Source: Thermodesulfobacteriota bacterium (GTDB taxonomy: Bacteria > Desulfobacterota > Binatia > Bin18). From it: 64,000 bases of DNA. This document shows, piece by piece, positions 1 through 64,000 of this stretch. The notes under the pieces were generated by a model. That model was given only the letters and a program-made list of their open reading frames with translations, searched no databases and had not been told where the DNA came from. The DNA is taken from contig OZ219926.1 of the NCBI GenBank assembly GCA_964291405.2, positions 2,848,001-2,912,000 of the forward strand. Direction: 5' to 3'. A program made the position numbers and the translations under genes. How positions within the stretch are numbered: position 1 is the stretch's first letter; each line of letters begins with the position of its first letter.

Positions 1-96
1 AGACGTGATGAGCGCCGCTGTCGCGCCAAGTATGGCGAGCTGTGGGAACGCTACACGCAGCAGGTGCGTTATTCGATGCTGCCGTTTGTTTATTGA
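1..96 (+). CDS. C-terminal end of an ERG4/ERG24/DHCR7-family sterol reductase (gene begins left of the window)
   Basis: Frame 1 reads RRDERRCRAKYGELWERYTQQVRYSMLPFVY*, matching the family C-terminal motif RDExxCxxKYGxxWxxYxxxVxYxxxPxxY; 8 nt upstream of CYP51; not in the ORF track. Confidence 0.85.
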   Translation, partial: RRDERRCRAKYGELWERYTQQVRYSMLPFVY

Positions 97-104
97 AGGC
101 AGGG

Positions 105-1514
105 ATGGCACAACAGTCTCACAATCTGGCAACCCGGCGTTCGGTGCAGCTCTCGCCAGCGGCGGCAAAAGCCGTTCCCGAGCTCGCGGGTGGGTGGCCG
201 TTAATTGGTCATCTGCTGGATTTTCAAAAGGATCCGGTCTCGATGTTGAGCCGCGGTTGGCGCGAGCGGGGCGAACTCGTCCGGTTCCGGCTCGGTCCCC
301 GCGAGTTTGTTCTCTTCACCGGACCCGAAGCCCACGACGTGTACTTCAGCGCGCCCGAGGATCAGCTGAACGCCAAAGCCGTCTATCAGTTCACGGTCCC
401 CATCTTCGGCCGCGGCGTGGCGTACGACGCCGCCCCCGAGCTCATGGACGAGCAACTCGGATTCCTGTTTCCGGCGCTTCGCGAAGCCGCGATGCGCCGG
501 TTTGCCCGCGTCATGTTCGAGGAGACCAGCCAGTTCGCCGACACGCTCGGCGAGGACGGGGAAGTCGATCTGCCGCTCGCGCTGAACGAGCTGACCGTCA
601 AGATCGCCAGTCGTTGCCTCATTGGAGAGGAAGTTCGGGAGCAGGTGGACGCGGGTTTTGCCGAGGCGTATCACGATCTGCAAAAAGGCATCAACACCCT
701 GGGATTTTTTCTCCCCAGACTTCCCACCCCAGCGCATCGAAGCCGCGACCGGGCCCGGCGACAAGTGGCCGCGCTCTTTAGCCGGATCATGACGGCCCGC
801 CGGCTTTCCGGGGCCCGGCCCGACGATTTCATGCAGACACTCATGCACGCCCGTTACAGGGATGGCCGCGTCTTGGACGACGACGAGATTACCGGAATCC
901 TGTTGACGGTGTTGTTCGCGGGCCAGCACACCAGCGCGGTGCTCGCAACCTGGACCGGTCTGGAGCTCCTGAGGACGCCATCATACCTGACGCGGGTAAG
1001 AGACGAGATACAAGACGTCTACCGCGAGGCAGGAGCCATGAGCCTGGCGAGTCTCAAACGACAAGAGGCGCTGGAACACGCCGTACGTGAGTGCGAGCGG
1101 CTGCACCCGCCATTGATAATGCTGATCCGCAAGGTCCTCAAACCCGTGCGTTACCGAGACTATATCGTGCCGGCCGACACCCTGGCCATGGTGTCGCCGG
1201 CGGTCTCTCACCGGTTGCCCCACGTGTTTGCCAACCCGGAGCGGTTTGCTCCGGACCGCTTTGCTGCCCCCGCTTGCGAGGACAAACAACACCAGTACGC
1301 CTTGATCGGTTTTGGCGGCGGCAAACACCGCTGCATGGGGAAACATTTTGCGTACCTGCAGCTGAAAGCGATCTGGACCGTGCTGCTCGATCGCTTCGAT
1401 TTTCATCTCGACACCGCGTTTCCCGCCCCGAATTACGGGAGCTGGGTGACGGGCCCCGAGACACCCTGCCGGCTCCGCTACCGCCGCCGCTCGCAAGGGA
1501 GCCTTGTCCGATGA
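105..1514 (+). CDS. cyp51: Sterol 14-alpha-demethylase (CYP51)
   Basis: CYP51 signatures YQFTVPIFGRGVAYD and I-helix AGQHTS; ExxR; heme motif FGGGKHRCMG; ATG at 105 preferred over 42. Confidence 0.9.
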   Translation: MAQQSHNLATRRSVQLSPAAAKAVPELAGGWPLIGHLLDFQKDPVSMLSRGWRERGELVRFRLGPREFVLFTGPEAHDVYFSAPEDQLNAKAVYQFTVPIFGRGVAYDAAPELMDEQLGFLFPALREAAMRRFARVMFEETSQFADTLGEDGEVDLPLALNELTVKIASRCLIGEEVREQVDAGFAEAYHDLQKGINTLGFFLPRLPTPAHRSRDRARRQVAALFSRIMTARRLSGARPDDFMQTLMHARYRDGRVLDDDEITGILLTVLFAGQHTSAVLATWTGLELLRTPSYLTRVRDEIQDVYREAGAMSLASLKRQEALEHAVRECERLHPPLIMLIRKVLKPVRYRDYIVPADTLAMVSPAVSHRLPHVFANPERFAPDRFAAPACEDKQHQYALIGFGGGKHRCMGKHFAYLQLKAIWTVLLDRFDFHLDTAFPAPNYGSWVTGPETPCRLRYRRRSQGSLVR

Positions 1515-4500
1515 GCGGCACCACGCTTCGGCCCTACGACGTCGCCATCGTCGGTGCGGGTCCGGTCGGTAGCGTGTGCGCGCTCGCTCACGCGCGCAAA
1601 GGTGCCCGGGTGGCTCTGCTCGAAGCAAATCCCAAAGCGTCCAGACGACTGGCGGGCGAATGGCTGCATCCGCCTGCTGTACAGATGTTACGTGATGTTG
1701 GAGTAGAGCTCGATACGCAGCCCCGCAGCGCCGCGGGTAAAGGATTTGTGGTGTTCCCGGAAGACGGCTCAGAGCCGATAGTGCTGCCTTATCCGGACGG
1801 AGTCCAGGGTTTGGTATGCGAGCATGCAGCACTCGTCTCGCGGCTGCGTGAAGCTATCGAAAACGAATCGGGTGTCGACTGTATGCTCCACGCGCGGGTC
1901 CGTGCGGTCGAAGACGGGCGGGTCACTTTTGCCCGGAACGGCGCCGATGAATCCGTGACCGCGGCACGGATTGTCGGTGCCGACGGCCGGGCCTCAATCG
2001 TGCGTCAGTCGCTGGGTTTATCGACACGCCCGATGACCTGCTCGCGGATGGTAGGGGTCATACTAAGGGGGGTGAGTTTACCGCTAGAGGGGTATGGGCA
2101 TGTGCTGTGTGGTGGACCGGGTCCAGTGCTCATATACCGTCTGGGAGAGCATTACGTCCGGGTCATCGTCGATGTCCCAATGGCCGGCTGGACCCCCGGG
2201 GACCGGATTGGCTTCCTGTCGGATGCGTATGCCGGTGTGTTGCCGGAAACAATGAGACCTGCGTTTATCGAAGCGCTGCGGGGGGGACAATTCAGCGTCG
2301 CGGTCAATAATTTGAGCCTGCGCGTCACATACGGGAGTCCACATCGAGTGCTTATTGGCGATGCGGCCGGGCACTACCATCCCCTGACGGCGGTGGGAAT
2401 GACCCTCGGTTTCGGCGATGCGCTTACGCTGGCCGAGGGCGAGAACTTTCACGACTTCACCGCTAAGCGTTTGCAGGCGACCCGCGCTCCGGAGTTCCTC
2501 GCCATGGGGTTCTACGAGGTCTTTGCCGATCATCGGGCCGAGGTGGTGGCGATCAGACACGCGGTCTACCGGCGTTGGCGGGCAAAATCCACGGTTCGCG
2601 ACCGGACCATGCGTTTACTCGCCTGTGAAGACACCTCGGCGGCCCATCTGGGTCGCGAGTTTGGCGTGACGATGGCCCGGGCGGTTGCCGGGGAGATGCC
2701 GCGATCCTCCGACCAGCTCGCTTGGCGCCGAGCCCGCGACATCGTTTATGCGACCGCTGTGCGCCTCTGGTGGCTCCTGCGTGGCCTTCGGCAGTTACAC
2801 AAGGCGAGAAGCGCGGGCGGAGAAAAAGACGGGCGATTTCGGGACACCTTGGCCCTCGCGTTTCCGGTCTCTATGCCATCGAGAGTGAGTGACCCCCAGC
2901 CCAGCCGCCCGAGGGAGGTTGCGTCACCCGAGGCCGGTCCGGCCTTGCGGCGGGCGAGCGCGCGCTTGTTACATCTCCAGGATGAGGAGGGCGGCTGGGA
3001 AGGTGAGATGGTTTGGTGTCCCATGCTGACCGCGCAATATGTGCTGTTGCACCACATTCTGGAGCGGCCGCTCGAGCCCGGCCGGCGTCGGCGTGTGCTG
3101 CGCTCCTTCGAACGGACCCGTCTCGAAGGGGGCTTATGGGGTTTACACGAGCACGCACCACCCTCCCTGTTTGTCACCACCCTGGTGTACGTCGCGACGA
3201 GATTACTCGGTATCGAGCGGGATGATCCGTTCATCGAGCCGGCCCGGCGATTCCTGCAAGCAGAGGGGGTTCTCGGTATCCCGAGCTGGGGAAAGTTCTG
3301 GCTGGCGCTCCTCAACCTCTACGACTGGCGCGGGGTAAACGCCATCCTACCGGAGCTGTGGAGCTTACCGCGCTGGATCGCGTTACATCCCTCGAACTGG
3401 TACTGCCATACTCGGCTCATCTACATGGCGATGGCGGCGATTTATCCGCATCGGTTCCAGGCCCCCGTCCCGCCCTCGATCGCGTCGCTGCGAGAGGAGC
3501 TATTCCCCCAGGGCTTTGCCAACGTCGATTTTTCCGCCGGCCGCAATCGCTTGCGAGATGCCGACCTCTACGCGCGACCCAGTGTGTGGCTCCGAGCCGG
3601 ATATGAGTGTGCGCGGTTAGTCGAACGGTTCCACGCCAAACGTCTGCGCACCCGATGTATGGAAGCGATCATCCGGCACATCAAATGGGAGTTGCAAACC
3701 ACCAACCATACGAGCATCTCTCCGGTCAGCGGTCTTCTCAACATCCTGGCCTTGTGGCTGCGCGATCCTCACGACACCGATGCCGCCCAGGCGCTCGCGA
3801 AGCTGGATGACTGGATCTGGGAAGACGAGGAGGGTGGAGCGCGCGTTACCGGAGCGAGAAGTACCTCGTGGGATACCGGATTCTCTCTGCAAGCGCTGGC
3901 GACAGTGCCCGAGCTTGACGGGGTTCAAAGCGCCCTCCAACGCGGCGCCGACTTCCTGCGCCGGCAACAAATCGGCACCAGTTTCGCAGGATTCCGCGAG
4001 GCATATCGGATCGACCCCAAAGGCGGCTGGTGTTTTGCCGGGGGATGGCATGGCTGGCCGGTGACGGACTGTACCGCGGAAGCGGTGCTCGGGCTTATCG
4101 CCGCCGACCGCGAGGCCACGAGCCCGGCAGCGCTCGGCGAAGCGATTCGGTTCATGTTGCGTGGTCAGAACCGCGATGGCGGTTTTGGCAGCTATGAGGC
4201 ACAGCGCTCCGTGGTTGGCCTCGAGTGGCTGAATCCGGCCGAGATGTTTGGCGACTCGATGACCGAGCATTCCTATGTCGAGTGCACCGCGTCCTGCCTC
4301 GCGGCGCTCGCCGCCTGTCAGGAGCACTTCCCGCAAATCACGAATGGGGCGGTGAGGCGCGCCATCGCACGGGCTGACACTTGGCTGCGCCGGACCCAGG
4401 CGAGCGATGGGTCGTGGCGCGGCGTGTGGGGCGTGCAGTTCATCTATGGCACTTTCTTCGGGGTCAGGGGGCTGCTTGCTGCCGGGGCTCGTCCCGGCGA

Positions 4501-4912
4501 CCCGGCGCTACGTCTGGCCTGCCGGTGGCTGCTGGACCGCCAGCATGAAGACGGGGGATGGGGTGAGCATCACAGCGGTTGCCTGACCGGCCGCTATGTC
4601 GCACATGAGGAAAGTCAGGTCATCCAAACCGCGTGGGCAATGATCGCGCTCCTCGAGGCAGACGATGCGGACTGGACCGCGATTGCGCGGGGTGCCCGGT
4701 TCTTGCTCAGCACCCAGGAGGCGGATGGGACATGGCCCAAGCAAGACATGGCCGGGGTCTTTTTTCGTACGGCGCTACTGGACTATGTCCTATATCGACA
4801 GTATTTTCCCCTGCACGCGCTCAGTCTCTACGAGCAGCGACGCCAAGCCCGGCTGGATCCGACGTCCCCCGTTCCACTTACCGCCGACGCGACTGGCTGG
4901 AGATGTTCTTAA
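1511..4912 (+). CDS. Squalene epoxidase - oxidosqualene cyclase fusion protein
   Basis: N-terminal GAGPVG FAD motif, RLAGEWLHP and GDAAGHYHPLTAVGMT (epoxidase-like); C-terminal QW repeats and catalytic DCTAE; ATG at 1511 overlaps the CYP51 stop (ATGA). Confidence 0.9.
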   Translation: MSGTTLRPYDVAIVGAGPVGSVCALAHARKGARVALLEANPKASRRLAGEWLHPPAVQMLRDVGVELDTQPRSAAGKGFVVFPEDGSEPIVLPYPDGVQGLVCEHAALVSRLREAIENESGVDCMLHARVRAVEDGRVTFARNGADESVTAARIVGADGRASIVRQSLGLSTRPMTCSRMVGVILRGVSLPLEGYGHVLCGGPGPVLIYRLGEHYVRVIVDVPMAGWTPGDRIGFLSDAYAGVLPETMRPAFIEALRGGQFSVAVNNLSLRVTYGSPHRVLIGDAAGHYHPLTAVGMTLGFGDALTLAEGENFHDFTAKRLQATRAPEFLAMGFYEVFADHRAEVVAIRHAVYRRWRAKSTVRDRTMRLLACEDTSAAHLGREFGVTMARAVAGEMPRSSDQLAWRRARDIVYATAVRLWWLLRGLRQLHKARSAGGEKDGRFRDTLALAFPVSMPSRVSDPQPSRPREVASPEAGPALRRASARLLHLQDEEGGWEGEMVWCPMLTAQYVLLHHILERPLEPGRRRRVLRSFERTRLEGGLWGLHEHAPPSLFVTTLVYVATRLLGIERDDPFIEPARRFLQAEGVLGIPSWGKFWLALLNLYDWRGVNAILPELWSLPRWIALHPSNWYCHTRLIYMAMAAIYPHRFQAPVPPSIASLREELFPQGFANVDFSAGRNRLRDADLYARPSVWLRAGYECARLVERFHAKRLRTRCMEAIIRHIKWELQTTNHTSISPVSGLLNILALWLRDPHDTDAAQALAKLDDWIWEDEEGGARVTGARSTSWDTGFSLQALATVPELDGVQSALQRGADFLRRQQIGTSFAGFREAYRIDPKGGWCFAGGWHGWPVTDCTAEAVLGLIAADREATSPAALGEAIRFMLRGQNRDGGFGSYEAQRSVVGLEWLNPAEMFGDSMTEHSYVECTASCLAALAACQEHFPQITNGAVRRAIARADTWLRRTQASDGSWRGVWGVQFIYGTFFGVRGLLAAGARPGDPALRLACRWLLDRQHEDGGWGEHHSGCLTGRYVAHEESQVIQTAWAMIALLEADDADWTAIARGARFLLSTQEADGTWPKQDMAGVFFRTALLDYVLYRQYFPLHALSLYEQRRQARLDPTSPVPLTADATGWRCS

Positions 4913-5643
4913 TGGAATTTGAATCCGATGCGGCGCACGACAGCACAGGAGGCAAATTGGAATCGACCATGCGGGTAGCGGTATTGACTGGATTGGTGAT
5001 TGCCGTAACCACGGCAGCCTCTATCGGCTTCGGCTATGCCGTGCACGGCAATCTGAACGCTTACTACGGCCTGCTGAGCCTGTTTTTCTGCATCAACCTG
5101 CCGATCTGCTACTGGGAGATCTGCCTGTTCCTGCGACGCGACGCCGTCGAGCGACGTGCGGACTACTGGCGCGCCAGACGAAGAAAGACTGGTCGAACGC
5201 CGGCCGTTGAGTTTCTGTTGAGTGAGATTCCGCTGAGCAAGGCATTGTCCCCGATCGTCTGGGCGGACGTGTGGGCCACCTATAGCATGTACGACGGATC
5301 CTATGCCGACCGACGCACGTTCGGCTTCAACGCAGATATCGCCAACGGCTTTTTCACGCCAATCCCGGCCCTGGTTCTGCACGCGACCTTTGCGGTCGGT
5401 TTTTTGCCTGCCCTACTGGCGGGCATCCTGGGTGTGATGCTGTTTTGGCAGTGGACCTACGTCACGTCGGTTTACTTGGTGAGCTTTTTCGTAGCCAGGC
5501 GGCATAAGCAAATCGCGCGGGGCGATCTGTGGCTCTACATCTGGAGTACGAACTCGCCGTGGGTGCTCTTCGCGCTTCTGGGGCTCTATGTTTCCGTTCG
5601 ACTGATTGTCGATGGCGATTACGAGGTTCTGGGCCACCGGTAA
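4912..5643 (+). CDS. EXPERA/EBP-like membrane protein, putative sterol delta8-delta7 isomerase
   Basis: Multi-TM protein with WATYSMYDGSY (WxxYxxxDxxY) and NSPW motifs; TAATG coupling to the cyclase stop. Confidence 0.6.
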   Translation: MEFESDAAHDSTGGKLESTMRVAVLTGLVIAVTTAASIGFGYAVHGNLNAYYGLLSLFFCINLPICYWEICLFLRRDAVERRADYWRARRRKTGRTPAVEFLLSEIPLSKALSPIVWADVWATYSMYDGSYADRRTFGFNADIANGFFTPIPALVLHATFAVGFLPALLAGILGVMLFWQWTYVTSVYLVSFFVARRHKQIARGDLWLYIWSTNSPWVLFALLGLYVSVRLIVDGDYEVLGHR

Positions 5644-5782
5644 CGTCCCGTTAGGCCACGCTCATTGCCTTCCTGCTCCCGACCCCGCGCGTGCGGCCCG
5701 AAAAAGCCGCAGTCCTCGGCGGATGCTTACGATGGGAATGGGCGACCTCGTGGAGGAACTCGGGGTCGAAAACCTACTTCGT

Positions 5783-6814
5783 TCAGTCTCCCGAGCGCCG
5801 GGGTTTACGGGCCAGGAAGAAATACATCGGTGTAAAAATACCGGACTCGCCACCGTCGACCAAGGCGTCCGCCGCCCTGTTTAACAGCGTGCTGACCGAG
5901 GCGGCGCCCTCCGGAAACACCCGCAACTTCTCGCCAACCCTCAACACCAGATTGGTCAAGGCGCGGCCAACGGGTGTGCGCGGAATACTCTTGAGACTGA
6001 GGTCGCGACCCTGCAAGGCGCGGTACCAGGGCGTTTCCGGATGCGATTCGGGGGCAAGGTCGTGGGATTCCAGGAGTTCGAATCCGGCCCCGCGCAATGC
6101 GGTGCATATCTCCGACGAGAAGGCGATATCCGGTAGTGCATCCCCCGCCATGATATCTTCCTTGATCCGCAGGTGCTCTGCGTTCCTCGGATCGAATTTC
6201 TCCGTGAGACACCAGTCGTAGCCCGCGAAACAAGCCCCCGGACGCAGGACGCGGAAGATCTCCCGGAACGCGGCAGTCTTGTCCGGTGCGTGGGGCATGG
6301 ACTCGATGGCAATGGCGGCATCGTAGTGGTCGTCACCTTCGGGAACGTGCATGTAGTCGCCGTGGATGAAACGGCACAACGACTGGACATCTCGGGTGTG
6401 CACTTTCGCGCGCTCGATCTGATAGGCGTTAGTGTTGATCCCGACGAAGCTGGCCCCGGAATAGCGGGCCAGATTGCCCATGGGCCCGCCTACCCCGCAC
6501 CCCGCATCGAGCACTTGCATCTCCGGTCCCAGGGACAGCCGATCGGCGAGAAAACGCTGGTGCCTGAGCAGCGACGCCTTGAAGCTCTCGCTCCGGCGCC
6601 GGGGAGCAAAGTGCCAGGACTGACCCCAGCCGAACTCGTAGAAATCGGTCACCAAGTCGTAGTAGTGATTGACGAGCAACTGATACCGCTCTTTTCTCCG
6701 CTCCGAGCCAGCATCGTGGAGCCCGGTGTATTGATCGACCACGGATTTCACTTCATCCGGGGCGAGATTCGCGAGGGAACGAGAGCTCGATCGTTTGGCG
6801 GGCGTACGGGTCAT
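5783..6814 (-). CDS. Sterol 24-C-methyltransferase (SMT/Erg6-like)
   Basis: YYDLVTDFYEFGWGQSWHFA (region I), LDAGCGVGGP (SAM binding), IESMPHAP (region III), YDW, C-terminal GIFTPMYFFLARKP. Confidence 0.9.
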   Translation of the reverse strand: MTRTPAKRSSSRSLANLAPDEVKSVVDQYTGLHDAGSERRKERYQLLVNHYYDLVTDFYEFGWGQSWHFAPRRRSESFKASLLRHQRFLADRLSLGPEMQVLDAGCGVGGPMGNLARYSGASFVGINTNAYQIERAKVHTRDVQSLCRFIHGDYMHVPEGDDHYDAAIAIESMPHAPDKTAAFREIFRVLRPGACFAGYDWCLTEKFDPRNAEHLRIKEDIMAGDALPDIAFSSEICTALRGAGFELLESHDLAPESHPETPWYRALQGRDLSLKSIPRTPVGRALTNLVLRVGEKLRVFPEGAASVSTLLNRAADALVDGGESGIFTPMYFFLARKPRRSGD

Positions 6815-6818
6815 TCGA

Positions 6819-7907
6819 TCATTCTCCGCTCTCCGTCCCGCGCGTCAAATACTCCCGCCACTTCCGCACCGTCACTTTTTGAAAAGCCCGGACCACCGGA
6901 TTGAGCTCGATAGGAGGGGCGTCCCAATGTCTCTCGTACCCCTGCTGCTCCGCTTCGACCGCAAATCGATCCTGGGCGAGTAAAGGGCCGATGAGCAGAC
7001 GGTTCGCGATCTTCAAAACCGTGGTCATGGCGAAACGGGGAATACGTACCGGCAGCAAAGGTATCTTCAGCGACTTGAAGTAGAACAGGAAGAACGTCCG
7101 GGTGGTCCGCTCATCGATTGGCAGCACAAAAAGCCAGTGTTTTATCTCGTCATCGGTGTTCGACCACTGATAGGGGTATTGAAAGCACAGCTCTATGTGA
7201 TTGGTGTCGAGCCGGTTGTGATCGACAAACAGCCCGGAGATACGCCCGCGTCCGACCCGCGTATCGTAGGCGAGGTGCACGTTGTCACCGACAGTCTCGC
7301 AACGGGTGAGGGTGGCGCCTTCGAAGGGACGGTATCGACGGTGCAGATGGGCGTGGGAGAAGTCGCTCACGTTGTCGATCACCATCGAGTGGTGGGCCGA
7401 CCAGGTGAAGCTGAGCGGGACACAGGCCCACCGCGCGGGTCCTTCGAGCTCGGGGATGTCCGGGATCTGGCGCCGCTGTGCCTGCTCCGGTTTCCCAGGG
7501 AACAACCAGATCAGACCGTAACGGACCGTCACGGGATAGGTCCTCAGCGAGACCTTCGGGAGACCTCGTCCGAAGCGGTCGTGGGGGATCTCGGCAAGGC
7601 GCCCGTTTTCATCATACTGCCAGCCATGGTAGGCGCACACGAGCCGGCAGCCTTGCACCTCGCCCAGGGAGAGTTTGAGCTGGCGATGCGCACAGCGATT
7701 CTCGACCGCGTGAAACGAGCCATCTATCCCGCGAAATAACGCAATGGAACGTTTCCAGAAAATGATCTCGACCACTGTGCCCGGTTTGACTCGGTGCGCT
7801 TCTTCAACCGCGTACCAGTAATCCGGGTCCAGACCCGCGGCGCGCGCTTGCTGACGCAAGCTGCCGGCCTCCTCGAAGCCGGAGGGCGCACTCGGTGCCG
7901 GGCTCAT
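6819..7907 (-). CDS. Rieske non-heme iron oxygenase, SdmA-like (candidate sterol C-4 methyl oxidase)
   Basis: CAHR...CAYHG Rieske motif, DNVSDFSHAHLH iron site; coupled to an SDR gene inside the sterol cluster. Confidence 0.7.
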   Translation of the reverse strand: MSPAPSAPSGFEEAGSLRQQARAAGLDPDYWYAVEEAHRVKPGTVVEIIFWKRSIALFRGIDGSFHAVENRCAHRQLKLSLGEVQGCRLVCAYHGWQYDENGRLAEIPHDRFGRGLPKVSLRTYPVTVRYGLIWLFPGKPEQAQRRQIPDIPELEGPARWACVPLSFTWSAHHSMVIDNVSDFSHAHLHRRYRPFEGATLTRCETVGDNVHLAYDTRVGRGRISGLFVDHNRLDTNHIELCFQYPYQWSNTDDEIKHWLFVLPIDERTTRTFFLFYFKSLKIPLLPVRIPRFAMTTVLKIANRLLIGPLLAQDRFAVEAEQQGYERHWDAPPIELNPVVRAFQKVTVRKWREYLTRGTESGE

Positions 7908-9049
7908 TTCGGACCCCCAACGGAAGGCATCTGTATGCCTTGGCTCGGTATGAGGTTTTCCACTTGTTCCGTGGCGTTCACGCGCGGGCGTTTCGCGAGC
8001 GGATTCGTGATCGCGTTGCGGTGGTAGTGAAAGGCGTAGGCCTCATGAACCGCAGCCTGGATACTGGTTGGCTGATAGCCGAGCTCCCGTCTCGCTTTGC
8101 CGGTGTCGGCGTGACGGCGCTTTTGTAACAGGCGGATGGCGCCAGGGGTAAAACGCTGGGGAAAGCTCGGATGAAACCGGCTCAGATAAAAGCTCGCCGC
8201 TTCCGAAAAGACGAGCATCAGGCGGGTCGGGATTCGCCGGTGCGGTCGCGGCACGCCTGAGACCTCCTCGAACAGATCCAAGATGTCCGAGATGGTCTTG
8301 TACTCGCTGCTAAAGATGTACTTTTCGCCCGAGCGTCCTCGGTGCATGCACAACAGATGTCCTTCGACAATGTCCCGTGCCGCGACAAACTCGAAACCGC
8401 CATCAACGTACGCATAGAGCTTGCCGTTCGTGTAATCGCATAAGGTCCTGCCCAACCGCGAGGGGAAAAAATCGCTGCCCCCGACCACCGCACAACACGT
8501 TGCGACCACAACATCTTGTCCCGCCGCCGCGGCGCGCCAGCACTCGTGCTCGACGAGTGCCTTGCTACGCTCGTAGGGCATCGTGCGTTCCATGGGATAG
8601 AACTGCATCGTCTCGTCGCTGGGCGCGGACGGATCATCCAAATCATAACCGACCGCACTGAAAGAGCCCGTCACCACCACCCGGCCGGCCCCCGCCTCCC
8701 GCGCCGCTTGCAGCACGTTGCGGGTACCGAGAACGTTGCACTCGAATACTTCCCGGCGATGAGCGCGGTTGCCTTCGATGGTTGAAACCTTGGCCGCGCA
8801 GTGATAGACGCCTTGACAGCCCGTGAGCGCATGCCTGGCGGCATTCAAATCTCGGATGTCACCAAACGCGCGTTCAACCTCGAGGCCTTCCAGTGCTTCG
8901 TTGTTGTCCTCGTGTCTCAGCAACACCCGGACTCGAACGCCGTCGTCGAGCAGTCGGCGCACGAGATTGGCGCCCACATGCCCGGCCGCGCCGGTGACGA
9001 GAACGGGTGGCGTCGATGAGCCAGCAGATGTGCTTGATCGTGAGGTCAT
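7904..9049 (-). CDS. NAD-dependent epimerase/3beta-HSD-like SDR, SdmB-like (candidate C-4 decarboxylase/reductase)
   Basis: TGAAGHVG Rossmann motif, YERSK catalytic motif; 4-nt overlap with the Rieske gene; start could be 9049 or 9100. Confidence 0.7.
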   Translation of the reverse strand: MTSRSSTSAGSSTPPVLVTGAAGHVGANLVRRLLDDGVRVRVLLRHEDNNEALEGLEVERAFGDIRDLNAARHALTGCQGVYHCAAKVSTIEGNRAHRREVFECNVLGTRNVLQAAREAGAGRVVVTGSFSAVGYDLDDPSAPSDETMQFYPMERTMPYERSKALVEHECWRAAAAGQDVVVATCCAVVGGSDFFPSRLGRTLCDYTNGKLYAYVDGGFEFVAARDIVEGHLLCMHRGRSGEKYIFSSEYKTISDILDLFEEVSGVPRPHRRIPTRLMLVFSEAASFYLSRFHPSFPQRFTPGAIRLLQKRRHADTGKARRELGYQPTSIQAAVHEAYAFHYHRNAITNPLAKRPRVNATEQVENLIPSQGIQMPSVGGPK

Positions 9050-9239
9050 CTCGTCTAGTGTACTGCTTCCAAAGATACCGCCTCCTTGAGGCCGGGTCAA
9101 TACGTGGGTAAACGGGGTAGTAGGTCAAGTTTGCGATGTAAGTTATTGTTTCTACTGGCTAAAAAATTTCAAAGCATGTAGCCAACGGGCGAGGAACGCG
9201 CTATCTTTCTCCCATGCGATACGACTGGAGAAAAGAATA

Positions 9240-10606
9240 GTGCCGCGGCGCATAGCCATTGTCGGCGGCGGCATATCAGGGCTGGCGGCCGCGTGGGCGC
9301 TGGATCACGACCCGGACCGATTCGATTTTCGGCTGTTTGAGGCGCAGGACCGGATTGGCGGAAACGCGATCACTGCCGATATGCCGCAGGATGACGGCAG
9401 CTTCATTCCTTTCGATATTTCCGTCACCGCTTGCATTTCGTCGGGGTACCACCACATCCTGCTGTTGATGAAAAAGTTCGGCATCGAACTGCTCGATACC
9501 AGATTCAGCTACAGTGTGAAGTACCGTGGCGGCGTGTACGCCCACGATTTCGACTCCGACATCCGAGAGCAACTGCAATCCGAAATTGCGAAGTTTCAAC
9601 GAATCCTGAGGCGTCTGAAGTGGTTCGGTTGGCTGAGCCGGTCCCAATCGAAGTTTCTGAACGCCCTCAATCCGTTCAACTACATCAGCATGGGGACGGT
9701 CCTGAATCTGGCCGGTTTCTCCGGGGACTTCCGGTACAAGATACTGAAGCCCATGTTCGTCAACTTCCTGATGGCGACCAATGTGTTCGATATGCCTGCA
9801 TCTCTCTTTACGCGGTATCTCGAATTCTTTGATATCGAAAGCGCCACGCCCATGCAGACGTGGGACCGGGGAACACGACGTATCTACGAAAACCTGTCGG
9901 CCAATTTCCGGGACAAGATATGCCTCAACCGGCCTGTCCGAAAGGTGTATCGCCAGTCGTCCGGCATCGTGGTCGAGGACGAGGACGGTGTACAGGAGAC
10001 GTTCGACGAGGTGATCTTCGCCTGCAATGCGAACCAGACGCTGATGATCCTCGACAACCCCACGATGCTGGAGCGCTATATTCTCTCGTCGATCCGGTAC
10101 GAGAGCGAACTGCACAACCATACGGTCGTGCATTCGGACGCCTCAGTCCTTCCGGACAACGCAGTGCAGCCCCTGAAAACGCGGAGCAATCATATCGAGC
10201 AATACGGCGCCCGACCGGACAATTATGAAATCACCTACATCATGCACAACCAGCAGCCGTGGGCCAATCGGTCTGACAAGCCTTGTCTGGTAACCTACAA
10301 CCCCATCAGCGAAATCGATGGGAAGAAGATTATCGGAAAGTGGTGGTTCCAGCACATTGTGCATGACGTGCGCCACGTCGCCCTGCTCGTTCCTTTGTTC
10401 CGCTTCATTCAGGGCAAGAAAGGCAAACCTGGCACTGTGGCGCCCATACGCTGATCAACAGCCAGGAAACCTGCTTTGTCAGCGGGCTCGCCGCTGCAAC
10501 ACAGATCGGTGTGGATTATCCCTTCGACGATCCCGGGGCGCGGCGGGCGTTCAACCATTACGGGAGTATCATGTATGGTCGGGGGTTCAGGAAGGCGAAG
10601 GGCTGA
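9240..10606 (+). pseudogene. FAD-dependent oxidoreductase (COG2907-like), frameshifted near 10420 (real lesion or assembly error)
   Basis: GGGISG...FEAQDRIGGNA N-terminus; after QGK the C-terminus RQTWHCGAHTLINSQETCFVSGLAAA...RKAKG* continues in another frame to TGA at 10604-10606. Confidence 0.75.
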
Positions 10607-10642
10607 AGACCGGTACGACCGCATCCGCCACAGGATCACGGC

Positions 10643-11722
10643 TCACGGATGGGTGGATTTGACCTTGCCCGATTCCAGCCTTTCCGGCTGAAGCTCCGGA
10701 TAGAACTGCCGACAATAGCGACGGTATTTCCCTATGGGGCCGTCCGTCTGGCACAGCCGCGGGGAAGACCGATGCCGCTTCCGGTCCCAGATCACCACGT
10801 CCTGCAGCACCTCCCGTTTTTGCCATGAAAGCAGAATGTGTTTCATCAGCCTTTGGCGCAACTTCATCGGTACGAAACCCAGACCCGAGATGAACCGTCG
10901 GGGCTTGCGGATTTCCCGCAGTTGGCCGACCAGCACAAGATCGATGAGGGTGCCATCGATGGGTGTGGGAAGTACCCACAATCTCGCATCCATATCGATG
11001 GTTTTCTCGTGGATTTCGACGAAGGAGTAGCCCAGTCCATAGATGTGAGTGACGGCCGAGACGTCATACACGAGGTCTTTTACACCCAGGAGCCTGTGAA
11101 CGCTTTTGAAGTCGAAGCAACTCTTCAGGTAGGCGCCGTCCACTGTTACCGAACCGACCGGACTCACATTGTCGTAGCCGTGTACGTGGCCCAGGTGTCC
11201 GAGGTCCACGGAATTCTCCGCTGTTTCCTGGGGATGGCCGCGGAATCGGAGGGTCCGGAATCCCAACTCGCTCCACTCCGCACCGGTGGGTGGGTCACCT
11301 GGAAGGTCCCAATGCGGAGGCCGGCCGCCGCTCCCGAACCAGGCGAAGACCAGACCGAGGATTTCTCTGGTCTGGTATACCTTCAGTTTCGCGGCTCTGG
11401 GTGCCGGGGCGTTCGGAGTCGCAACGCATTGGCCGGTCGTATCGTACTCAAACCCGTGAAACGGACAGACGAGGCGACCGTTGCATACCTGGCCGCCAGC
11501 CTCCGGCCCCAGGTACGAGCCCAGGTGCGGACAGACCGCGTCGGCCACGCAGACACGGCCATCCTCGTCGCACCAGGCGACGATTTCCTCGCCCAGCCAC
11601 GTCTTCTCGATCAGTTTCTCTCGCAGAATGGACTCGCGGCTTGCGACGAAATACCACCCCTCAGGGAACGCTGGTAGCTCATCCATGCTAGTCATGGACA
11701 GTCTTTTGGTGTTCCTAGTCAT
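10643..11722 (-). CDS. Rieske oxygenase of the Neverland (cholesterol 7-desaturase)/KshA type
   Basis: FPEGWY, CPHLG...CPFHG, ENSVDLGHLGHVHG, QDVVIWDRK, DGPIGKYRRYCRQFY. Confidence 0.75.
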   Translation of the reverse strand: MTRNTKRLSMTSMDELPAFPEGWYFVASRESILREKLIEKTWLGEEIVAWCDEDGRVCVADAVCPHLGSYLGPEAGGQVCNGRLVCPFHGFEYDTTGQCVATPNAPAPRAAKLKVYQTREILGLVFAWFGSGGRPPHWDLPGDPPTGAEWSELGFRTLRFRGHPQETAENSVDLGHLGHVHGYDNVSPVGSVTVDGAYLKSCFDFKSVHRLLGVKDLVYDVSAVTHIYGLGYSFVEIHEKTIDMDARLWVLPTPIDGTLIDLVLVGQLREIRKPRRFISGLGFVPMKLRQRLMKHILLSWQKREVLQDVVIWDRKRHRSSPRLCQTDGPIGKYRRYCRQFYPELQPERLESGKVKSTHP

Positions 11723-11967
11723 GAGTCCAGAGCTCCTTTCAAATTCACAACTCTCTCATCCGCTCCACACCCAACTCCTCCAGGCGCGTCGCCATCGTTT
11801 ACCCAGCGCTGGAAACGACGATGGCAGGTCTGGTAGGAGGATAGGGGTCGGGGAGGTCGTGCCACGGAGCACCTATTCTGAGTATCTACAGTATACCACT
11901 CAGCACCTCCCGGCTCGACCGCTACGGGCGATTATTCACAACGAGAGCGTTCATTCCCGGTAAAGCC

Positions 11968-12450
11968 ATGACGCCAGCCATTCAGGCCCTCAAACATGCT
12001 CGGATTCCCTATCGCCTGTATGAATATCATCACGACCCGGCTGCCTCGTCTTACGGGCTGGAGGCTGCTGAAGCGCTCGGCGTTGACGCGGCTCAGGTCT
12101 TGAAAACGCTCATCGTCAAACCCGCTGCCAGCGCGCTTGTTGCTGCACTGATCCCCGTCTCCACTCAGCTCAACCTCAAGGCGGTCGCCCAGGCAGTTGG
12201 GGTAAAGAAAGCCATCTTAGCCGACCCAAGAGAAGCCGAACGGGCAACCGGCTATGTGGTTGGTGGCATCAGTCCGCTCGGCCAACGCCGTGACCTCGTC
12301 ACGCTGATAGACGAGTCAGCACTCAGCCACGCCAGCGTCTACGTCAGCGCCGGGCGCCGTGGACTCGATATTGCCCTGAGCCCGCAGGATTTGATTCAAC
12401 TGACCCAGGCACGGATCGCCCGTATCGCAGTGTGGCGTGGAGCGGGGTAG
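11968..12450 (+). CDS. ybaK: Cys-tRNA(Pro) deacylase YbaK
   Basis: MTPAI start, KTL, GYVVGGISPLGQ, SAGRRG. Confidence 0.9.
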   Translation: MTPAIQALKHARIPYRLYEYHHDPAASSYGLEAAEALGVDAAQVLKTLIVKPAASALVAALIPVSTQLNLKAVAQAVGVKKAILADPREAERATGYVVGGISPLGQRRDLVTLIDESALSHASVYVSAGRRGLDIALSPQDLIQLTQARIARIAVWRGAG

Positions 12451-12562
12451 AAGCGGTCCAGCATCCTGGGTCCCGGAAAAATCCTTTCCCCCATTTACAT
12501 CTGCTGCCACAGCGCTAGAGTGAGTACAAGAAGACCCACATGTTTCTTCATGGAGGACGCTT

Positions 12563-13984
12563 ATGGCAGATCACGCATTTCCTCCCATGACGAGCGGCGG
12601 CGTTCCCGTTCTGGGACACGCGCTTCAATTCCTACGCGACCCGACGGCCCTCATAGAACGGGGCTATCATGAGCACGGCTCGATTTTCTCCTTCCAACTC
12701 GGGCTGAAACGGGCGGTCGTTCTGGTCGGACCGGAGAACAATCGCTTCTTTTTTAGTGAGACAGACAAATTGCTCTCCATCCGCGAGAGCTATCCCTTCT
12801 TCATCAAGATGTTCCACGAACGCTTCTATGTCTTCGCCGAGTTCGAGGAATACCTGGAACAGCGAGCCATTATCATGCCGCGGTTTCAGCCCCAGCAGAT
12901 GCACCAGTATGTCACCACCATGGCTAACGAAACGTTTGCCCTGATGGAACGTCTGGGCGAGGAGGGGTCCTGTGATCTGATTCCAACCCTGGGTCCACTG
13001 GTGATGCATATTGCCGCGCACGCCTTTCTGGGCGACGATTTTCGACAGCGTCTGGGCAGTCATTTCTTCCAGGACTTCCGCAATTTTTCGGGAGGGATAG
13101 AGCCGCTTCTACCCCTCTGGCTGCCACTGCCTAGACTGATTCGGAGTCAACGGGCCAAAAGAAAATTGCACAAAATCCTGGGCGAACTCATAGAAGAGCG
13201 CCGTCACAGTCCGGTCGACCCGCCGGATTTTTTACAGACGTTGATTGCGTCCCACTACTCTGACGGGAGGCCGATTGACGACGTGTTAATTATTAATCTG
13301 ATCCTCCTGCTGGTATGGGCCGGACACGAGACAACCGCCGGGCATATCAGCTGGGGTCTGATTGACCTGCTCCTCCACCCGACCTATCTCCAGTCTGTGC
13401 GCGACGAACAGGCTGATATTCTTGACAATGGCCGGGATCTCTCGATGACAGAGGTGCGTCAACTGCGACGGATTGAGTGGGCGCTCAAAGAAACCGAGCG
13501 GCTCCATCCGGTCGCCTTTGTCCTCATGCGCAAGGCCGCCGAGACCTTTGCCTGGCAGGGCTTCCGCATTCCTCAGGACGCCATGGTGTTTATTGCCCCG
13601 CTTCTCTCGCATCGGATGCCCGAGATATTCCCGGACCCCGACCAGTATCGTCCGGAACGGTTCTCCCCGGAGCACGATGAGTCTCGTCAGCCCCATAGCC
13701 TGATTGGGTTTGGAGGGGGCGTGCACCGTTGCGCTGGGGTTCATTTTGCCTATCTTGAGATGAAAATCGTCCTCTCCCTCCTCCTCCAGCAGTATGAATT
13801 CACCCTGCTTGACCCCGAGCCCAAACCGGTCAGCGGAACAAAAACGAAATGGCCGTCCAGTCCGTGTCGGGTCCAATACCGGCGACGGGCTGACATGCCA
13901 CCCAAGGTGCCGCGTCATTTGCCTCCCGTTGGGGAAGCCCACCCCGTCGGCCCACCGGCAGCGCACTGTCCGGTTCCGCACTAA
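12563..13984 (+). CDS. Cytochrome P450, divergent CYP51-like
   Basis: AGHETT I-helix, KETERLHP, FGGGVHRCAG; clearly similar to the CYP51 at 105 but lacks the canonical B' signature; GGAGG RBS. Confidence 0.85.
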   Translation: MADHAFPPMTSGGVPVLGHALQFLRDPTALIERGYHEHGSIFSFQLGLKRAVVLVGPENNRFFFSETDKLLSIRESYPFFIKMFHERFYVFAEFEEYLEQRAIIMPRFQPQQMHQYVTTMANETFALMERLGEEGSCDLIPTLGPLVMHIAAHAFLGDDFRQRLGSHFFQDFRNFSGGIEPLLPLWLPLPRLIRSQRAKRKLHKILGELIEERRHSPVDPPDFLQTLIASHYSDGRPIDDVLIINLILLLVWAGHETTAGHISWGLIDLLLHPTYLQSVRDEQADILDNGRDLSMTEVRQLRRIEWALKETERLHPVAFVLMRKAAETFAWQGFRIPQDAMVFIAPLLSHRMPEIFPDPDQYRPERFSPEHDESRQPHSLIGFGGGVHRCAGVHFAYLEMKIVLSLLLQQYEFTLLDPEPKPVSGTKTKWPSSPCRVQYRRRADMPPKVPRHLPPVGEAHPVGPPAAHCPVPH

Positions 13985-14063
13985 GCGTTTTCGTGCTTAG
14001 CTAGGGATTCCGCCATCCGCTGCATGATAAGGATGGGTGTGTGCGAAGCACGGGAGGAGACGT

Positions 14064-15215
14064 ATGAGCATCAAAGGAAAAGCGGCAATCTCCGGGTTTG
14101 CCGAAATGCCGCCCCAAAAAGGCGCCGGGAATATTACGCCGCTGGGGATTATTGCCAATGTGGCGCGTGAGGCAATCGCCGATGCCGGTCTGGAAAAGAG
14201 CGATATTGATGGGCTGCTGACCGGCTGGGCGCTGAGCGACTATAGCGTGCTGTGGCCTTCGGTGGTGGCCGACTACCTGCAAATCCGCCCCACCTATTTT
14301 AATCAGGTCGAGCTGGGCGGCGCCTCTGCCGCCGGTATGGTCTGGCGGGCAGCGGCCGCCATTGAAGCCGGGATGTGCAACTCCGTGCTGTGCGTCGTGG
14401 GTGACCGGCGGGCCCGGGCGCGACAGATGCCGCCCTTCCCGAGCATTGAGGCGGAATTCGATGCACCCTACGGCCTGATTGCCGCCAACCCCGGCTATGC
14501 GCTCATCGCCCAACGCCATAAATATGAATACGACACCACCGCGGAACAAATGGCCAAGGTTGCGGTAGACCAACGCAAGAGCGCCTGCCAAAACCCGAGC
14601 GCCTTATTCGGGAACAAAGAAATCGACATTGATGACGTGCTGAACTCCCGCATGATTGTTGACCCCCTACACCTGCTTGAGATCGTCAGTCCGTGTACCG
14701 GGGGCGGCGCGTTTATTGTCACCAGTACCGAACGCGCCAAAGACGGCCCTCACAAGCCCGTAGTCTTGCTCGGAGCGGGTGAGGCCGGCGGCCATTCGAG
14801 CATTACCCATGCGCGCAGCCTGACGACGTCGTTAGTCAAACCGGCTGCGGAATCTGCCTTTCACATGGCCGGAGTCACACCGCAGGATATGGACTTTGTG
14901 CAACCCTACGACTGCTACACCATCACCGTGATCGTGACTCTTGAAGACGCCGGCTTTTGTGAAAAAGGCGAGGGGGGTCGGTTTGTTGAAGACCACGACC
15001 TGTCATACGCGGGCGACTTTCCGTGCAATACCCACGGCGGCCAACTGTCTTTTGGGCAACCGGGGCTCGCCGGTGGTATGAGCCATGTTATTGAGGGCGC
15101 ACGGCAGCTCATGGGACGCGGGGAAGGGCGGCAGGTCAAAGATGCCTCTATCGGCTATGTGAACGGTAACGGTGGAATCATGGCCGAGCAGTGCAGCCTC
15201 GTCTTGGGTGTGTAG
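14064..15215 (+). CDS. SCP-x/Ltp2-type thiolase-like protein
   Basis: GGASA, YDCYT, NTHGGQLS motifs; GGAGGAG RBS before ATG 14064. Confidence 0.85.
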   Translation: MSIKGKAAISGFAEMPPQKGAGNITPLGIIANVAREAIADAGLEKSDIDGLLTGWALSDYSVLWPSVVADYLQIRPTYFNQVELGGASAAGMVWRAAAAIEAGMCNSVLCVVGDRRARARQMPPFPSIEAEFDAPYGLIAANPGYALIAQRHKYEYDTTAEQMAKVAVDQRKSACQNPSALFGNKEIDIDDVLNSRMIVDPLHLLEIVSPCTGGGAFIVTSTERAKDGPHKPVVLLGAGEAGGHSSITHARSLTTSLVKPAAESAFHMAGVTPQDMDFVQPYDCYTITVIVTLEDAGFCEKGEGGRFVEDHDLSYAGDFPCNTHGGQLSFGQPGLAGGMSHVIEGARQLMGRGEGRQVKDASIGYVNGNGGIMAEQCSLVLGV

Positions 15216-15233
15216 CGGACGGAAAGGAAAACC

Positions 15234-15641
15234 ATGGGCGAGTATAACAAACCCCTCCCTCATCCCAATGAGATCTCTCAGCCCTTTTGGGATGCGGCCA
15301 AACGGCACGAACTCCAGATCCAACGCTGCAATGCGTGTGGGACTCATATCTTTTACCCGCGCGAAGCCTGCTCGGAATGCTTGGCCGCCGACCTCGTCTG
15401 GATTCCCGTATCCGGCAAGGGCAAGCTGTATTCCTACACCATTGCCCAGGCTCCGACGCACCCGGCCTTTGCCGATGATGTGCCCTACGTTATTGCCATT
15501 GTTGAGCTCGCAGAAGGTCCGCATATCACCACCAATCTGGTCGGCTGCCAGCCCGACCAGGTGACTATAGGCATGCCGGTTTTGGCATCCTTTGAGGATG
15601 TGAGTGAGGAAATGACCCTGGTCAAGTTCCGGCCCGAATAG
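15234..15641 (+). CDS. Zn-ribbon/OB-fold DUF35 protein (thiolase partner)
   Basis: PFWDAA...QRCNACG...PREACSEC, ELAEGP. Confidence 0.85.
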   Translation: MGEYNKPLPHPNEISQPFWDAAKRHELQIQRCNACGTHIFYPREACSECLAADLVWIPVSGKGKLYSYTIAQAPTHPAFADDVPYVIAIVELAEGPHITTNLVGCQPDQVTIGMPVLASFEDVSEEMTLVKFRPE

Positions 15642-15716
15642 GCAGGGGCAGGACGGGAAAAGACGACTGAAGGGAGTTGTAAAAATAGTCGCGCGGCAAT
15701 AGGCAATGCCGGCGGA

Positions 15717-15824
15717 TTAGTGTTTGTGCTGCCTATTGGCCGTTTTGTCCTGCACGTAGATATACAGGCTAAGTGCGAGGACAATGATGGTGCCGACGAA
15801 GAATATCCAGCCGATAGCGGTCAT
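15717..15824 (-). CDS. 35-aa single-TM small protein at the end of the bat operon
   Basis: MTAIGWIFFVGTIIVLALSLYIYVQDKTANRQHKH*, AAAGGA RBS, starts 8 nt after the batE stop; not in the ORF track. Confidence 0.6.
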   Translation of the reverse strand: MTAIGWIFFVGTIIVLALSLYIYVQDKTANRQHKH

Positions 15825-15832
15825 GGTTCCTT

Positions 15833-16627
15833 TTATAGCTCTTCAAGGGCATCCTTTTCTATCCATCCGCGCCGCCCATCGCAGCGGGCGACCTGCCACC
15901 AGCCTTCTCGGACATCGAGCAGTCGGACCCGCGTGCCCTGGGGGACGGAGAAATGGACCGTGCCGCTCGGAGCCGGCTCAAAACGCACTGGAGTATCCTC
16001 TTGTTTGAGTACCACAGCGTGTCGCTGCCAATCGCTCGTCCGTAGCTGCTGTACCAGCGAGAGCGTTATTACCACCAGGCAGGCAGTGACCCCCCAGCCC
16101 ACGGAGAGGAGCCATTGGGGCTGCCGCGGCCACAGACGGTACACGGCAAAAACCCCGAAGAGCAATGTATAGGCCGCACTAGTGAGCCACACCAATTGGT
16201 CTGTCGCGACTCGATGGGCAAGCGGAAAGACAAGGCGTTGCCAGAGGGGCGGCTGGCAGACTTCAGCGTCCGTGAGTGAGTGGGCGAAGCGCAGGTTGGC
16301 TTCCAGGTCCGGGTCACTGGGGAGGAAGCGCCGTGCCCGCTCGTAATTCAGAATGGCCTTTCCCACTCGTCCTGCCTTGAAATAGGCGTTGCCGAGGTTG
16401 AAATAGAGATTGCCGCTGACGAAGCCGGACTGAAGCACGGCTTCGTAGGCCTCCACTGCCTCGGCGTACTGACCTTGCGTGTAGAGCGTATTCGCATGAA
16501 AAAAAGCGGTCTGAGGGGTTGTTGGCGCCGCGGCTGCCAGGGAGGGCGCCCAGCAGAGACAGACACCGCAAAGAGTAAATCGCAAGCCTCGAAATGGCCG
16601 AAGTCGGAGAAATTGCGGCAGCCTCAT
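15833..16627 (-). CDS. batE: BatE-like TPR + SH3 protein
   Basis: YFNLGNAYFK...AILNYERA TPR, TM segments, C-terminal SH3b. Confidence 0.8.
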   Translation of the reverse strand: MRLPQFLRLRPFRGLRFTLCGVCLCWAPSLAAAAPTTPQTAFFHANTLYTQGQYAEAVEAYEAVLQSGFVSGNLYFNLGNAYFKAGRVGKAILNYERARRFLPSDPDLEANLRFAHSLTDAEVCQPPLWQRLVFPLAHRVATDQLVWLTSAAYTLLFGVFAVYRLWPRQPQWLLSVGWGVTACLVVITLSLVQQLRTSDWQRHAVVLKQEDTPVRFEPAPSGTVHFSVPQGTRVRLLDVREGWWQVARCDGRRGWIEKDALEEL

Positions 16628-18534
16628 GGTCCTGTAATGCTAAGCGGCTTGCGTCGCCCCCCTTTTTTGGGGGGCTGCCGAAGGCGAGGGGGCAAAACAA
16701 CAAACTGGCGGTGAGTGCGTTCAAGCTGGTCAATAATCTGACGGACGAGGGATAGGGTCTCGTGACTCTTGTCCCGCATGGATGCCGGTGTTCCTTGGGC
16801 GAAACGCACCTGCTCGCAGGTCTCCTCAACTCGTTCAATCTGATCCAGGCTCGTCTGAGAGACGCCACGCTCGCGGAGCGCCTGTGTATCAACGCCACCA
16901 GGGGGCAGATCGAACTTGGCGGATATATAGGCTTGGAGCGTACGAGCCAGCATTGTGTACAAGGCGGGATACTCCTCCTGGGTGAGATGGTGCTCCGCTT
17001 GGGCCAGGCTCTGCCGTGCCTGTTTCCCCGCCACTGTAAAACGGGCATAGCGACTATCGGCGTGCAGTCGGCGACGACGCTGGTCGTACCACCAGACACC
17101 CAGGAAGAGCAGCACCGGCAGGGGCTGCCACAGGAGAAAACCAAGGCTGCGATACCACGGCCCGGCGTGCGGAACCAGAGAGCCGGGCTCGTCTTTGATA
17201 TAGACAATGTCCTGACCCAGTGCTTCCTGCTCGTCCTGACTGCGTGCCGATGGTGCGCCCGGGTGGCCGGTTACGACTGTTTTTCGTGTTGTAGTTTTCG
17301 GGGGACGAACGACAAGGGCAACAGGCTGGCTTTCGAGCGTCCGGTAGCGCCGGGCCTGAGGATCAAAATAACTGAACTGAGCCGCGGGAACGGCATCCAG
17401 GGTCTGGTCCTGTGGAATGAGCACCTGCTCAAAGGATTTTGTTGACCCCTGCGTTTTCCCGGCAAGCGGTTCATACACACGGAAACCATCAGTCTGCACA
17501 AATGCGGGCGCGGCGGCATCGGCAAGATAGCCCGTGCCTTCGATGCGCATATGGACAGTAATCGGGTCTCCGACAGGAAGGTCCTGCGGAGTTGCTTTCA
17601 CGTCCAACTCAAACGAGCCGACCGCGCCTGAAAAATTGTCCGGTCTGCTGGTTGCCGGTAGCGGTTGCACGCTGAGCGTCAGGGAATCGGAACGCAGGGT
17701 GAGCTGCCGCCGCTCGGAGGAAAACGTCGAAAAGAAGTCACTCTGAAAAAAACGATCAAAGAACGGGTCGCTGAAAGGCGAACCGCCCCGGCGGCGCGTG
17801 AGGACGTTGAGCTGGAGGCTCGCCGGTCCGAGCGCCAGGCTCCCGGAGCGGAGGGGAATAACCTCGGTGTCAAAATGCAAAACAGTGAATGTCTGTCCGT
17901 CCAGCGTCTGTTGCTGTTGTGTGGGTTCGGAAAACGGCTCGACAGAGAACCCGTCTTTACTGAATTGCGGATACTGAACATCGGATACGCGGGCCGCCCC
18001 AATATAAAGCTTGACCACAATGGGAACACGCTCGTGGAGATAGACTTCGTGGCGTGGAACGGAAAGCTGAAGACTCAGCCCGTTTTGGCCGCTCGTGGCT
18101 TGAGGACGTTGTTGAGCCGGAGAGGACGGTCTGCCCGACGGAGAAGGTGATGGCTGGGCGGCCGCAATCGTGACGTTAAGCGGGCCGGTGTAATACTGCC
18201 GCCCTTGATATTCCACGGGAAATGGACCCAGGGTGAACTGTCCTGGCTCGAGCGGGAGGAGAGAGTAGCGATGCTGCACAGACGCCGCGACTTGCCCATC
18301 CCTGATAGACACCTGAGTCGAGGGACCGAGATAGCGACTCTCGAAGCCGTCGATATCGAGAGTCGGGGCCGGCGTGTCCTGAGCCCCCCTGACCTGAATG
18401 GACAGCGTCAACGCTTCACCGAGCGTCGCACGCTGCGGGTGAATGGAGGCGTGGACACTCACCTCCGAGGCATCAGCCGGACAAACCAGCCCGAACAGCA
18501 GGCAGAGGAAAGGAATACACGCGCTCCTTCTCAT
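16624..18534 (-). CDS. batD: BatD-like protein
   Basis: Signal peptide, FSGAVGSF, FSYFDP; operon position. Confidence 0.8.
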   Translation of the reverse strand: MRRSACIPFLCLLFGLVCPADASEVSVHASIHPQRATLGEALTLSIQVRGAQDTPAPTLDIDGFESRYLGPSTQVSIRDGQVAASVQHRYSLLPLEPGQFTLGPFPVEYQGRQYYTGPLNVTIAAAQPSPSPSGRPSSPAQQRPQATSGQNGLSLQLSVPRHEVYLHERVPIVVKLYIGAARVSDVQYPQFSKDGFSVEPFSEPTQQQQTLDGQTFTVLHFDTEVIPLRSGSLALGPASLQLNVLTRRRGGSPFSDPFFDRFFQSDFFSTFSSERRQLTLRSDSLTLSVQPLPATSRPDNFSGAVGSFELDVKATPQDLPVGDPITVHMRIEGTGYLADAAAPAFVQTDGFRVYEPLAGKTQGSTKSFEQVLIPQDQTLDAVPAAQFSYFDPQARRYRTLESQPVALVVRPPKTTTRKTVVTGHPGAPSARSQDEQEALGQDIVYIKDEPGSLVPHAGPWYRSLGFLLWQPLPVLLFLGVWWYDQRRRRLHADSRYARFTVAGKQARQSLAQAEHHLTQEEYPALYTMLARTLQAYISAKFDLPPGGVDTQALRERGVSQTSLDQIERVEETCEQVRFAQGTPASMRDKSHETLSLVRQIIDQLERTHRQFVVLPPRLRQPPKKGGRRKPLSITGP

Positions 18535-18543
18535 TCTTCTTCC

Positions 18544-19335
18544 CTACCAATCCCGTAAGGGTTCGGCCACGCCGCCGCGTTGGGCCTGCCGGGCAAACTC
18601 CTCCGGGCTGAGTTCTTCGTTACGGGCCGTATCGATCACTGACTGCGCTTCGTCCGTGGACATCTCGTTGGGCTGGTCTTGTCCAGCCTGTCTTTCCTGC
18701 TCCGCCCCAGAGGGAGCCTCTGGCTGTTCTCCGGCGTGTTGCTGGTCTTGTCCGTTCTGCTGCTGTTGCCCGTCGTCTTGTTCGGCTTGTGGCCGCTCTT
18801 CTTGTTCGGGTTGATTTGGCTGGCTGGGTTGGGGTTGATGCTCAAGTTTCTCTTGCAGGGCTTCAAGCCTTTTGGTCACAAACTCATAGTTGAACTTTAC
18901 ATCCTGATCTGTCGGGTCGGCACCAAGCGCCCGCCGATACGCGGCCAAGGCGTTGGTATAGGCGGTGAGAGCTGCCTGCGGATTCTGTTCCTCTGCCTGC
19001 GCGCCCATTTTATACTGGGTATTCCCCATGTTATAGGCGGTCCTGGCGGCCCGTTCGGCATCCTTATCGGAGTCTTCAGGGCTTGCCTGCACGCGTGAGA
19101 AAGAGGACAGCGCTTGCGTGTACTTGCCCGCTTTATAGTGCGCTGTTCCCATATTGAAATTGAGAAGCGGGGAATCGGGATGATCGACTAATGCCTGGCC
19201 ATACGATTCGGTCGCATCACTAAATTTGCCTTCGGAGAATAATCGGTTTCCCTCGACAACTTGGCTGCGCAGACTATCAGTCCAGGCGACACAGAGGAGG
19301 GCACAGCTCAGCAGCAGTCGCTGTACGGTGTTCAC
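18544..19335 (-). CDS. batC: BatC-like TPR protein
   Basis: TPRs, Q-rich linker, C-terminal RDW. Confidence 0.75.
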   Translation of the reverse strand: MNTVQRLLLSCALLCVAWTDSLRSQVVEGNRLFSEGKFSDATESYGQALVDHPDSPLLNFNMGTAHYKAGKYTQALSSFSRVQASPEDSDKDAERAARTAYNMGNTQYKMGAQAEEQNPQAALTAYTNALAAYRRALGADPTDQDVKFNYEFVTKRLEALQEKLEHQPQPSQPNQPEQEERPQAEQDDGQQQQNGQDQQHAGEQPEAPSGAEQERQAGQDQPNEMSTDEAQSVIDTARNEELSPEEFARQAQRGGVAEPLRDW

Positions 19336-20402
19336 GACTCGTTCTCCCTTTCTCTCGGGAATAAGGAGCGACTCAACTGCTCGGGAGGCGCTCCGTCTCC
19401 GACCGCTTGTGAACGCCGGTTCCGGATACAGGCTTCCAGGACGAGGAGGAGAAGGCCCACGGCGAGCGGGAGCTGAAAGCGCTCCGCATAGCGACGCTCC
19501 AGGGTTGAGGTGAGGTCTCGCTTCTCGAGCTGGCTCAGATAGCGCGTATAGATTTCCTCCAGACCCAGACTCGGGCCGGTATCGTAGACATAGGCGCCGC
19601 CCGTTGTCAGCGCAATCTGCTGCAAAGTCTCCGTATCCAAACGCGACTTGACGACCTGCCCCTGGCGGTCTTTCAGAAAACTGCGTCTTCCATCCACGTT
19701 GAGCGGAATCAGTTCGCCTTCCGGGCTGCCGACCCCGACGGTGTAGATTTTGATTCCTTTTGCGGCTGCCTGCTGACTGGCCGCCTGAATCTGTCCGTCA
19801 TGGTCTTCACCATCGGTGATAATCAGCAGGGCGTGATGGTGACCGGGCTGGTTCTCAAAGGCCGCCAGCCCGGTTCTGATGGCCTCGCCCAAGGCGGTTC
19901 CGCCCTTGGGGATAATACCGACCGTGACGGAACGCAGGCTCTCTAAAAATGCTCCGTAATCCAGCGTCAAGGGGCACTGGATAAAAGCCGAGCCCGCAAA
20001 AGCGACCAGTCCAATCCGGTCTCCCTGAAGGTGCTGTACGAAATCCCGAAGGGCGAGTTTAGCACGATCCAGCCGTGTCGGGGTGATATCCGTTGCGAGC
20101 ATGCTGCGCGAGGTGTCAAGCGCGACAACGATATCCGCCCCCTCACGGCGCACCTCTTCCCACTGAAACCCCCAGCGCGGCCCTGCCAGGGCAAGGATCA
20201 GGAAGGTGAGCGCCCCGACCAACAGGCCGACTCGCCAGCGGTGGCCGCGCTGATCCGTATCAGGCGTCAGAACGGGTAGGAGACTGGCCTGGGCGAATTG
20301 TTCCAAGGCGCGCCGTCGCCGTCGCAGGGCCCATATCAGGAGGCCGGCAACAAGCGGAACGCAGAACAACAGCCACAGAAACTGCGGGGTACGCCAAACC
20401 AT
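19332..20402 (-). CDS. batB: BatB-like VWA protein
   Basis: DTSRSM MIDAS, CPLTLDY, TDGED; ATG at 20402 overlaps the batA stop. Confidence 0.8.
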   Translation of the reverse strand: MVWRTPQFLWLLFCVPLVAGLLIWALRRRRRALEQFAQASLLPVLTPDTDQRGHRWRVGLLVGALTFLILALAGPRWGFQWEEVRREGADIVVALDTSRSMLATDITPTRLDRAKLALRDFVQHLQGDRIGLVAFAGSAFIQCPLTLDYGAFLESLRSVTVGIIPKGGTALGEAIRTGLAAFENQPGHHHALLIITDGEDHDGQIQAASQQAAAKGIKIYTVGVGSPEGELIPLNVDGRRSFLKDRQGQVVKSRLDTETLQQIALTTGGAYVYDTGPSLGLEEIYTRYLSQLEKRDLTSTLERRYAERFQLPLAVGLLLLVLEACIRNRRSQAVGDGAPPEQLSRSLFPRERENES

Positions 20403-21397
20403 TAGGGCAGCTTTCGGAGGAGAGTGTGATTCAGGCCCGTTTCCAGACCAGCCAGGGTAAGCGCCAACAGAAGACACCAGGGATAGAGCTCGTCATAATC
20501 GAGGTATAGGGGAGCCCGAAACGGAGTGCGCTCCAACTGGCTAATTGTTTCGTAAACGGCCTGGAGGCTGGCCGTGTCCGTTGCGCGGAAATAGCGCCCT
20601 CCCGTGGTCTGCGCAATATTCGACAGCGTCTCCTCGTCAATATCAACCTGGATGGGACGATAGACGGTATTGCCAAACAGATCCCGGGTCGGATAGGGCG
20701 CCATGCCGCGGGTGCCCGCCCCTATGGTGTATACTTTGATGCCCAGAGTGTGGGCCGCGTCCGCCGCGGTCAGTGGAGAGATCCGGCCCGCATTGTTCTG
20801 TCCATCGGTGAGCAGAATCACGAGCTTGCTCTTGGCCTCCGAGTGCTCCAGACGACCGGTCGCGGTGGCCAGGGCAGAGCCAATGGCTGTACCATCCTCA
20901 ATCATCCCAATCTCGGCTCGGTCCAAATTCTGCAACAGCCAGCCATGATCAAGGGTGAGCGGACACTGGGTATAGGGACGGGCGCTGAACAGGACCAGCC
21001 CAATCCGATCCCCGCCCCGGGCGGTCACAAAATCCCTGACCACAGACTTCACCACCTCCAGCCGATTGGCTCGACCGGTATCCAGACTGAAGTCTTCGGA
21101 CAGCATGCTGCTCGAAATATCAACGGCCAGCACGATATCGATACCTTCACCGTAAGACTGACTCTCGGCTTTGCCGAGTTGCGGACGGGCAAGGGCGAGG
21201 ACGAGGAGAAAGAGGACCGTCCCCCGCAACACCGGTAAAATCCAACGCCAGTTTCGTTTCCCCATATGTGTCAGGGAACGCAGGACAACCAAGCTGGGAT
21301 AACGGACTGCTGCCCCCTGGGTACCCCGCCGTTGGAACCAGAAGACGAGCGGGATGAGGAGCCAGATCAGCAGCACCCAGGGATCATGCAGCCGCAT
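20402..21397 (-). CDS. batA: BatA-like VWA protein
   Basis: DISSSM MIDAS, GTAIG, TDGQNNAG; AGGAGG RBS. Confidence 0.85.
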   Translation of the reverse strand: MRLHDPWVLLIWLLIPLVFWFQRRGTQGAAVRYPSLVVLRSLTHMGKRNWRWILPVLRGTVLFLLVLALARPQLGKAESQSYGEGIDIVLAVDISSSMLSEDFSLDTGRANRLEVVKSVVRDFVTARGGDRIGLVLFSARPYTQCPLTLDHGWLLQNLDRAEIGMIEDGTAIGSALATATGRLEHSEAKSKLVILLTDGQNNAGRISPLTAADAAHTLGIKVYTIGAGTRGMAPYPTRDLFGNTVYRPIQVDIDEETLSNIAQTTGGRYFRATDTASLQAVYETISQLERTPFRAPLYLDYDELYPWCLLLALTLAGLETGLNHTLLRKLP

Positions 21398-22520
21398 GTC
21401 GCTCCTCCTGTGGCCAGTCGCGCTCGTCAGCAAGTGCCTGAGCGTTCTCTGGTCGTGTTTCGTCCACAAAGCGTTTAGCCGCCTCATAGGCGACATCGCT
21501 CTCGTCCAGGCTGGGTCGATGCCGGGCGAATTTGACTAAATCCGCCTGGGCTAAGAACGTACCGAGCAGGTGCTGGTGGGTCGACGGGAGACGGCTGGGG
21601 TGGCCCCCCCTTCCCTTGGGGGGCCGCCGAGCGGAGCGAGAGCGAGGGACAGAAGAATCGCGTGTGACTGCCATCAGGAATTCTTCGGTTGTCATTTCCG
21701 GGGCGCGTACCTGGAGTCCGTCTTCCAGATAGGTCCGAACAATAGCGGACAGGGCAACATAATACGCCTCGAACTGACCGGCTTGCGGGAGGCGCTTGGC
21801 ACGCAGGTGGGACAGGGCCTCAAGTGCGACCTCGTGAGCCGGCCGGGGTGGAAGAACCGCTGCTCGACGGAATCGGTTCAGAAAATAGTAGAGGGCAAGA
21901 CCAATGCCAATCAGCGCGACCAGGATCGCTCCGCCCACGAGGACAGGCCGCCAGTTAAAGGGGACGTCTTCAGGTGGTTTGATATCGCGGATATCGGTCG
22001 GTTGCCCTTCCTGCGTAAGCAAGCTCGCCACATGAACCCGGAGCGCCTCGCCTGTGGTCTCGTGCTGGGTGCCGTCAGACGTTGTATAGGATACGCGCGG
22101 TGCCGGGAGCAGATGATAGCCTGTGGTGAAAATGGTGAGCGTATACCACTGGGTGATGGTGGTTCGTTCCGCCTGCGGCTGGTCTGGCACCCGACCAAAG
22201 TCGATAATATCAAAGTCGCCGATGCGCTCGTGGAACAGTGGGACGGAGACGTCCACGCCCGTCTCCGCGCTGATCGTAATCGTATAGCGAAGATGGTCAC
22301 CTATGGTGATTTCGTCCCGATCGACGCTGGTTTGAAGGTCAACCGGGCCGGTTGGTTTCTCTCCGTCCATAGCGGCCCGGACCACAGATGGCAGATTGAG
22401 GAGGGGCCACGCGGCGATCAGCAGAGCCAGCAGTACTTCTCGGGCAAAAAGAGTAAACGTGCCAGCAGCTTTGTATAACTTGGAGGGCACGTTCACTCTT
22501 TCACGGGGGGGGTGTCTCAT
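21384..22520 (-). CDS. bat-operon membrane protein (DUF4381/BatD-like)
   Basis: DIRDIK, TM segment, EMTTEEF, ADLVKFA. Confidence 0.7.
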   Translation of the reverse strand: MRHPPRERVNVPSKLYKAAGTFTLFAREVLLALLIAAWPLLNLPSVVRAAMDGEKPTGPVDLQTSVDRDEITIGDHLRYTITISAETGVDVSVPLFHERIGDFDIIDFGRVPDQPQAERTTITQWYTLTIFTTGYHLLPAPRVSYTTSDGTQHETTGEALRVHVASLLTQEGQPTDIRDIKPPEDVPFNWRPVLVGGAILVALIGIGLALYYFLNRFRRAAVLPPRPAHEVALEALSHLRAKRLPQAGQFEAYYVALSAIVRTYLEDGLQVRAPEMTTEEFLMAVTRDSSVPRSRSARRPPKGRGGHPSRLPSTHQHLLGTFLAQADLVKFARHRPSLDESDVAYEAAKRFVDETRPENAQALADERDWPQEERHAAA

Positions 22521-22529
22521 GAGGAACTT

Positions 22530-23405
22530 CTAATGCCGCTGTTCGCGCCTGCGAAAAAAGCGCAGCAAAGCGTCTACATACGGCTGGTCAGTGCGCACCG
22601 TAATGGTATCCGTATGCGCACGCTGCAACATGCGCGCTCTGTCGTCCCGGGCCGCTGCCGCCTGCCGGGCGAACTCTTCCCGGACACGCCGGTCACCAGT
22701 ATCGACCAGCTCTCGCTCTCCGGTTTCGGCATCTTGGAGCTCAATCAGACCGATGTTCGGCAGGGTCAGCTCGCGAGGGTCGTCTAACACAATGGCAATC
22801 ACGTCATGGCGACGATTGGCAATAGTGAGCGCAAAGGCGGCGTGCGGGTCGAGCCAATCGGAAATGAGAAAGACCACTGCGCGTCGCTTGCTGACATGAT
22901 TCAGATGTTCCAGGGCGGCCGTAATCTTTGTGCCGCGCTGCTGACTCTGGAAGGAGAGCACCTCACGAATTACCCGTAGAACGTGGCGGAGCCCCTTCTT
23001 CGGCGGGAGCGACAGCTCGACTTCGTTACTGAATATCACCAGCCCGACTTTGTCATTATTGGTGATGGCCGAGAAGGCAAACAGGGCCGCCATCTCTGCT
23101 GCCATCGTACTCTTTAGCTGAGACACGGTTCCAAACCGAGTCGAGGCGCTGGCGTCCACCAAGAGCATTACCGTGAGTTCTCGCTCTTCGCTAAACCGTT
23201 TGACGTGCGGGACGCCCGTCCGGGCGGTGACGTTCCAGTCTATGGTCCGGACATCATCACCGGGGAAGTATTGTCGGACCTCGGCAAACTCCATGCCGTG
23301 GCCCTTGAATGCGCTCTGGTACTGGCCGGCAAACATATCGTTGACCAAATGGCTGGTCCGAATATGAATCTTACGGACCGCTTTGAGTTGTTCCGAAGTG
23401 AGCAT
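22530..23405 (-). CDS. DUF58 family protein
   Basis: GMEFAEVRQYFPGDDVRTIDWNVTAR, EERE. Confidence 0.9.
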   Translation of the reverse strand: MLTSEQLKAVRKIHIRTSHLVNDMFAGQYQSAFKGHGMEFAEVRQYFPGDDVRTIDWNVTARTGVPHVKRFSEERELTVMLLVDASASTRFGTVSQLKSTMAAEMAALFAFSAITNNDKVGLVIFSNEVELSLPPKKGLRHVLRVIREVLSFQSQQRGTKITAALEHLNHVSKRRAVVFLISDWLDPHAAFALTIANRRHDVIAIVLDDPRELTLPNIGLIELQDAETGERELVDTGDRRVREEFARQAAAARDDRARMLQRAHTDTITVRTDQPYVDALLRFFRRREQRH

Positions 23406-23408
23406 AAG

Positions 23409-24398
23409 CTAGGGTACGGGCACGCCGTCAAAGATGTGTTTCAGGACGCTGTCCGCGGTCAGCTCTTCGGCCTCGGCCTCATAGGTAATAATGACCCGGT
23501 GGCGTAGAATATCCGGGCCGATGGATTTTACATCCTGCGGCGTGACGTAGCCGCGTCCCTGGAGCAAGGCATACGCTTTGGCGGCGACGGTCAATGACAA
23601 GGTGGCTCGCGGTGAAGCGCCGTACTGAATAAAACGCTGGACATCGATGTCGTAGGCCGCGGGATCGCGCGTGGCAAAGACCAGATCAATAATGTAGTCC
23701 TTGATTTTATCGTCCAGATAAATCTGGTCGGTCAGGGCACGCAACCGCACAACGTCCTCCGTGCTCAGTACGGGACTGGCGGCGGCGGGCTGAGCGGTGG
23801 ATGCCATACGGTCCAAGATCTGCCGCTCTTCTGCCTTCGAAGGATAGGTGACCCACAGCTTCAGCATGAAACGATCGACCTGGGCCTCTGGCAGGGGATA
23901 CGTGCCTTCCTGCTCAATGGGATTCTGGGTGGCCAGAACGAGGAAGGGCGCTGGCAGGAGATGGGTCTCCTCACCTATGGTGACCTGACGTTCCTGCATA
24001 GCCTCCAACAAGGCGCTTTGAACCTTGGCCGGTGCCCGGTTAATCTCATCCGCCAGAACGATATTGGCAAAGACCGGCCCTTTCTTGGTGGTAAACGTCC
24101 CCTCGCGAGGATTGTAAATCAGCGTCCCGATAAGGTCTGCGGGCAGGAGGTCCGGGGTAAATTGGAGCCGCTGAAAGCGGGCGCTGATTGCTTGGGCTAG
24201 GGTCTTCACCGACAGGGTCTTGGCCAGGCCGGGGACACCTTCCAACAGGACGTGACCGTTTGCCAACAGACCGACAATCAAGCGGTCCACGAGATACTGC
24301 TGACCGATAATGACCTGGCCAATAGCGTCTCGTAAGCGCGCCAGTGATGCCGCTTCTTCTCTCACGCGTTCGTTCAGAGCCGAAATATCTCCGTCCAT
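23409..24398 (-). CDS. moxR: MoxR family AAA+ ATPase
   Basis: GVPGLAKT, DEINRAPAKVQSALLEAMQE, ATQNPIEQEGTYPLPEAQVDRF. Confidence 0.95.
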   Translation of the reverse strand: MDGDISALNERVREEAASLARLRDAIGQVIIGQQYLVDRLIVGLLANGHVLLEGVPGLAKTLSVKTLAQAISARFQRLQFTPDLLPADLIGTLIYNPREGTFTTKKGPVFANIVLADEINRAPAKVQSALLEAMQERQVTIGEETHLLPAPFLVLATQNPIEQEGTYPLPEAQVDRFMLKLWVTYPSKAEERQILDRMASTAQPAAASPVLSTEDVVRLRALTDQIYLDDKIKDYIIDLVFATRDPAAYDIDVQRFIQYGASPRATLSLTVAAKAYALLQGRGYVTPQDVKSIGPDILRHRVIITYEAEAEELTADSVLKHIFDGVPVP

Positions 24399-24528
24399 GT
24401 CTCTGGATGTTCTCCTCAGTCGGGGCTGTCACAGGTAATCTGTAGACGGTAATAGACGATGACAAGCCTGAATTTCTTCATTGATTTGAGTTGTTTGTTT
24501 GTCCGAGACTGCCCGTCTCTGATGCGGA

Positions 24529-24557
24529 AAAGTAAGAACCGAAACCACGGGTGTCAA
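24529..24557 (-). promoter_or_regulatory. Putative sigma70 promoter of the moxR-bat operon
   Basis: TTGACA-17 nt-TACTTT on the minus strand. Confidence 0.5.
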
Positions 24558-24662
24558 GGGTACTCAAGAAGAGCAGGACTCTTGAGCCACAGCCAATAAA
24601 TAGGCTATGTTTCTGTCCTTCAAGCCTTTTTGACAAGGGCTCTGGTCCGGGCAGGGGAGATA

Positions 24663-26354
24663 ATGAAACAGAACGGGGAGCGCGGCAGAAAACGTCCACG
24701 GGGTCTTCGCACTCGGCCGAAAGGGCGCAGTGTTGACCCTCAGGCCCTCCGAGAAGTCCAAACGTTGCTGGCCGATGCCCCACGCCGGCGGGACCTCCTG
24801 ATCGAACATCTGCATCTCATCCAGGATCGCTATGGCCACCTGTCTGCGGCTCACTTGGTTGCCCTCGCCCACGAAATGCAGCTCGCTCCAGTCGAAGTGT
24901 ACGAGGTTGCCAGCTTTTACCATCATTTCGATGTGGTCAAAGAAGGAGAGACCCCGCCACCGGCGCTCACCGTTCGCGTGTGTGACTCGGTCAGTTGTGA
25001 GTTGGCCGGAGCAGAGCAATTGATTCCCGCCCTAGAGCGAGAATTCGGTAAAACGGTGCGGGTCCAGCGCGTTCCCTGCGTAGGTCGGTGTGAAACCGCA
25101 CCGGTCGCGGTGGTCGGCCAGAACCCAATCGGTACGGCCAGCCTGGAGCAGGTGAGACAAGCCATCGAACACAAGGCGACCCAAGCCAGCTTGCCGGCGG
25201 ACACGGTTGACTATCAGGCCTATCAGGCGGCCGGCGGATATCATATCCTGGGTGAGTGTCTCAACGGCAGCCGCGATGTCGATTCAGTTTTGCGCGCTCT
25301 GGAGGATTCCGGCTTACGCGGCCTTGGCGGTGCCGGCTTTCCCGCCGGACGCAAGTGGCGCATCGTCCGTGGTTACGAGGGGCCGCGCCTCTTGGCGGTC
25401 AATATTGACGAGGGCGAGCCAGGCACCTTTAAGGACCGCTATTATCTTGAACGCGACCCGTGTCGTTTTCTGGAAGGGATGTTGATCGCTGCTTGGGCGG
25501 CTGAAATCGATACCATCTATATCTATATCCGGGATGAATACCCGGCCTGTCTTCAGATTCTCAAGAACGCGATTGCCGCCCTGGAGGCCGACCCGCCGAT
25601 GGCGCTCCCCGCTATCCATCTCCGCCGTGGGGCGGGTGCGTATATCTGTGGCGAAGAGTCGGGCATGATCGAGTCCATCGAGGGCAAACGCGGCATGCCG
25701 CGGCTACGGCCACCGTATGTGGCCGAGGTCGGCTTGTTCGGACGCCCGACACTGGAGCATAATTTTGAAACCCTGTATTGGGTGCGCGATATTCTGGAGC
25801 GCGGACCGGAGTGGTTTGCGAGTCAGGGGCGGAGAGGGCGTAAGGGGCTCCGTTCGTTTTCCGTCAGCGGTCGCGTCCAAAAGCCGGGGGTGCACTTGGC
25901 CCCGGCCGGCATCAGTCTGCGTGAGCTGATCGACGAGTATTGCGAGGGTATGCTGCCCGGACACGAGCTGTACGCCTACTTTCCCGGTGGCGCGTCCGGC
26001 GGTATTTTGCCCGCCACGCTGGCCGACCTACCGCTCGACTTCGACACCCTGCAACCCTACGGCTGTTTCATCGGCTCCGCGGCGATTATCGTTTTGTCCG
26101 ATAAAGACAGCGCCAAGACCGCGGCGCTCAATGCCATGCGCTTTTTCTCGCATGAATCCTGCGGGAAATGTACGCCGTGTCGCGTGGGGACACGGAAAGC
26201 AGCCGGGCTAATGGCGCAAGACCGCTGGGATGTGCCCCTGCTTGAGGAGTTGGCTCAAGTCATGGGCGACGCCTCGATCTGTGGCCTAGGCCAGGCCGCG
26301 CCCAACCCGCTACGCAGCATCATCCAACACTTCTCAGAGGAGCTTGCCTCATGA
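24663..26354 (+). CDS. NAD-dependent formate dehydrogenase diaphorase subunit (NuoE+NuoF-like fusion)
   Basis: GLRGLGGAGFP, DEGEPGTFKD, GAYICGEE, ESCGKCTPCR, with an N-terminal 2Fe-2S domain. Confidence 0.85.
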   Translation: MKQNGERGRKRPRGLRTRPKGRSVDPQALREVQTLLADAPRRRDLLIEHLHLIQDRYGHLSAAHLVALAHEMQLAPVEVYEVASFYHHFDVVKEGETPPPALTVRVCDSVSCELAGAEQLIPALEREFGKTVRVQRVPCVGRCETAPVAVVGQNPIGTASLEQVRQAIEHKATQASLPADTVDYQAYQAAGGYHILGECLNGSRDVDSVLRALEDSGLRGLGGAGFPAGRKWRIVRGYEGPRLLAVNIDEGEPGTFKDRYYLERDPCRFLEGMLIAAWAAEIDTIYIYIRDEYPACLQILKNAIAALEADPPMALPAIHLRRGAGAYICGEESGMIESIEGKRGMPRLRPPYVAEVGLFGRPTLEHNFETLYWVRDILERGPEWFASQGRRGRKGLRSFSVSGRVQKPGVHLAPAGISLRELIDEYCEGMLPGHELYAYFPGGASGGILPATLADLPLDFDTLQPYGCFIGSAAIIVLSDKDSAKTAALNAMRFFSHESCGKCTPCRVGTRKAAGLMAQDRWDVPLLEELAQVMGDASICGLGQAAPNPLRSIIQHFSEELAS

Positions 26355-29104
26355 CCGCCGTTCCCGAAAGCGCAAAGCCGACCTCCTTTCTCCTGGACGG
26401 GCGGGCGGTCGACGCCCTGCCTGGCGAAACCATTCTCCAGGCCGCCCGTCGTCATGGCGTTGATATTCCTCATCTGTGCTATAAAGACGGGCTCCGACCG
26501 GACGGAAATTGTCGCGCCTGTGTGGTGGAAGTGAAGGGGGAGCGTCCCCTTGCGCCGGCCTGCTGCCGGACACCGCAGGAGGGCATGGAGGTGGCGAGCA
26601 CGAGTGAGCGCGCCCGCCTCTCCCAGAAGATGGTGCTCGAACTGCTGCTCTCGGACGTTGTCGACACCCCCTATACCCGCGACTCCGAACTGGCGACCTG
26701 GGCACGCGTACTGGAAGTCGGCCCACCGCGCTTCGCCCCGCGCCGGCAGCCGCAAGCGGATGGGTCTCACCCGGCCATCGCCGTGAATCTCGACGCCTGT
26801 ATTCAGTGCACCCGTTGTCAGCGTGCCTGTCGTGAGGAGCAGGTGAACGATGTCATTGGCTACGCCCTGCGCGGCAGCCAGGCTAAGATCGTCTTTGATG
26901 TGGACGACCCCATGGGCAGCAGCTCCTGCGTTGGCTGTGGTGAATGTGTCCAGGCCTGTCCCACGGGTGCGCTCATGCCAGCCAAGGAGGTGGGACTGGT
27001 TGAGCCGGACAAAACAGTGGATTCCGTGTGCCCCTATTGCGGAGTGGGCTGTCTGCTCACCTATCACGTCAAAGACAACACAATTCTACAGGTCACCGGG
27101 CGTGACGGCCCGTCCAACCACGGCCGGCTGTGCGTAAAAGGCCGCTACGGCTTTGACTATATCACCCATCCGCACCGGCTCACCCAACCCTTGATACGAA
27201 AACCGGGGGTCCCCAAGTCTACCGAGATCACGATCGACCCGGCTGATCCTTCGGATGTCTTTCGTGTAGCCTCCTGGGAAGAGGCGCTCGACTGTGCTGC
27301 GAGTGGCCTTAAAAAAATCCGTGACGAAAAGGGCGGTCAGGCGCTGGCCGGATTTGGCTCGGCCAAAGGCAGCAATGAAGAAGCCTATCTTTTCCAAAAG
27401 CTGGTGCGGACCGGATTCGGGACGAACAACGTCGATCACTGCACGCGGCTGTGCCACGCCTCGTCGGTCGCCGCTCTGCTGGAAGGCATCGGGTCGGGCG
27501 CGGTTTCCAACCAAGTGGCAGACGTGGCGCAGGCGGAGTGCATTATCGTCATTGGCTCCAACGCCTCGGAGAACCATCCGGTTGCGGCGACCTTTATGAA
27601 GAATGCGGCCAAAGCGGGTAAGACGCTGGTGGTCATGGACCCCCGTCGGACCGAGCTCGCCCGCCACGCGTCATATTATCTCCAGTTCAAACCGGACACT
27701 GATGTGGCCCTGCTCAACGCCATGATGCACACCATCATCGAGGAAGGCTTGGTACACCGGGAATTTATCGAGCAGCGCACTGCCGGGTTTGAGCTCATCA
27801 AGCAAAACGTGGCCGGTTTTAGCCCCGAAGAGATGGAGCCCGTATGCGGGATTGCCGCCGAGACCATTCGAGAAGTTGCTCGTCGCTATGCTACCGCGTC
27901 CGGTTCCATGATTTTCTGGGGGATGGGCGTTTCGCAACATATCCACGGCACGGACAACGCGCGCTGTCTCATCGCGCTCGCGCTGATGACCGGACAGATC
28001 GGTCGTCCTGGGACCGGACTCCATCCGTTACGCGGCCAAAACAATGTCCAGGGGGCGTCTGACGCCGGCCTGATTCCCATGATGTTCCCCGACTACCAGC
28101 GGGTCGATAACGAGGAGATACGTCAGCGCTTCGAGGCCCTGTGGGACGTCTCCCTGGACCCGCAAGCCGGTCTGACCGTGGTCGAGATCATGGACGCCAT
28201 TCTCGACGACCGGCTGCACGGCATGTACATCATGGGCGAAAACCCGGCCATGTCCGACCCCAACCTGCACCACGCGCGGCAAGCGTTGGCCAAGCTCGAC
28301 CATCTGGTCGTGCAGGATTTGTTTCTGACCGAGACCGCGGCGTTTGCCGACGTGGTCCTGCCGGCGTCCGCACTCCCGGAGAAGACCGGCACGTTCACCA
28401 ACACCGACCGGCGCGTCCAGCTCGCCCGTAAAGCGCTTGACCCGCCAGGCCAGGCCCGTCAGGACCTGGACATCATTCAAGACATGGCCCGCCGTCTGGG
28501 ACTGGACTGGCAGTACCGCGACACCGCGGCGGTCTACGAAGAGATGCGTCAGGCTATTTCCGCCCTCGGGGGGATCAGCTGGTCGCGGCTCGAAAGCCAA
28601 GACTCCGTCACCTACCCCTGCTGGACCGAAGACGACCCGGGCCGGCCGGTGGTGTTTCAAAAGAATTTTCCGACCTCGGACGGCATAGGCCGGTTCGTCC
28701 CCGCGCGCCTGATTCACGCCGACGAACTGCCTGATACCGAGTTTCCGTTTGTACTGATTACCGGCCGCCAGCTCGAACACTGGCATACCGGCGCGATGAC
28801 CCGCCGGGCAAGCGTCCTGGACGCCATCGAACCGCAGCCCGTGATCAACGTCCATCCTGAAGACCTGGTCGCGCTGGACGGAGCGGAAGGAGACCTCCTG
28901 ACCATTGCCTCCCGCCGGGGTGAGATTACCGCCTACGCACGAGTGGATGCCGGCCTGCAACGCAACGAGATTTTCATCCCCTTCTGCTATCAGGAAGCCG
29001 CCGCAAACCTGCTGACGAACGAAGCGCTGGACCCCTACGGGAAAATTCCCGAGTTCAAATACTGCGCGGTCCGAGTCAGCGTCAATCGCACCGCGGAAGC
29101 CTGA
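26351..29104 (+). CDS. Formate dehydrogenase alpha subunit (Mo/W-bis-PGD, Cys ligand)
   Basis: Fe-S motifs, CPYCGVGC, HCTRLCHASS, PLRGQNNVQG, KIPEFKYCA. Confidence 0.9.
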   Translation: MTAVPESAKPTSFLLDGRAVDALPGETILQAARRHGVDIPHLCYKDGLRPDGNCRACVVEVKGERPLAPACCRTPQEGMEVASTSERARLSQKMVLELLLSDVVDTPYTRDSELATWARVLEVGPPRFAPRRQPQADGSHPAIAVNLDACIQCTRCQRACREEQVNDVIGYALRGSQAKIVFDVDDPMGSSSCVGCGECVQACPTGALMPAKEVGLVEPDKTVDSVCPYCGVGCLLTYHVKDNTILQVTGRDGPSNHGRLCVKGRYGFDYITHPHRLTQPLIRKPGVPKSTEITIDPADPSDVFRVASWEEALDCAASGLKKIRDEKGGQALAGFGSAKGSNEEAYLFQKLVRTGFGTNNVDHCTRLCHASSVAALLEGIGSGAVSNQVADVAQAECIIVIGSNASENHPVAATFMKNAAKAGKTLVVMDPRRTELARHASYYLQFKPDTDVALLNAMMHTIIEEGLVHREFIEQRTAGFELIKQNVAGFSPEEMEPVCGIAAETIREVARRYATASGSMIFWGMGVSQHIHGTDNARCLIALALMTGQIGRPGTGLHPLRGQNNVQGASDAGLIPMMFPDYQRVDNEEIRQRFEALWDVSLDPQAGLTVVEIMDAILDDRLHGMYIMGENPAMSDPNLHHARQALAKLDHLVVQDLFLTETAAFADVVLPASALPEKTGTFTNTDRRVQLARKALDPPGQARQDLDIIQDMARRLGLDWQYRDTAAVYEEMRQAISALGGISWSRLESQDSVTYPCWTEDDPGRPVVFQKNFPTSDGIGRFVPARLIHADELPDTEFPFVLITGRQLEHWHTGAMTRRASVLDAIEPQPVINVHPEDLVALDGAEGDLLTIASRRGEITAYARVDAGLQRNEIFIPFCYQEAAANLLTNEALDPYGKIPEFKYCAVRVSVNRTAEA

Positions 29105-29149
29105 CCGGCACTCCTCGTCACGCGCCGTTCAGGCACCGGAAGGGCCTCC

Positions 29150-29521
29150 CTAATGCAGGTCCCGGGCGTATTCTTTCAGCAGCGCCAGGGGAATATGTTC
29201 GAGGGTGGCCTCGTGGGTGGAGGCTAGTATCACGACGGGTGCGGCCCCGGCCTCATAGGCTTCTTTCCAGCGCAGCGCACACAGACACCAGCAGTCTCCG
29301 GGCTGGAGGCCGGCAAAGCCAAGCTCCGGGCGGGGCGTGCTCAGGTCGTTGCCCTTCGCCTTGGAGAAGGCCAGAAATTCTTCGGTAACTTGGGTACACA
29401 CGGTATGCAGGCCGACATCTTCCCTGCCGGTATTGCAGCAGCCGTCTCGATAAAAACCGGTTAACGGCCGCGAACTGCACACTTCAAGTTTTTCGCCTAA
29501 GACATTTTTTGATTCGTACAT
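29150..29521 (-). CDS. DUF2237 family protein
   Basis: NVLGEKL..C...PLTGFYRDGCC, GNDLSTP, WCLCA. Confidence 0.85.
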   Translation of the reverse strand: MYESKNVLGEKLEVCSSRPLTGFYRDGCCNTGREDVGLHTVCTQVTEEFLAFSKAKGNDLSTPRPELGFAGLQPGDCWCLCALRWKEAYEAGAAPVVILASTHEATLEHIPLALLKEYARDLH

Positions 29522-29575
29522 AATGAAGATATCTCTCCCATGCTCCGTGTATGAACATCTTTCTCAGAGACACAA

Positions 29576-29698
29576 CTATTGCGTTGGTTTCTCAGGTTTC
29601 TGAGGGGATGATTTGCGGGCATGGGAAATCGCCTCGCCGGCCACGATACCGAGACCGGTCAGAAAGACGGCAAAAGCAAAGATGACAAGCCAGTCCAT
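29576..29698 (-). CDS. 40-aa small membrane protein
   Basis: MDWLVIFAFAVFLTGLGIVAGEAISHARKSSPQKPEKPTQ*; TAATG coupling and GGAGG RBS. Confidence 0.5.
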   Translation of the reverse strand: MDWLVIFAFAVFLTGLGIVAGEAISHARKSSPQKPEKPTQ

Positions 29699-29925
29699 TA
29701 CAGGTCCTCCAGTTCGTCAATTTTTCGATATGCAATGTGGTTGACTCATACAGTCCCAAGGGTAACGCCGACGACCGCAAGAACACAAGCCAGGACGAGT
29801 GCGGAACTGGCTTGACCCACGTTCTGGACGAGCCATGCGATCATGGAAATGTCGGTAGCCACAAAAATACCAAAAACGACCTTGAGCCAGCCGATTTCTT
29901 CCTTCAGTCTTTCTGCCTTTGACAT
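29698..29925 (-). pseudogene. Small 2-TM protein with an in-frame TGA at codon 60
   Basis: MSKAERLKEEIGWLKVVFGIFVATDIS...TV*VNHIAYRKIDELEDL*; the frame stays protein-like past TGA 29746-29748. Confidence 0.55.
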
Positions 29926-29930
29926 TGACT

Positions 29931-31733
29931 TCAGAGCCCTAATTCCCGTTTTTTCTCTTCCCTGACCAATCCCTCTTCGTTCCAGCCTCGGGCGGCATAA
30001 TAGCTTTGAATCATCAGGCGGAGCTCATCCGGGGTCAGGCTCACTCCCTGAACAACGCCGCTCGACAACGGCTCGGTTAAGAGGCGGGGCGGCAGCCAGT
30101 CGTCCTCGGGCTGCCAGCCCTCGCGCATATTAAACAATTTCTTGATCGTATTGATACGTTCGCCAACCTGTCTGAGGTCTGCGGAAGTATACTTCCAGCC
30201 CGTCACCGCGCTCATAAGCCGGGCTGCTTCGACGTAAAAATCATCGAAACACTTGCGTAAAAACTTACACACAATCAGTGAGTCCAGGACCGCGGAGAAG
30301 TCCTCGGACGCGGCAACCAGCGCTCCGCGACCCGTATCGGCTTGTAGGCGATCAACCTGGCCCGAGAAATCCGCCTCATACGCTCCTGAGCGGTTATGGC
30401 AGGCTCCGCGTGGGCTGACCGCCAAACCGAGCGCCATGGTCTTGAGGCTGCGCGGCTCGTAGCCCGGCAACTCCATACCTTTGACATGCATGGCGAAGCT
30501 CTCGGCTTCTGCCCCGATGTGGGTAGCCGCCCGCCGCGAGCCCTCGGCCAGAACCGCCCCCACTCCTCGTCTGTGGGCAATATCCGCAATCAGACCGAGA
30601 AACGCCTCCGCCTTGCCGAAGGCCAGCCCTGTCGCGCGCAGCTCGGGCCAGAGGTCCTTGTCCGCACATTCCGCCGCCCAGGCGATGGTGCCGCCGGTAC
30701 TAATAGTGTCCAGTCCGTACTGGTCACATAGCCGGGCGGCCCGCAGGACCGCGTCCGGCTCCTCGATGCCGCACAGCGGACCAAGTGCAAAGAGGGTCTC
30801 ATATTCAAGCCGTTGGGCCTCGCCACTCAGGGATCGAAAGAGGCGCTCACAGCGAATCGTGCACGCAGCGCAGCCGTGCGTCTGGCTGAAACTATTGGTG
30901 ATAAAAGATTCTCCGCTGAGCGCTTCCGCCTGGGCGAGTGGGGCATTCTGGAAGTTATAGGTCGGCAGACTCCCCAGCCGATCGAAGACCGCCAGGTTCG
31001 CCACCGTTCCAATTTCGCGGTATTTTGCCGTCTGCGGTCCCACACTCCGCTTGCGTAATGTGGCGGCAATTTTTTCCACCGCCTCCGTATCGGCCACTGC
31101 CACCCGACAATGACCCCGCAGGGCCACGGCCTTGAGTTTCTTGGCGCCAAACACCGCTCCGACGCCACCCCGTCCGGCGTGCCGACCCTCGTTGCTGAGG
31201 GTCGCAAACCGCACGAGATGTTCTCCCGCCCGCCCGATGGCGGCCACCCGGGTCTCCGTCTCTTTTTCCGTGCGTTCTGCGAGTCGAATACGTTCTTCGG
31301 TTTCTTGGGCGCTCAGCCCCGTCAGATGGCTTGCCGTTCGGAACTCGACTCCATCGTCCGTTATCAGGAGATAGGTGGGCCGCTCGGCCGCGCCGGTAAT
31401 CACCAGCGCATCGACCCCGACCCGCTTGAGCTCCAGGGCGAAAAAACTGGAGGAGAGCGAGTCCGCAATAAAACCGGTCAGGGGTGATTTGGTGACAACC
31501 GCATACTTGGCGGTAGTGGTCAGGCCCGTTCCGACCAACGGGGCGCTGGTAAAAATGAGCGGATTGTCGGCCGAGAACGGCTCCACGCCAGGAGGTGCGT
31601 GATCGTACAACAGAGACGCGCCCAGGCCCACACCGCCCAGCACCGCGGTAAGCCTGGACGCTTCGATGTCCTGCCAGGTGTACGACTGCGTGGTGAGGTC
31701 TATACGGAGCAGACGACCGTGGAAACCGTACAT
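29931..31733 (-). CDS. aor: Aldehyde:ferredoxin oxidoreductase (tungstopterin AOR family)
   Basis: KSPLTG, AGRGGVGAVFGAKKLKA, CAACTIRC, EYET, GLDTIS, RGACH. Confidence 0.9.
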   Translation of the reverse strand: MYGFHGRLLRIDLTTQSYTWQDIEASRLTAVLGGVGLGASLLYDHAPPGVEPFSADNPLIFTSAPLVGTGLTTTAKYAVVTKSPLTGFIADSLSSSFFALELKRVGVDALVITGAAERPTYLLITDDGVEFRTASHLTGLSAQETEERIRLAERTEKETETRVAAIGRAGEHLVRFATLSNEGRHAGRGGVGAVFGAKKLKAVALRGHCRVAVADTEAVEKIAATLRKRSVGPQTAKYREIGTVANLAVFDRLGSLPTYNFQNAPLAQAEALSGESFITNSFSQTHGCAACTIRCERLFRSLSGEAQRLEYETLFALGPLCGIEEPDAVLRAARLCDQYGLDTISTGGTIAWAAECADKDLWPELRATGLAFGKAEAFLGLIADIAHRRGVGAVLAEGSRRAATHIGAEAESFAMHVKGMELPGYEPRSLKTMALGLAVSPRGACHNRSGAYEADFSGQVDRLQADTGRGALVAASEDFSAVLDSLIVCKFLRKCFDDFYVEAARLMSAVTGWKYTSADLRQVGERINTIKKLFNMREGWQPEDDWLPPRLLTEPLSSGVVQGVSLTPDELRLMIQSYYAARGWNEEGLVREEKKRELGL

Positions 31734-31736
31734 GGT

Positions 31737-32660
31737 TTATCCGCCCGCATCGCTCGACAAGATCAACAGGCTGTCACCCGCCCGGAGACGGGTGTGCGCG
31801 TCCCGAACAAAATCTTTCCCATTGATGTTGCAGGTATATCCGCTCCGTAAGCTGGTATGTCCCGTATCATCCGCGGACAGCACCGTGCCCAGGAGGGCGG
31901 GACATTCCGCCCCTAAGACAGCCAGTGCGTCACCCAGGGTTGCCTCGGCCGAAAGGGTCAACGGGACGCGTGGGGTGCGGGCGGTCAGGCGCGCAACGCC
32001 GAATAACTCCACCGTGCAGGAAATGGGCGCAGACAGCGTCCGCCACCGGACCAGGGCGGCTTGATAGTCCGCCTGGGTATTCATATTGAGGAAACTCAGC
32101 CCCTCGGGGTCAAAGCGTTTGATTTCCGCTGGCGACACTTTTCGGGTTGGCACGGTGTCGTACAAATAGACCGGCCGGAGGCGTTGGGCGGCGAGCTGTT
32201 CTTGCAAATGGGGAACGACACGCCGACGATACACGGCGTGCAGCGGCTGAAGCCGGTCCTGCCAAACGGGGACGACCACATCATAGGCACGGCCGTTGTG
32301 ATCGAGCTGCGAGACGAGATAGTCGATGAACGGCAACTGGAGAAAGGGCACGTCGCACGACGTGACAAAGGCTGCCGTACCGCGGATCGCTCGCAGGCCG
32401 TAGTATATGCCTCCGACCGGACCCTGATAGGCCACGGCATCGTGCACCAGCGTGACCGGCAAGGACGGCAATGTCTGGTCCGGTGCGGCGACCACCACGA
32501 TATCGGAAAAGCGTTGGGACAGCCGCTGAACCAAGTAAGAGATAAGCGGCTTATCGTCAAAGGGCAGCAGCGCCTTCGGTCTCCCCATGCGCGAGCTTTT
32601 TCCTCCGCTCAAAATAATCGCCGAAAGGGCAGGACTACGGGTCGAGGCTTGCGTATCCAT
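31737..32660 (-). CDS. mobA: MobA (Mo cofactor guanylyltransferase) fused to a MoaD/ThiS-like domain
   Basis: LSGGKSSRMGRPKA, CDVP, NMNT; C-terminal beta-grasp domain ending DAGG. Confidence 0.85.
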   Translation of the reverse strand: MDTQASTRSPALSAIILSGGKSSRMGRPKALLPFDDKPLISYLVQRLSQRFSDIVVVAAPDQTLPSLPVTLVHDAVAYQGPVGGIYYGLRAIRGTAAFVTSCDVPFLQLPFIDYLVSQLDHNGRAYDVVVPVWQDRLQPLHAVYRRRVVPHLQEQLAAQRLRPVYLYDTVPTRKVSPAEIKRFDPEGLSFLNMNTQADYQAALVRWRTLSAPISCTVELFGVARLTARTPRVPLTLSAEATLGDALAVLGAECPALLGTVLSADDTGHTSLRSGYTCNINGKDFVRDAHTRLRAGDSLLILSSDAGG

Positions 32661-32859
32661 GCTGTACCAAAGCGCCGTACCAGGTTGGAATCCATTCAGA
32701 ACAAAAATGCTATCATCTCAGCAGTAGAGGAACAATGAATTCTTCGGTCTTCCCTCTTTCCTTTTTTATTGTAATCAAAATGAGAATTTGCTACCTTCCA
32801 CCTCCACCTCAGGATCGACAGGGTAGATAAGATGAAACGGCACGAGAGGAGACATATTT

Positions 32860-33486
32860 TTGGCTGTTAAACTATACATTGGCAATCTCCCCCCCATGCT
32901 CTGCTTTCCCGAGCTTGAAGACTTATTCACCCCATTTGGGAGCCTTCAGTCTGCCGAACTCATCACCGACCCGGCCACCGGTCTGTCGCGGGGGTTTGGT
33001 TTCATCGAAATGGAGACGGAAACTGCCGCCCAGGCGGCCATCTCAGACCTGAACGGCAAAGAAGTCGATGGGCAGTCCCTCACTGTCAATGAGGTCAAAC
33101 CCGGTCGGGGTGGTCCCTCACCCATTCGGGATAGCGGACGTGGCAGACCTTCCCCGGTTGCGAATCGCCCGCCCTCACAGCCCCGTCAGCCATCCGGCAC
33201 GCGACTCTTTGTCGGCAACCTGCCCTATTCCGCGGGCAACACCGACCTGGAAAAAGTCTTTGCCGAGGTTGGCACGGTCAGTTCGGTCAGCGTTGTCACC
33301 GACCGCTTCTCCGGGCAATCAAAGGGCTTCGCCTTTGTCGAAATGGGCTCGAAGGAAGAGGCTGACGCGATTATTGAAAAATTTAACGGCCAAGAGGTCC
33401 TTGGTCGGGTCCTGAAGGTCAACGCCGCGCGCCCACCGGAACGACGGCGATTTGGCGGCGGTGGCGGCGGCGGCCGACGATTCTGA
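32860..33486 (+). CDS. RNA-binding protein with two RRM domains
   Basis: KLYIGNL/RGFGFIEM and RLFVGNL/KGFAFVEM; Gly-rich tail; TTG start with GAGGAG RBS. Confidence 0.85.
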   Translation: MAVKLYIGNLPPMLCFPELEDLFTPFGSLQSAELITDPATGLSRGFGFIEMETETAAQAAISDLNGKEVDGQSLTVNEVKPGRGGPSPIRDSGRGRPSPVANRPPSQPRQPSGTRLFVGNLPYSAGNTDLEKVFAEVGTVSSVSVVTDRFSGQSKGFAFVEMGSKEEADAIIEKFNGQEVLGRVLKVNAARPPERRRFGGGGGGGRRF

Positions 33487-33509
33487 GCGGCGTTCCGGTC
33501 CTGATCCGC

Positions 33510-34787
33510 CTAGCTCTGTTCCAGGTGGTAAAACACCAGACCGGTCAACAGCTTGGGATAGAAGTAGGTTGACTTCTGCGGCATGGTCTCGCCGCCTGCA
33601 CAGACCTGTTGAATCTGCTCAAAGGTTGTTGAGCGCAGGAGAAAGGCGGCCTGAGCGTCTCCGGTGCTCACACGTTGCAGCGCCTCGTCGGTATCGCTCG
33701 TATACGAGACGGCCTGCTTTTGGACGGCAGGCGGTAAACCCAGAAAACGCTCGAAGAGCACATCGTGCAACACGGTGACATCCAGCGCCCGCATGGCCGC
33801 CGAAGCGGGCAGGCCCTGCGTGACACGCTCATCGAAGGATAACAGCCAGTCGTGCTCGGCCCCGGCCATGACACAGCCGATACGCCGCTCCGGGCCGGGC
33901 GCCGAAAGGGCATTCAGAAACGCCGGGCGTTGGGCCGGAGCATAACGGGTCAGTCGAAAGTCGCGCTTGAGAACGGCTTGCAGATTGGTCGGGCTGGGCA
34001 GACGGGTCTGCCGAATCAGGCGATGGGTTGGGAGAATAGTCAGGCCGCTATCCTCGGCACTGGTCAAATACGCCAGGACGTAATGAAAGGGCCGGTCCTC
34101 GTCTGTGCCGGTTTCCGCCGTCCGCTCGCGGCTGTATTGCAGCGCGGTTTCATAGCGGTGATGGCCGTCAGCGATAATCAGCGATTTGTCCGAGAGTTGC
34201 GCCGTAATGTCCGCAACGACCGCCGGGTCCCGAACGGGCCACAGCCGGTGGGTGACACCCGCGTCGTCCGCGATCTCAACCGCTGCCGGTTGGGCGAGTG
34301 CATCTCGGAGGGTGTGTTCGAGCGACCAGCCCGCGCCAGCGTATAGACAGAAGATCGAGCTCAGATGCGCCCGGCAGGCGCGCAGCAGGGCAAGCCGATC
34401 TTTTTTGGCTCGCTCAAAGGTGCGCTCGTGCGGGCGAATGACCCCGGACTCGAAATCTTCAACCCGTAGCGCGGCAAAAATACCGGTCCGGCGACGTGGC
34501 TGGCCGTCCTGGAGCGTGTACTCCTGGGTGTAGCAGTAGAAGCCGGGCTCCGGGTCGGGCTGCACAACCTGCTGGGACAGCCAATCCTGAAAAGTCTGAG
34601 CCGCTGCCGTATAGGGGTCGTCCGCCTTGTTGAAGTCGAGATGGGTGGCGTTATACGGACTCTGGAGATGGAGGAGCGTTTGTTGTTCCGGACTGATCAC
34701 GTCGTACGGCGGGGAGACGACTTTTTTCAAATCGCCAACAACCGCCGGATTATAGCACAACGCGCGAAAGGGACGAATCTGTGCCAT
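33510..34787 (-). CDS. DUF1015 family protein
   Basis: PPYDVIS, PHERT, IADGHHRYET, MPQKSTYFYPK. Confidence 0.9.
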   Translation of the reverse strand: MAQIRPFRALCYNPAVVGDLKKVVSPPYDVISPEQQTLLHLQSPYNATHLDFNKADDPYTAAAQTFQDWLSQQVVQPDPEPGFYCYTQEYTLQDGQPRRRTGIFAALRVEDFESGVIRPHERTFERAKKDRLALLRACRAHLSSIFCLYAGAGWSLEHTLRDALAQPAAVEIADDAGVTHRLWPVRDPAVVADITAQLSDKSLIIADGHHRYETALQYSRERTAETGTDEDRPFHYVLAYLTSAEDSGLTILPTHRLIRQTRLPSPTNLQAVLKRDFRLTRYAPAQRPAFLNALSAPGPERRIGCVMAGAEHDWLLSFDERVTQGLPASAAMRALDVTVLHDVLFERFLGLPPAVQKQAVSYTSDTDEALQRVSTGDAQAAFLLRSTTFEQIQQVCAGGETMPQKSTYFYPKLLTGLVFYHLEQS

Positions 34788-34847
34788 GGTTCTTTTGCCC
34801 CCTGCCCTTTCGGGCTTCCCCCTTAAAAAAAGGGGGGACCTTCGGTT

Positions 34848-36119
34848 TTAGTTTGCCAGTGCTCGTTGACCAATATCCCGCCGGTAGTGCATGTCAGGCC
34901 ACGAAATGCGTTGCACCGCCTGATAGGTCGTCGCAATGGCCTGACGAATATCCGCACCCGTCGCGGTTACACCCAGAACGCGACCCCCATTGGTGACCAG
35001 CGCATCTGCCTGTCGTTTTGTGCCGGCATGGAAAACCGCCCCGTCCTGCCAGTCGGCGAACTGCTCCAGCCCGGCAATCGTTTGCCCTTTCTCATAGCTG
35101 CCCGGATAGCCTCCGGCCGTGAGCACGACACATACCGCGGCGCGGTCATCCCAGTCGAGGCTCACCCGGTCGAGACGTTCGTCAACCACGGCCTCCATGA
35201 CCTCGACCAGGTCCGACTTGAGGCGCAGCATGAGCGGCTGACATTCCGGGTCGCCAAAGCGGACATTGAATTCAAGGACTTTCGCCTGCCCCTGGTGGAT
35301 CATCAGGCCAGCGTACAGGACACCTTTATATACGATATTACGTTGTCTGAGTCCGTGGACGACCGGGCTGAGGATGTCCTGCACAATCCGGTCGGTCAAC
35401 GCCGAGGTGACGACCGGTGCCGGCGAGTAGGCTCCCATCCCGCCGGTATTCGGCCCCCGGTCGCCGTCAAAGACCTGCTTGTGATCCTGAGAAGAAGCCA
35501 GGGGAAGAATATGGGAGCCATCCGTCAACGCCAGAAACGAGGCCTCTTCGCCGCGTAAAAACTCTTCAATCACCACCTGGTCGCCCGCCGCGCCAAACTG
35601 ACGCTCGCGCATAATGGTTGTGATTGCGGCCTGGGCTTCGGCCTGGGTGGCGCATAACAGGACGCCTTTCCCCGCGGCGAGGCCGTCGGCTTTAACCACA
35701 ATCGGCGCTCCGACTTCTTCGATATAGCGGCTGGCTTCGTCCGGGTCGTGAAACACGCCAAAGGCGGCGGTGGGCACGCCCTGCTGCTGCAAGAGTGCCT
35801 TGGTAAAGGCTTTGCTGCCTTCGAGTTGAGCAGCAGCCCGGTTCGGGCCAAACACGCGCAGACCCCGCGACTTAAACAGATCGACGATCCCGAGACTCAA
35901 GGGCAACTCAGGACCGACAACCGTCAACCCGATCCGTTCTTCTTCAGCAAAGGCACACAACCCATCAATATCGTCCGCGGCCAGCGCAACCAGCTCGGCG
36001 TGCTCGGCAATCCCGGCGTTGCCCGGCGCACAGTAGATTTTCGAGACGCGCGGACTCTGGCGAATCTTCCACACCAGGGCGTGTTCCCGGCCGCCGCTGC
36101 CGATCACCAGTATTTTCAT
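34848..36119 (-). CDS. purD: Phosphoribosylamine-glycine ligase
   Basis: MKILVIGSGGREHAL, KADGLAAGKGV, GPNTGGMGAY, EFNVRFGDPE. Confidence 0.95.
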   Translation of the reverse strand: MKILVIGSGGREHALVWKIRQSPRVSKIYCAPGNAGIAEHAELVALAADDIDGLCAFAEEERIGLTVVGPELPLSLGIVDLFKSRGLRVFGPNRAAAQLEGSKAFTKALLQQQGVPTAAFGVFHDPDEASRYIEEVGAPIVVKADGLAAGKGVLLCATQAEAQAAITTIMRERQFGAAGDQVVIEEFLRGEEASFLALTDGSHILPLASSQDHKQVFDGDRGPNTGGMGAYSPAPVVTSALTDRIVQDILSPVVHGLRQRNIVYKGVLYAGLMIHQGQAKVLEFNVRFGDPECQPLMLRLKSDLVEVMEAVVDERLDRVSLDWDDRAAVCVVLTAGGYPGSYEKGQTIAGLEQFADWQDGAVFHAGTKRQADALVTNGGRVLGVTATGADIRQAIATTYQAVQRISWPDMHYRRDIGQRALAN

Positions 36120-36138
36120 TGCTAACGCCGAGTCATGG

Positions 36139-37725
36139 CTAATGCCGAAAATGCCGCATGCCGGTGACAAGCATGGCCATGCCGTGCTCATCTGCGGCCG
36201 CGATAACATCCTTGTCCCGCAGGCTGCCGCCGGGCTGAATCGCGGCGGTTGCGCCGGCCTGAGCCACCACGTCGAGCCCGTCGCGAAAGGGAAAAAACGC
36301 GTCCGAGCCGACCACGCTGCCGTGGGTGTCCAGCCCGAGGTCGTGTGCCCGGGAGACGGCGATCTTGGCCGAGTCAACCCGGCTCATCTGACCGGCGCCC
36401 ACACCAACAACCTGATCGCTTGAGGTTAGCACAATAGCGTTGGACTTGACGTGTTTGCACACCCGCCAGGCAAAGGCCAATGCCTGGTACTCCGCGTCGG
36501 TCGGCCGACGCTTGGTCACGACCTCGCAGTCTCTGACATTGACCTGGCCGGTATCGCGCTCCTGATACAGCAGGCCGCCGGCAATCGGCTTGGCCTCGTA
36601 GCGGGCCGGCTGGGCGTCTACGATCTCCGGGATTTCCAGCAACCGGATGTTCTGGAGGCGTTTGGACGAGGCCAACATTTCCAGGGCCGGAGCCGCATAG
36701 CCGGGGGCCAGGACAATCTCAAGAAAGCCCTGTTCGTACAGGTTCAGGATTTCCTGCGCGGTTGCCGTATCAACCTCACGGTTCAAACCCACAATCCCGC
36801 CAAAAATGGAAATCGGATCGCAGGCACGCGTCTTCCGAAAGGCGTCGGCCAGAGACTCCGTTGAGGTCGCCACGCCACACGGGTTGGTATGCTTAATGGC
36901 CACCGCGGCAGTTTCATCAAACTCCTGGAGCAGGGCAAACGCGGCATTGGCATCCACAATATTATTATACGACAGCGCCTTGCCCTGGAGCTGTTTGGCG
37001 TTGGCAATACACGCTTCCCGGACGACCGGGCTGCGGTAAAAAGCCGCGGACTGGTGCGGGTTCTCTCCGTAGCGGAGGTCCTGGGCCTTGACGTATTGCA
37101 GGTGCAGGGTTTCACCAAAAGGCCGGCGTTCTTCTCCGTCGAGGCCGCCCAGGTAGTCGGCAATGGCGCCGTCGTAGCGGGCGGTTAACCGGAAGGCTTT
37201 CTTGGCCAGGGCGAGCTTGTGCTCGGCAGACAGGGTGCCGTCTGCTGTGAGCGCGGTCAGAACGGCCGGATAATCGTCCGGGTCCACAACGACGCCCACG
37301 TCGGCGTGATTCTTGGCTGAAGCACGCAACAGGGACGGCCCGCCGATATCGATGTTTTCAATCGCGTCGGCAAAGCCACAGTCCGGCTTGGCTACGGTTT
37401 GTTCAAACGGATAGAGGTTGACCACAACCAGATCAATGGCTTTGAGGTTATGCTGGGTCATAGCCGCAAGATGGCCGGGATCGCTCCGGCGGTGCAGAAT
37501 GCCGGCATGGATACGGGGGTGCAGGGTCTTCACCCGGCCGTCGAGCATTTCGGGAAAGCCGGTAAAGTCTTCGACCGGGGTCACGGCAAGGCCGGCTGCG
37601 GTCAGCGCTTTGGCCGTGCCGCCGGTTGAGAGGATTTCAATATTAAGTGCAGCCAGGCCGCGAGCCAGATCAACGATGCCACGTTTGTCGCTCACGCTAA
37701 TCAGGGCGCGGGTGACAGTAGCCAT
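36139..37725 (-). CDS. purH: Bifunctional AICAR transformylase/IMP cyclohydrolase
   Basis: [37 protein letters not shown]. Confidence 0.95.
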
Positions 37726-37839
37726 GGGATACTCCTTGGTGATAACGGGTTGGAAAGCTGTCCATCTGGAGGCAGACAGGGGAATACCAGAAGCCTCCTG
37801 GGTTGTAAAGGGAAACCCGTGGGCATATGGTGGGCCGCA

Positions 37840-38043
37840 ATGACACTGCGGCTCAACGGCGACGTGCGGGAGTGCCAAGAGGGCATCACAGTCGCAGCCT
37901 TAGTCGAAGAACTCGGCCTTGGAAACAAGCGGATTGCGGTTGAGGTCAACCGGGATATTATCCCCCGCGACGAGTACGCCAACTGCGAACTGAAAGTGGA
38001 TGACGAGGTTGAAATCGTCCATTTTGTTGGCGGAGGCTGCTAG
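37840..38043 (+). CDS. thiS: Sulfur carrier protein ThiS
   Basis: [16 protein letters not shown]; upstream of thiG. Confidence 0.9.
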
Positions 38044-38078
38044 TCAGAGCGCGCACAGATCAACACAGTGAGGACGCC

Positions 38079-38861
38079 ATGCCAGGCCTTAAAGACCCCT
38101 TTGTACTCGCAGGCAAGGAATATCATTCCAGGCTTATTGTCGGCACGGGAAAGTATAAGGATTTTGCGGAAACCAAACGGGCGATTGAGGCCTCGGGGGC
38201 CGAGATTGTGACGGTGGCGGTCCGCCGCGTAAATATCACCGATCCCAACCAGGAGAATCTGCTCGACTATATTGACCCCAAGCACTACACTATTCTGCCC
38301 AACACCGCCGGGTGCTATAACGCCGCGGACGCAGTGCGGACCTGTCGCCTGGCCCGCGAGGCCGGGGTCGGCAATATGGTCAAGCTGGAAGTCATTGGCG
38401 ATGACAAGACCCTCTTTCCCGACATTCCGGGGACGCTTGAGGCGGCCAAGACCCTGGTTGACGAGGGCTTTATTGTTCTGCCCTATATTCATGACGACCC
38501 GATCTCCTGCCAAAAACTCGAAGACATGGGCTGCGCCGCGGTCATGCCGCTGGCGGCGCCCATCGGGTCCGGGCTGGGCATCCGCAATCCGTACAATATC
38601 CGTATCATCCTCGAACACAGCAGCGTGCCGGTGATTGTTGACGCCGGAGTGGGCACGGCCTCGGATGCCGCGGTTGCCCTGGAGATGGGCTGTGACGCGG
38701 TGCTGATGAATACGGCCATTGCCGCAGCCAAAGACCCGATTCTTATGGCGGATGCCATGCGCCAAGGGGTGGAAGCGGGAAGAAAAGCCTATCTGGCCGG
38801 GCGCATGGGCAAAAAGCTGTACGCCACCGCCTCCAGTCCGCTCGACGGGATGATCGCCTAG
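38079..38861 (+). CDS. thiG: Thiazole synthase
   Basis: [34 protein letters not shown]. Confidence 0.95.
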
Positions 38862-38929
38862 CCAATCACCACCCCCTCTTGGGAGAGGTGGCCGAAGGCC
38901 GGGGCAGAGTTCCTCAGGCCGTCCGACCG

Positions 38930-39541
38930 ATGCTCAACTTCCGCCTGTATTTCGTCACCGACCGTCAACAAACCGCCAACCGGCCCCTCACCGATGTCGT
39001 GCACGCCGCTCTCGACGGTGGGGTGCAGGCCGTCCAACTCCGAGAAAAAGACCTCGAAGGCCGCGAGCTGTACACATTGGCCGAGCGGCTTCGGGCGCTG
39101 ACCCTGCGCTACCAGGCGCACCTGCTGATCAACGACCGCCTCGACGTCGCCCTGGCGGTTGAGGCCGACGGCGTCCATCTCGGACAGCACTCCTTTGCGG
39201 TCGAAGACGCGCGCCGTCTGCTGGGAGCCGGGAAACTCATCGGCGTTTCAACCCATTCCCGGCACGAAATCACCGCGGCCCAGGGGGCCGATTTCATGGT
39301 CTTCGGCCCGGTCTATTACACGCCCTCAAAGGCCGCCTATGGCGAGCCGCAGGGGCTCGACCGCCTGCGCGCAGCGGTTGCCTACAGTGCGGTACCGGTT
39401 TTTGCGATTGGCGGTATCAAGACCGAGCGTGTGGCTGAAGTCCTGGAGACCGGCGCGCATGGGATTGCCATGATTTCGGCCATCAGCGCGGCAACCAACC
39501 CCACTCAGGCCGCGCATGAGTTATTGCGGCAGCTCGACTGA
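38930..39541 (+). CDS. thiE: Thiamine-phosphate synthase (ThiE/TenI family)
   Basis: VQLREK, INDR, GVHLG, GVSTHS, TPSK, AIGGI. Confidence 0.85.
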   Translation: MLNFRLYFVTDRQQTANRPLTDVVHAALDGGVQAVQLREKDLEGRELYTLAERLRALTLRYQAHLLINDRLDVALAVEADGVHLGQHSFAVEDARRLLGAGKLIGVSTHSRHEITAAQGADFMVFGPVYYTPSKAAYGEPQGLDRLRAAVAYSAVPVFAIGGIKTERVAEVLETGAHGIAMISAISAATNPTQAAHELLRQLD

Positions 39542-39553
39542 AGCGCATCGGGC

Positions 39554-39583
39554 TTGCCCCGCGGTTCGCCTCACTGGTAGAAT
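39554..39583 (+). promoter_or_regulatory. Putative promoter of tRNA-Thr
   Basis: TTGCCC-18 nt-TAGAAT with extended TG. Confidence 0.5.
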
Positions 39584-39596
39584 CCCCGCAATCTAC

Positions 39597-39669
<73 letters not shown>

Positions 39670-39675
39670 CTGCCC

Positions 39676-39702
39676 AAGCCCTTGTGTCTGCAAGGGCTTT
39701 TT
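39676..39702 (+). terminator. Intrinsic terminator after the tRNA
   Basis: AAGCCCTTG-6 nt-CAAGGGCTT followed by T run. Confidence 0.75.
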
Positions 39703-39776
39703 CTTGCTAAACTTCCCCCGACTCGTTGGGTTTGATTCATTCTTTTGCAGCGTTGTTCACGTGTCAGGGGGAGGCT

Positions 39777-40841
39777 ATGCCGAACGAGCGGGGAGAGCCA
39801 AAATTGCGACTCGACCATTTAGCGGTCTGGGTAGAAGACATCGATAAAACGGTTGCGTTCCTGACCGAGACGGTTGGCTGGAAGCACCACCCCATGGTGG
39901 TTGAGGTCAGCACGGAAGACGAAACAACGGGTGGCATGAAAGCGGCCTTCGTTCATGGCGGTGGCTTGTGGTTGGAGCTGGTTTTACCAACCTCCCCCGG
40001 ACCCGGCATGGACATATTGAAAGAGGTTGGTCAGGGCGCCATTGTTGAGGTGAATTTTGAAGCGGTCGATGCGGACTATCGAAAAGTGCTTGAGGAGATG
40101 GACGCAAAAGGCATTCAGATGCTCAGCATGGACGGCTCTCCACTCAAAGATGGTGGCAGAATCCAGGAAAGCGTACGTGGGGATGCGGCGACCGCGGCGA
40201 CCGGACAGCTCATTGCCTACTGGCCGGCAGACGTCAGTTGTGGGACGACCATTGAAGTCTACGAGCGGCGGCTGGACGATGCGACCAACCTCCTAAACAT
40301 TCGCGACGAGGCATGGGCGAATGAAAAACCCAGGCCGCATAGTCCGCGCATTGATCGCGTGTGCATTCTCGTCGAAGACCTGTCGAAGACGGCGGAATTC
40401 TATACCGAAGTCATGGGGCTCAAGCGCCATCCCGCCGAATTTCGCCTTGACGGGGGTGCGCACAACCTTGGCGATATGCAGTGCGCGTTTATTGAGGCCA
40501 ATGGCGTTTGGGTGCAATTGGTTCAGCCGACGTCAGCCGGGTATGTGCTGGATCTTCTCAAAGAAAAAGGTGATGGCTATGCCCTGGAAGTGGCCGCTGA
40601 AGTGGACGACCTCGATGCGTTCTACGACCACATGGCGGCCAAGGGCATTACCATGGTCAACGGTGATGGGACTCCGTTGGCACCTGGAGCGAAGGGGCTC
40701 ACGGTCGAGCCGTCCGGTGACCGGCATCACTATTTCCCGTTGAACGAGAGTCAAGGGATGCGGATTATGGTATATGAACGTGGTCCCCGTCATACCAGTA
40801 TGCTGCATCGCCGTGATGACATTTGGGCGCGCGTTTCCTGA
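39777..40841 (+). CDS. Two-domain VOC/glyoxalase family protein
   Basis: LDHLAVWVED...LELV and IDRVCILVED...VQLV internal duplication. Confidence 0.75.
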   Translation: MPNERGEPKLRLDHLAVWVEDIDKTVAFLTETVGWKHHPMVVEVSTEDETTGGMKAAFVHGGGLWLELVLPTSPGPGMDILKEVGQGAIVEVNFEAVDADYRKVLEEMDAKGIQMLSMDGSPLKDGGRIQESVRGDAATAATGQLIAYWPADVSCGTTIEVYERRLDDATNLLNIRDEAWANEKPRPHSPRIDRVCILVEDLSKTAEFYTEVMGLKRHPAEFRLDGGAHNLGDMQCAFIEANGVWVQLVQPTSAGYVLDLLKEKGDGYALEVAAEVDDLDAFYDHMAAKGITMVNGDGTPLAPGAKGLTVEPSGDRHHYFPLNESQGMRIMVYERGPRHTSMLHRRDDIWARVS

Positions 40842-40876
40842 CCGGAACATACATGCAGGTGGACAGTAAGCCTGGT

Positions 40877-40975
40877 CAGAAAAAAACGCAAAAGACAGCC
40901 AAGCAAGACATTGAAATCGGCCAGCAGCGATATCGAATCGTGCAGCGGCATCAGCAAGCTCGAGAACGGGGGTAA
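40877..40975 (+). pseudogene. 3' remnant of a RelE/Gp49-like toxin
   Basis: QKKTQKTAKQDIEIGQQRYR...*, no start, 4 nt before the antitoxin ATG. Confidence 0.7.
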
Positions 40976-40979
40976 GGTC

Positions 40980-41267
40980 ATGAGTGTCACACGAGGCCAG
41001 GACAATGTCTTTGAGGACCTGGGGTTTGATGCAGAAGAAGCGGCCAACTTGAAAGTCCGCGCCGACCTCATGCTCGACCTACGGCAATACATTCAAGACC
41101 GGGACTGGACACAGGCTGAAGCCGCGGCCTTCTTTGGTGAGACTCAGCCTCGTATCAGCAATTTGATGAAGGGAGAGATTAGTCGCTTTAGCATCGATAA
41201 ACTGATCAACATGTTAGCTCGGGCCGGCTTGCGTGTCCGGTTCGAGATCGAAGCAAAAGCGGCTTAG
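40980..41267 (+). CDS. XRE HTH antitoxin (HTH_37 type)
   Basis: NVFEDLGF..EEAANLK, TQAEAA, QPRISNL, FSIDKL. Confidence 0.85.
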   Translation: MSVTRGQDNVFEDLGFDAEEAANLKVRADLMLDLRQYIQDRDWTQAEAAAFFGETQPRISNLMKGEISRFSIDKLINMLARAGLRVRFEIEAKAA

Positions 41268-41282
41268 CCGGACAGTCAAAAT

Positions 41283-41552
41283 ATGGAACGGATTGACAGC
41301 TTTCCTTCCGCGCGTCATGCTGAGGCAACCGAATCCGAACAATTGCTCCAGGCGCTGGTGGACCATACCTGTCAGCCGCCGCGCGTCTATCATCACCGGT
41401 GGACGGTCGGCGACGCCGTGCTATGGGACAACCGCCGCCTGCTGCACCAGTCCTGCCCCTGGGACATGACCGAAGCACGGGTGATGTACCACGCCCGAAT
41501 CGCCGGCGACCCCGCGTCCGAATTCGCCGGCCCCGGTTCTCCCAGCCTGTAA
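41283..41552 (+). pseudogene. C-terminal fragment of a TauD/TfdA dioxygenase
   Basis: HRWTVGDAVLWDNRRLLH...RVMYHARIAGD; only 89 aa. Confidence 0.75.
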
Positions 41553-41699
41553 TAGCATCTCTCCCACCCTTCTCATCCCCTCTTGCCGGAGGGAAAGAGG
41601 AAACGGTCCATCTTTGCTTTGCCAAATGGAGGACCGTCGGGCATGTACCGAACGCGCGCCCGCGGGGTGGGTTCTCTAGCCGGCCCAGCACACAGCCCG

Positions 41700-41799
41700 G
41701 CCCGTGCCAACCGCGTCAACGCCTCCGTAATCAGCCGCACCGCCTCTTCAAGGTCTGCGTCGGTGGTGCCAAAGGCGAGGCTGGACGGATTGAGCTTGC
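41700..41799 (-). pseudogene. 3' remnant of an IscS/DndA-like cysteine desulfurase
   Basis: ASSIR(x)SLAFGTTDADLEEAVRLITEAL after correcting one missing base. Confidence 0.5.
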
Positions 41800-41868
41800 T
41801 GCGGATGCTAGAAGACTGTTGGCAAGGCATCAATTCGGCTATAGACCTTCCATCGTCGTCTTGCGATT

Positions 41869-42844
41869 GTGAACCGTAACGAATTTCTTCAGAAGCTCGG
41901 CCAGGTAAAATTCTGGCGGACGCGCGGACAGCGCGCGCCACATAAGCCGCTACTGGTTCTGCTCGCGCTTGGCCGGGTCGCTCAGGGAGAGAAGCGCTTA
42001 GCTCGCTACGAACAGGACATTGAACGTCCACTGACAGACTTGCTGGAGCGCTTTGGACCGCCTCGCAAGAAAATTCACCCTGAGTATCCGTTCGGCCGTC
42101 TGAAAAATGATGGGCTATGGGAAATCCCGGACGGAGAATCGTTACCCACTACCGGGAAAGGAGATTTACACCGAAGTGGACTCATTAAACACTCTGTGAC
42201 GGGCGGTTTTCCCGAGCCAATCTACGAACTGCTCTTCTCCGATTCCGAACTCGTACAGCAGGCCGCTCAAGCGCTCCTCTACGAACATTTTCCCTATTCA
42301 CTACACGATGACATCCGCACCGCAGCCGGTTTCCCTACTGAATTTCTAGTACAGGAGTCCCCTAGTCCTCCTTATGGCTTGGTGGTGCCACGCCCTCCTG
42401 CCCGCACACGAGACCGGAACTTTCGTCACGCCGTCCTCCGCGCGTACGAGTGCCGTTGCGCTGTGTGTGGATTCGATCTCCGCCTGGAAAATGAACTCCT
42501 TGGATTAGAGGCCGCGCATATCAAGTGGCATTCGGCTGGTGGCCCGAGCAAGGTTCCGAACGGGTTGGCGCTATGCAGCATGCAACCATCATAAGGCGCT
42601 TGATCGGGGGGCACTCGGCTTGGCACCGGTCGCCAGGGGGTTCAAAGTACTCATTTCGGCCAAAGTCCACGGTGAAAGCGATGCGACGCGGTGGTTCTGG
42701 GATTGTCACAATGCGCCGCTCAGCCGTCCCCGCAGTGGTGAGTTCAAACCGAAAGCCGAGTTCGTGAAATGGCATACACGCGAGGTCTTTCGTAAAGGGC
42801 CACCACGGGATTCGTCGAGCCAGCCGACTGATGGCAGTTCATAG
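41869..42844 (+). pseudogene. SBD-HNH phosphorothioate-dependent restriction endonuclease, frameshifted at ~42582
   Basis: RAPHKPLLVLLAL and EYPFGRL (sulfur-binding-domain-like), CAVCG, EAAHIKWH, NGLALC; HHKALDRG continues in another frame. Confidence 0.75.
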
Positions 42845-42874
42845 ATACATATGCTGCTGGACTCTCCCGTCCGA

Positions 42875-42988
42875 TTACAGTTTTGGAAGAACACAGAGGA
42901 GATACAGTGTTCGATTACCTAGCGGACGCAGTAGTCGAGATGATGGAAAGCTAACAAGTGCGGACGTGTGACAGATGACGGCGGGCAT
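42875..42988 (-). pseudogene. 5' remnant of a DUF3368 (PIN-like) toxin
   Basis: MPAVICHTSAL overlapping the end of the UPF0175 gene, then degenerates. Confidence 0.45.
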
Positions 42989-43235
42989 GGGTCATATCTC
43001 GTCGAAGCTCTTCGTCCGACAGGTCGAAGGTATCGACGCCATAGTCCGCCAGTTTTGTCAGAAATAATGGCTTGGGTACACCGGCAAACTTCGCTGCCGC
43101 ACCGGTGGATAATCGACCCATCTCATAGAGCTTGACGGCGATAAGAATCTTCGCCTCTTCGCGGAACTGGTCTGGCGACAGGCCAAGCGCCAACAAAACC
43201 TCATCGCCATAGTCAATGGTCAGGGACCTCGTCAT
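42951..43235 (-). CDS. UPF0175 family antitoxin
   Basis: AVKLYEMGRLSTGAAAKFAGVPKPLFL..L..YGV. Confidence 0.85.
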   Translation of the reverse strand: MTRSLTIDYGDEVLLALGLSPDQFREEAKILIAVKLYEMGRLSTGAAAKFAGVPKPLFLTKLADYGVDTFDLSDEELRRDMTHARRHLSHVRTC

Positions 43236-43329
43236 CTCCTGCTCCAGGCTGATGCCAAGTGAATATGAGAGAGCCTAGCAGAATATGCCTTTACGTACCA
43301 TGTCGTCTCGTCCAAATGGAAATAATCAG

Positions 43330-43648
43330 GATACTCACTTACTCGCAGGCATGGAAAAATCCGTATTATCTCGGTACAGGTTCCGTAGAATAGAGGTTCC
43401 TCATCTATGAAAGCTAAAGAGTTCGACAAGAAATTCGACGATGGAGCGGTCGATATTGTCCAAGATTTGGACCTGACAACCGCACGGCGTCCGAATCAGC
43501 GCCTAGAGTAAGGGTCAACGTTGATTTCCCCGTGTGGATGATAGCCTCACTCGATAAAGAAGCGGCGCGCATTGGCGTTACTCGTCAATCCCTTATCAAG
43601 CTGTGGTTGGCGGAACGCCTCGAACAAGCGGCCCACAAGGCCCGCTAG
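43330..43648 (+). pseudogene. Degenerate BrnT remnant plus frameshifted BrnA/CopG antitoxin (43407-43648)
   Basis: GKIRIISV remnant; MKAKEFDKKFDDG...RRPNQ, frameshift near 43510, then RVNVDFPVWMIASLDKEAARIGVTRQSLIKLWLAERL. Confidence 0.75.
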
Positions 43649-43697
43649 TCAGACGACCGTTTTTGCGTACAGGATCAGGTTACAGAGACATCTGGCG

Positions 43698-44033
43698 CTA
43701 TAACGACCCCTGTTGGCCTTCAACCTCGGGCTTGCCGGGGAAGCGTTCGACCTTGATCGCGCTTTCCCTTTGTCGAGCCTGGGCAATATCGTAGCTATTC
43801 TGCATTCGCATGAGCGTGTCCATGCCAACACCGAAAGCCTTCTCGATACGCAGAGCCATTTCCGGGGAAAGCGAGGCGCGCTCGTTCAGAAGTGCCGAGA
43901 GCGCGGGCCGCGTGACGCCCAGCGCCCTTGCGGCTTCCGTAACGGAGAGCTTGAGCGGCTCGATAATTTCGGTTTTGACAAATCCACCCGGATGAGGCGG
44001 ATTCTTCAGCCTGTGGTTTTTGGATGTCTTCAT
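43698..44033 (-). CDS. higA: HigA family antitoxin
   Basis: NPPHPG, LSVTEAARALGVTRPALS, SPEMALRIEKAFG. Confidence 0.9.
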   Translation of the reverse strand: MKTSKNHRLKNPPHPGGFVKTEIIEPLKLSVTEAARALGVTRPALSALLNERASLSPEMALRIEKAFGVGMDTLMRMQNSYDIAQARQRESAIKVERFPGKPEVEGQQGSL

Positions 44034-44046
44034 TGGTTTCACCCTT

Positions 44047-44145
44047 TCAGTGGTAGTCCTCGTAGTCGAGGTCAACAATAGCGGTTTTTGTCTGGTCGAT
44101 CCGAAAAGTAATGCGCCAATTGCGAGAAACGAAGAGGCTCCAGGT
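44047..44145 (-). pseudogene. 3' remnant of a HigB toxin
   Basis: TWSLFVSRNWRITFRID...VDLDYEDYH*; N-terminus missing. Confidence 0.8.
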
Positions 44146-44153
44146 GAGCCAGC

Positions 44154-45608
44154 CTAACGCGCAGCCTGACGCATCAGCCGATGTCCGGCCAGACGGAGGC
44201 CGCGAGCGGCCAGGGCGGTCTGCCAGCCTTCTCGGGTGCCGATCAACTCGGGCTTTTCGTACAGTCCCTTTTTCTCCTCCTGGCGGGTCAGGCGGGCGAA
44301 TTTTTCATGCAGGGGATGGTCGGTGGCGATAAAGGTTTCCTTGCGGTGCAGAATCGGCGGGTTGGGCGACTCCCGGTAGGTGCGGTAGCGAATCTTGAAC
44401 GTCTGCAAGGGCACGAGCAGCGAGCTGGCCAGGGCCGGATGGGGGTCGCGCTCGAAGTCCGGGTACGAAAGATAAGAGACCTGGGGCTGGTCGCGGTGCA
44501 GTTTGATGATATTCGCACCCTCCACCACCCCGATATACGCCCGCGCACACCCCTCAAAGGCGCGCAGAATGGGCGGGAGTTGAGACAGGGCCGATTCGTG
44601 CACGTATAAGGCCTGACGCGTCAGTTTGCCGACAGCGGCGCTCCGGCAGGCCTGATCGACCGCGACACGGTCGCCGGCGGAGAACAGCAGATCGTCGGCC
44701 AGCGAGCAGGCCCGGTTATAGGACGAGAAAAACACGCGCACATCCCGCTGGAGGTCGCGCGGGAGCTGGGTAAAGCGCGGGCGGCCCTCGAAGCGTACGA
44801 GCGCGAGATAGAGGAGCAGGTCCTGCTGGCGCTCGGCCCGGATGCTGTTCCACTCCTCATCGCCGGTGACGCGGCGGATGATGCCATAGGCCCGTTTGAG
44901 GCTGCCCAACGCCTGGCAAATCGCGTCGGTCTCGGGCAGCTCGGTGTCCTCGGGTAAGCGCCCGCGGGTGGTCAGGAATCCGATCAGCGGCTCCAGGAGT
45001 TCCTTGTGTTGCTCGAACAGAACCTCGCTGAGACGCTGGCGCGGCACCGTAAACTGGCGTCGATAGCGCGCGGCGGCAAAAGACTGGCGTTGCTGCGGGT
45101 CCCGGAACACATAGAAAATCCCCGGTCCGGCCGGCACGCTCGAAGCGCCGAGTACAGTGTCGATCCACTCGCGGAGTTCCTGCTGTTCAAAGAATTTCTG
45201 GAAGGTCCCGCGACGGGTAATGCCGCCGTCGGTGTGGGGGGTCAGCGTATCGAGCGCCGCCTCCAGGCTGAGGCGGGCGGACACGATCAGCACTTTGCGG
45301 GCCAACGCCCAGGCCCGCCGCAGAGCGTCGGTGCGCTCTCTTGGGTTTTCGATCACGTTGACCACATAGCCCAGATTCACAATATCGGCCCGTGTTCGCT
45401 CGTTGTCCGGGAAATAGGCCGGGTCCCAACCCTGGCAGGCAATCTCCCGATGTTGGAGATGCAGGATATCCGTGCCCCGCCCGCAGCCATAATCAAAGAC
45501 GCTTGTCTCTCGGGTGATGAGGCCGTCCTCAAGCGCGAGACGGACCGGACGGGAGAGGTCGGTCCGCGTGATTGCGGTACGGTGTCGCTCAATCGTGGGC
45601 GCTGCCAT
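44154..45608 (-). CDS. DNA phosphorothioation-associated putative methyltransferase
   Basis: RHRTAI.R..LSRP, FDYGCGRG, GWDP, VNLGYVVNVIE, TFQKFF, PILHRKETF; start 45608 or 45632. Confidence 0.85.
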   Translation of the reverse strand: MAAPTIERHRTAITRTDLSRPVRLALEDGLITRETSVFDYGCGRGTDILHLQHREIACQGWDPAYFPDNERTRADIVNLGYVVNVIENPRERTDALRRAWALARKVLIVSARLSLEAALDTLTPHTDGGITRRGTFQKFFEQQELREWIDTVLGASSVPAGPGIFYVFRDPQQRQSFAAARYRRQFTVPRQRLSEVLFEQHKELLEPLIGFLTTRGRLPEDTELPETDAICQALGSLKRAYGIIRRVTGDEEWNSIRAERQQDLLLYLALVRFEGRPRFTQLPRDLQRDVRVFFSSYNRACSLADDLLFSAGDRVAVDQACRSAAVGKLTRQALYVHESALSQLPPILRAFEGCARAYIGVVEGANIIKLHRDQPQVSYLSYPDFERDPHPALASSLLVPLQTFKIRYRTYRESPNPPILHRKETFIATDHPLHEKFARLTRQEEKKGLYEKPELIGTREGWQTALAARGLRLAGHRLMRQAAR

Positions 45609-45782
45609 CGGCTCGTCGGCTGCTCGCGACATGAATTGCCGAGCAGAGTTCTCCGGCTGGTCACTATAATCCTGGTCCAACACGTTCTCAATATCGCGCT
45701 GTTGCTGCCTGACCCCTTGCACACTTTTGTCCGGCCTGACTACAATGGCTAACCGAATCGAGGAGCAAAGGAGGGACTCGGA

Positions 45783-46298
45783 ATGGCAAAAGCGAAACAA
45801 GTATTTGATGCGTTGGATGCGGCCCTGGTGCGGACCGATGCAGAAGAGTGGATTCAGAGCGGCGACGGGAATCAGTTCAAGGTGCTGCGGATCAGTAAAG
45901 AGACGGGTGCCTGGAGTGCGCTTATCAAGGCCGACAAGGGCCAGGTGAATCCGCCCCATACGCATCTGGGCGCGGCCGACTTCTACGTCATCTCCGGGGG
46001 CTTCGACTACCGGGGCGGGTCTGCGCGGGCCGGAGACTGGGTCTACGAACCGGCCGGTGCGGTGCATGAAGCAACTTCCCATCCGGTTGATACCATCTAT
46101 CTGGCCAACGTCTATGGGCCGGTCGGCTTCCACGACGAGAACGGCAATATCGCCCATGTGCTGGACTGGCGGACGATTCAGCTCATGGTTGATGAGGCCA
46201 AAAAGAAGCGGACTAAAGCCAAGGCCAAGCGGAGCACCAAAAAGCGCGCGACCGCGAAAGCCGCCAAAACCACCCGGAGCCGGAGAAAAGCCGCCTAG
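45783..46298 (+). CDS. ChrR-like cupin (2,4'-dihydroxyacetophenone dioxygenase-like) with a basic tail
   Basis: PHTH...YEPAGAVHE; K/R/A-rich C-terminus. Confidence 0.75.
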   Translation: MAKAKQVFDALDAALVRTDAEEWIQSGDGNQFKVLRISKETGAWSALIKADKGQVNPPHTHLGAADFYVISGGFDYRGGSARAGDWVYEPAGAVHEATSHPVDTIYLANVYGPVGFHDENGNIAHVLDWRTIQLMVDEAKKKRTKAKAKRSTKKRATAKAAKTTRSRRKAA

Positions 46299-46321
46299 CA
46301 GACAGAGAAGCAGAGGAACAC

Positions 46322-47959
46322 ATGGCAACGTCTTCTCACGATCCGCAGCCCGTCGGCACCCAGGCGGCCGATCAGTTTGACGCCATCGTCATCGGGGCCG
46401 GGGTGGCCGGTCTGTACCAGCTCTACCGACTGCGGGAGCTGGGGCTCTCGGTACGGGTGTACGAGACCGGCACCGGTGTGGGCGGGACCTGGTATTGGAA
46501 CCGCTATCCGGGCGCGCGTTTCGATTCCGAGAGCTATACCTATGGCTATTCGTTCTCGGAGGAACTCTTGCAGGAGTGGGACTGGAGCGAACACTTTGCC
46601 GGCCAGCCCGAGACCGAGCGCTATCTCAATCATGTGGCGGACAAGTTCGATCTCCGCCGCGACATCCGGTTCAGCACCCGCGTCACTGCGGCAAGCTATG
46701 ACGAGGCCACACACTGCTGGCAGGTCCGGACCGACACCGGCGAGCGGGTGCAGGCGCGATTTCTGATTACCGCCATCGGCGTCCTGTCCGCGCCGTATAC
46801 TCCCGACTTTGCGGGCCGTGACAGCTTTACCGGCCCGAGTTTCCATACGGGCCAGTGGCCCAAGGAGCCCCTGGACTTCAGCGACAAGCGGGTGTGTGTC
46901 ATCGGCACCGGTGCGACCGCCGTCCAACTCATCACCGAAGTCGCCAAGAATGTAGGCCAGTTGACCGTGTTCCAGCGCACGCCCAATTACTGCGCGCCGC
47001 TGAGGAACGGACCGATAGACCCCGAGACCCAGCAGCAAATCAAAGCCAACTATCCCGAGATTTTCAAACGCTGCCGGGAGACCTTTGCCAGCTTTCTGCA
47101 CGACTTTGATACGCGCTCGGCGCTCGAAGTGTCCGAGGAAGAACGGCTGGCGCGCTACGAAGAGCTGTGGGCCCAGCCCGGTTTCGCCAAATGGTTCGGC
47201 AACTTCGGCGACACCATGTCTGACCTGAAGGCCAACGCCACCATGACGGAGTTTGTCCGCAATAAGATCCGCGAGCGGGTCAACGACCCGGTGGTCGCCG
47301 AAAAGCTGGTGCCCAAGGACCACCCCTGGGGAACCAAGCGCGTCCCCTTAGAGAGCGGCTATTACGAGGCGTATAATCGGGACAACGTGGTCCTGGTTGA
47401 CCTCAACGAGACCCCGATCGAACGCATCACCCCCACGGGCGTCAAGACCAGCGACGCCGAGTATGCGTGCGATGTCATCGTGTACGCCACGGGCTTCGAT
47501 GCGGTCACCGGAGCGTTTAATAAGATCGATATTCGCGGGGTAGGCGGCCGGACGCTCAAGGACAAGTGGGCCGACGGGCCGCGCACCTATCTCGGCTTGC
47601 AGAGTGCCGGCTTCCCCAACCTGTTCACGGTTGTCGGTCCTCACAACGGGGCCACCTTCTGCAATATCCCGCGCTGTATCGAGCAGAACGTCGAGTGGGT
47701 GACCGATTGCCTGCGCTATATGCGCGAGCACGATTATGCCCAGATCGTTGCGACCCCGGAGGCCGAAGCCGACTGGACGGCTCACGTCGATGAGGTGGCC
47801 CAGGACACGATTCTACTCGATACCCCCTCCTGGTTTGTGGGGGCGAATATCCCCGGCAAAAAACGGACCTTCCTCATGTATGCCGGCGGCTCCCCGGCCT
47901 ACCGGAAAAAATGCGACGAGGTTGCGGAACAGGGCTACGACGGGTTTGTGTTGAAATAA
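46322..47959 (+). CDS. Type I Baeyer-Villiger monooxygenase
   Basis: GGTWYWNRYPGARFD, FTGPSFHTGQWP fingerprint, GTGAT, ATGFD. Confidence 0.95.
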   Translation: MATSSHDPQPVGTQAADQFDAIVIGAGVAGLYQLYRLRELGLSVRVYETGTGVGGTWYWNRYPGARFDSESYTYGYSFSEELLQEWDWSEHFAGQPETERYLNHVADKFDLRRDIRFSTRVTAASYDEATHCWQVRTDTGERVQARFLITAIGVLSAPYTPDFAGRDSFTGPSFHTGQWPKEPLDFSDKRVCVIGTGATAVQLITEVAKNVGQLTVFQRTPNYCAPLRNGPIDPETQQQIKANYPEIFKRCRETFASFLHDFDTRSALEVSEEERLARYEELWAQPGFAKWFGNFGDTMSDLKANATMTEFVRNKIRERVNDPVVAEKLVPKDHPWGTKRVPLESGYYEAYNRDNVVLVDLNETPIERITPTGVKTSDAEYACDVIVYATGFDAVTGAFNKIDIRGVGGRTLKDKWADGPRTYLGLQSAGFPNLFTVVGPHNGATFCNIPRCIEQNVEWVTDCLRYMREHDYAQIVATPEAEADWTAHVDEVAQDTILLDTPSWFVGANIPGKKRTFLMYAGGSPAYRKKCDEVAEQGYDGFVLK

Positions 47960-47999
47960 AGTGGCGCTGTCAGATTCTCAAACGAGGCCATTGAACACC

Positions 48000-49175
48000 T
48001 CAGTGCGGAGAGTCTGCTGTTCGCTCGGCTCCTGATTGTTGAGTGGTTGGGGGTAGGTGTACCCCATCAAGATACACCGCCACCGGCCGGGAAAGCGTCA
48101 GAAGATCGCGTTCAGGGTCTGCGTCGAGAATGAGAAAGCTGGCGGCGTGCCCGGCGGCGAGGGTACCAAGACCGTCCCCGAAACCCCAAAATTGTGCTGG
48201 TATCGTCGTCCCGGCAGCGAGAATTGCTTCATTATCAAGACCGGCCTTGCCCAAGAGTTCGAGCTCCTGGGGATTAATCCCAGGGAAGGTCGTATAGCCC
48301 ATGTCCGTACCGTACAGCACGGTGGCCCCGCCGGCCCGCAAACGGCGCAGGTTCTCCGCCGGCTCGGCTAAATCGGGGAAGGCGGCCAGGGTGGAAATGA
48401 CCGCGCGTCCGGACCACGCCTGCACTGTCGGATCGCTGAGGGGGTCGGTTGGGGTATGTGCCAGCACATCGACCCCAGCCACCGCCGCTCGCAGCACATC
48501 AATATCATTAAGCGCGTGCGCGACAACGCGCATGCCATATGAATGCGCTTGGTCGGCAATGGCCTTCATTTCCTGATCGCTGAGTATGGAGGGGTTTTTC
48601 GCCATTGAGAGGGCGCCCCCACCTGTTGCGTCGCCAACCGGCAGCTTGATAACCCGCGCTCCTGCCGCATGCAGGTGGTCCACCGCTGCTCGGGCCGCCT
48701 GCACCCCACTAATTTCCATTCCGTAGCCATCGCTTCCCCAGCTCCGGGTTGGGTAGCCGGTGAGGGCGGTCACCATCGGGCCGGCAAGTAGTGTTTGGAG
48801 CGGACTCAGATTTTTGGTCAGGAACGCAATCGGAGCGGCCAAATCAACCGCCGCCGCGATACCCCCACGCGCGAGTTCAGGAGCACTGAAGCGGTAGGCT
48901 AAATGCACGTGGCTGTCGATAAAGGCGGGCGCAAGATAACGGCCGGTGGCGTTCACGGTGCGTAGAGTATTGCTGGGCGCTGCCGATGTAATCTCTTCGA
49001 TGCGGCCAGCCCGAACGACCAGCGTTGCTTTCCCGTGGCCCACAATATGTCCACCGACCACCGCAAAGGTTGGGGTATTTTCTTCGTGAGGGGATACGCG
49101 CTCGTCAGCCAAGAGCGTGGACGCCATCATCAGAGCACTCAAGGCAGCATAGAAGATTGCTGCGTACATAGACAA
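48000..49175 (-). CDS. Amidohydrolase family protein, predicted secreted
   Basis: Signal peptide, DSHVH, AHA, GTD. Confidence 0.75.
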   Translation of the reverse strand: MSMYAAIFYAALSALMMASTLLADERVSPHEENTPTFAVVGGHIVGHGKATLVVRAGRIEEITSAAPSNTLRTVNATGRYLAPAFIDSHVHLAYRFSAPELARGGIAAAVDLAAPIAFLTKNLSPLQTLLAGPMVTALTGYPTRSWGSDGYGMEISGVQAARAAVDHLHAAGARVIKLPVGDATGGGALSMAKNPSILSDQEMKAIADQAHSYGMRVVAHALNDIDVLRAAVAGVDVLAHTPTDPLSDPTVQAWSGRAVISTLAAFPDLAEPAENLRRLRAGGATVLYGTDMGYTTFPGINPQELELLGKAGLDNEAILAAGTTIPAQFWGFGDGLGTLAAGHAASFLILDADPERDLLTLSRPVAVYLDGVHLPPTTQQSGAERTADSPH

Positions 49176-49243
49176 AAACCTCTGCCTTTCAAGCGGACGG
49201 ATGGAGGGATGCCGGCCTGCATCCGCTCGCAGAGCGAGGGCGT

Positions 49244-50026
49244 CTATCGGCGATCAATGAAGACGCGCTCTTTGGCTATCCACATGGCCGAGCGCGGAAA
49301 ATCAATGAAGTGGGACTCATCCTCGACCGCGATCTCCATGGCCCGTTTGGCTTCCGGGATGTTGGCCAGCGTGGCCAGGTCGGCCCGGTTGAACCAGGCT
49401 TCGGCGTGGCCGGTGTAGGGTGGGGTGGTTGTCCCGCGGCTGGCCCGCAGCTGGTCTTCCAACTCGTCTGCGTAGTAGTGCACCTGGAAATAGCGCTGCA
49501 TGCCCATGCCCTGGGCTACGCCTCGAATGACCGGGCCGTGGTTGGTACGCCAGTAGAGCTGGGCCTGTTCGAGGCTGAGATGCTCCGGATGGCGCAAACA
49601 AAAGAAAATTTTCACCAACGGGCCGGATTCTCGGGCCACCATTTCTTCCGGTATCGGGTTGACCTGCGGGTATTCGTAGTTGAACCACAACGGCGAATGG
49701 GCCAGGTCGATGAAGCGCGCCTCATCCTCGACGAGTTCTTTTGCCGCGGCCCGGCCGTCCGCGTTGTCCAGGCCTGAGGTGAGCGCCGCGCGGTTGGGCC
49801 ACCACACCTCCGCCACGCCGTCATAGGGTTCCTCCATGCCGCCTCGGGCTTCCGCGAGCTGGTCGTTAATGGGGTCGTCCAGGGTGTGCACCTGGACGTA
49901 GCGCAGCATGTTCAGCGCGGTGGAACTCTTTGCCACTAGGGGGCCGTGGACGTTACGCCAGTACTCTTGGAATTCGGCCCGTGACATCTCCGGTTTGCGA
50001 CGCAGGACAAAGGTCAAACGAATCAT
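49244..50026 (-). CDS. Tandem EthD-domain protein
   Basis: EFQEYWRNVHGPL, YDGVAEVW, EDEARFID, repeated twice. Confidence 0.85.
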   Translation of the reverse strand: MIRLTFVLRRKPEMSRAEFQEYWRNVHGPLVAKSSTALNMLRYVQVHTLDDPINDQLAEARGGMEEPYDGVAEVWWPNRAALTSGLDNADGRAAAKELVEDEARFIDLAHSPLWFNYEYPQVNPIPEEMVARESGPLVKIFFCLRHPEHLSLEQAQLYWRTNHGPVIRGVAQGMGMQRYFQVHYYADELEDQLRASRGTTTPPYTGHAEAWFNRADLATLANIPEAKRAMEIAVEDESHFIDFPRSAMWIAKERVFIDRR

Positions 50027-50152
50027 GTGATACCTCCTTTTTTTGGTCAGGACAGCGGAGCGTCGAGTGGTGAGTCGTCACCTGGGCCGCCGGTGTCCAG
50101 CCGCCGTCATAGCGCGTCGGACCGGGGCCGTAAAGCGTTGGGCGAGTCCGCC

Positions 50153-51418
50153 TCAACCCAGCAGGTCCTCATCCCGGCGTACATAGAGGTCTGCCGCTGC
50201 CTGGACCTCGGCCTGATTATCGGGTCGGCCGTTGCTCACCAGAATCGGCGAGTCGCCGGTGCTACCGAGATCGTTGGCAAGCACACGGGCGGTGACCTTA
50301 TTCCGGCTGGTGTGACTGTGCGCCGTTCCGCCTGCGCCCTGCATGACAACGGCCGGAGACTTGCCGTTGAAAACATTCCGGGAGAGCGTCGCGACAACCT
50401 CGTTGTCCGTGGTCTCGACGTTGTCCAGGCCGGACCCACCGACCAGACGGACCGCGTGTGCCTTCCAGTCGGCGATCTCATTCCGATCAATCACAATGCG
50501 ACAGGTGTTATGCCGGGCCTCTCCCAGCGCCCCGTGAACGGCGATGCCCACCGGACTGTTGGTAATCGTATTGCCCGAAAGCAGGGCGGTGAGCTGGCCG
50601 TGCTGGGGTACTTTCTCCGCCAGGGGAATGGCGGTCAGGATGTTGATACCAAACTGCTTGTTACCCCGGAGGGTGTTGTCCGCGACGGTCAGCGCCTGCC
50701 GATTGGACGACGGTCCGAAAGAACACGAGAACAGCAGGCCGCCCCGTTCACAGTCTTCAATCGTATTGCGCAGGATCGCGGCGTCAAAGGACACCGCGTC
50801 CGGTTCGGGAAAGAAACAGATAAAGGCGAGACCGTCGGCAAAGCAGCGGCGCATGGTATTGCCGGTAATGAGGAGATGGTTGCGCTGGTCGGCCCGGGCT
50901 TCGGCAAAAATATGGTGGCCCTGGCGCGCGCCCGTTCCGCGCGGCAGGGATGGCTCGAAGCGTTCCAGTCCGTTGTCTGAAAAATCACAGTCTGTTATGG
51001 TCGCCGCAGTGACCCCGCATAAGAAAATACCGTGATCCCCGTGGTTGCTGATCGTGCACGCGCGAACCGTAACCGAGGCGGACGGGGGAACGCCAATTCC
51101 GTGCCCACCGCCCTGGGTGACGGTCACGCCACTCAGACTCGTCCCGTCTGCGAGGACGACGACCGACTGCTCCGGTTGGATCGGATGAAAGGACGGGGCG
51201 AAGTGTCCCTCTCCGTCAATAATGCATTCCTGTCTGGCAGCGCCTTGAACCCGGACGCCGGGCGGAACGGTTAAGGGCAAACGCTCTCCGGTCAGAGACG
51301 GGGAGTAGCGGCCGGGCTCGATCAGGATAACATCGTCCGGCTGAGCCTGCCGGAGGGCTTCTGAGAGCGAACGCGCATCGGCATGAGCCGCGTGAGGCGA
51401 GACAAAAATCGTCTTCAT
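50153..51418 (-). CDS. Right-handed beta-helix protein (DUF1565-like)
   Basis: PGRYS...GERLPL N-terminus; repeated I.GN.I turns. Confidence 0.7.
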   Translation of the reverse strand: MKTIFVSPHAAHADARSLSEALRQAQPDDVILIEPGRYSPSLTGERLPLTVPPGVRVQGAARQECIIDGEGHFAPSFHPIQPEQSVVVLADGTSLSGVTVTQGGGHGIGVPPSASVTVRACTISNHGDHGIFLCGVTAATITDCDFSDNGLERFEPSLPRGTGARQGHHIFAEARADQRNHLLITGNTMRRCFADGLAFICFFPEPDAVSFDAAILRNTIEDCERGGLLFSCSFGPSSNRQALTVADNTLRGNKQFGINILTAIPLAEKVPQHGQLTALLSGNTITNSPVGIAVHGALGEARHNTCRIVIDRNEIADWKAHAVRLVGGSGLDNVETTDNEVVATLSRNVFNGKSPAVVMQGAGGTAHSHTSRNKVTARVLANDLGSTGDSPILVSNGRPDNQAEVQAAADLYVRRDEDLLG

Positions 51419-51490
51419 CGTTCTTCCTTAAAGGTGCCGGTCGGCATGAAAAAGGTACTGAAACGCCTGGAAAACATACGGAGAAGGGTC

Positions 51491-51570
51491 AAAAAAAGGC
51501 CCGAATGAAAACATCCGGGCCTAGGGCTCAAGACGGCGGGGTTCCCACACTCCGGACGTCTCTACGCACC
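51491..51570 (-). ncRNA. Predicted ~80-nt small RNA (RNA-A)
   Basis: TTGACC (51603-51598)-17 nt-TAGGGT (51580-51575) promoter; terminator AGGCCCGGATG-TTTT-CATTCGGGCCT plus T run (51522-51491); no ORF. Confidence 0.55.
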
Positions 51571-51817
51571 CAGCACCCTAGCGAACTCCACCCCCAGGGT
51601 CAATACCTGAAGATTCACAAAAAGTATTGTTTGTGTCGCATTGGTCCAGAGCTGCGGGGCGAATTTAGAACATTCTGTTATTTTGGGACAGCTATTTTTA
51701 ACAACACCATTTTAAGTTGACGAACTCCTTATTTCAAAAGGACTTTTTTTTGAAAAAACTTTTCCAAAATGCCATTTGGTTATTGACGCTTTTCTGTTGT
51801 TTTGGTAAAAAATTGTT

Positions 51818-52047
51818 CCAGAAAGAGCTTTGCCTAGGGTTCACGGTCAGGAATGGGGTTCCCAACCAAGAATGGAAGTCGTTGAAAATGAGCGTAAGGG
51901 AGCGAATGCGCTTCCCTAGCGGTTCTTTGAACTTCCACACTCCGGACGCGGACGCTACTGCGAGGTAGACAGGATCAACCCGGAAGTTGATCCACAGGCG
52001 AGCGAATTCAAACGAGGAAGGCCCTGTGAAGGGCCTTCCTATTTTTT
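51818..52047 (+). ncRNA. Predicted ~230-nt structured RNA or leader (RNA-B)
   Basis: TTGACG (51783)-17 nt-TAAAAA (51806) with extended TG; several hairpins; ends at a strong terminator. Confidence 0.55.
52015..52047 (+). terminator. Intrinsic terminator or attenuator just upstream of the 52060 gene
   Basis: AGGAAGGCCCT-GTGA-AGGGCCTTCCT-ATTTTTT. Confidence 0.8.
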
Positions 52048-52059
52048 AGGTAGTAACTC

Positions 52060-52443
52060 ATGGCAACCGATCCAACCGAAAAGCTTCCCAAAATCAAGGT
52101 CTCCAGCGCCTATCCGGGCGAGTGGTATATCGTTGAGGTAGACGGTGGCGATGGTGACTTATCCATGGAGCTGCGTCGTCCGGTGGGTGAGGAGGACTCA
52201 GATGTCTTCCACCTCACGATTACAACAACGGCGCGGCCGTTTGATGTCAAAAGCGCGCGTGACGGCGGAGAGGCGCATACCCACGAAGGCGCTCATTCGA
52301 CCCACCTGACCTTTACCAGTCCCCAGGCGGTCTGGCCGGATTTTGTCCGCTGTGTGCAAGCCCTTGCCAGCATCTTTGATACGCTGGCAACCACGCCGCT
52401 CGACCGCGAAAAGGTCCGCGAGAATCTGCTGAAGAAAAAATAA
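52060..52443 (+). CDS. Hypothetical protein
   Basis: 127-aa ORF with plausible composition; no recognised motif. Confidence 0.65.
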   Translation: MATDPTEKLPKIKVSSAYPGEWYIVEVDGGDGDLSMELRRPVGEEDSDVFHLTITTTARPFDVKSARDGGEAHTHEGAHSTHLTFTSPQAVWPDFVRCVQALASIFDTLATTPLDREKVRENLLKKK

Positions 52444-52529
52444 TGGGGCCGAGCCGTCCGTCTCCGTCGCGCTATAAAGAGTAAACGTGTCCAGCATTAT
52501 CCATGCTCATTGGAGGACACGTTCACTCT

Positions 52530-53675
52530 TTACTCGGCCACGTAGCCCTTTTGCGTGCGGATCACGACGTCGGGCCGGGTGCTCTCTACGCGGACACTCC
52601 GGTACTGATTGCCACTCCCCGAGGACACATAGCCGAGGCTGTACTGGAAGCGGAGTTCGCGCGAGATCGTCTGGGTCGCCGTATCAAGCACGGTTCTGCT
52701 GCTGAGCACATCCCGGGTATTGAGCAGGAAGTGGCGTCCGCCGGTTTCATCACTCAACCGCCGCAACGTTCGTGAATCCACCCGCTCATCATGCCCACCA
52801 ACGACAACACCGAATGGACCGATGGCGAAACCGCTTCCACCGGGCGTGAGGCGATGGTGCGGATTACCGATCCCAATCGTGTAAATCAGCACGCCGGCCC
52901 GTTGCGAGACGGCAATCGTTTGCGCGAGGGAGGACAGACTTGCGGTATCCATGCCGTCTGTCATCACAATCAGGGCTTTCTTGCGGTGTTTGCCCTGCCG
53001 CATCCGTCGCAGGCCGGTGAGAATCGCGTCGTACAGGGAGGTCCCGCCCCGTGGACGGAGGAGGCCGATGCCCTGGGCCAGGAGCATCCGACTGTCAGTG
53101 AAGTCTTGCAGCACAAACGGCTGGGCGCTGAACCCGACCAGGAAGCCCTCATCCTGCGGCTTAATCGAGCTGATAAACCGCTGTAGGGCGTGGCGGGCAT
53201 GCCCGATTTTATTCTGCATACTGCCGCTCGAATCCACGATTAAGCCCAGACTGACCGGTTCATTCTCACCGGTATTGAAGTAGGTAATCTCCTGGCGCGT
53301 ATCGCCCTCGTACACCACGAAATCGCCCGTTTGCAGGCCGGGCACGTAGCCGCCGTTTTGATCTGTCACGGTGACGGTCACGAGTTGCTTGGGAGGCGGG
53401 CGGAGGGGCTGGGAACGCGGCGGAAGACTCGCTTGCTGACTCGGCGGCGGCAGGGCGGGACGTTGGGGCTGAACGGGAATTTCGAGCACCTGCTTACCGG
53501 TGGGAGCCAGCCGTTGGGGGGCTGGAGTGGGGGTTCGCTGCTCCACAGGCGGTGGCCGCTTGCCTTGCCAGCCTTCGGTTTGCAGCGTTCTCTCCTGGGT
53601 GAAAACCTGGGTCGCGCTCAGGAGGACAAGTCCTGCCCCACACACGAGGCTAGCGAAAAGAGAAGTCCGGCTCAT
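52530..53675 (-). CDS. Exported VWA domain protein (Acidobacterial VWFA-related type)
   Basis: VTVTDQNG, DSSGSM, GGTSLYDA, TDGMD, QYSLGY. Confidence 0.8.
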   Translation of the reverse strand: MSRTSLFASLVCGAGLVLLSATQVFTQERTLQTEGWQGKRPPPVEQRTPTPAPQRLAPTGKQVLEIPVQPQRPALPPPSQQASLPPRSQPLRPPPKQLVTVTVTDQNGGYVPGLQTGDFVVYEGDTRQEITYFNTGENEPVSLGLIVDSSGSMQNKIGHARHALQRFISSIKPQDEGFLVGFSAQPFVLQDFTDSRMLLAQGIGLLRPRGGTSLYDAILTGLRRMRQGKHRKKALIVMTDGMDTASLSSLAQTIAVSQRAGVLIYTIGIGNPHHRLTPGGSGFAIGPFGVVVGGHDERVDSRTLRRLSDETGGRHFLLNTRDVLSSRTVLDTATQTISRELRFQYSLGYVSSGSGNQYRSVRVESTRPDVVIRTQKGYVAE

Positions 53676-53830
53676 GGTACGCCTGCTTTCGTCTCTGTGT
53701 TTGACCTTAAACTCTTCTCTACACGGGAACAAGAGGGAATGGGGCATGGACTGGCCATCCCGCCATAGGCCAGTCTCCTTGACCCAGGGTAAGGCAGCGC
53801 TTAAGACGATCCGACAGAACGGAGAGGGCT

Positions 53831-54349
53831 ATGATTATCACACACCACGGGATGACCCCTGAGATCGATTCCAGCGCCTATATCCAGCAGAGTGCCCAGA
53901 TTATCGGCGATGTTCGGATCGGTCCGGAATCCAGTGTCTGGTTTAATGCCGTGGTCCGTGGTGATGTGTGCGCGATCCGCATTGGGGCACGGGTTAACAT
54001 CCAGGACAACACCACTGTTCATGTCTTTAGCGGTGGCATCCCAACTATTCTCGGGGACGGCGTGTCGGTCGCCCATAATGTCGTGGTCCATGCCTGCACC
54101 ATTGGTGATTTTACCCTGGTCGGCATGGGCGCGATTGTCCTGGACGGGGCTGAAGTGGGGAAAGAGTGTCTGATTGGCGCCGGCGCGGTGGTTACCCCGC
54201 GAACGAAGATCCCACCCCATTCGTTGGTACTTGGGAATCCGGGTAAGGTCGTACGTTCACTCACACCCGAGGAAGTTGCCTCGCTCCACCGCTCGGCGAA
54301 TAATTATGTCCGGTTTTCCCGTGAGTATATTGAGCAGGGCATTGCCTAG
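53831..54349 (+). CDS. Gamma carbonic anhydrase family protein
   Basis: IIGDV, VRGD, NIQDN, hexapeptide repeats. Confidence 0.9.
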   Translation: MIITHHGMTPEIDSSAYIQQSAQIIGDVRIGPESSVWFNAVVRGDVCAIRIGARVNIQDNTTVHVFSGGIPTILGDGVSVAHNVVVHACTIGDFTLVGMGAIVLDGAEVGKECLIGAGAVVTPRTKIPPHSLVLGNPGKVVRSLTPEEVASLHRSANNYVRFSREYIEQGIA

Positions 54350-54396
54350 CGGTTTCTTTATACAAGACATCTGCGCCGCGGCCTGGTTACAGAGGC

Positions 54397-55071
54397 TCAA
54401 CGGAGGCGAGAGCGTCGAACCGGCAAAAGCAGAAGTGCCCCGACAGCAAAACCACCGACGTGTGCCCACCACGCTACCCCGCCGCTTATGTTGACGGTTG
54501 CAGTAGTCAGACCCTGCACCAACTGTACCAGGAACCACAGTGCGAGAAAGATGACAGCCGGGACCGAGATGATCTGAAAGAAGAAAAGAATGGGAATGAG
54601 GGTCACCACGCGGGCACGAGGGAAGAGCACGAAATAGCCGCCCATGACGCCGGCAATCGCCCCGCTCGCGCCGACAACAGGCAGGTGGGAGTCCGGTGCG
54701 GTCAGCGCGTGCAAAGAGGTCGCGGCCACGCCGCAGCCGAGGTAATAGGCCAGATAGCGTCCTTTCCCCAGGCGATCTTCAACATTGTCGCCAAAGATCC
54801 ACAGCATCCACATATTACCGATCAGGTGCAACCAGCCGCCGTGGATAAACATGGCGCTGAACAGCGGGCCAAAGCGCGTCAGGAGATTCCACGGTTCGGT
54901 TTCGGAGAGATAAAAGTAGCGGACGGGCACAAAGCCGTACACGGCGATAAATCGTCCCAGGCTTGTCCCCAACCCCAGCTCATAGACAAAGACGAGAACA
55001 TTCAGACCGATACAGCTGAGGGTCACCAGGGGAAACGATTGGGCCGGGACCGTGTCACGGAGCGGAATCAT
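54397..55071 (-). CDS. Rhomboid intramembrane serine protease
   Basis: HGGWLHLIGNM, GASGAIA, AHVGGF. Confidence 0.9.
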   Translation of the reverse strand: MIPLRDTVPAQSFPLVTLSCIGLNVLVFVYELGLGTSLGRFIAVYGFVPVRYFYLSETEPWNLLTRFGPLFSAMFIHGGWLHLIGNMWMLWIFGDNVEDRLGKGRYLAYYLGCGVAATSLHALTAPDSHLPVVGASGAIAGVMGGYFVLFPRARVVTLIPILFFFQIISVPAVIFLALWFLVQLVQGLTTATVNISGGVAWWAHVGGFAVGALLLLPVRRSRLR

Positions 55072-55197
55072 AACACTATCACTTCGGTCTACAGTGCGTG
55101 AGAACGACCGGAAAAGAAAGCCTCCGCTGGCGGGCAATGATGCTTCTGTGTCACTCTCCCCACTACCCTCCGATGGAAGAGGTGGTAAGGTAACGGC

Positions 55198-55752
55198 ATG
55201 CCGGATGTGTCTGCTCTCACGCTGTTCCTGAGCCTGTGCTTTCTGGCCATCAGTATTGGCCTCGTTTATCTCTTGGGCAAGGTTTTTCTAGGGGGATTCC
55301 GTGCTTCCTTTGGCGGCCTGTTCGAACGGGCGGCTTTTCGCCGTCAGAGTCTGCGCTGTCAGCGCGGCGATGAACTGCTTGAACAAGGCGACCTGACCGG
55401 GGCGGCCCAGGCGTTTGGGAGCGCCTTTTTTCTTAAACCCATCCGCCAAGACGCGTCCCTGCTGACCGAAGTCGGCAAATACCACACCGGCTTACTCAAC
55501 CGTTTGCTGACTGTTGCGGATGAACTGGACACTGGACGCCTCAGTCTGCCCGCCTTGGCGGATACGGATCGTTTACTTGCCGAGCGCCTGGAAATCCAGC
55601 TCGACGCCTTCCGGGAGCGAGCCGGAGAGAGCCGACCAAGTGCTGACGTAGAGCCTCGGCTCAAAGAGAATGAGCGCCAGCTTCGGATCGCCATTGACCG
55701 CCTACTGAGTGCCATTACCTCGTCCGGTGAAGAGCGCGTGGTGTATCATTAA
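55198..55752 (+). CDS. Hypothetical membrane-anchored protein
   Basis: N-terminal TM followed by a helical domain. Confidence 0.6.
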   Translation: MPDVSALTLFLSLCFLAISIGLVYLLGKVFLGGFRASFGGLFERAAFRRQSLRCQRGDELLEQGDLTGAAQAFGSAFFLKPIRQDASLLTEVGKYHTGLLNRLLTVADELDTGRLSLPALADTDRLLAERLEIQLDAFRERAGESRPSADVEPRLKENERQLRIAIDRLLSAITSSGEERVVYH

Positions 55753-55842
55753 AGTCAAGCTGCGCATGGTCTTTATTGACAAATGCGTCGAGCCAACCGA
55801 TGGTGGGCGAAGTTTGACAGCACTGGTGCTTTGGGAGGGCGT

Positions 55843-57060
55843 ATGTTTGACGTAAACGCGGTACGCACGGATTTTCCGGGAACAACGCAACAGGTCTATC
55901 TGAACGCTGCCGGGATTGGGCTGCCGCCGAAGTCGGCAACCCAGGCCGTCCAACGCGCAGCGACTCTGCTCGGTCAGGGGCCGGCCGAGATGGGTTACCC
56001 AGCCTATTATCAGGCGCTCGGCAAACCGAGCGTTCAGGCCAGACAGGAAGCCGCTCGGCTGCTCAGGGCTCAGCCCACGGAAATCGCCTTTACCGACGAC
56101 ACCACCATGGGGTTGAATACCGCCCTGGCCGCCATCCCTTTTGCCCCTGGTGACAATATCGTGCTGTGCGACCTGGAGTATCCGCAGGTTGCCATCAGCG
56201 CCGCCCACTCCCAGAAGCACCAGGCGGTTGAGGTTCGGGTTGCGCGTCATCGGGACGGCTTGATTGGTGTGGATGACTATGCCCGGTTGATAGACCAACA
56301 TACCCGCGCGATTGTGGTGAGCTCGGTGCAATGGATCAACGGCCTGCGTATGGATCTGGCCGCGTTTTCACACCTGGCCGAAGAGCGGGGCTGTTTTCTG
56401 GTGGTGGATGCCATTCAGCAGTTGGGCGCCCTGCCGCTCGATGTCTCCACGCTACGCGTCGACTTCCTGGCCGCGGGTGCCCAGAAATGGTTGAACGCGC
56501 CGTTTAATATCGGGCTCTTATACATCCGTTCGGAGGTCCAGGAGCAGGTCGAACCCGGATTGGCTCATGGCCTGTTCGCGCTGGCCGAGCCGCCGGAAGG
56601 GTGGCTTCGCTATCTTGGCGACCCAGGGCTGACGCCCTTTATGTCCCTGCCCCTGGCCTCGGACGCCCGCCGGTTTGAGGTCCATGGCATGCCCAAGAAC
56701 CTTGGGACCGCAGGCCTGGCAGAGTCGCTGGCCTATGTCAATCAACTCGACTCGACCGCCGTCACCGAGCATATTCTGTCGCTGGGCGACTTTCTGATAG
56801 AAGAGCTGAGACGCCGCGACATCAAGGTCTGGACTCAAGAGGCGCACGCGCTGCGCTCGGGCATTGTTACCTGCGAGCCGTTTCCGGACGCGGACCGGGT
56901 CCATCAACTCAACCAGGCGCTGGAAGCCCGGAACATCTATCCGACCGTGCGGTACTGCTCCGGGGTCGGCGGGCTGCGGGTCTCGATTCATTACTATACC
57001 AGCCGGGACGATATTGACGCCTTACTGACCGCGCTGGACGAGATACTGAAGACGGCCTAG
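55843..57060 (+). CDS. Aminotransferase class V PLP enzyme
   Basis: YLNAAG, VDAIQ, QKWL, RVSIHYY. Confidence 0.85.
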   Translation: MFDVNAVRTDFPGTTQQVYLNAAGIGLPPKSATQAVQRAATLLGQGPAEMGYPAYYQALGKPSVQARQEAARLLRAQPTEIAFTDDTTMGLNTALAAIPFAPGDNIVLCDLEYPQVAISAAHSQKHQAVEVRVARHRDGLIGVDDYARLIDQHTRAIVVSSVQWINGLRMDLAAFSHLAEERGCFLVVDAIQQLGALPLDVSTLRVDFLAAGAQKWLNAPFNIGLLYIRSEVQEQVEPGLAHGLFALAEPPEGWLRYLGDPGLTPFMSLPLASDARRFEVHGMPKNLGTAGLAESLAYVNQLDSTAVTEHILSLGDFLIEELRRRDIKVWTQEAHALRSGIVTCEPFPDADRVHQLNQALEARNIYPTVRYCSGVGGLRVSIHYYTSRDDIDALLTALDEILKTA

Positions 57061-57064
57061 CCGG

Positions 57065-57772
57065 ATGGATATTCGCGTTGTATTTTTTGACGCCGCGGGC
57101 ACGCTGTTACGCGTCAACGGTTCGGTCGGCGAGACCTACGCTCGGCTGGCCCGTGAGCACGGCAAGGCCGTCAGTGTCCGGGCCCTGGAAGACGGCTTTC
57201 GACGCTGCTTTGCCACCGCGCCGCCCATGGCCTTTCCCGGTGCGGAAGCGGACCAGATTCCACGACTGGAGAAAGCCTGGTGGCACGACGTGGTCCAGCA
57301 GGTCTTTGCCCCGCTCGGCCCGTTTCCCGGTTTTGAAGCCTACTTTAACGCCCTGTACGATTTCTTTGCCGAACCGCAGGCGTGGCAACTTTATCCGGAA
57401 GCCCGCCGGACGCTGGCGGCCCTGCACGCGCGTGGGTATCGTCTCGGGGTGATTTCAAATTTCGACGCCCGCCTGTTTGGCGTGCTTAACGGCTTGGACA
57501 TCGGCCACTTCTTCGACCCTATTATTGCCTCGACGCGCGCCGGGGCGGCCAAGCCCGAGCCCGCCATCTTTCAGAAAGCACTCACGGAGTGTGATCTTCG
57601 CCCGCAAGAAGCCCTGCATATCGGTGACAGCTATGAGCTGGATATTGTCGGGGCGCAGCAGGCCGGACTTACCCCGGTCCTGATTCACCGCTCCGGCCGC
57701 CAGCAGAGCACCGACGACTACCACGTTGTCCGCGGTTTGGACGAGCTGCTGACGGTGCTTGAATCCCTCTAG
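57065..57772 (+). CDS. HAD-IA family hydrolase
   Basis: FDAAGTL, SNFD, KP, HIGDS. Confidence 0.9.
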   Translation: MDIRVVFFDAAGTLLRVNGSVGETYARLAREHGKAVSVRALEDGFRRCFATAPPMAFPGAEADQIPRLEKAWWHDVVQQVFAPLGPFPGFEAYFNALYDFFAEPQAWQLYPEARRTLAALHARGYRLGVISNFDARLFGVLNGLDIGHFFDPIIASTRAGAAKPEPAIFQKALTECDLRPQEALHIGDSYELDIVGAQQAGLTPVLIHRSGRQQSTDDYHVVRGLDELLTVLESL

Positions 57773-57861
57773 AGAAGACCGCTCCTGAGCGGAAGCGTCC
57801 ACTACAAGCGCTGCTCCGGCTCCGCTATAACAACGGCATATTCCAAAAAAGGAGGGCGAGT

Positions 57862-58800
57862 ATGCCTGGACGCGAAGCCATACCAAAAGTCTCAAACTGG
57901 GGTCGGTGGGGAACGGATGATGAAAAGGGGACGGCCAATTTCATTACGCCGGAGGTGATTGTCGCCGCGGCCAGACTGGTTCGCAAGGGGCAGGTCTTCT
58001 GCTGCTGCATTCCGATTGATCAGGATGGACCGGTCTTTCCTACCCGCACCCCGCCCCAGCGGTTTATGTCGATCCTCAACGTCCCGGTCAAGGAAGTCGG
58101 TCTGGCGGGTTCCGCCATTGCCAACGACGACTATATCACCATGTATCTGCAAGGCTCGACCCAGTGGGACAGCCTGGCCCATGTGGGCTACGACGGCAAG
58201 TATTACAACGACGTGCCGGCCAGCGCCATCACCGCCCACGGTGGGGCGTCCAAGAACGATATTGGCAAGCTCTACCAGTCGTTTGTCACCCGAGGTGTGC
58301 TGCTCGACATGGTCCGCTACAAAGGCTGCGAAGCCGACGGACATCTCCCGGCTGATTATCCGATTACGGTCGAAGACCTGGACGGCTGCTGCCGGGCGCA
58401 GAACGTCGAGGTCAAAAGTGGCGACGCGCTATGCGTGCGTACCGGCTGGGTGCCGTATTGGTATACGCTCGAAACACCGGAACAGAAGGAAGCCTACTTC
58501 CACGCCCAGCCCGGCGTTTCGGTCTCAACCGCGGAATGGATACATCGGAAGGAAATTGCCTGCATTGCCGTGGACAATATCGCCGTCGAACGGCTGCCGT
58601 CCGAAGTGGACGACGAATTCATCCCCTTTCATCAGGTCGCCATCCGTGACCTCGGTCTCTCGCTGGGTGAGATTTTTACGTTCGAAGCCCTGGCAGAAGA
58701 CTGCGCCGATGACGGCGTGTACGAATTCCTGTGGGTCGCCCCGCCGCTCAACATCCCCAACGCGGTCGGCAGCCCGCTCAACCCCTTGGCGGTGAAGTGA
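57862..58800 (+). CDS. Cyclase family (kynurenine formamidase-like) protein
   Basis: NWGRWG.DDEKGTAN, STQWDSLAH, GSPLNPLA. Confidence 0.85.
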   Translation: MPGREAIPKVSNWGRWGTDDEKGTANFITPEVIVAAARLVRKGQVFCCCIPIDQDGPVFPTRTPPQRFMSILNVPVKEVGLAGSAIANDDYITMYLQGSTQWDSLAHVGYDGKYYNDVPASAITAHGGASKNDIGKLYQSFVTRGVLLDMVRYKGCEADGHLPADYPITVEDLDGCCRAQNVEVKSGDALCVRTGWVPYWYTLETPEQKEAYFHAQPGVSVSTAEWIHRKEIACIAVDNIAVERLPSEVDDEFIPFHQVAIRDLGLSLGEIFTFEALAEDCADDGVYEFLWVAPPLNIPNAVGSPLNPLAVK

Positions 58801-58811
58801 ACGACCAAAAA

Positions 58812-58838
58812 AGGGCAGCCATACAAGGCTGCCCCTAC
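58812..58838. repeat. REP-like palindrome between convergent genes
   Basis: GGGCAGCC-6 nt-GGCTGCCC-CTAC; same family as 61403-61459. Confidence 0.6.
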
Positions 58839-58862
58839 ATATGATCGTGAAAATCGAGGCCG

Positions 58863-59714
58863 TTACGCCATGCGTCCGGACATCGCCCGCAGCCGTGCGA
58901 TACGCTCTTCCAGCGGCGGATGGGTGGTAAACAGCCCTGCCATGGACCGCCCGGACAGCGGGTTGACGATAAAGAAGTGGGCCGTCTGAGGCGAGGCCTC
59001 CATGGGAGTGCGCTCGGACGCGAAGCCGAGCTTTTCCAGAGCTGAAGCCAGACCCTCGGGGTCGCCGCTCATCTGGGCGCCGCTCCGGTCCGCGGCGTAT
59101 TCGCGCGTGCGAGAGATGGCCATCTGGATAATCGTGGCCGCCAGCGGCGCCAGGATGGCCATCAGAATGAGACCCAGCATCCCGCCGCCGCCTTCGTCGT
59201 CATCGCTGCGGCTGAACCCGCCAAAAATAGCGGCCCACTGGGCCATGTTGGCAATTATCATGATGACCCCGGCCAGGGTCGCGGCAATGGAACTGATGAG
59301 GATGTCGCGATTCTTCACATGGGCGAGTTCATGCGCCAGGACGCCGGTCAACTCGCGCTCATTCATGACACGCAGAATACCCTGGGTGACCGCCACGGCC
59401 GCGTTTTCGGGATTCCGACCCGTAGCAAAAGCGTTCGCCCCCTCGGAGGGGATAATATACAGCTTGGGCATGGGCAGCCCGGCCCGAACGGTCAGGGCGT
59501 GAACAATGCGGTGGAGTTGCGGGGCGTCGGCTTCCGAGACCTGCTGACCGCCGTACATTTTGAGGACGATCTTGTCCGAAAACCAGTAGCTGCCGAAGTT
59601 CATGATGACGGCAAAGATAAAGGCAATGGTCAGCCCCTGAGAGCCGCCGAAATACTGTCCGATCAGCATGATCAGGCCGGTCAGGGCACCGAGTAAAAGC
59701 GTGGTGCGTAGCAT
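58863..59714 (-). CDS. htpX: Zinc metalloprotease HtpX
   Basis: [25 protein letters not shown]. Confidence 0.95.
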
Positions 59715-59818
59715 GGCTGTCTTCTCCTCCGCGCTCAATTTCAGCCGAGGCGAGCGCTCACTAGTCGTATAAGTATACGCTAAGTCTGCCCGGAGGTGAT
59801 GTCAATTCCACGCCGCTG

Positions 59819-60733
59819 CTAGCCGACGAAGCGGCTGAGCAGGAGACCGACAATCAGCAGGGCGCCGTATTCGAGGTGCAGCTTTGCCGTCTGCTCGTCT
59901 ATACCGAGCAGTTCGTCTTCTTGAAACACGCGCCGCACCGCCGGAATCGCCAGCCGAACGGATAAAAACGTCAGCACAATCGACCACGGCGCATAGCCGG
60001 AAAAGACGAGGAGCCCGGTCAGGATGAACGCGCCATAGATCAAGACGGCGAGTTCCCAGTTGGCCGCGCGACGCCCGACCAGCGTCGCCAGCGTATTTTT
60101 GCCGTGGGAGGTGTCGGCCTCAATGTCTCGGATATTATTGGCCTGTAAAATGGCGGCAACCAGACAGCCGACCGGCAGCGAGATCAGCACCGGAGCCAGG
60201 GCAAACGCCTCACGCTGGACATAATAGGCGCCGATAATAATCACCGTTCCCATGAAGACAAACACGGTGGCTTCACCCAGCGCAATATAAGCGAGCGAGA
60301 GCGGCCTGGCCGTATAAAAATACCCGGCCAGCACGCTGGCCACACCCAGGGCGAGAATGGGCCAGCCACACAGCCAGACCAGCGCCAGACCGAAGACACT
60401 GCCAAGGACAAAGGCGATAATCCCGCCCCAATACATTTCGTCGGGCGAGAGCAATTGGCGCGGCAGGACCTGACTGCCGCTCTGGGATGCCAGCGTATCC
60501 ACGCCGCTTTGATGGTCGTAGTAGTCGTTGACCATATTGGTCCCAATATGAATAAAGAGCGCGCCACACAGCGCCACAAAAAAGCGTCCCCAGGAAAAAG
60601 GGCCGTCCAGCGCGCCCAAGACCGATCCGATCACCACGGGCGTCACAGAAGCGGTGAACGAAAAGGGACGAGAGGCTTCAATCCAGACTTTAAGTCGGCT
60701 TGGGGCCGGACCGCTCGGCAGGGCATGCTCCAT
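59819..60733 (-). CDS. menA: 1,4-dihydroxy-2-naphthoate prenyltransferase (UbiA family)
   Basis: NDYYD...GVD, NNIRDIEAD, GKNTLA. Confidence 0.85.
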   Translation of the reverse strand: MEHALPSGPAPSRLKVWIEASRPFSFTASVTPVVIGSVLGALDGPFSWGRFFVALCGALFIHIGTNMVNDYYDHQSGVDTLASQSGSQVLPRQLLSPDEMYWGGIIAFVLGSVFGLALVWLCGWPILALGVASVLAGYFYTARPLSLAYIALGEATVFVFMGTVIIIGAYYVQREAFALAPVLISLPVGCLVAAILQANNIRDIEADTSHGKNTLATLVGRRAANWELAVLIYGAFILTGLLVFSGYAPWSIVLTFLSVRLAIPAVRRVFQEDELLGIDEQTAKLHLEYGALLIVGLLLSRFVG

Positions 60734-60896
60734 AGGTCGGTCTCCTTTCGCCCGCATTATGGACCAGCCGCGGGGAAACAGTAAAGGGGAAAAGCGCGGC
60801 GTACCTCTCTTGCCTTCAACGGTCCAAACACGCTACACCCTCTCCGAGCGCGGCAGGCGTAAAGCCTGTCCTGAGCCTAGTCGAAGGGGAGGAGCC

Positions 60897-61346
60897 ATGG
60901 CAGAGGACAGCCCACCACTTGGCCGGCTGGATCACGTCGGCATTGCAGTGCGCAGCATCGAACAGGCGCGGACGTTTTTTGAGGGGATACTCGGGGCAAA
61001 GTTCGTGTTTGAACGTGTTGAGCGCAGCGGCACGTTTCGCTTTATGGTTTTTGACCTCCAGGGCTTCACGATCGAACTCCTGGAGCCGATCGATCCGGAT
61101 GGCTTTCTCGCCAAATTCCTCGAAAAGCGGGGTGAGGGCATACATCATATCACGCTCCAAACCCCGGACCTCAAAGAAAAAGTTTCGTTTCTCGAAGGCA
61201 AAGGGGTGCGTGTGGTCGATAAGCATCTGGACGAGTCGGATTTCCGTGACGCCTTTATCTCGCCGAAAAGCGCGTGTGGCGTGCTGTTTCAACTCAGTGA
61301 CACCAAACCACCGCTCGATACCGAGCCGTATTGGGAAAAAGAGTAA
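60897..61346 (+). CDS. VOC protein, methylmalonyl-CoA epimerase-like
   Basis: LDHVGIAV, IELLEP, FLEKRGEGIHHI. Confidence 0.8.
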   Translation: MAEDSPPLGRLDHVGIAVRSIEQARTFFEGILGAKFVFERVERSGTFRFMVFDLQGFTIELLEPIDPDGFLAKFLEKRGEGIHHITLQTPDLKEKVSFLEGKGVRVVDKHLDESDFRDAFISPKSACGVLFQLSDTKPPLDTEPYWEKE

Positions 61347-61402
61347 ACGTATCCTCCAATACCCACTGAGATGTTGATACGTTTACTCTTTCAAGGAAAA
61401 TT

Positions 61403-61459
61403 GTAGGGGCAACCCCCCGTGGTTGCCCTGTTTGGGCAGGCACAGGAGCCTGCCCCTAC
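61403..61459. repeat. REP doublet (GTAG-type)
   Basis: GTAGGGGCAACC...GGTTGCCC and GGGCAGGC...GCCTGCCCCTAC in inverted arrangement. Confidence 0.7.
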
Positions 61460-61465
61460 CCGGTT

Positions 61466-63589
61466 ATGAACGTCAAACGCGCCTTGATTCTGACCCCCCT
61501 GATACTGCTTGTGCTCTTGTTGCAGTCGTACTTCTGGGTGCCGAGCTATGAAAAGCAGTCGGTGGGCAATCCGGCCCGGCTGCGCACCTATATCGAGGGG
61601 TCTATTGCCGACGCCAAGATTCTGAATCCCATTCTGAACGCGGATGGGGCGAGCAGCCGCATTACGGATTTCGTCTTCGACGGCCTGCTCGATATGGACG
61701 AAAACCTGAACCTGCGCGGCCGGCTGGCGACTGACTGGTCGATTACCGAAAAAGCCTACCTGCTTGCCCGGCCCGAGATGACCCTGCCGGACGGGAGCCC
61801 TGCGACTGGGGAGCGGCTGATTGAGGTCCTCTCCCAGGCGCAGGCGAACGGCAGCCTGCCCGAACTGGACGGCCTGCTCCTCTCTTTCCAACTCCTGCCT
61901 GCCGAGGAAAAAAACGAGACGCTCACCCTTGTGGAACCGGACGCCCAGGGAAACCCGTCTCCAACCCCGGTTGAGGTGACGATTCGGACTCCGCAGCGGG
62001 TCGAGTTCATCCTCAGCAGGGTGGACCAGGACTTCTTTACGCGCCTGACCCCGCTCCTGGGTGCAGCCTATTTCCAGGATTTCCCCTACGCCGATCACAT
62101 CACGCTTGCCGATGCCGCCCTGCGCGAGAAAGTGCAGCCGCAGTTTCCGGCATTATTGCCCGTGGCGGAGCATAACCCGATCATTTTGTTTCATTTGCGA
62201 CAGGACGCCCGCTTTCATGACGGCCATCCGTTCGACGCCGGCGATGTCAAGTTCACGTATGAAGCCATTATGAACCCGCGCAATATCTCACCCCGGACCT
62301 CGGACTATGAGCCGATTAAACGGATTGACATTCTCGATCCCCATACGGTCCAAGTCACCTATAAGCGCCTGTATTCGCCGGCCATTAACGCCTGGATGAT
62401 GGGAATTCTGCCCGAGCATTTGCTGAATGAGGCGGCAATGGAAAAAGAAATGGCCGAGCGCGGGCTGTCGGACGCGGCACGCGCCAGTTTTGGAATGCGC
62501 GACAGCCAGTTTAACCGTCAGCCGCTCGGGACCGGTCCCTTCCGGTTTGTCGAGTGGCAGGGAGATGAGTTTATCCATCTCGTTCGTAACGAAGATTACT
62601 GGGAGCGTGCCCCCGAGTACGAACACTATTATTTCCGCGTCATCCCCGAGCTGCTGACCCAAGAGGTTGAATTCAAGAGTGGCGCCATCGACGCCTACGG
62701 CGTGCAGCCGCACCAGGTGGCCCGATACAAACACGAGGAAGCGTATCAGTCGTTTTCCAGCCTGGGCTTTGGCTATTCCTATATCGGCTATAATAATCGC
62801 AACCCCTTATTTGCCGATAAGCGGGTGCGGCGCGCCCTGGGCATGGCCATTAATGTCGATGAGATCATTACCTATCTGCTGTACGGAGAAGGCGAGCAGA
62901 TCACCGGGCCCTACCCGCGTCAGACCGAGTGGTATAACCCGACGATTCCTCCCATCCCGTATGACCCGGAGGGCGCGCAACGCCTGCTCGAAGAAGTGGG
63001 CTGGCAACGCAATAGCGAGGGCTGGCTGGAGAAAGACGGGCAGGTGTTTGAATTCAATCTCATCACCAACAACGGTAACCTGATCCGTGCCAATATCATG
63101 ACCATCGCTCAGGACGCCTGGAAAAATATCGGGGTCAAATGCAATACCCAGGTCTTTGAGTGGGCGGTTTTCCTCAAGGACTTCGTCAATACCGGCTCGT
63201 TTGACGCGGTTGTCCTGGGCTGGAGTATGGGCATCGATCCCGACCTGTATCAAATTTTTCACTCCAGTCAGGCCGGGCCCCAGCAGTTGAATTTTGTCGG
63301 CTATACCAGCGCAGAGGCAGACGCGCTGATCGTCCGTATCCGCCAGGAGTATGACCTCGACCAACAGCGCGCCCTGTCCCATCGCCTGCACCAGGTGATT
63401 GCCGAAGACCAACCCTACACCTTTCTGTACGTCGGGCTGGCAACTCGCGTCCTGGACAAAAAAATTGTCCTGGTCGAAAGAGCGACCGACGGTCGTGAGC
63501 GCTATGAAAAAATCTACCCCACCAAAAGCGGCAGCATTGCCTTTTATTTCAACAAGTGGCGTAAACTCGAATTTACGCCCGACTTTTAA
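61466..63589 (+). CDS. Peptide ABC transporter substrate-binding protein (family 5)
   Basis: LNPIL, FHDG..FDAGDVKFT, GTGPF, N..YW. Confidence 0.9.
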   Translation: MNVKRALILTPLILLVLLLQSYFWVPSYEKQSVGNPARLRTYIEGSIADAKILNPILNADGASSRITDFVFDGLLDMDENLNLRGRLATDWSITEKAYLLARPEMTLPDGSPATGERLIEVLSQAQANGSLPELDGLLLSFQLLPAEEKNETLTLVEPDAQGNPSPTPVEVTIRTPQRVEFILSRVDQDFFTRLTPLLGAAYFQDFPYADHITLADAALREKVQPQFPALLPVAEHNPIILFHLRQDARFHDGHPFDAGDVKFTYEAIMNPRNISPRTSDYEPIKRIDILDPHTVQVTYKRLYSPAINAWMMGILPEHLLNEAAMEKEMAERGLSDAARASFGMRDSQFNRQPLGTGPFRFVEWQGDEFIHLVRNEDYWERAPEYEHYYFRVIPELLTQEVEFKSGAIDAYGVQPHQVARYKHEEAYQSFSSLGFGYSYIGYNNRNPLFADKRVRRALGMAINVDEIITYLLYGEGEQITGPYPRQTEWYNPTIPPIPYDPEGAQRLLEEVGWQRNSEGWLEKDGQVFEFNLITNNGNLIRANIMTIAQDAWKNIGVKCNTQVFEWAVFLKDFVNTGSFDAVVLGWSMGIDPDLYQIFHSSQAGPQQLNFVGYTSAEADALIVRIRQEYDLDQQRALSHRLHQVIAEDQPYTFLYVGLATRVLDKKIVLVERATDGRERYEKIYPTKSGSIAFYFNKWRKLEFTPDF

Positions 63590-63609
63590 GACAGACGGCT
63601 GAGACAACC

Positions 63610-64000
63610 ATGTGGGTTTTTCTGTTGCGTGCCATTCTCCAACGCCTGGTTCTGCTGGTCGTCATTTCGATGATCGCCTTCTCGATCGTCCATCTCGCGC
63701 CCGGTGAACCCAGCGAGGTCGATCCCGCCAACCCGCGCATGAAACCCGAGGACATCGCACGCATTCGTGCCGCCTTCCATTTGGACGAACCCCTGTCCGT
63801 GCAGTACGTTTACTGGCTGCGCGACCTGGCAACCGGCGAGCTGAAATCATTTAAGGACAGCCAGCCGGTGCTGCCAAAAATCTGGCGCCGGTTTCTCAAC
63901 TCCCTGCCGCTCTTCATTTGTGCCACGCTGATTGTGTGGAGCCTGTCCTTTCCGACCGGCATTCAGGCCGCCATCCAGCGCGGCTCTCCATTTGATCGCA
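63610..64000 (+). CDS. Peptide ABC transporter permease (partial, runs off the window)
   Basis: MWVFLLRAILQRL...HLAPGEP...LDEPLSVQYVYWL (OppB-like). Confidence 0.85.
   Translation, partial: MWVFLLRAILQRLVLLVVISMIAFSIVHLAPGEPSEVDPANPRMKPEDIARIRAAFHLDEPLSVQYVYWLRDLATGELKSFKDSQPVLPKIWRRFLNSLPLFICATLIVWSLSFPTGIQAAIQRGSPFDR

Follow-up and report, generated by a model that had tools for sequence, protein, structure and literature searches.

A probably horizontally acquired island in a sponge-associated bacterium with a predicted route from squalene to side-chain-methylated sterols and a putative accessory tailoring and export module

The stretch of DNA analysed here, hereafter the window, comprises 64,000 nucleotides from a Thermodesulfobacteriota bacterium (GCA_964291405.2, OZ219926.1:2848001-2912000). 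It is part of a 4.9-Mb contig, in a genome that is 97.5% complete. An ORF list combined with Pfam and NCBIfam scans yielded genes for a delta14-reductase, CYP51, an epoxidase-cyclase fusion, an EBP-fold protein, a sterol methyltransferase (SMT) and an SdmA/SdmB-like pair. These and the neighbouring features are as follows:

1-96, plus strand: 3' end (last 31 codons) of a delta14-sterol reductase gene, ERG4/ERG24 family, 363 aa
105-1514, plus strand: CYP51, sterol 14alpha-demethylase by family (PF00067), 469 aa; stop overlaps the fusion start (ATGA, 1511)
1511-4912, plus strand: squalene epoxidase-oxidosqualene cyclase fusion, 1133 aa, with SE/FAD and cyclase domains
4912-5643, plus strand: EBP-fold membrane protein (predicted fold), 243 aa; start overlaps the fusion stop (TAATG)
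5783-6814, minus strand: putative sterol C-24 methyltransferase (SMT), 343 aa; Sterol_MT_C, 77.9 bits
6819-7907, minus strand: SdmA-like Rieske oxygenase (putative C-4 methyl oxidation); Rieske and VanA_C domains
7904-9100, minus strand: SdmB-like NAD(P)-dependent SDR (putative C-4 decarboxylation and 3-keto reduction); Epimerase and 3Beta_HSD domains, 4-bp overlap with the Rieske start
9240-10454, plus strand: amine-oxidase-family flavoprotein by domain scan, 404 aa, accessory module
10643-11722, minus strand: KshA-like Rieske oxygenase, 359 aa, accessory module; Rieske and KshA_C domains
11961-12010, no strand: right copy of an imperfect direct repeat of about 50 bp, covering the first codons of ybaK
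12563-13984, plus strand: flank P450, CYP204 relative by sequence, outside the island

The original prediction had named these genes from the sequence alone, and every one of them was recovered in its place. It had also read several as translationally coupled, and the couplings are real: ATGA at 1511-1514, TAATG at 4910-4914 and a 4-bp overlap at 7904-7907. As it had stated, no squalene synthase gene was found in the window; two SQS_PSY genes sit elsewhere in the genome, as do dxr and one squalene-hopene cyclase gene.

The delta14-reductase gene begins at L001:19005, 995 bp to the left of the window, and its product matches PF01222 (234 bits), the best solved relative being a delta14-sterol reductase (PDB 4quv, E = 1.9e-65). 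Reductase, CYP51 and fusion genes form a block of 5,908 bp on one strand, from window position -995 to 4912. Among the 60 PDB matches listed for the CYP51 protein, 55 were CYP51 structures; the best was 7jj1 (E = 1.4e-103, residues 23-463), with 6mcw also at about 1e-103. The motifs YxxF..PxFG..V.YD and AGQHTS, which we take to be CYP51 signatures, are visible in the alignment. In the fusion protein, the epoxidase occupies approximately residues 1-385 (SE/FAD domains 9-383) and the cyclase residues 480-1110 (cyclase domains 480-1108). The epoxidase half matches human squalene monooxygenase (E = 1.7e-22) and the cyclase half human lanosterol synthase (E = 1.8e-133); the best 120 homologues are all fused and 1107-1168 aa long. 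The catalytic Asp of the cyclase lies in a DCTAE motif and is kept in 80 of 81 family members. At human positions 381/449/453, all 81 members carry A/H/V: the T381 and C/Q449 of eukaryotic lanosterol synthases are absent, A381/H449 standing in their place. The A381/H449 pattern is neither of the lanosterol nor of the cycloartenol type and V453 alone fits. According to the available text of Wei 2016, V453 marks lanosterol synthases in bacteria, where position 453 alone tracks the product. Judged by V453 and the catalytic Asp, the cyclase is predicted to be of the lanosterol type.

The protein encoded at 4912-5643 had no Pfam or NCBIfam match, PF05241 being unmatched at E <= 1; among 55 members of its family, eight showed weak matches to PF05241 (best E = 0.0029). 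Its AlphaFold model (pLDDT 94.6) found human EBP as best Foldseek match with a probability of 1.00, and VIA-align gave Z scores of 16.3 and 15.8 against EBP and 11.1 against the sigma-2 receptor, the next unrelated chain reaching 6.5. At the level of the model, this five-helix membrane protein is confirmed as a member of the EXPERA superfamily with an EBP fold. The early guess that it is EBP-like was thus borne out, a point confirmable only by predicted structure. Residues E69, D128, N214 and W217 are near-invariant in its family, and the gene is found at 30 of the 80 related loci described below. The protein resembles human EBP (PDB 8w0r, 6oht) in fold (rmsd 2.8 A over 183 residues) and in its setting within a sterol pathway, but it is only 14% identical and has no Pfam match. 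The available text of Hoshino & Gaucher 2021 places the origin of EBP within eukaryotes. We consider the protein a candidate sterol delta8-delta7 isomerase.

For the Rieske protein at 6819-7907, the best NCBIfam model was NF052579, 4beta-methylsterol monooxygenase SdmA (E = 6e-123, 410 bits), and for the SDR at 7904-9100 it was NF052578, SdmB (E = 4e-92, 309.5 bits). Both are equivalog models with a cut-off of 600 bits each, and both scores lie below it. The two models are nevertheless by far the best matches for the pair, and the two genes adjoin and overlap.

The SMT is the only one in the genome and is present in a single copy. It contains the Sterol_MT_C domain, the Region II motif DxGxGxxGP, and E195 and G217 when numbered by offset from the motif positions in the Brown & Welander 2025 preprint. 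Its Region I reads YEFGWGQSWHF, including F83, with a W at residue 89, a position held by F in 67, W in 4 and L in 4 of 75 relatives. The protein departs from GWGxxFHF by this W in place of F (GWGQSWHF), and the F is kept in all SMTs found functional in the available text of the preprint. Residue 225, which corresponds to yeast 249 by offset and by the Ap_sym G225 numbering of the available preprint text, not by direct alignment with yeast ERG6, is D; of 75 sequences, 4 have G there, 35 have D and 30 have N. In the same source, Gly at yeast 249 is described as necessary and insufficient for a propylating (24-isopropyl-forming) SMT. With D instead of G at yeast 249 and W at 89, the enzyme is therefore predicted to be non-propylating, and its residues would argue against 24-isopropyl products. 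Homologous symbiont SMTs methylate sterols in vitro, as reported in the available text of Brown 2023 (PMC10070321).

Of 80 related loci, 23 end at contig ends, so that gene counts are lower bounds: the reductase is present at 73, CYP51 at 74, the SMT at 66, the Rieske at 74 and the SDR at 73. The fusion protein is 68-94% identical across the 80 loci, and core synteny is kept over Binatia, Nitrospirales, Alpha- and Gammaproteobacteria, Rhodothermales, Bryobacterales, Opitutales and others. In the window, SDR and Rieske lie downstream on the minus strand, as in the Binatia loci L004, L005, L006 and L019; in most other loci of the 80 they lie on the plus strand. The gene arrangement is not due to chance.

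Compared with the congener G047, the genes lie in an insertion of 23,581 bp, from window position -11619 to 11962. The island is bounded by the direct repeat of about 50 bp, whose right copy (11961-12010) and left copy (L001:8332-8381, window -11668 to -11619) are identical at 43 of 50 bases. The repeat sits at the 5' end of ybaK, and in five congeners the segment is single, at a contiguous and uninterrupted site. The right junction at 11962 is bridged by contigs from run X2 (836 bp, 4 differences) and from the RNA-library run X18 (225 bp, no differences). GC content is 60.6% in the island versus 57.8% in the genome (97.6th percentile). The epoxidase-cyclase fusion gene was detected in 2 of 18 other genomes of the same genus (3 of 19 with the window's own). 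One of these, G033, carries the same island at 91-96% identity at another location, its ybaK site being empty. The island is mobile and patchy within the genus, and probably horizontally acquired.

These boundaries differ from those first drawn. The original prediction had taken 1-15641 as the unit and expected the cluster to continue leftwards. The leftward continuation proved right: the retrieved left flank holds the full reductase gene, two GPP34-P450 fusion genes and an OMF-MFP-RND efflux system. The unit itself ends at about 11,962 and starts 11.6 kb left of the window. The genes at 11968-15641 (YbaK, the "second P450", a thiolase and DUF35) were rejected as cluster genes, being missing from the 80 related loci save for one YbaK match; they sit on a chromosome flank common to island-free congeners. 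The flank P450 aligns with CYP204A3 (PDB 9WAT), a bacterial steroid side-chain-cleaving P450, at 552 bits over residues 8-442, and a hand count gives 60 identities in the first 102 aligned columns, in keeping with an identity of at least 40%. By sequence it is a CYP204 relative (P450scc or steroid side-chain-cleavage family). Its orthologues occur in six genomes of the same genus with no detected cyclase, and it was dropped as a cluster member.

Genes on either side of the core, in the left and right parts of the island, make up an accessory module. The two GPP34-P450 fusions (L001:14730-16754 and L001:16430-18982) each combine an N-terminal GPP34 and a C-terminal P450 domain in about 670 aa. 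Heme Cys and ExxR motifs are present; an alignment of five sequences shows the usual I-helix acid-alcohol pair in neither of the two P450 domains of the island. In this assembly, the OMF gene is broken into two frames, and so is the RND gene; both are intact in G033. The best solved relatives of the flavoprotein are LkcE (E = 1.9e-20) and 2b9w, a putative amine oxidase; its gene is present at 25 of the 80 loci, and the protein is 95% identical to the copy in a cyclase-less island of G047. The KshA-like Rieske protein matches the 3-ketosteroid 9alpha-hydroxylase 4qdc (E = 7e-23) and may oxygenate or desaturate the steroid nucleus. It is found at 7 of the 80 core-cluster loci; of 22 regions that surround GPP34-P450 genes elsewhere, 12 contain it, versus 0 of 20 control regions.

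Among 40 long-form GPP34 genes, 16 lie within 20 kb of an epoxidase-cyclase fusion gene, in 13 of 29 genomes, where 0.59 would be expected; none of 26 short-form genes does so. Homologues of the island RND, second Rieske, flavoprotein or an SMT occur in 15 of the 22 remaining long-form regions, versus a single control region of 20 with any match, to a distant RND (25-36%). The accessory module is found repeatedly, in different phyla. Eight of 16 same-genus genomes with no detected cyclase also carry long-form GPP34-P450 genes, and the module is therefore independent of de novo synthesis. In G047 (one contig, 96% complete), we found OMF-MFP-RND genes, both GPP34-P450s (89%), a DUF1295 reductase-like gene, an SMT, the flavoprotein (95%) and the second Rieske (86%); neither the epoxidase-cyclase fusion nor CYP51 was found in that genome. 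The window SMT and the G047 SMT are just 46% identical. No island gene was assigned as a C-5 desaturase, delta7-reductase or delta24-reductase, and scans of the left flank and window revealed no glycosyltransferase or sulfotransferase among the island genes.

All of this is best accounted for, in our estimate with a probability of about 0.7, by a horizontally acquired island of 23.6 kb that converts squalene to side-chain-methylated sterols in a sponge-associated bacterium and carries an accessory module for tailoring and export. The host would be such a bacterium, with Candidatus Binatia MAGs as its closest named relatives, and the island would let a hopanoid-producing cell divert squalene to sterols. 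From family assignments and the predicted fold, we infer the catalytic steps, substrates, order and product as follows. The SE domain would epoxidise squalene, and the fused OSC domain (V453 type) would cyclise the epoxide to lanosterol. CYP51 would remove the 14-methyl group, and the ERG24-type reductase would saturate delta14. The SdmA/SdmB-like pair may then remove one or both C-4 methyls. Methylation of C-24 by the SMT would probably give 24-methyl(ene), perhaps 24-ethyl and not 24-isopropyl sterols, and the EBP-fold protein could perform the delta8 to delta7 shift. The accessory module (OMF-MFP-RND, two GPP34-P450s, flavoprotein and KshA-like Rieske) may provide further oxidative tailoring and sterol export. 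The interpretation first put forward is thus partly upheld. Its families and its pathway logic (epoxidation, cyclisation, C-14 demethylation and reduction, C-4 demethylation, C-24 methylation) agree with the family assignments, and "extensively modified 24-alkyl sterols" may be the product; its right boundary, second P450 and novelty did not stand.

Other readings are less likely. The product might be an exported, oxidised specialised steroid, norlanostane-type or polyhydroxylated and destined for the host, and not a membrane sterol, with the SMT and oxygenases serving as natural-product tailoring enzymes. A homologous msb locus has been proposed as a route to the sarasinoside aglycone in the available texts of Mohanty 2020 (PMC7074536) and Kelly 2022 (PMC9531527), the island has, besides a flavoprotein and a tripartite RND exporter, three extra oxygenases, and the RND/Rieske/GPP34-P450 module co-travels across phyla. 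We nevertheless hold this to be unlikely: no glycosyltransferase or sulfotransferase gene turned up in the island, frameshifts interrupt RND and OMF in this assembly, and the core is strongly conserved in 10 phyla, in sponge genera of very different chemistry according to the available text of PMC9531527. Somewhat more doubtful is the idea that the tailoring enzymes, SMT included, act mainly on sterols acquired from the host sponge, de novo synthesis coming second. In this genome the complete core is intact, adjacent and translationally coupled, and the window SMT is of the core-linked type (66 of 80 loci) and not of the G047 type. On the other side stand G047 itself, which keeps the accessory module and an SMT with no fusion or CYP51 found, the Chlamydiae SMT known to occur with no other sterol genes (available text of Brown 2023, PMC10070321) and the P450 of the CYP204 side-chain-cleavage type in the flank.

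It also seems improbable that the cluster is decaying or silent cargo with the SMT or other steps inactive in this strain. Two island genes are frameshifted, the SMT has exchanged F for W at a site described as invariant among functional SMTs in the available preprint text, and the cluster is found in only 3 of 19 genomes of the genus. Yet none of the eleven biosynthetic ORFs is truncated and their catalytic motifs are kept, the same W occurs in the SMT of three other loci, the frameshifts may be long-read assembly errors, and the available text of Kelly 2022 (PMC9531527) reports low dN/dS for core genes. Several of the enzymes are eukaryote-like, but an assembly chimera or eukaryotic contamination is scarcely credible for intron-free, overlapping genes in a 4.9-Mb contig of a nearly complete genome, with a right junction spanned by contigs of two runs and the same island in G033. 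We thus retain the reading of a sterol-producing island.

The original prediction had presented such a cluster as novel. This premise is outdated, since the msb locus (2020), the "clusters of steroid genes" (2022) and SMTs active in vitro (2023) are in print, so that near-identical sponge-symbiont clusters, the fused epoxidase-cyclase and functional bacterial SMTs were all published in 2020-2023. The msb locus belongs to a gammaproteobacterial symbiont of Melophlus, a sponge. Like the window, it encodes an SDR, a Rieske, a membrane sterol reductase, CYP51, an SMT and a bifunctional epoxidase/cyclase in which the lanosterol-type valine is present, with squalene synthase elsewhere in the genome; unlike in the window, SDR and Rieske precede the other genes and share their strand, which is also the layout of most of the 80 loci, and an EBP-fold gene, GPP34-P450, flavoprotein, second Rieske and RND pump are not described in its available text (PMC7074536). 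The CSGs ("clusters of steroid genes") of Ircinia sponge MAGs, as given in the available text of Kelly 2022 (PMC9531527), share the ERG24-CYP51-LSS order and its length (5,908 bp here versus a mean of 5,910 +/- 74 bp). At their 3' end, the opposite strand carries an SMT or FDFT1; the window SMT (5783-6814, minus strand) occupies this position, the EBP-fold gene alone lying between cyclase and SMT. In CSGs, the SDR ("DFR") and a "hypothetical" (the Rieske) lie at the 5' end on the same strand, whereas both are downstream on the minus strand here (6819-9100). That text leaves SdmA/SdmB unannotated and island boundaries undescribed, and it reports CSGs in 10 phyla including Binatia, with evidence for horizontal transfer. 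Clusters from sponge metagenomes in the available texts of Brown 2023 (PMC10070321) and Brown & Welander 2025 likewise combine SMT, sdmAB, CYP51 and a fused SMO/OSC, and their SMTs have the Region I F83; the window SMT differs by D at yeast 249 and W at 89. Across the six supplementary files of the Brown paper covered here, out of seven, there is no mention of EBP, GPP34 or amine oxidase.

In Methylococcus capsulatus there are also a lanosterol-type OSC, CYP51 and C-4 demethylation by a Rieske and SDR pair (SdmA/SdmB), but that organism has a CYP51-ferredoxin and an NTF2-type 8,14-reductase, whereas in the window CYP51 is unfused and the reductase is of the canonical ERG24 type; the window's SMT, EBP-fold protein and epoxidase-cyclase fusion come in addition. 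The GPP34-P450 proteins correspond to GPP34_L, the GPP34-cytochrome P450 fusions "exclusive to sponge symbionts" (Microbiome 2025, PMC11706023, available text), in their two-domain layout and length, two copies being present here; the rare GPP34-Rieske fusions described there echo the Rieske link of the island. GPP34_L was proposed to bind PI4P and modulate phagocytosis, and "sterol" and "steroid" are absent from the main text available. Here, by contrast, both copies lie in a sterol island, and relatives elsewhere lie beside an SMT, KshA-like Rieske, flavoprotein and RND pump. Among the new features is the composite nature of the island: the core known from print sits inside a little-understood accessory module that may tailor and export the sterol.

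The ORF list and the Pfam and NCBIfam scans bore out every gene named in the original prediction, which had read positions 1 to 15641 as a near-complete cluster for C-24-alkylated sterols. The translational couplings that it described are also real (ATGA at 1511, TAATG at 4910, and a 4-bp overlap at 7904-7907).

Genes of the locus and its flanks (window positions; L001 is a sequence that reaches left of the window, and negative positions lie in this left flank).
L001:8507-14614 (window -11493 to -5386), OMF-MFP-AcrB-type RND system, left of the GPP34-P450 genes
L001:14730-16754, GPP34-P450 fusion 1, left of the reductase gene
L001:16430-18982, GPP34-P450 fusion 2; true start probably at a Met 176 codons into the ORF
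1-96, plus strand, 3' end of a delta14-sterol reductase (ERG4/ERG24): last 31 codons of 363 aa, start 995 bp left of the window
105-1514, plus strand, CYP51
1511-4912, plus strand, squalene epoxidase-oxidosqualene cyclase fusion, 1133 aa
4912-5643, plus strand, EBP-like membrane protein, 243 aa
5783-6814, minus strand, sterol C-24 methyltransferase (SMT)
6819-9100, minus strand, SdmA/SdmB-like Rieske/SDR pair
9240-10454, plus strand, amine-oxidase type flavoprotein
10643-11722, minus strand, second Rieske protein (Rieske2), KshA-like
11968-12450, YbaK, chromosomal flank
12563-13984, plus strand, P450, CYP204 relative, chromosomal flank
14037-15641, thiolase-like gene and DUF35 gene, chromosomal flank

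The closest solved structure to the reductase is the delta14-sterol reductase 4quv (E 1.9e-65), and CYP51 enzymes filled 55 of the 60 PDB rows shown for the CYP51 protein (best E 1.4e-103). The N-terminal part of the fusion is a squalene epoxidase that matches human squalene monooxygenase (6c6n, E 1.7e-22) and its C-terminal part an oxidosqualene cyclase (OSC) that matches human lanosterol synthase (1w6k, E 1.8e-133); against TIGR03463 the cyclase part scored 726 bits, under the 851-bit cut-off. The Rieske/SDR pair matched SdmA (410 bits) and SdmB (309.5 bits) best, both under the 600-bit equivalog cut-offs. The observation itself is confirmed and its interpretation partly supported: the pathway reading stood, while the right-hand boundary and the claim of novelty did not. 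On sequence grounds we give a probability of about 70% to reading the locus as a mobile island, of a kind already published, that makes 24-methylated sterols de novo.

Relatives of the fusion protein are numerous. A search gave 931 matches, of which the best 120 were all of fused length (1107-1168 aa, 72-89% identity), and 463 stretches coding for a fusion relative were found when one genome was taken per species. The closest relatives (94% and 89% identity) are from 'Candidatus Binatia bacterium'; the others include sponge-symbiont MAGs of the Nitrospirales, Alpha- and Gammaproteobacteria, Rhodothermales, Bryobacterales and Opitutales. We kept 80 related loci and searched them with the window genes by tblastn; all counts of homologues are lower bounds, because 23 of the 80 loci are cut by contig ends. 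The core genes recur together: homologues were present in at least 74 loci for CYP51 and the SdmA-like Rieske protein, at least 73 for the reductase and the SdmB-like SDR, and at least 66 for SMT. The EBP-like gene had homologues in at least 30 loci, the flavoprotein in at least 25 and Rieske2 in at least 7.

The limits of the unit were determined by comparison with congeners. The window contig makes up 4.9 Mb of a 4.95-Mb genome (97.5% complete), and 60 kb around the locus were compared with the same-genus genome G047 (96% complete, one contig), in which the fusion and CYP51 were not found at E <= 1e-60. Synteny stops at window position -11619 and restarts at 11962, and these two points are adjacent in G047. 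The intervening insertion of 23,581 bp is flanked by an imperfect direct repeat of about 50 bp (left copy -11668 to -11619, right copy 11961-12010, 43 of 50 bases identical), which is the start of ybaK. The uninterrupted ybaK site is contiguous in five congeners (L089-L092 and L095), one of which, G033, carries a 91-96% identical island elsewhere, some 410 kb away from the ybaK-P450 locus of that genome. Of 18 other genomes in the genus, just 2 were found to have the fusion gene, as were none of 12 more distant relatives, and the GC content of the island is 60.6% vs 57.8% for the genome (97.6th percentile of equal-sized windows). No integrase was found among the long island ORFs scanned, all of which were assigned to other families. 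The right junction is bridged by contigs of two other public runs, X2 (836 bp, 4 differences) and the RNA library X18 (225 bp, 0 differences); runs X3 and X18 are labelled 'sponge metagenome'. X18 contigs (from Logan) on the region show 0-23 differences per piece, which is no proof of transcription, and a lack of cover over any part carries no meaning. The locus is evidently mobile, and adds a complete, contiguous sterol cluster in Binatia.

The cluster had been said to continue leftwards, and the retrieved left flank holds 11.6 kb of the island. On the right it had been drawn too far: the unit ends at about 11,962 and its supposed last 3.7 kb are chromosomal flank, since synteny with G047 restarts there and the empty site is contiguous in congeners. 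Membership of YbaK, the second P450, the thiolase and the DUF35 gene (11968-15641) was rejected: with 23 loci cut by contig ends, YbaK had a homologue in 1 of the 80 related loci and the other three in none, and the shared chromosomal flank and P450 orthologues without a cyclase also rule these genes out. Orthologues of this P450 (87-91% identity) occur in 7 of the 18 same-genus genomes and the fusion was not found in 6 of the 7; this distribution shows the flank P450 to be independent of the island. It matches PDB 9WAT at 552 bits (identity, counted by hand, in 60 of the initial 102 columns of the alignment); Tian 2025 describes 9WAT as CYP204A3, a bacterial steroid side-chain-cleaving P450. 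The CYP204-family gene is followed 3' by a thiolase-like (SCP-x/Ltp-type) gene and then by a DUF35/ChsH2 OB-fold gene, and the arrangement at 12563-15641 suggests steroid side-chain processing by symbionts, possibly of host steroids. Further right, on the minus strand, lies a BatA-BatD aerotolerance-like operon (15833-22520; TPR/SH3, BatD, TPR and two VWA/BatA genes) with no relation to the sterol genes. At gathering threshold, Rfam matches the window once, at a tRNA gene (39597-39669).

The products of the core enzymes can be predicted in part. The OSC has its catalytic Asp within DCTAE, and 81 of 81 sequences carry A/H/V at the positions of human 381/449/453. Under the rule of Wei 2016 for bacteria, V453 yields lanosterol and I453 cycloartenol; by this rule the window OSC is a predicted lanosterol synthase. 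Region I of the SMT reads YEFGWGQSWHF, giving Y81, F83 and W89. Most relatives (67 of 75) have F at position 89, as do, according to the Brown & Welander preprint, all SMTs that proved functional. At the position mapped to yeast 249 the SMT has D (G in 4 of the 75), and the preprint gives Gly here as needed for 24-isopropyl formation. No solved ERG6-type SMT was among the PDB matches listed, so the numbering rests on motif offsets and on the preprint's G225 numbering of a symbiont SMT and not on an ERG6 alignment. We predict that this SMT makes 24-methyl and perhaps 24-ethyl products, not isopropyl ones. The genome has one SMT copy. Congener islands hold tandem SMT genes (2 in G033, C3:3813653-3814926; 3-4 in G044, C5:748501-751614; 1 in the window), so that copy number varies within the genus.

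The EBP-like protein had no Pfam or NCBIfam match, and its family comprises 270 representative clusters, with 8 of 55 members matching PF05241 weakly. Its AlphaFold model is confident (pLDDT 94.6), and Foldseek ranked human EBP first (probability 1.00, TM 0.57/0.64). Because the Foldseek E-value was just 0.033, we turned to VIA-align, which gave Z scores of 16.3 and 15.8 to EBP, 11.1 to the sigma-2 receptor and 6.5 to the next chain; the fold bears out the EBP-like label. An ERG2_Sigma1R search gave no match in the genome, but none in the controls either. EBP is mentioned in none of the 6 readable files among the 7 supplements of Brown 2023 (PMC10070321), Hoshino & Gaucher infer that it arose within eukaryotes, and the titles listed in a literature search showed no case of a bacterial EXPERA sterol isomerase. 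Judged by its modelled structure, this EBP-fold protein of a bacterium may fill the place of the missing delta8-delta7 isomerase.

Elsewhere in the genome are two SQS_PSY genes, of which one is HpnD-like and adjoins dxr, together with a squalene-hopene cyclase and also a second ERG4/ERG24 reductase, and the cell probably makes hopanoids besides sterols. The squalene-hopene cyclase, HpnD-like, squalene-synthase-like, second reductase and FA_hydroxylase genes are spread over the sites G000:C3:3660252-3661145, C3:4369458, C3:4658570, C3:4683538 and C3:362444; the second reductase is about 25 kb from the squalene-synthase-like gene, and there is one FA_hydroxylase (ERG3/ERG25-type) gene.

Around the core, the island carries accessory genes. 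In this assembly OMF and RND are both broken up, each into two overlapping frames, and are either pseudogenes or the product of long-read indel errors; OMF, MFP and RND are intact in G033 (550, 404 and 1058 aa). The two GPP34-P450 proteins share 29% identity. Both have the heme Cys and ExxR motifs, and in a 5-sequence alignment both are without the I-helix acid-alcohol pair (QALDPI and ASV-YL vs AGQHTS in CYP51), which suggests that oxygen is activated in an atypical way or that the reaction is not that of a monooxygenase. In the protein atlas the flavoprotein matched nothing more specific than generic amine-oxidase clusters, and its weak HpnE and protoporphyrinogen-oxidase matches are limited to the FAD-binding N-terminus. 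Over window 9613-10680 (the 3' part of the flavoprotein gene and the spacer after it), summed contig depth is about 10 times that of neighbouring bins in four runs including an RNA library (2156-2306 vs about 200 in run X1), probably reflecting near-identical copies in many abundant community members.

The GPP34-P450 fusions are known from Microbiome 2025 (PMC11706023), which gives them as exclusive to sponge symbionts and proposes that they modulate phagocytosis; 'sterol' and 'steroid' are absent from its main text, and a search for literature joining GPP34, sponge and sterol found nothing relevant. We therefore looked at linkage in 29 further fusion-bearing genomes, chosen for complete or nearly complete records, counting frames of at least 480 aa as long-form GPP34. 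GPP34 genes were present in 29 of 29. Of the 40 long forms, 16 (from 13 genomes; 0.59 expected) lay no more than 20 kb from the fusion gene, and of the 26 short forms none did; a binomial figure for this linkage is overstated because the genomes are related to one another. Linked long forms span Nitrospirales, Binatia, Alphaproteobacteria and two gammaproteobacterial orders, and in the window's own genome both long forms are inside the island and the sole short form elsewhere. Strict coupling is argued against by the 24 of 40 long forms that are not near the core, by long forms in 8 of 16 same-genus genomes without the fusion, and by the missing I-helix pair of the two island P450 domains, which do keep the heme Cys and ExxR motifs. 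Around the 24 unlinked long forms we took 22 regions of 20 kb.

Accessory genes in 22 regions around unlinked long-form GPP34 genes (Rieske2, RND, SMT and flavoprotein counts overlap because most regions hold more than one accessory gene).
Any homologue of the island accessory genes: 15 of 22
Rieske2 homologue, 61-66% identity: 12 of 22
RND system homologue, 59-78% identity: 11 of 22
An SMT: 4 of 22
Flavoprotein homologue, 79-81% identity: 2 of 22
Sulfotransferase alone, beside a third GPP34-P450 type: 3 of 22
No accessory homologue or sulfotransferase: 4 of 22

Control regions displaced by 300 kb held a distant RND (25-36%) in 1 of 20 cases and the other accessory genes in none. Among the 80 core loci, RND homologues of 66-96% identity are confined to 3, each from Binatia, which had raised the idea of the pump as Binatia-only cargo (a fourth locus has a distant RND, 26-32%); this idea was rejected, the pump being found with GPP34-P450 and Rieske2 at other sites in the 11 regions. 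In G047 the module stands alone, in the order OMF-MFP-RND, P450A (89%), a DUF1295 reductase-like gene, SMT, P450B (89%), flavoprotein (95%) and Rieske2 (86%). Judging from this order, the window island looks like the accessory module with the published core nested inside. The G047 SMT is of another type (46% identity to the window SMT, G at the 249-equivalent position). The third GPP34-P450 type, with a canonical I-helix AGxDT, adjoins a sulfotransferase in G047 (L103:7635-10859) and at three other loci (L108, L111 and L112), and the two may form a hydroxylation-sulfation pair.

We propose, at somewhat less than even odds, that one module for tailoring and exporting sterols comprises the GPP34-P450, Rieske, RND, SMT and flavoprotein genes, and that it could also act on host sterols where there is no cyclase. 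GPP34-P450 fusions would then be steroid-tailoring enzymes instead of, or besides, phagocytosis modulators, with the GPP34 domain tethering the P450 to lipids or membranes. The mobile module would combine an OMF-MFP-RND pump with a KshA-like Rieske protein and one GPP34-P450 or two; a second-type SMT and an amine-oxidase flavoprotein would be optional members. It would oxidise, alkylate and export sterols. It could stand alone, as in G047, with host sterols as substrates, lie elsewhere in cyclase-bearing genomes, or be fused around the de novo core as in the window.

Side-chain-alkylated steranes are fossils used for early eukaryotes and sponges, which is why the identity of bacteria that make or remodel alkylated sterols matters. 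The recurrent module links the enigmatic sponge-symbiont GPP34-P450 fusions to sterol chemistry, and the genome of one SMT-bearing module yielded no cyclase, which would imply alkylation of host sterols by symbionts.

The original prediction had treated C-24 alkylation by bacteria as unexpected, a view outdated by clusters and active SMTs published in 2020-2023, as three papers make clear. The msb locus of Mohanty 2020 (PMC7074536) comprises SDR, Rieske, reductase, CYP51, a bifunctional epoxidase/cyclase with the lanosterol valine, and SMT. SMTs from such bacterial clusters alkylate sterols in vitro in Brown 2023, where fused SMO/OSC homologues are mentioned. In Kelly 2022 (PMC9531527), 115 of the 537 Ircinia MAGs have 'clusters of steroid genes', spread over 10 phyla with Binatia among them, with SMT on the opposite strand and evidence for horizontal transfer. 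The ERG24-CYP51-LSS core of those clusters measures 5,910 +/- 74 bp, and the same block measures 5,908 bp in the window's locus. The window's cluster belongs to this published kind, and what is new here is the accessory module.

What the first reader, a model, noticed from the sequence alone, without database searches (positions are those of the whole stretch)
1511..4912. Epoxidase-cyclase fusion with non-canonical product-determining residues
Seen: one 1133-aa ORF joins an epoxidase-like domain to a DCTAE cyclase. The usual G(T/Y)NGSQxWDT motif reads TGARSTSWDT (~3848-3877), so neither Thr nor Tyr sits at the human-381 equivalent. HGWPVTDCTAE (4049-4081) gives His449/Val453. Established: lanosterol synthases typically have T/(C,Q)/V and cycloartenol synthases Y/H/I at these sites. 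The epoxidase motifs are also altered (GEWLHP for GELLQP; HPLTAVGMT for HPLTGGGMT). Inference: the product may be an unusual cyclisation isomer or a mixture, and the fusion may channel oxidosqualene. Such fusions are known in a few bacteria.
Basis: partly seen in the sequence, partly recalled or inferred. Interest (0 to 1): 0.78.

Follow-up and report, generated by a model that had tools for sequence, protein, structure and literature searches.

The report
Fused squalene epoxidase–oxidosqualene cyclase gene
One bacterial gene joins the two enzymes that turn squalene into the first sterol, but its "odd" residues are normal for a large bacterial enzyme clade, so it most likely makes ordinary lanosterol.

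Summary
Window 1511-4912 (+) is one 1133-aa ORF with a squalene-monooxygenase module (aa 1-458) joined end to end to an oxidosqualene cyclase (aa ~470-1133). All four quoted motifs sit at the stated coordinates. Human T381/C449/V453 align to Ala782/His847/Val851.

Ala381 (with a one-residue deletion), His449 and Val453 are invariant in 121/121 close homologues and in 79/80 genome loci. The same signature occurs in many standalone bacterial cyclases, including those of Methylococcaceae and a Gemmataceae MAG. Published work says only position 453 predicts the product in bacteria (Val = lanosterol). It also says Methylococcus and Gemmata carry His449 yet make lanosterol. The "altered" epoxidase motifs are likewise the norm in standalone bacterial homologues.

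The fusion is not rare. The best 80 species-level loci, from at least 10 phyla, all carry it full length at 65-94% identity; the closest are Candidatus Binatia MAGs. "Fused SMO/OSC homologs" are already mentioned in Brown et al. 2023. The gene sits in a sterol operon: ERG24, CYP51, the fusion, then an EBP-like ORF, with SMT and sdmA/B nearby.

Most likely function: squalene to oxidosqualene to lanosterol. Substrate channelling is plausible but untested. Ordinary member of a known but uncharacterised family.

The parts
1..96 (+). 3' end (last 31 codons and stop) of an ERG4/ERG24-family sterol C-14 reductase gene, the first gene of the operon
   Evidence: The translation matches 29 of 31 residues at the C-terminus of L001 7498-8589. 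That L001 gene hits Pfam ERG4_ERG24 at 5e-71.
105..1514 (+). CYP51 (sterol 14-alpha-demethylase). The ORF listing gives a GTG at 42; the in-frame ATG at 105 is the likelier start.
   Evidence: Pfam p450 at 4.4e-56. The best PDB matches are CYP51 entries 7jj1/6mcw/6mi0 at about 1e-103. ATG read directly. The stop overlaps the fusion's ATG. A homologue lies directly upstream of the fusion in 58 of 80 loci.
1511..4912 (+). Fused squalene monooxygenase - oxidosqualene cyclase gene (1133 aa plus stop)
1511..2884 (+). Squalene-monooxygenase module, aa 1-458. It contains GAGPVG (nt 1553-1570), GEWLHP (1655-1672) and GDAAGHYHPLTAVGMT (HPLTAVGMT at 2378-2404), followed by C-terminal helices at aa 402-450.
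   Evidence: Pfam SE scores 75.3 bits against a cut-off of 20.1. Human SQLE 6c6n matches at 1.4e-22. Foldseek gives TMt 0.83 over 459 columns to 6c6n. Standalone homologues of 440-482 aa end at query positions 450-470.
2885..2914 (+). Junction, aa 459-468: the only internal stretch of low model confidence
   Evidence: pLDDT below 50 for residues 459-468
2915..4909 (+). Oxidosqualene-cyclase module, aa 469-1133. Key codons: Ala782 (nt 3854-3856, human 381), His847 (4049-4051, human 449), Val851 (4061-4063, human 453), catalytic Asp853 (4067-4069, human 455).
   Evidence: Pfam SQHop_cyclase_N and _C. TIGR01787 scores 515.8 bits, above its cut-off. Human OSC 1w6k matches at 5.9e-133. Foldseek TMt 0.84.
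4912..5643 (+). Conserved 243-aa membrane protein with no family assignment. Its ATG overlaps the fusion's stop (TAATG). Candidate distant EBP/EXPERA-like sterol 8-isomerase.
   Evidence: Homologues occur in 24 of 80 loci. Pfam finds nothing for this copy. Weak EBP hits in 5 of 24 relatives, best E 0.022. Atlas features score 0.92 for a cluster set in which 20% of members carry PF05241 EBP. The model is poor (pLDDT 64), but human EBP 8w0r/6oht are the only PDB matches with TM about 0.5.
5783..6814 (-). Sterol C-24 methyltransferase (SMT)
   Evidence: Pfam Sterol_MT_C at 6.5e-22 plus methyltransferase domains. A homologue lies near the fusion in 47 of 80 loci.
6819..7907 (-). SdmA-like Rieske 4-methylsterol monooxygenase
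   Evidence: Pfam Rieske and VanA_C. NCBIfam NF052579 scores 410 bits, below the equivalog cut-off of 600. Present in 57 of 80 loci.
7904..9100 (-). SdmB-like NAD(P)-dependent sterol C-4 demethylation protein
   Evidence: Pfam Epimerase and 3Beta_HSD. NCBIfam NF052578 scores 309.5 bits, below the cut-off of 600. Present in 55 of 80 loci.

Best explanation
This is a natural two-enzyme fusion that carries out the first two oxygen-dependent steps of sterol synthesis. The N-terminal FAD monooxygenase module (aa 1-458) epoxidises squalene to 2,3-oxidosqualene. The C-terminal class II cyclase module (aa ~470-1133; catalytic Asp853 in DCTAE) cyclises that to a protosterol, most likely lanosterol. The Ala381/His449/Val453 pattern and the GEWLHP and HPLTAVGMT motifs are ancestral features of a large bacterial clade (the Group 1 type cyclases), not adaptations of this gene. 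The gene is translationally coupled in an operon: ERG24, CYP51, the fusion, then an EBP-like ORF. SMT, sdmA and sdmB lie next to it, so its product feeds a pathway to 4- and 14-demethylated, side-chain-methylated sterols. Shown here: the domain identities, the residue mapping, their conservation, the distribution and the synteny. Inferred: both activities, lanosterol as the product, and hand-over of oxidosqualene between two membrane-facing active sites held in a fixed arrangement.
For: Domains and folds. The signature is invariant in 121/121 close homologues and present in 79/80 genome loci. The same signature occurs in 17 full-length standalone and 8 fused 50%-identity representatives. It also occurs in 120/120 standalone bacterial OSCs, including Methylococcaceae genera and a Gemmataceae MAG. 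Literature passages seen: in bacteria V453 equals lanosterol and I453 equals cycloartenol, fully matching lipid analyses (Wei 2016). Methylococcus and Gemmata have His449 and make lanosterol (Desmond & Gribaldo 2009). Group 1 holds only bacterial lanosterol-synthase homologues (Wei 2016). Cyclases of sponge-metagenome sterol clusters fall in Group 1 (Brown 2023). Epoxidase motifs are shared by standalone homologues. Context: CYP51 lies directly upstream in 58/80 loci, sdmA in 57, sdmB in 55 and SMT in 47; ERG24 lies upstream. A CYP51 plus ERG24 operon fits a Delta-8 product such as lanosterol (inference). Architecture: the AF2 model has pLDDT 87.2 and pTM 0.87, with only residues 459-468 disordered between the modules. 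Standalone epoxidases end and standalone cyclases begin at the junction.
Against: No member of the fused clade has a measured product in any paper my searches found. The fused proteins form their own subclade, sister to the clade that holds the Methylococcaceae and Gemmataceae enzymes (FastTree only). The NCBIfam oxidosqualene-cyclase model TIGR03463 scores 725.9 bits, below its cut-off of 851. I did not read residue 381 of Methylococcus capsulatus or Gemmata obscuriglobus themselves; only relatives were available, and that set came from a profile built on sequences already carrying the signature. A Welander-lab preprint reports one metagenomic bacterial cyclase that makes lanosterol plus parkeol, so a mixed product is possible. 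The pTM value is indirect: no inter-domain error map or coordinates were available, so docking of the modules is not shown.
Confidence: 0.7

Rival explanations
1. One reading: Ala at 381 plus the adjacent one-residue deletion, combined with His449 and Val453, makes the cyclase release an unusual isomer or a mixture (for example parkeol with lanosterol).
For: Ala782 really replaces Thr/Tyr381, with a one-residue deletion. The fused subclade has no characterised member. A preprint table lists one metagenomic bacterial OSC that gives lanosterol and parkeol. From recall only: mutations at the plant cycloartenol-synthase equivalents of 381, 449 and 453 shift products among cycloartenol, lanosterol and parkeol.
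Against: The same signature is carried by standalone cyclases of Methylococcaceae genera and a Gemmataceae MAG. Published passages say Methylococcus and Gemmata make lanosterol with His449, and that V453 tracked lanosterol in every bacterium tested. The operon partners CYP51 and ERG24 act on Delta-8 14-methyl sterols (established knowledge), which suits lanosterol rather than parkeol.
Confidence: 0.12
2. The cyclase is a cycloartenol synthase, because it keeps the plant-type His449.
For: His at 449 belongs to the eukaryotic cycloartenol-synthase triad Y381/H449/I453.
Against: Position 453 is Val, not Ile, and 381 is Ala, not Tyr. In bacteria I453 marks cycloartenol synthases. The 25 Y/H/I representatives are distinct sequences, and the 3 of them (P0161, P0163, P0181) that I put in the tree fall in the outgroup clade.
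Confidence: 0.03
3. One module is a degenerate passenger: for example, the epoxidase half with its 'altered' motifs is inactive and a separate enzyme supplies oxidosqualene.
For: The motifs differ from the human enzyme: GEFLQP becomes GEWLHP, and HPLTGGGMT becomes HPLTAVGMT. The Tyr of human 'VNGYMIH' aligns with Phe79.
Against: These positions are invariant or nearly so across 127 fused proteins. They are shared by standalone homologues of 440-482 aa, which indicates purifying selection on a working enzyme. GAGPVG and the GD motif are intact. The fold matches human SQLE with TMt 0.83.
Confidence: 0.05
4. The fusion is an assembly or frameshift artefact that joins two adjacent genes.
For: In many bacteria the two genes are adjacent and separate (Santana-Molina 2020, passage).
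Against: 120 protein clusters of 1107-1168 aa cover 95-100% of the query. All 80 species-level loci match over residues from about 1-9 to 1107-1133, apart from two that are truncated (L007, L044), including records titled as whole chromosomes. Published gene tables give a single gene ID for both enzymes.
Confidence: 0.01

Closest known systems
Fused SMO/OSC genes of sterol gene clusters in sponge- and coral-associated metagenomes and MAGs (Brown et al. 2023, Nat Commun, PMC10070321)
   Same: One gene carries both activities. In that paper's Supplementary Data 1, ERG1 and ERG7 hit the same gene ID in an Aplysina aerophoba scaffold, a Chromatiales MAG and a Nitrospira MAG. ERG24, ERG11, SMT, sdmA and sdmB lie beside it. 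The Methods speak of 'fused SMO/OSC homologs'. The window holds the same gene set.
   Different: The closest relatives here are Candidatus Binatia MAGs at 89-94% identity. The gene order also differs: SMT, sdmA and sdmB are downstream and convergent, rather than sdmB-sdmA-ERG24 upstream. The fused enzyme itself was not assayed in that paper, as far as the passages and supplement I read show.
Group 1 bacterial lanosterol-synthase-type cyclases (Wei et al. 2016; for example Methylococcus and Gemmata)
   Same: Relatives from Methylocaldum, Methylomagnum, Methylolobus and a Gemmataceae MAG carry the same GA(R)SxxWDT and H(x)WPV(S/T)DCTAE signature. All fall in one bacterial clade, split from eukaryote-like cyclases with 100% local support.
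   Different: Those enzymes are standalone, at about 640-690 aa. Representatives of that sister clade (for example P0134, P0141, P0142) are 41-44% identical to the window's protein. The fused proteins form their own subclade.
Human lanosterol synthase (PDB 1w6k) and human squalene epoxidase (PDB 6c6n)
   Same: Same folds (TMt 0.84 and 0.83). Same catalytic DCTAE Asp, His232 equivalent and Val453. FAD-binding GxGxxG and GD motifs are present.
   Different: 36% and 22% identity. Thr381 becomes Ala with a one-residue deletion, and Cys449 becomes His. GEFLQP becomes GEWLHP and GGG becomes AVG. In eukaryotes the two are separate proteins.
'Clusters of steroid genes' (ERG24-CYP51-LSS) in Ircinia sponge symbiont MAGs (PMC9531527)
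   Same: The same three-gene core, reported in 115 of 537 MAGs across 10 phyla including Binatota. This matches the cross-phylum spread seen.
   Different: The passages I saw call the third gene LSS/ERG7 and do not mention that it is fused to an epoxidase.

Membership tests
Oxidosqualene cyclase (class II triterpene cyclase) | Two alpha/alpha-barrel domains (Pfam SQHop_cyclase_N and SQHop_cyclase_C) and the OSC fold | tested here: met
   173.2 and 187.4 bits against cut-offs of about 26. Foldseek TMt 0.84 to human OSC.
Oxidosqualene cyclase (class II triterpene cyclase) | Catalytic Asp in the DCTAE motif (human D455) | tested here: met
   D853 in VTDCTAE aligns with D455. It is invariant in 121/121 homologues.
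Oxidosqualene cyclase (class II triterpene cyclase) | Score above NCBIfam's curated cut-off for TIGR03463 (2,3-oxidosqualene cyclase) | tested here: not met
   725.9 bits against a cut-off of 851. The broader TIGR01787 squalene/oxidosqualene cyclase model is met, at 515.8 against 322.7.
Lanosterol synthase, eukaryotic signature | T381 / C or Q449 / V453 | tested here: not met
   The window has A782 / H847 / V851; only position 453 agrees.
Lanosterol synthase, bacterial rule (Wei 2016; Desmond & Gribaldo 2009) | Val at 453 (Ile would indicate cycloartenol synthase) | tested here: met
   V851. The rule is quoted from passages.
Lanosterol synthase | Lanosterol is the product of 2,3-oxidosqualene cyclisation | not testable with these tools
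   Needs expression and GC-MS or NMR.
Cycloartenol synthase | Y381 / H449 / I453 | tested here: not met
   Only H449 agrees.
Squalene monooxygenase (SE / ERG1 family, group A flavin monooxygenase) | Pfam SE domain above the gathering score, an N-terminal GxGxxG motif, and a GD(A)xxxxHP motif | tested here: met
   SE scores 75.3 bits against 20.1, and FAD_binding_3 scores 75.5 against 22. GAGPVG and GDAAGHYHPLTAVGMT are present. Foldseek TMt 0.83 to human SQLE.
Squalene monooxygenase (SE / ERG1 family) | Eukaryotic consensus motifs GE(F/L)LQP and HPLTGGGMT | tested here: not met
   The window has GEWLHP and HPLTAVGMT. The same variants occur in standalone bacterial homologues: 113 of the 114 that cover the site carry Trp51 and His53.
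Squalene monooxygenase (SE / ERG1 family) | Epoxidation of squalene with FAD, O2 and a reductant | not testable with these tools
   No electron-donor partner was identified.
Fused SMO/OSC family of bacterial sterol clusters | Both modules in one uninterrupted ORF, with homologues full length | tested here: met
Fused SMO/OSC family of bacterial sterol clusters | Lies in a cluster with ERG24, CYP51, SMT, sdmA and sdmB | tested here: met
   The same neighbours occur in 47-58 of 80 loci.
Group 1 bacterial OSC clade | Groups with bacterial-only cyclases, apart from eukaryotic and eukaryote-like ones | tested here: inconclusive
   The FastTree tree puts it in a 42-row bacterial clade (100% local support) with Methylococcaceae and Gemmataceae relatives. 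The reference sequences of Wei 2016 were not available, and only a quick tree was made.

The most novel reading that the evidence does not exclude
The fused proteins form a distinct cyclase subclade with no characterised member. They spread horizontally through at least 10 phyla at 65-94% identity. The most novel reading not excluded has two parts. First, the fusion is a self-contained 'squalene to protosterol' module whose rigid two-domain architecture hands oxidosqualene directly to the cyclase, and that self-sufficiency is what made it so transferable. Second, its product is not pure lanosterol: a lanosterol/parkeol mixture or another protosterol, which would feed unusual sterols in sponge holobionts. 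That would bear on the debate over sponge sterane biomarkers.
Probability: 0.1. Interest if true: 0.6.

Novelty: new member of a known kind. Interest (0 to 1): 0.3.

Why it matters
Bacterial sterol clusters with side-chain methyltransferases complicate the reading of fossil steranes as markers of eukaryotes or sponges (Brown 2023). The fused epoxidase-cyclase is the entry enzyme of those clusters and has not been assayed in any paper my searches found. Its product, and whether the fusion channels oxidosqualene, would show what these uncultured symbionts can make. For this finding in particular, the residues flagged as unusual are the normal state of a large bacterial clade. They are not evidence of new chemistry.

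Tried and rejected
I obtained named relatives through a profile search instead.
2. Papers: Banta 2017 (PMC5240688) and Summons 2006 (PMC1578733) are not held. Figures of Wei 2016 and of Desmond & Gribaldo 2009 are not held. So I could not read residue 381 of Methylococcus capsulatus or Gemmata obscuriglobus themselves.
3. Literature searches for a characterised natural epoxidase-cyclase fusion found only the Methods sentence in Brown 2023. Hoshino & Gaucher 2021 and Santana-Molina 2020 gave no relevant 'fused/fusion' passages.
4. Complex prediction was not run. The two intact modules (about 458 and 640 residues) exceed the 1000-residue limit, and trimming either fold would make the result uninterpretable.
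5. Assembly artefact, cycloartenol synthase and dead-domain readings were considered and rejected (see the rivals).
6. For the downstream ORF 4912-5643, Pfam on the window copy, the PDB by sequence and the PDB by profile gave nothing significant. Only weak, concordant EBP leads remain.
7. The promoter/terminator scan of 4800-5900 gave nothing above chance expectation.
Full report
OBSERVATION. Window 1511-4912 (+) is an uninterrupted 1133-codon ORF that ends in TAA at 4910-4912. The longest frame reaches back to a GTG at 1091, but the ATG at 1511 is the better start. It overlaps the stop of the upstream P450 gene (ATGA), it is preceded by AGGGAG, and Met1 aligns with the N-termini of 127 homologues.

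DOMAINS. Pfam finds FAD_binding_3 (aa 9-308) and the squalene-epoxidase domain SE (154-383), followed by SQHop_cyclase_N (480-773) and SQHop_cyclase_C (784-1108). The best PDB sequence matches are human lanosterol synthase 1w6k (E 5.9e-133, aa 487-1110) and human squalene epoxidase 6c6n (E 5.4e-22, aa 9-304).

STRUCTURE MODEL. An AlphaFold2 model built on 127 sequences has mean pLDDT 87.2 and pTM 0.87. Its two halves superpose on human OSC (TMt 0.84) and human SQLE (TMt 0.83, 459 columns). No solved structure spans both halves.

RESIDUE MAPPING. In the HMMER alignment to 1w6k, human G380-T381-N382-G383-S384-Q385-I386-W387 lies opposite G781-A782-R783-gap-S784-T785-S786-W787. C449 aligns with H847, V453 with V851 and D455 with D853; His232 is conserved. 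MAFFT gives the same answer for 381. Where exactly the gap falls cannot be settled by sequence.

IS THE SIGNATURE SPECIAL? It is not.
- Close family: the first search gave 120 clusters of 1107-1168 aa at 72-89% identity. In all 121 sequences, the window included, A782, H847, V851 and D853 are invariant.
- Genome loci: 79 of 80 carry A/H/V. For the remaining one, L062, my script found no intact frame.
- Wider sequence space: I searched the cyclase module against 1.84 billion 50%-identity representatives and got 5059 hits at E <= 0.001. Of the best 150, 129 cover all four sites. A/H/V/D is the commonest pattern, with 40 rows: 8 fused, 17 full-length standalone proteins of 625-689 aa, and 15 fragments. 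Next come Y/H/I (25 rows) and T/Q/V (8 rows).
- Named relatives: a profile of 22 standalone sequences returned 120 standalone cyclases of 627-716 aa. All 120 have A/H/V/D. They include Methylocaldum marinum, Methylomagnum ishizawai, Methylolobus aquaticus, a Gemmataceae MAG, Minicystis, a Candidatus Methylomirabilis MAG and a Bryobacteraceae MAG. This last set is biased, because 18 of the 22 profile sequences already carried the full A/H/V signature.

WHAT THE LITERATURE SAYS. These are passages I read, not whole papers.
- Wei et al. 2016 state that T381/C,Q449/V453 against Y381/H449/I453 is the eukaryotic rule. Only one of the three residues is conserved in bacterial cyclases. In every bacterium they analysed, V453 went with lanosterol and I453 with cycloartenol. 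They describe Group 1 as containing only bacterial lanosterol-synthase homologues.
- Desmond & Gribaldo 2009 state that Methylococcus and Gemmata have His449 although they make lanosterol, so only position 453 is indicative.
- Brown et al. 2023 place the cyclases of sponge-metagenome sterol clusters in Group 1.
- A Welander-lab preprint reports that most early-branching metagenomic bacterial cyclases it tested make lanosterol or cycloartenol, and one makes lanosterol plus parkeol.
- I could not read residue 381 of M. capsulatus or G. obscuriglobus directly. The figures are not held, and Summons 2006 and Banta 2017 are not held.

EPOXIDASE MOTIFS. Against human SQLE, GEFLQP reads GEWLHP and HPLTGGGMT reads HPLTAVGMT. 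The Tyr of human 'VNGYMIH' aligns with Phe79. GEWLHP is invariant in the family. Among the best 120 shorter homologues of the epoxidase module (226-696 aa, 49-96% identity), 113 of the 114 that cover the site have Trp51 and His53, and the second motif reads HP(M/L)TAVG(M/L)T in most. These are clade features, not changes peculiar to the fusion.

ARCHITECTURE OF THE FUSION. 73 standalone epoxidase homologues of 440-482 aa end at query positions 450-470. Standalone cyclases have only 10-38 residues before query position 480. The only internal low-confidence stretch of the model is residues 459-468. So two complete enzymes are joined end to end with almost no linker. The model shows long helices at aa 402-434 and 440-450 just before the junction. 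By analogy with the membrane-binding C-terminal helices of human SQLE (recalled, not tested), these may sit on the membrane beside the cyclase's substrate entrance. A pTM of 0.87 for a 458 + 660-residue protein suggests a defined mutual orientation. It is indirect evidence, because no error map or coordinates were available.

DISTRIBUTION. The best 80 loci, one per species, all match the full length except two truncated ones (L007, L044), at 65-94% identity.
- The closest are three Candidatus Binatia MAGs (94, 89 and 89%), so the window probably comes from that lineage.
- By phylum, as named in the record titles: Pseudomonadota 42 (25 Gamma, 17 Alpha), Actinomycetota 9, Nitrospirota 8, Chloroflexota 5, Binatota 3, Acidobacteriota 3. 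Thermodesulfobacteriota, Nitrospinota, Rhodothermota and Latescibacterota have one each, and 6 are unassigned.
- Identity of 65% or more across 10 phyla points to horizontal transfer.
- Several titles carry sponge-related names, for example L032, L036, Porisulfidus and Poriferihabitaceae. This agrees with the Ircinia study, which found ERG24-CYP51-LSS clusters in 115 of 537 MAGs from 10 phyla including Binatota.

PHYLOGENY. This is a FastTree tree of 52 rows with local supports only. All 10 fused representatives fall in one clade of 14 rows (support 99), together with 4 standalone sequences. That clade lies inside a 42-row bacterial clade (support 100), which also contains the Methylococcaceae/Gemmataceae group (support 98). 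It is separate from the eukaryote-like representatives. The label 'fused' needs at least 2 changes on well-supported branches. A single origin followed by later splits, or mis-called genes, is possible but not shown.

GENOMIC CONTEXT.
- Window 1-96 encodes the last 31 residues of an ERG4/ERG24-family reductase, 29 of 31 identical to the L001 gene that hits Pfam ERG4_ERG24 at 5e-71.
- CYP51 follows (ATG 105 to 1514; best PDB hits are CYP51 entries at about 1e-103).
- Then comes the fusion, and then a 243-aa membrane ORF (4912-5643) whose ATG overlaps the fusion's stop.
- Convergent with these are SMT (5783-6814), an sdmA-like gene (6819-7907) and an sdmB-like gene (7904-9100).
- Across the 80 loci, CYP51 is directly upstream in 58, sdmA is present in 57, sdmB in 55 and SMT in 47. 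In 22 loci the fusion sits in an unrelated context.

MECHANISM. Shown: both modules are intact, strongly conserved and co-transcribed with downstream sterol enzymes. Inferred: (i) the N-terminal module epoxidises squalene; (ii) the C-terminal module protonates the epoxide through Asp853 and releases lanosterol, as the bacterial V453 rule and the CYP51/ERG24 partners suggest; (iii) the fixed side-by-side arrangement passes oxidosqualene on within the membrane leaflet. I put (i) and (ii) together at about 0.7, and (iii) at about 0.5.

COMPARISON AND NOVELTY. The fusion is already in print, though only in passing. Brown et al. 2023 trimmed 'fused SMO/OSC homologs' for their tree. Their Supplementary Data 1 gives the same gene ID for ERG1 and ERG7 in three clusters. 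My searches found no assay of such a fusion. The window's gene is therefore a new, Binatia-type member of a known, uncharacterised family.

LIMITS. No product data exist for the fused subclade. The tree is a quick one. The named standalone relatives came from a biased profile search.

Noticed in passing
window 4912-5643 (+): A conserved 243-aa multi-helix membrane ORF, translationally coupled to the fusion (TAATG). It has no Pfam hit for this copy. Homologues occur in 24 of 80 loci. Three weak but concordant leads point to the EBP/EXPERA family (sterol 8-isomerase): Atlas features score 0.92; Pfam EBP hits 5 of 24 relatives (best E 0.022); and human EBP 8w0r/6oht are the only PDB folds with TM about 0.5, despite a poor model (pLDDT 64). 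It could be the 8-isomerase not listed for these clusters in Brown 2023's Supplementary Data 1.
   Followed up: partly
window 12563-13984 (+): A second, CYP51-like P450. It is only 31-35% identical to the CYP51 genes of the loci. Its best PDB match is 9wat_A, 'Cytochrome P450', at E 8.5e-165, far better than its match to CYP51 entries (1e-77). Function unknown.
   Followed up: partly
window 9240-10454 (+) and 10643-11722 (-): An FAD amine-oxidase-family protein, whose homologue accompanies the cluster in 17 of 80 loci, and a KshA-like Rieske oxygenase, present in 6 of 80. Both are candidate further sterol-modifying enzymes.
   Followed up: no
window 14037-15215 (+): A thiolase-domain / lipid-transfer-type protein (NF004811, 321 bits, below its cut-off) at the edge of the sterol cluster.
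   Followed up: no
L001 1-7475: In the closest Binatia relative the cluster extends upstream. It holds a GPP34 (Golgi phosphoprotein 3) domain fused to a P450 (5448-7475), another KshA-like Rieske protein, a fatty-acid-hydroxylase (ERG3/ERG25-type) protein, a DUF7802 protein and an AcrB-like transporter fragment.
   Followed up: no
proteins P0217 and P0219: Two divergent fused representatives (1096 and 1073 aa) depart from the signature. One has I/H/A. The other has A/H/C with Lys in place of the catalytic Asp, so it may not be a working cyclase. They join on long branches in the tree.
   Followed up: no
L006 and 21 other loci: In 22 of 80 loci the fusion is not next to CYP51, sdmA/B or SMT. 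In L006, for example, it lies among glycosyltransferase, ROK and aminotransferase genes.
   Followed up: partly
window 15833-24398 (-): A BatA/BatD, TPR, vWA, DUF58 and MoxR-ATPase gene row (aerotolerance-type operon).
   Followed up: no
window 44154-46328 (-): A 724-aa protein with no Pfam hit that matches NCBIfam TIGR04096, DNA phosphorothioation-associated putative methyltransferase, at 624.7 bits against a cut-off of 150.
   Followed up: no
window 32860-33486 (+): A protein with two RRM_1 RNA-recognition motifs (E 4.8e-42), a domain more typical of eukaryotes.
   Followed up: no
window 24630-31733: A NuoF-like subunit plus a molybdopterin oxidoreductase (formate-dehydrogenase-like pair, + strand) and a tungsten-type aldehyde:ferredoxin oxidoreductase (- strand).
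   Followed up: no

Follow-up and report, generated by a model that had tools for sequence, protein, structure and literature searches.

Sterol C-24 methyltransferases (SMTs, SMT/ERG6 family) use SAM to methylate C-24 of the side-chain double bond, the aromatic Region I being thought to stabilise the resulting cation before a proton is lost (10.64898/2025.12.19.695621). A steroid gene cluster that includes such an enzyme was reported to be transferred horizontally, with Binatia among its hosts, and consists of an ERG24-CYP51-OSC operon that has, at its 3' end, an SMT encoded on the opposite strand (Kelly et al. 2022, PMC9531527). In the available text of a second study (Brown 2023, PMC10070321), the propylators are limited to two SMTs of Aplysina and one of Chlamydiae, three of eight functional sponge-symbiont SMTs ethylate, and the SMTs of the Petrosia and Theonella clusters yield, according to the authors, no 24-isopropyl sterols. 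The sequence basis of these differences is treated in a recent preprint (10.64898/2025.12.19.695621), in whose available parts both enzymes that were mutated require Gly at yeast position 249 to make C30 sterols: G249D in the Chlamydiae SMT abolished both C29 and C30, G225D (the equivalent of 249) in the Aplysina symbiont SMT abolished C30 and kept 59-85% of the C29 output, and none of 11 substitutions at this position gave C30. Gly249 is found in four of four known propylators; the rule comes from two enzymes and one preprint, which itself allows that propylators with another residue at 249 may yet turn up. According to the same text, Phe83 raises the C30 output of a propylating SMT, Phe81 and Phe83 are neither necessary nor sufficient (four tested SMTs with Phe83 make 24-methyl sterols only), and E243A lowered C30 in the Chlamydiae SMT. 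The preprint also lists 25 residues conserved in functional SMTs, including GWGXXFHF; the list describes tested enzymes, and departures from it are treated by the authors as a warning of inactivity.

The SMT studied here (the query SMT) lies in a window of 64,000 nucleotides, the whole stretch of DNA that was analysed (contig OZ219926.1, positions 2,848,001 to 2,912,000). The window opens on the 3' end of an ERG24-type sterol C-14 reductase (1..96, plus strand; whole gene G000:C3:2847005-2848096), followed on the same strand by a cytochrome P450 (42..1514) assigned to CYP51 by its position in the cluster, the gene order being that of Kelly 2022 and Brown 2023, by a fused squalene epoxidase/oxidosqualene cyclase (1508..4912; PF08491 plus PF13249/PF13243, TIGR01787 over cut-off, and 726 bits against TIGR03463, the cut-off of which is 851) and by an unnamed 244-aa membrane-type protein (4909..5643) that lies tail to tail with the SMT (5783..6814, minus strand). 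Also on the minus strand, an SdmA-like Rieske sterol C-4 demethylase (6819..7907; best NCBIfam match NF052579 at 410 bits, below the cut-off of 600) stands 4 bp upstream of the SMT start, and an SdmB-like decarboxylase/reductase (7904..9100; best NCBIfam match NF052578 at 309 bits, again below a cut-off of 600) overlaps the sdmA start at 7904-7907. The sdmB-sdmA-SMT strand thus faces the ERG24-CYP51-epoxidase/cyclase-orf244 run. The genome shares with the cluster described in the available text of Kelly 2022 the ERG24-CYP51-OSC operon flanked at its 3' end by an opposite-strand SMT, whereas sdmB-sdmA ahead of the SMT and the 244-aa gene between OSC and SMT distinguish it from that cluster and are found in other Binatia loci.

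Among 80 SMT loci kept from 178 in species-representative genomes, a cyclase lies within 10 kb of the SMT in 57 and the other core genes in 54-57, and these loci span Binatia, Nitrospirales, Alpha- and Gammaproteobacteria, Gemmatimonadota, Acidobacteriota, Rhodothermales and Opitutales. Within the genus, an SMT of the query's clade is present in 3 of 24 genomes, and one more genome has only a 47% SMT. The window encodes a thiolase that shares 97-98% identity with those of three named Ca. Binatia MAGs, and SMT alleles 85-95% alike occur in runs X2 and X4, both labelled sponge metagenome. By gene content and similarity, the query SMT belongs to the published, horizontally spread sterol cluster of sponge symbionts, and the genome that carries it is Candidatus Binatia-like.

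The query ORF (343 aa) has no internal stop and carries the domains Methyltransf_11 (PF08241, E 1.7e-17) and Sterol_MT_C (PF08498, E 6.5e-22), both above cut-off, together with the Region II motif DXGXGXXGP, Glu195 of Region III and Gly217 of Region IV. An AF2 model built on 31 close homologs was poor (pLDDT 53); a second one, from a 149-row alignment, reached a mean pLDDT of 93.9, and the nearest solved folds are class I SAM methyltransferases. Neither the sequence search nor the fold search returned a solved SMT structure, the best matches being other SAM methyltransferases at 17-31% identity. The gene is thus predicted to encode an intact SAM-dependent sterol C-24 methyltransferase, every sequence feature tested matching the SMT family, and the initial annotation of a bacterial sterol C-24 methyltransferase is borne out by domains and conserved residues alike. 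The dN/dS of the gene against four Binatia loci (0.26-0.38) is near that of its neighbours (0.13-0.40), which we count in favour of the single-methylation reading proposed below. For expression, three of six RNA runs, all from samples other than the source, were compared at 97% likeness: two gave no match and one a 35-base piece.

The query SMT is the only full SMT of the genome: PF08498 has a single match, the query itself, in an assembly 97.5% complete, and a second intact SMT able to finish a multi-step methylation was sought across the genome and not found. A remnant of a second SMT lies outside the window (G000:C3:3771010-3771298, minus strand); it covers the first 95 codons or so, is frameshifted shortly before Region I, stops after VLD and is followed by an unrelated gene. 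Short broken SMT pieces resembling this remnant also occur in two genomes of the same genus, G009 and G028.

The initial annotation singled out three motifs as unusual, and all three are found where it placed them: YEFGWGQSWHF in Region I (6608..6640, minus strand; aa 59-69, yeast 81-91, with Tyr81, Phe83 and Trp89, the latter encoded at 6614-6616), IESMPHAP in Region III (6284..6307, minus strand; aa 170-177, the conserved Glu195 being retained) and YDW in Region IV (6212..6220, minus strand; aa 199-201). Their rarity depends on the frame of comparison. Against the whole family, scored on the 121 of 150 SMT representatives that are gap-free at the scored sites, they are indeed rare (Trp89 in 1, Met197 in 1, Pro198 in 4, Asp224 in 18 and Phe83 in 16), and both these representatives and the available text of PMC5595292 confirm IEATCHAP as the usual form of Region III. 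Within the symbiont clade, in contrast, they are mostly ordinary: among the best 120 of 3675 homologs, query included, Phe83 is present in 118, IESMPHAP in 85, YDW in 40 and Trp89 in 22.

Trp89 is the one departure of the query SMT from the 25-residue list, of which it keeps 24 (the exception being Phe89 to Trp), whereas the functional SMTs of Brown and Welander 2025 hold all 25. Trp89 cannot be put down to an isolated error, as it occurs in 27 of 190 non-identical clade sequences (left of 216 aligned once duplicates, the self locus and those below 60% identity were removed); it also recurs in Binatia, Terriglobia and Bryobacterales records. No tested SMT with Trp89 is reported in the available text of PMC10070321 or 10.64898/2025.12.19.695621, and a literature search on Phe89 mutagenesis and Trp89, conducted mostly outside subscription journals, returned nothing relevant.

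Several relatives of the query SMT have been assayed. The SMT at L044:10170-11204 is that of 'Nitrospira sp., coral reef 1 of 2' (IMG 2682229274; PMC10070321); it is 82% identical to the query, and over aa 201-250 of the query this locus is the nearest DNA match (87%). Both proteins have Tyr81, Phe83, ESMPHAP and adjoining sdmB/sdmA in the same kind of cluster, but L044 differs in having Phe89, Asn249 and CEW, and its region holds a second SMT paralog. The L044 SMT is functional and makes (epi)codisterol from desmosterol, and the available text does not count it among the propylators. The SMT of L105, that of the 'Sarcotragus foetidus' contig LXNI01004480.1 (PMC10070321), is 78% identical and has Tyr81, Phe83, IESMPHAP and Asp249-Ala250 like the query, but Phe89 and YEW; its listing among clusters with functional SMTs suggests that it is active, and the same text does not give it as a propylator. 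The Theonella 'Chromatiales 1 of 2' SMT (L076) is 73% identical, with ESMPHAP and a DHCR24 two genes away. The accession numbers of L105, L109 and L113 are those of tested Sarcotragus and Petrosia SMTs, and none of L044, L076, L105, L109 and L113 is among the three propylators in the available text of PMC10070321. Finally, the L103/L102 SMT is probably the propylating Ap_sym_SMT ('Aplysina aerophoba JGIcombinedJ30088_10000835 1 of 2') or a near copy of it, as judged from its G225 numbering, the Aplysina gene order and a metagenome prefix shared with another Aplysina entry of PMC10070321; the contig of the tested Aplysina enzyme is absent from the 80 loci kept of 280. L103 and the query are 81% identical, both 343 aa long with a gap-free alignment, and share Phe83, but L103 has Phe81, Phe89, IESTAHAP and Gly249-Gly250 where the query has Tyr81, Trp89, IESMPHAP and Asp249-Ala250.

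The assignment of position 249 is based on the anchor residues of the preprint and on the spacing between positions 81 and 249, which is most often 168 residues in the family and 166 in the query's clade. The published anchors G217 and G268 both map onto the query with an offset of 24, so that position 249 is Asp225 (6140..6142, minus strand), aligned without gaps to Gly225 of L103; a contig of run X1 covers the codon without a difference. As Gly249 defines the propylators, its absence means that the query SMT is not a candidate propylating enzyme, and Gly249 is found in only 2 of 120 members of its clade. Of the features associated with propylation, the query does have Phe at 81 and/or 83 (Phe61 is position 83, Tyr59 position 81; Phe83 is common to 118 of the 120 best homologs), and Glu at yeast position 243. 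The proposal that the Region I aromatic residue influences methylation agrees with the effect of Phe83 on C30 output. The further step, that the motifs point to multiple methylation, is not supported: Phe83 is neither necessary nor sufficient, and ESMPHAP is present in the tested, non-propylating relatives L044, L076 and L105 (73-82% identical to the query). As for the products foreseen by the initial annotation, 24-isopropyl side chains are contradicted by Asp249, while 24-ethyl side chains stay within reach, the Aplysina G225D mutant having kept C29.

We propose that the query SMT probably, though far from certainly, methylates its substrate once to give C28 sterols (24-methylene or codisterol-type) and not 24-isopropyl sterols. 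Taking the order of steps from the scheme of Brown 2023 (PMC10070321, available text) and the gene identities from homology, squalene would be epoxidised and cyclised by the fused epoxidase/cyclase, demethylated at C-14 by CYP51 with ERG24 and at C-4 by SdmA/B, and the cluster would thus supply the SMT with a C-14- and C-4-demethylated Delta24 sterol. The SMT would methylate C-24 of the Delta24 side chain and stop, proton loss giving 24-methylene and/or Delta25(27) products as for L044, and Asp249 may leave too little room for a third round, probably also for a second. No DHCR24 appears to compete for the Delta24 sterol: a search of the genome with the L076 protein found no homolog, the best match being 25% identical over part of that protein. 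Against a single methylation stand Glu243, the occurrence of Trp89 at a site conserved in functional SMTs, and the fact that L103, the probable parent of the C29-keeping G225D mutant, is 81% identical to the query. We rank one methylation first, two second, an impaired enzyme third and 24-isopropyl last.

Two methylations, giving 24-ethyl(idene) (C29) sterols without C30, are an unlikely outcome but the best of the alternatives. Phe83 and Glu243 are both in place, some of the symbiont SMTs tested in PMC10070321 ethylate, and the probable Aplysina propylator still ethylates after G225D; yet the query lacks Phe81, its Region III is unlike that of L103, and, in the sources available, G249D stopped C29 in the Chlamydiae enzyme, Phe83 is insufficient and ethylators are a minority among tested sponge-symbiont SMTs. 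Somewhat less likely still, the protein could be a chimera that is impaired or wants another substrate. Trp89 replaces a Phe that belongs to the 25 residues conserved in functional SMTs and usually goes with a small residue at 249: in 25 of 27 Trp89 sequences, positions 249-250 are Thr-Gly or Asn-Gly, and the query alone pairs Trp89 with Asp-Ala. Two further signs point the same way: the adjoining flavin oxidoreductase has a 2-base insertion, and only a broken remnant is left of the second SMT copy. The frame of the query SMT is intact, however, and only one of the 25 residues is changed; Trp89 recurs across Binatia, Terriglobia and Bryobacterales, and, as the sequences with Trp89 are related to one another, shared ancestry may be all that the pairing reflects, so that we claim no statistic for it. 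Three methylations to 24-isopropyl sterols we consider most improbable: Phe83, membership in the clade of the probable Aplysina propylator (81%) and the latitude the preprint allows at 249 speak for them, but Asp249 is the very loss-of-function residue tested in both mutated enzymes, all four known propylators have Gly249 and Trp89 would add bulk. After these alternatives, a single methylation is still the reading we prefer.

The gene appears to be recombinant: its front half would be of the Trp89 lineage, whereas its back half, and position 249 with it, would derive from a different allele type of the symbionts. Residues 1-125 of the query are 98% identical to P0002 (Trp89, Thr249-Gly250), whereas residues 206-338 are closest, at 86-89%, to P0014, P0051 and P0037 (Phe89, Asp249-Ala250); the putative import of the latter allele type would thus cover aa ~206-338 (5801..6199, minus strand). 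Informative sites relative to P0002 and P0014 switch near residue 205 (p ~1e-4, 10,000 shuffles, the parents having been chosen after looking). In trees of 39 hand-picked sequences, the query joins P0002 when the front half is used (support 98/92, from a bootstrap that had not settled) and the Asp-Ala group when the back half is used (SH-aLRT 94, a quick tree). Over codons 201-250, DNA identity to the query is 79-80% for four Binatia alleles and 85-87% for Nitrospirales alleles. Against the four Binatia loci, the dS of the SMT is 0.25-0.40 and that of its neighbours 0.07-0.19, at similar dN/dS; faster protein evolution as the cause of the divergence of the SMT from its Binatia kin is rejected because dS rises with dN. 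Mosaicism is not special to the query copy, to judge from the same test on the clade, which gave p <=0.001 for 14 of 120 proteins, parent and child both being counted. No recombination inside the SMT gene is described in the available text of PMC9531527, and a literature search on recombination within bacterial SMTs, mostly outside subscription journals, found no relevant paper.

It is hardly credible that the mosaic arose in assembly, by the joining of two symbiont alleles that occur together. In favour of this, run X1 holds many alleles 85-95% alike, none of its listed contigs spans the whole gene, none of the listed pieces covers the Trp89 codon and base 6615 carries another letter in every X1 contig aligned there. 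Against it, both halves are covered by X1 contigs with 0 differences and an even depth of 33-37, the putative junction lies inside one 254-base contig (6013-6266), and the gene sits on a 4.9-Mb contig. X1 may be the source sample, and we do not count it as independent support.

It is tempting to speculate, although we think it doubtful, that sponge symbionts reshuffle sterol side chains by recombination within SMT genes across phyla, swapping the segment with position 249 as the gate of product length, and that the product of the chimera, with its Trp89 front half and Asp249 back half, is a different one, perhaps chiefly sterols of the Delta25(27) codisterol type. Such sterols have been proposed as what putative C-26 methyltransferases act on to give rise to aplysterol and the 26-methylstigmastane biomarker, and if this were true, neither symbiont taxonomy nor a whole-gene SMT tree would predict the sterane precursor made.

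The query SMT is a further member of a known, assayed clade, for which the biomarker-relevant isopropyl reading is highly improbable; it matters little for that argument because the cluster, the enzyme class and the biomarker case were published between 2022 and 2025, close relatives were assayed and this copy fails the published isopropyl screen. What is left as odd is Trp89 and the swap of the segment with position 249, which make it a natural test case for the 25-residue and Gly249 rules. A second symbiont SMT clade (P0121-P0240; L057:11203, L063:8487, L068:2255-4354), about 47% identical to the query, fits the published isopropyl screen far better by its residues: 113 of its 120 members have Gly249, and 70 of these 113 also have Phe81 or Phe83. 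Its Gly249 members are the better biomarker candidates. Tandem SMT paralogs, two or three per genome, occur in some genomes (L029, L057, L012, L020 and L068), and some of them have degenerate motifs, such as Gly at yeast position 81.

The 244-aa protein gave no Pfam match up to E 1; its Atlas rank 3 cluster (score 0.92), in which 20% of members are annotated EBP, is a weak lead to EBP-type sterol isomerases, and a homolog adjoins the SMT in 30 of 80 loci. A search for ERG2 gave no match, but neither did its controls, so that it does not show ERG2 to be absent; the protein is a candidate isomerase and could fill an isomerase step that might otherwise be missing.

Other genes adjoin the cluster. 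A flavin amine-oxidoreductase-like gene (window 9240-10611, plus strand), present in 22 of 80 SMT loci, differs from four Binatia loci by two additional bases (near 10420-10430) that put its last part out of frame, a lesion or an assembly error. It is followed by a KshA-like Rieske oxygenase (10643-11722, minus strand) and by a second CYP51-like P450 (12563-13984, plus strand; 34% to the P450 of the cluster), and both may act on sterols, either to tailor or to degrade them. Immediately upstream of the window, an efflux system and ERG24 are separated by two long ORFs (G000:C3:2842730-2846982, plus strand), and genes resembling these ORFs adjoin the second SMT in L044 and L103. Further along the window (15833-24398 and 24630-63589) are a MoxR-DUF58-vWA locus and a formate-dehydrogenase-like pair, beside genes of ordinary metabolism such as those for purine and thiamine; no sterol-specific gene was seen among 34 ORFs scanned beyond its first 20 kb. 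Elsewhere in the genome are two genes of the squalene/phytoene synthase family, a second ERG4/ERG24-family reductase (G000:C3:4683535-4684674, minus strand; 31% to the reductase of the cluster) and a separate squalene-hopene-cyclase-like gene (G000:C3:3660087-3662123, minus strand), and given the latter two, the genome may make both sterols and hopanoids.
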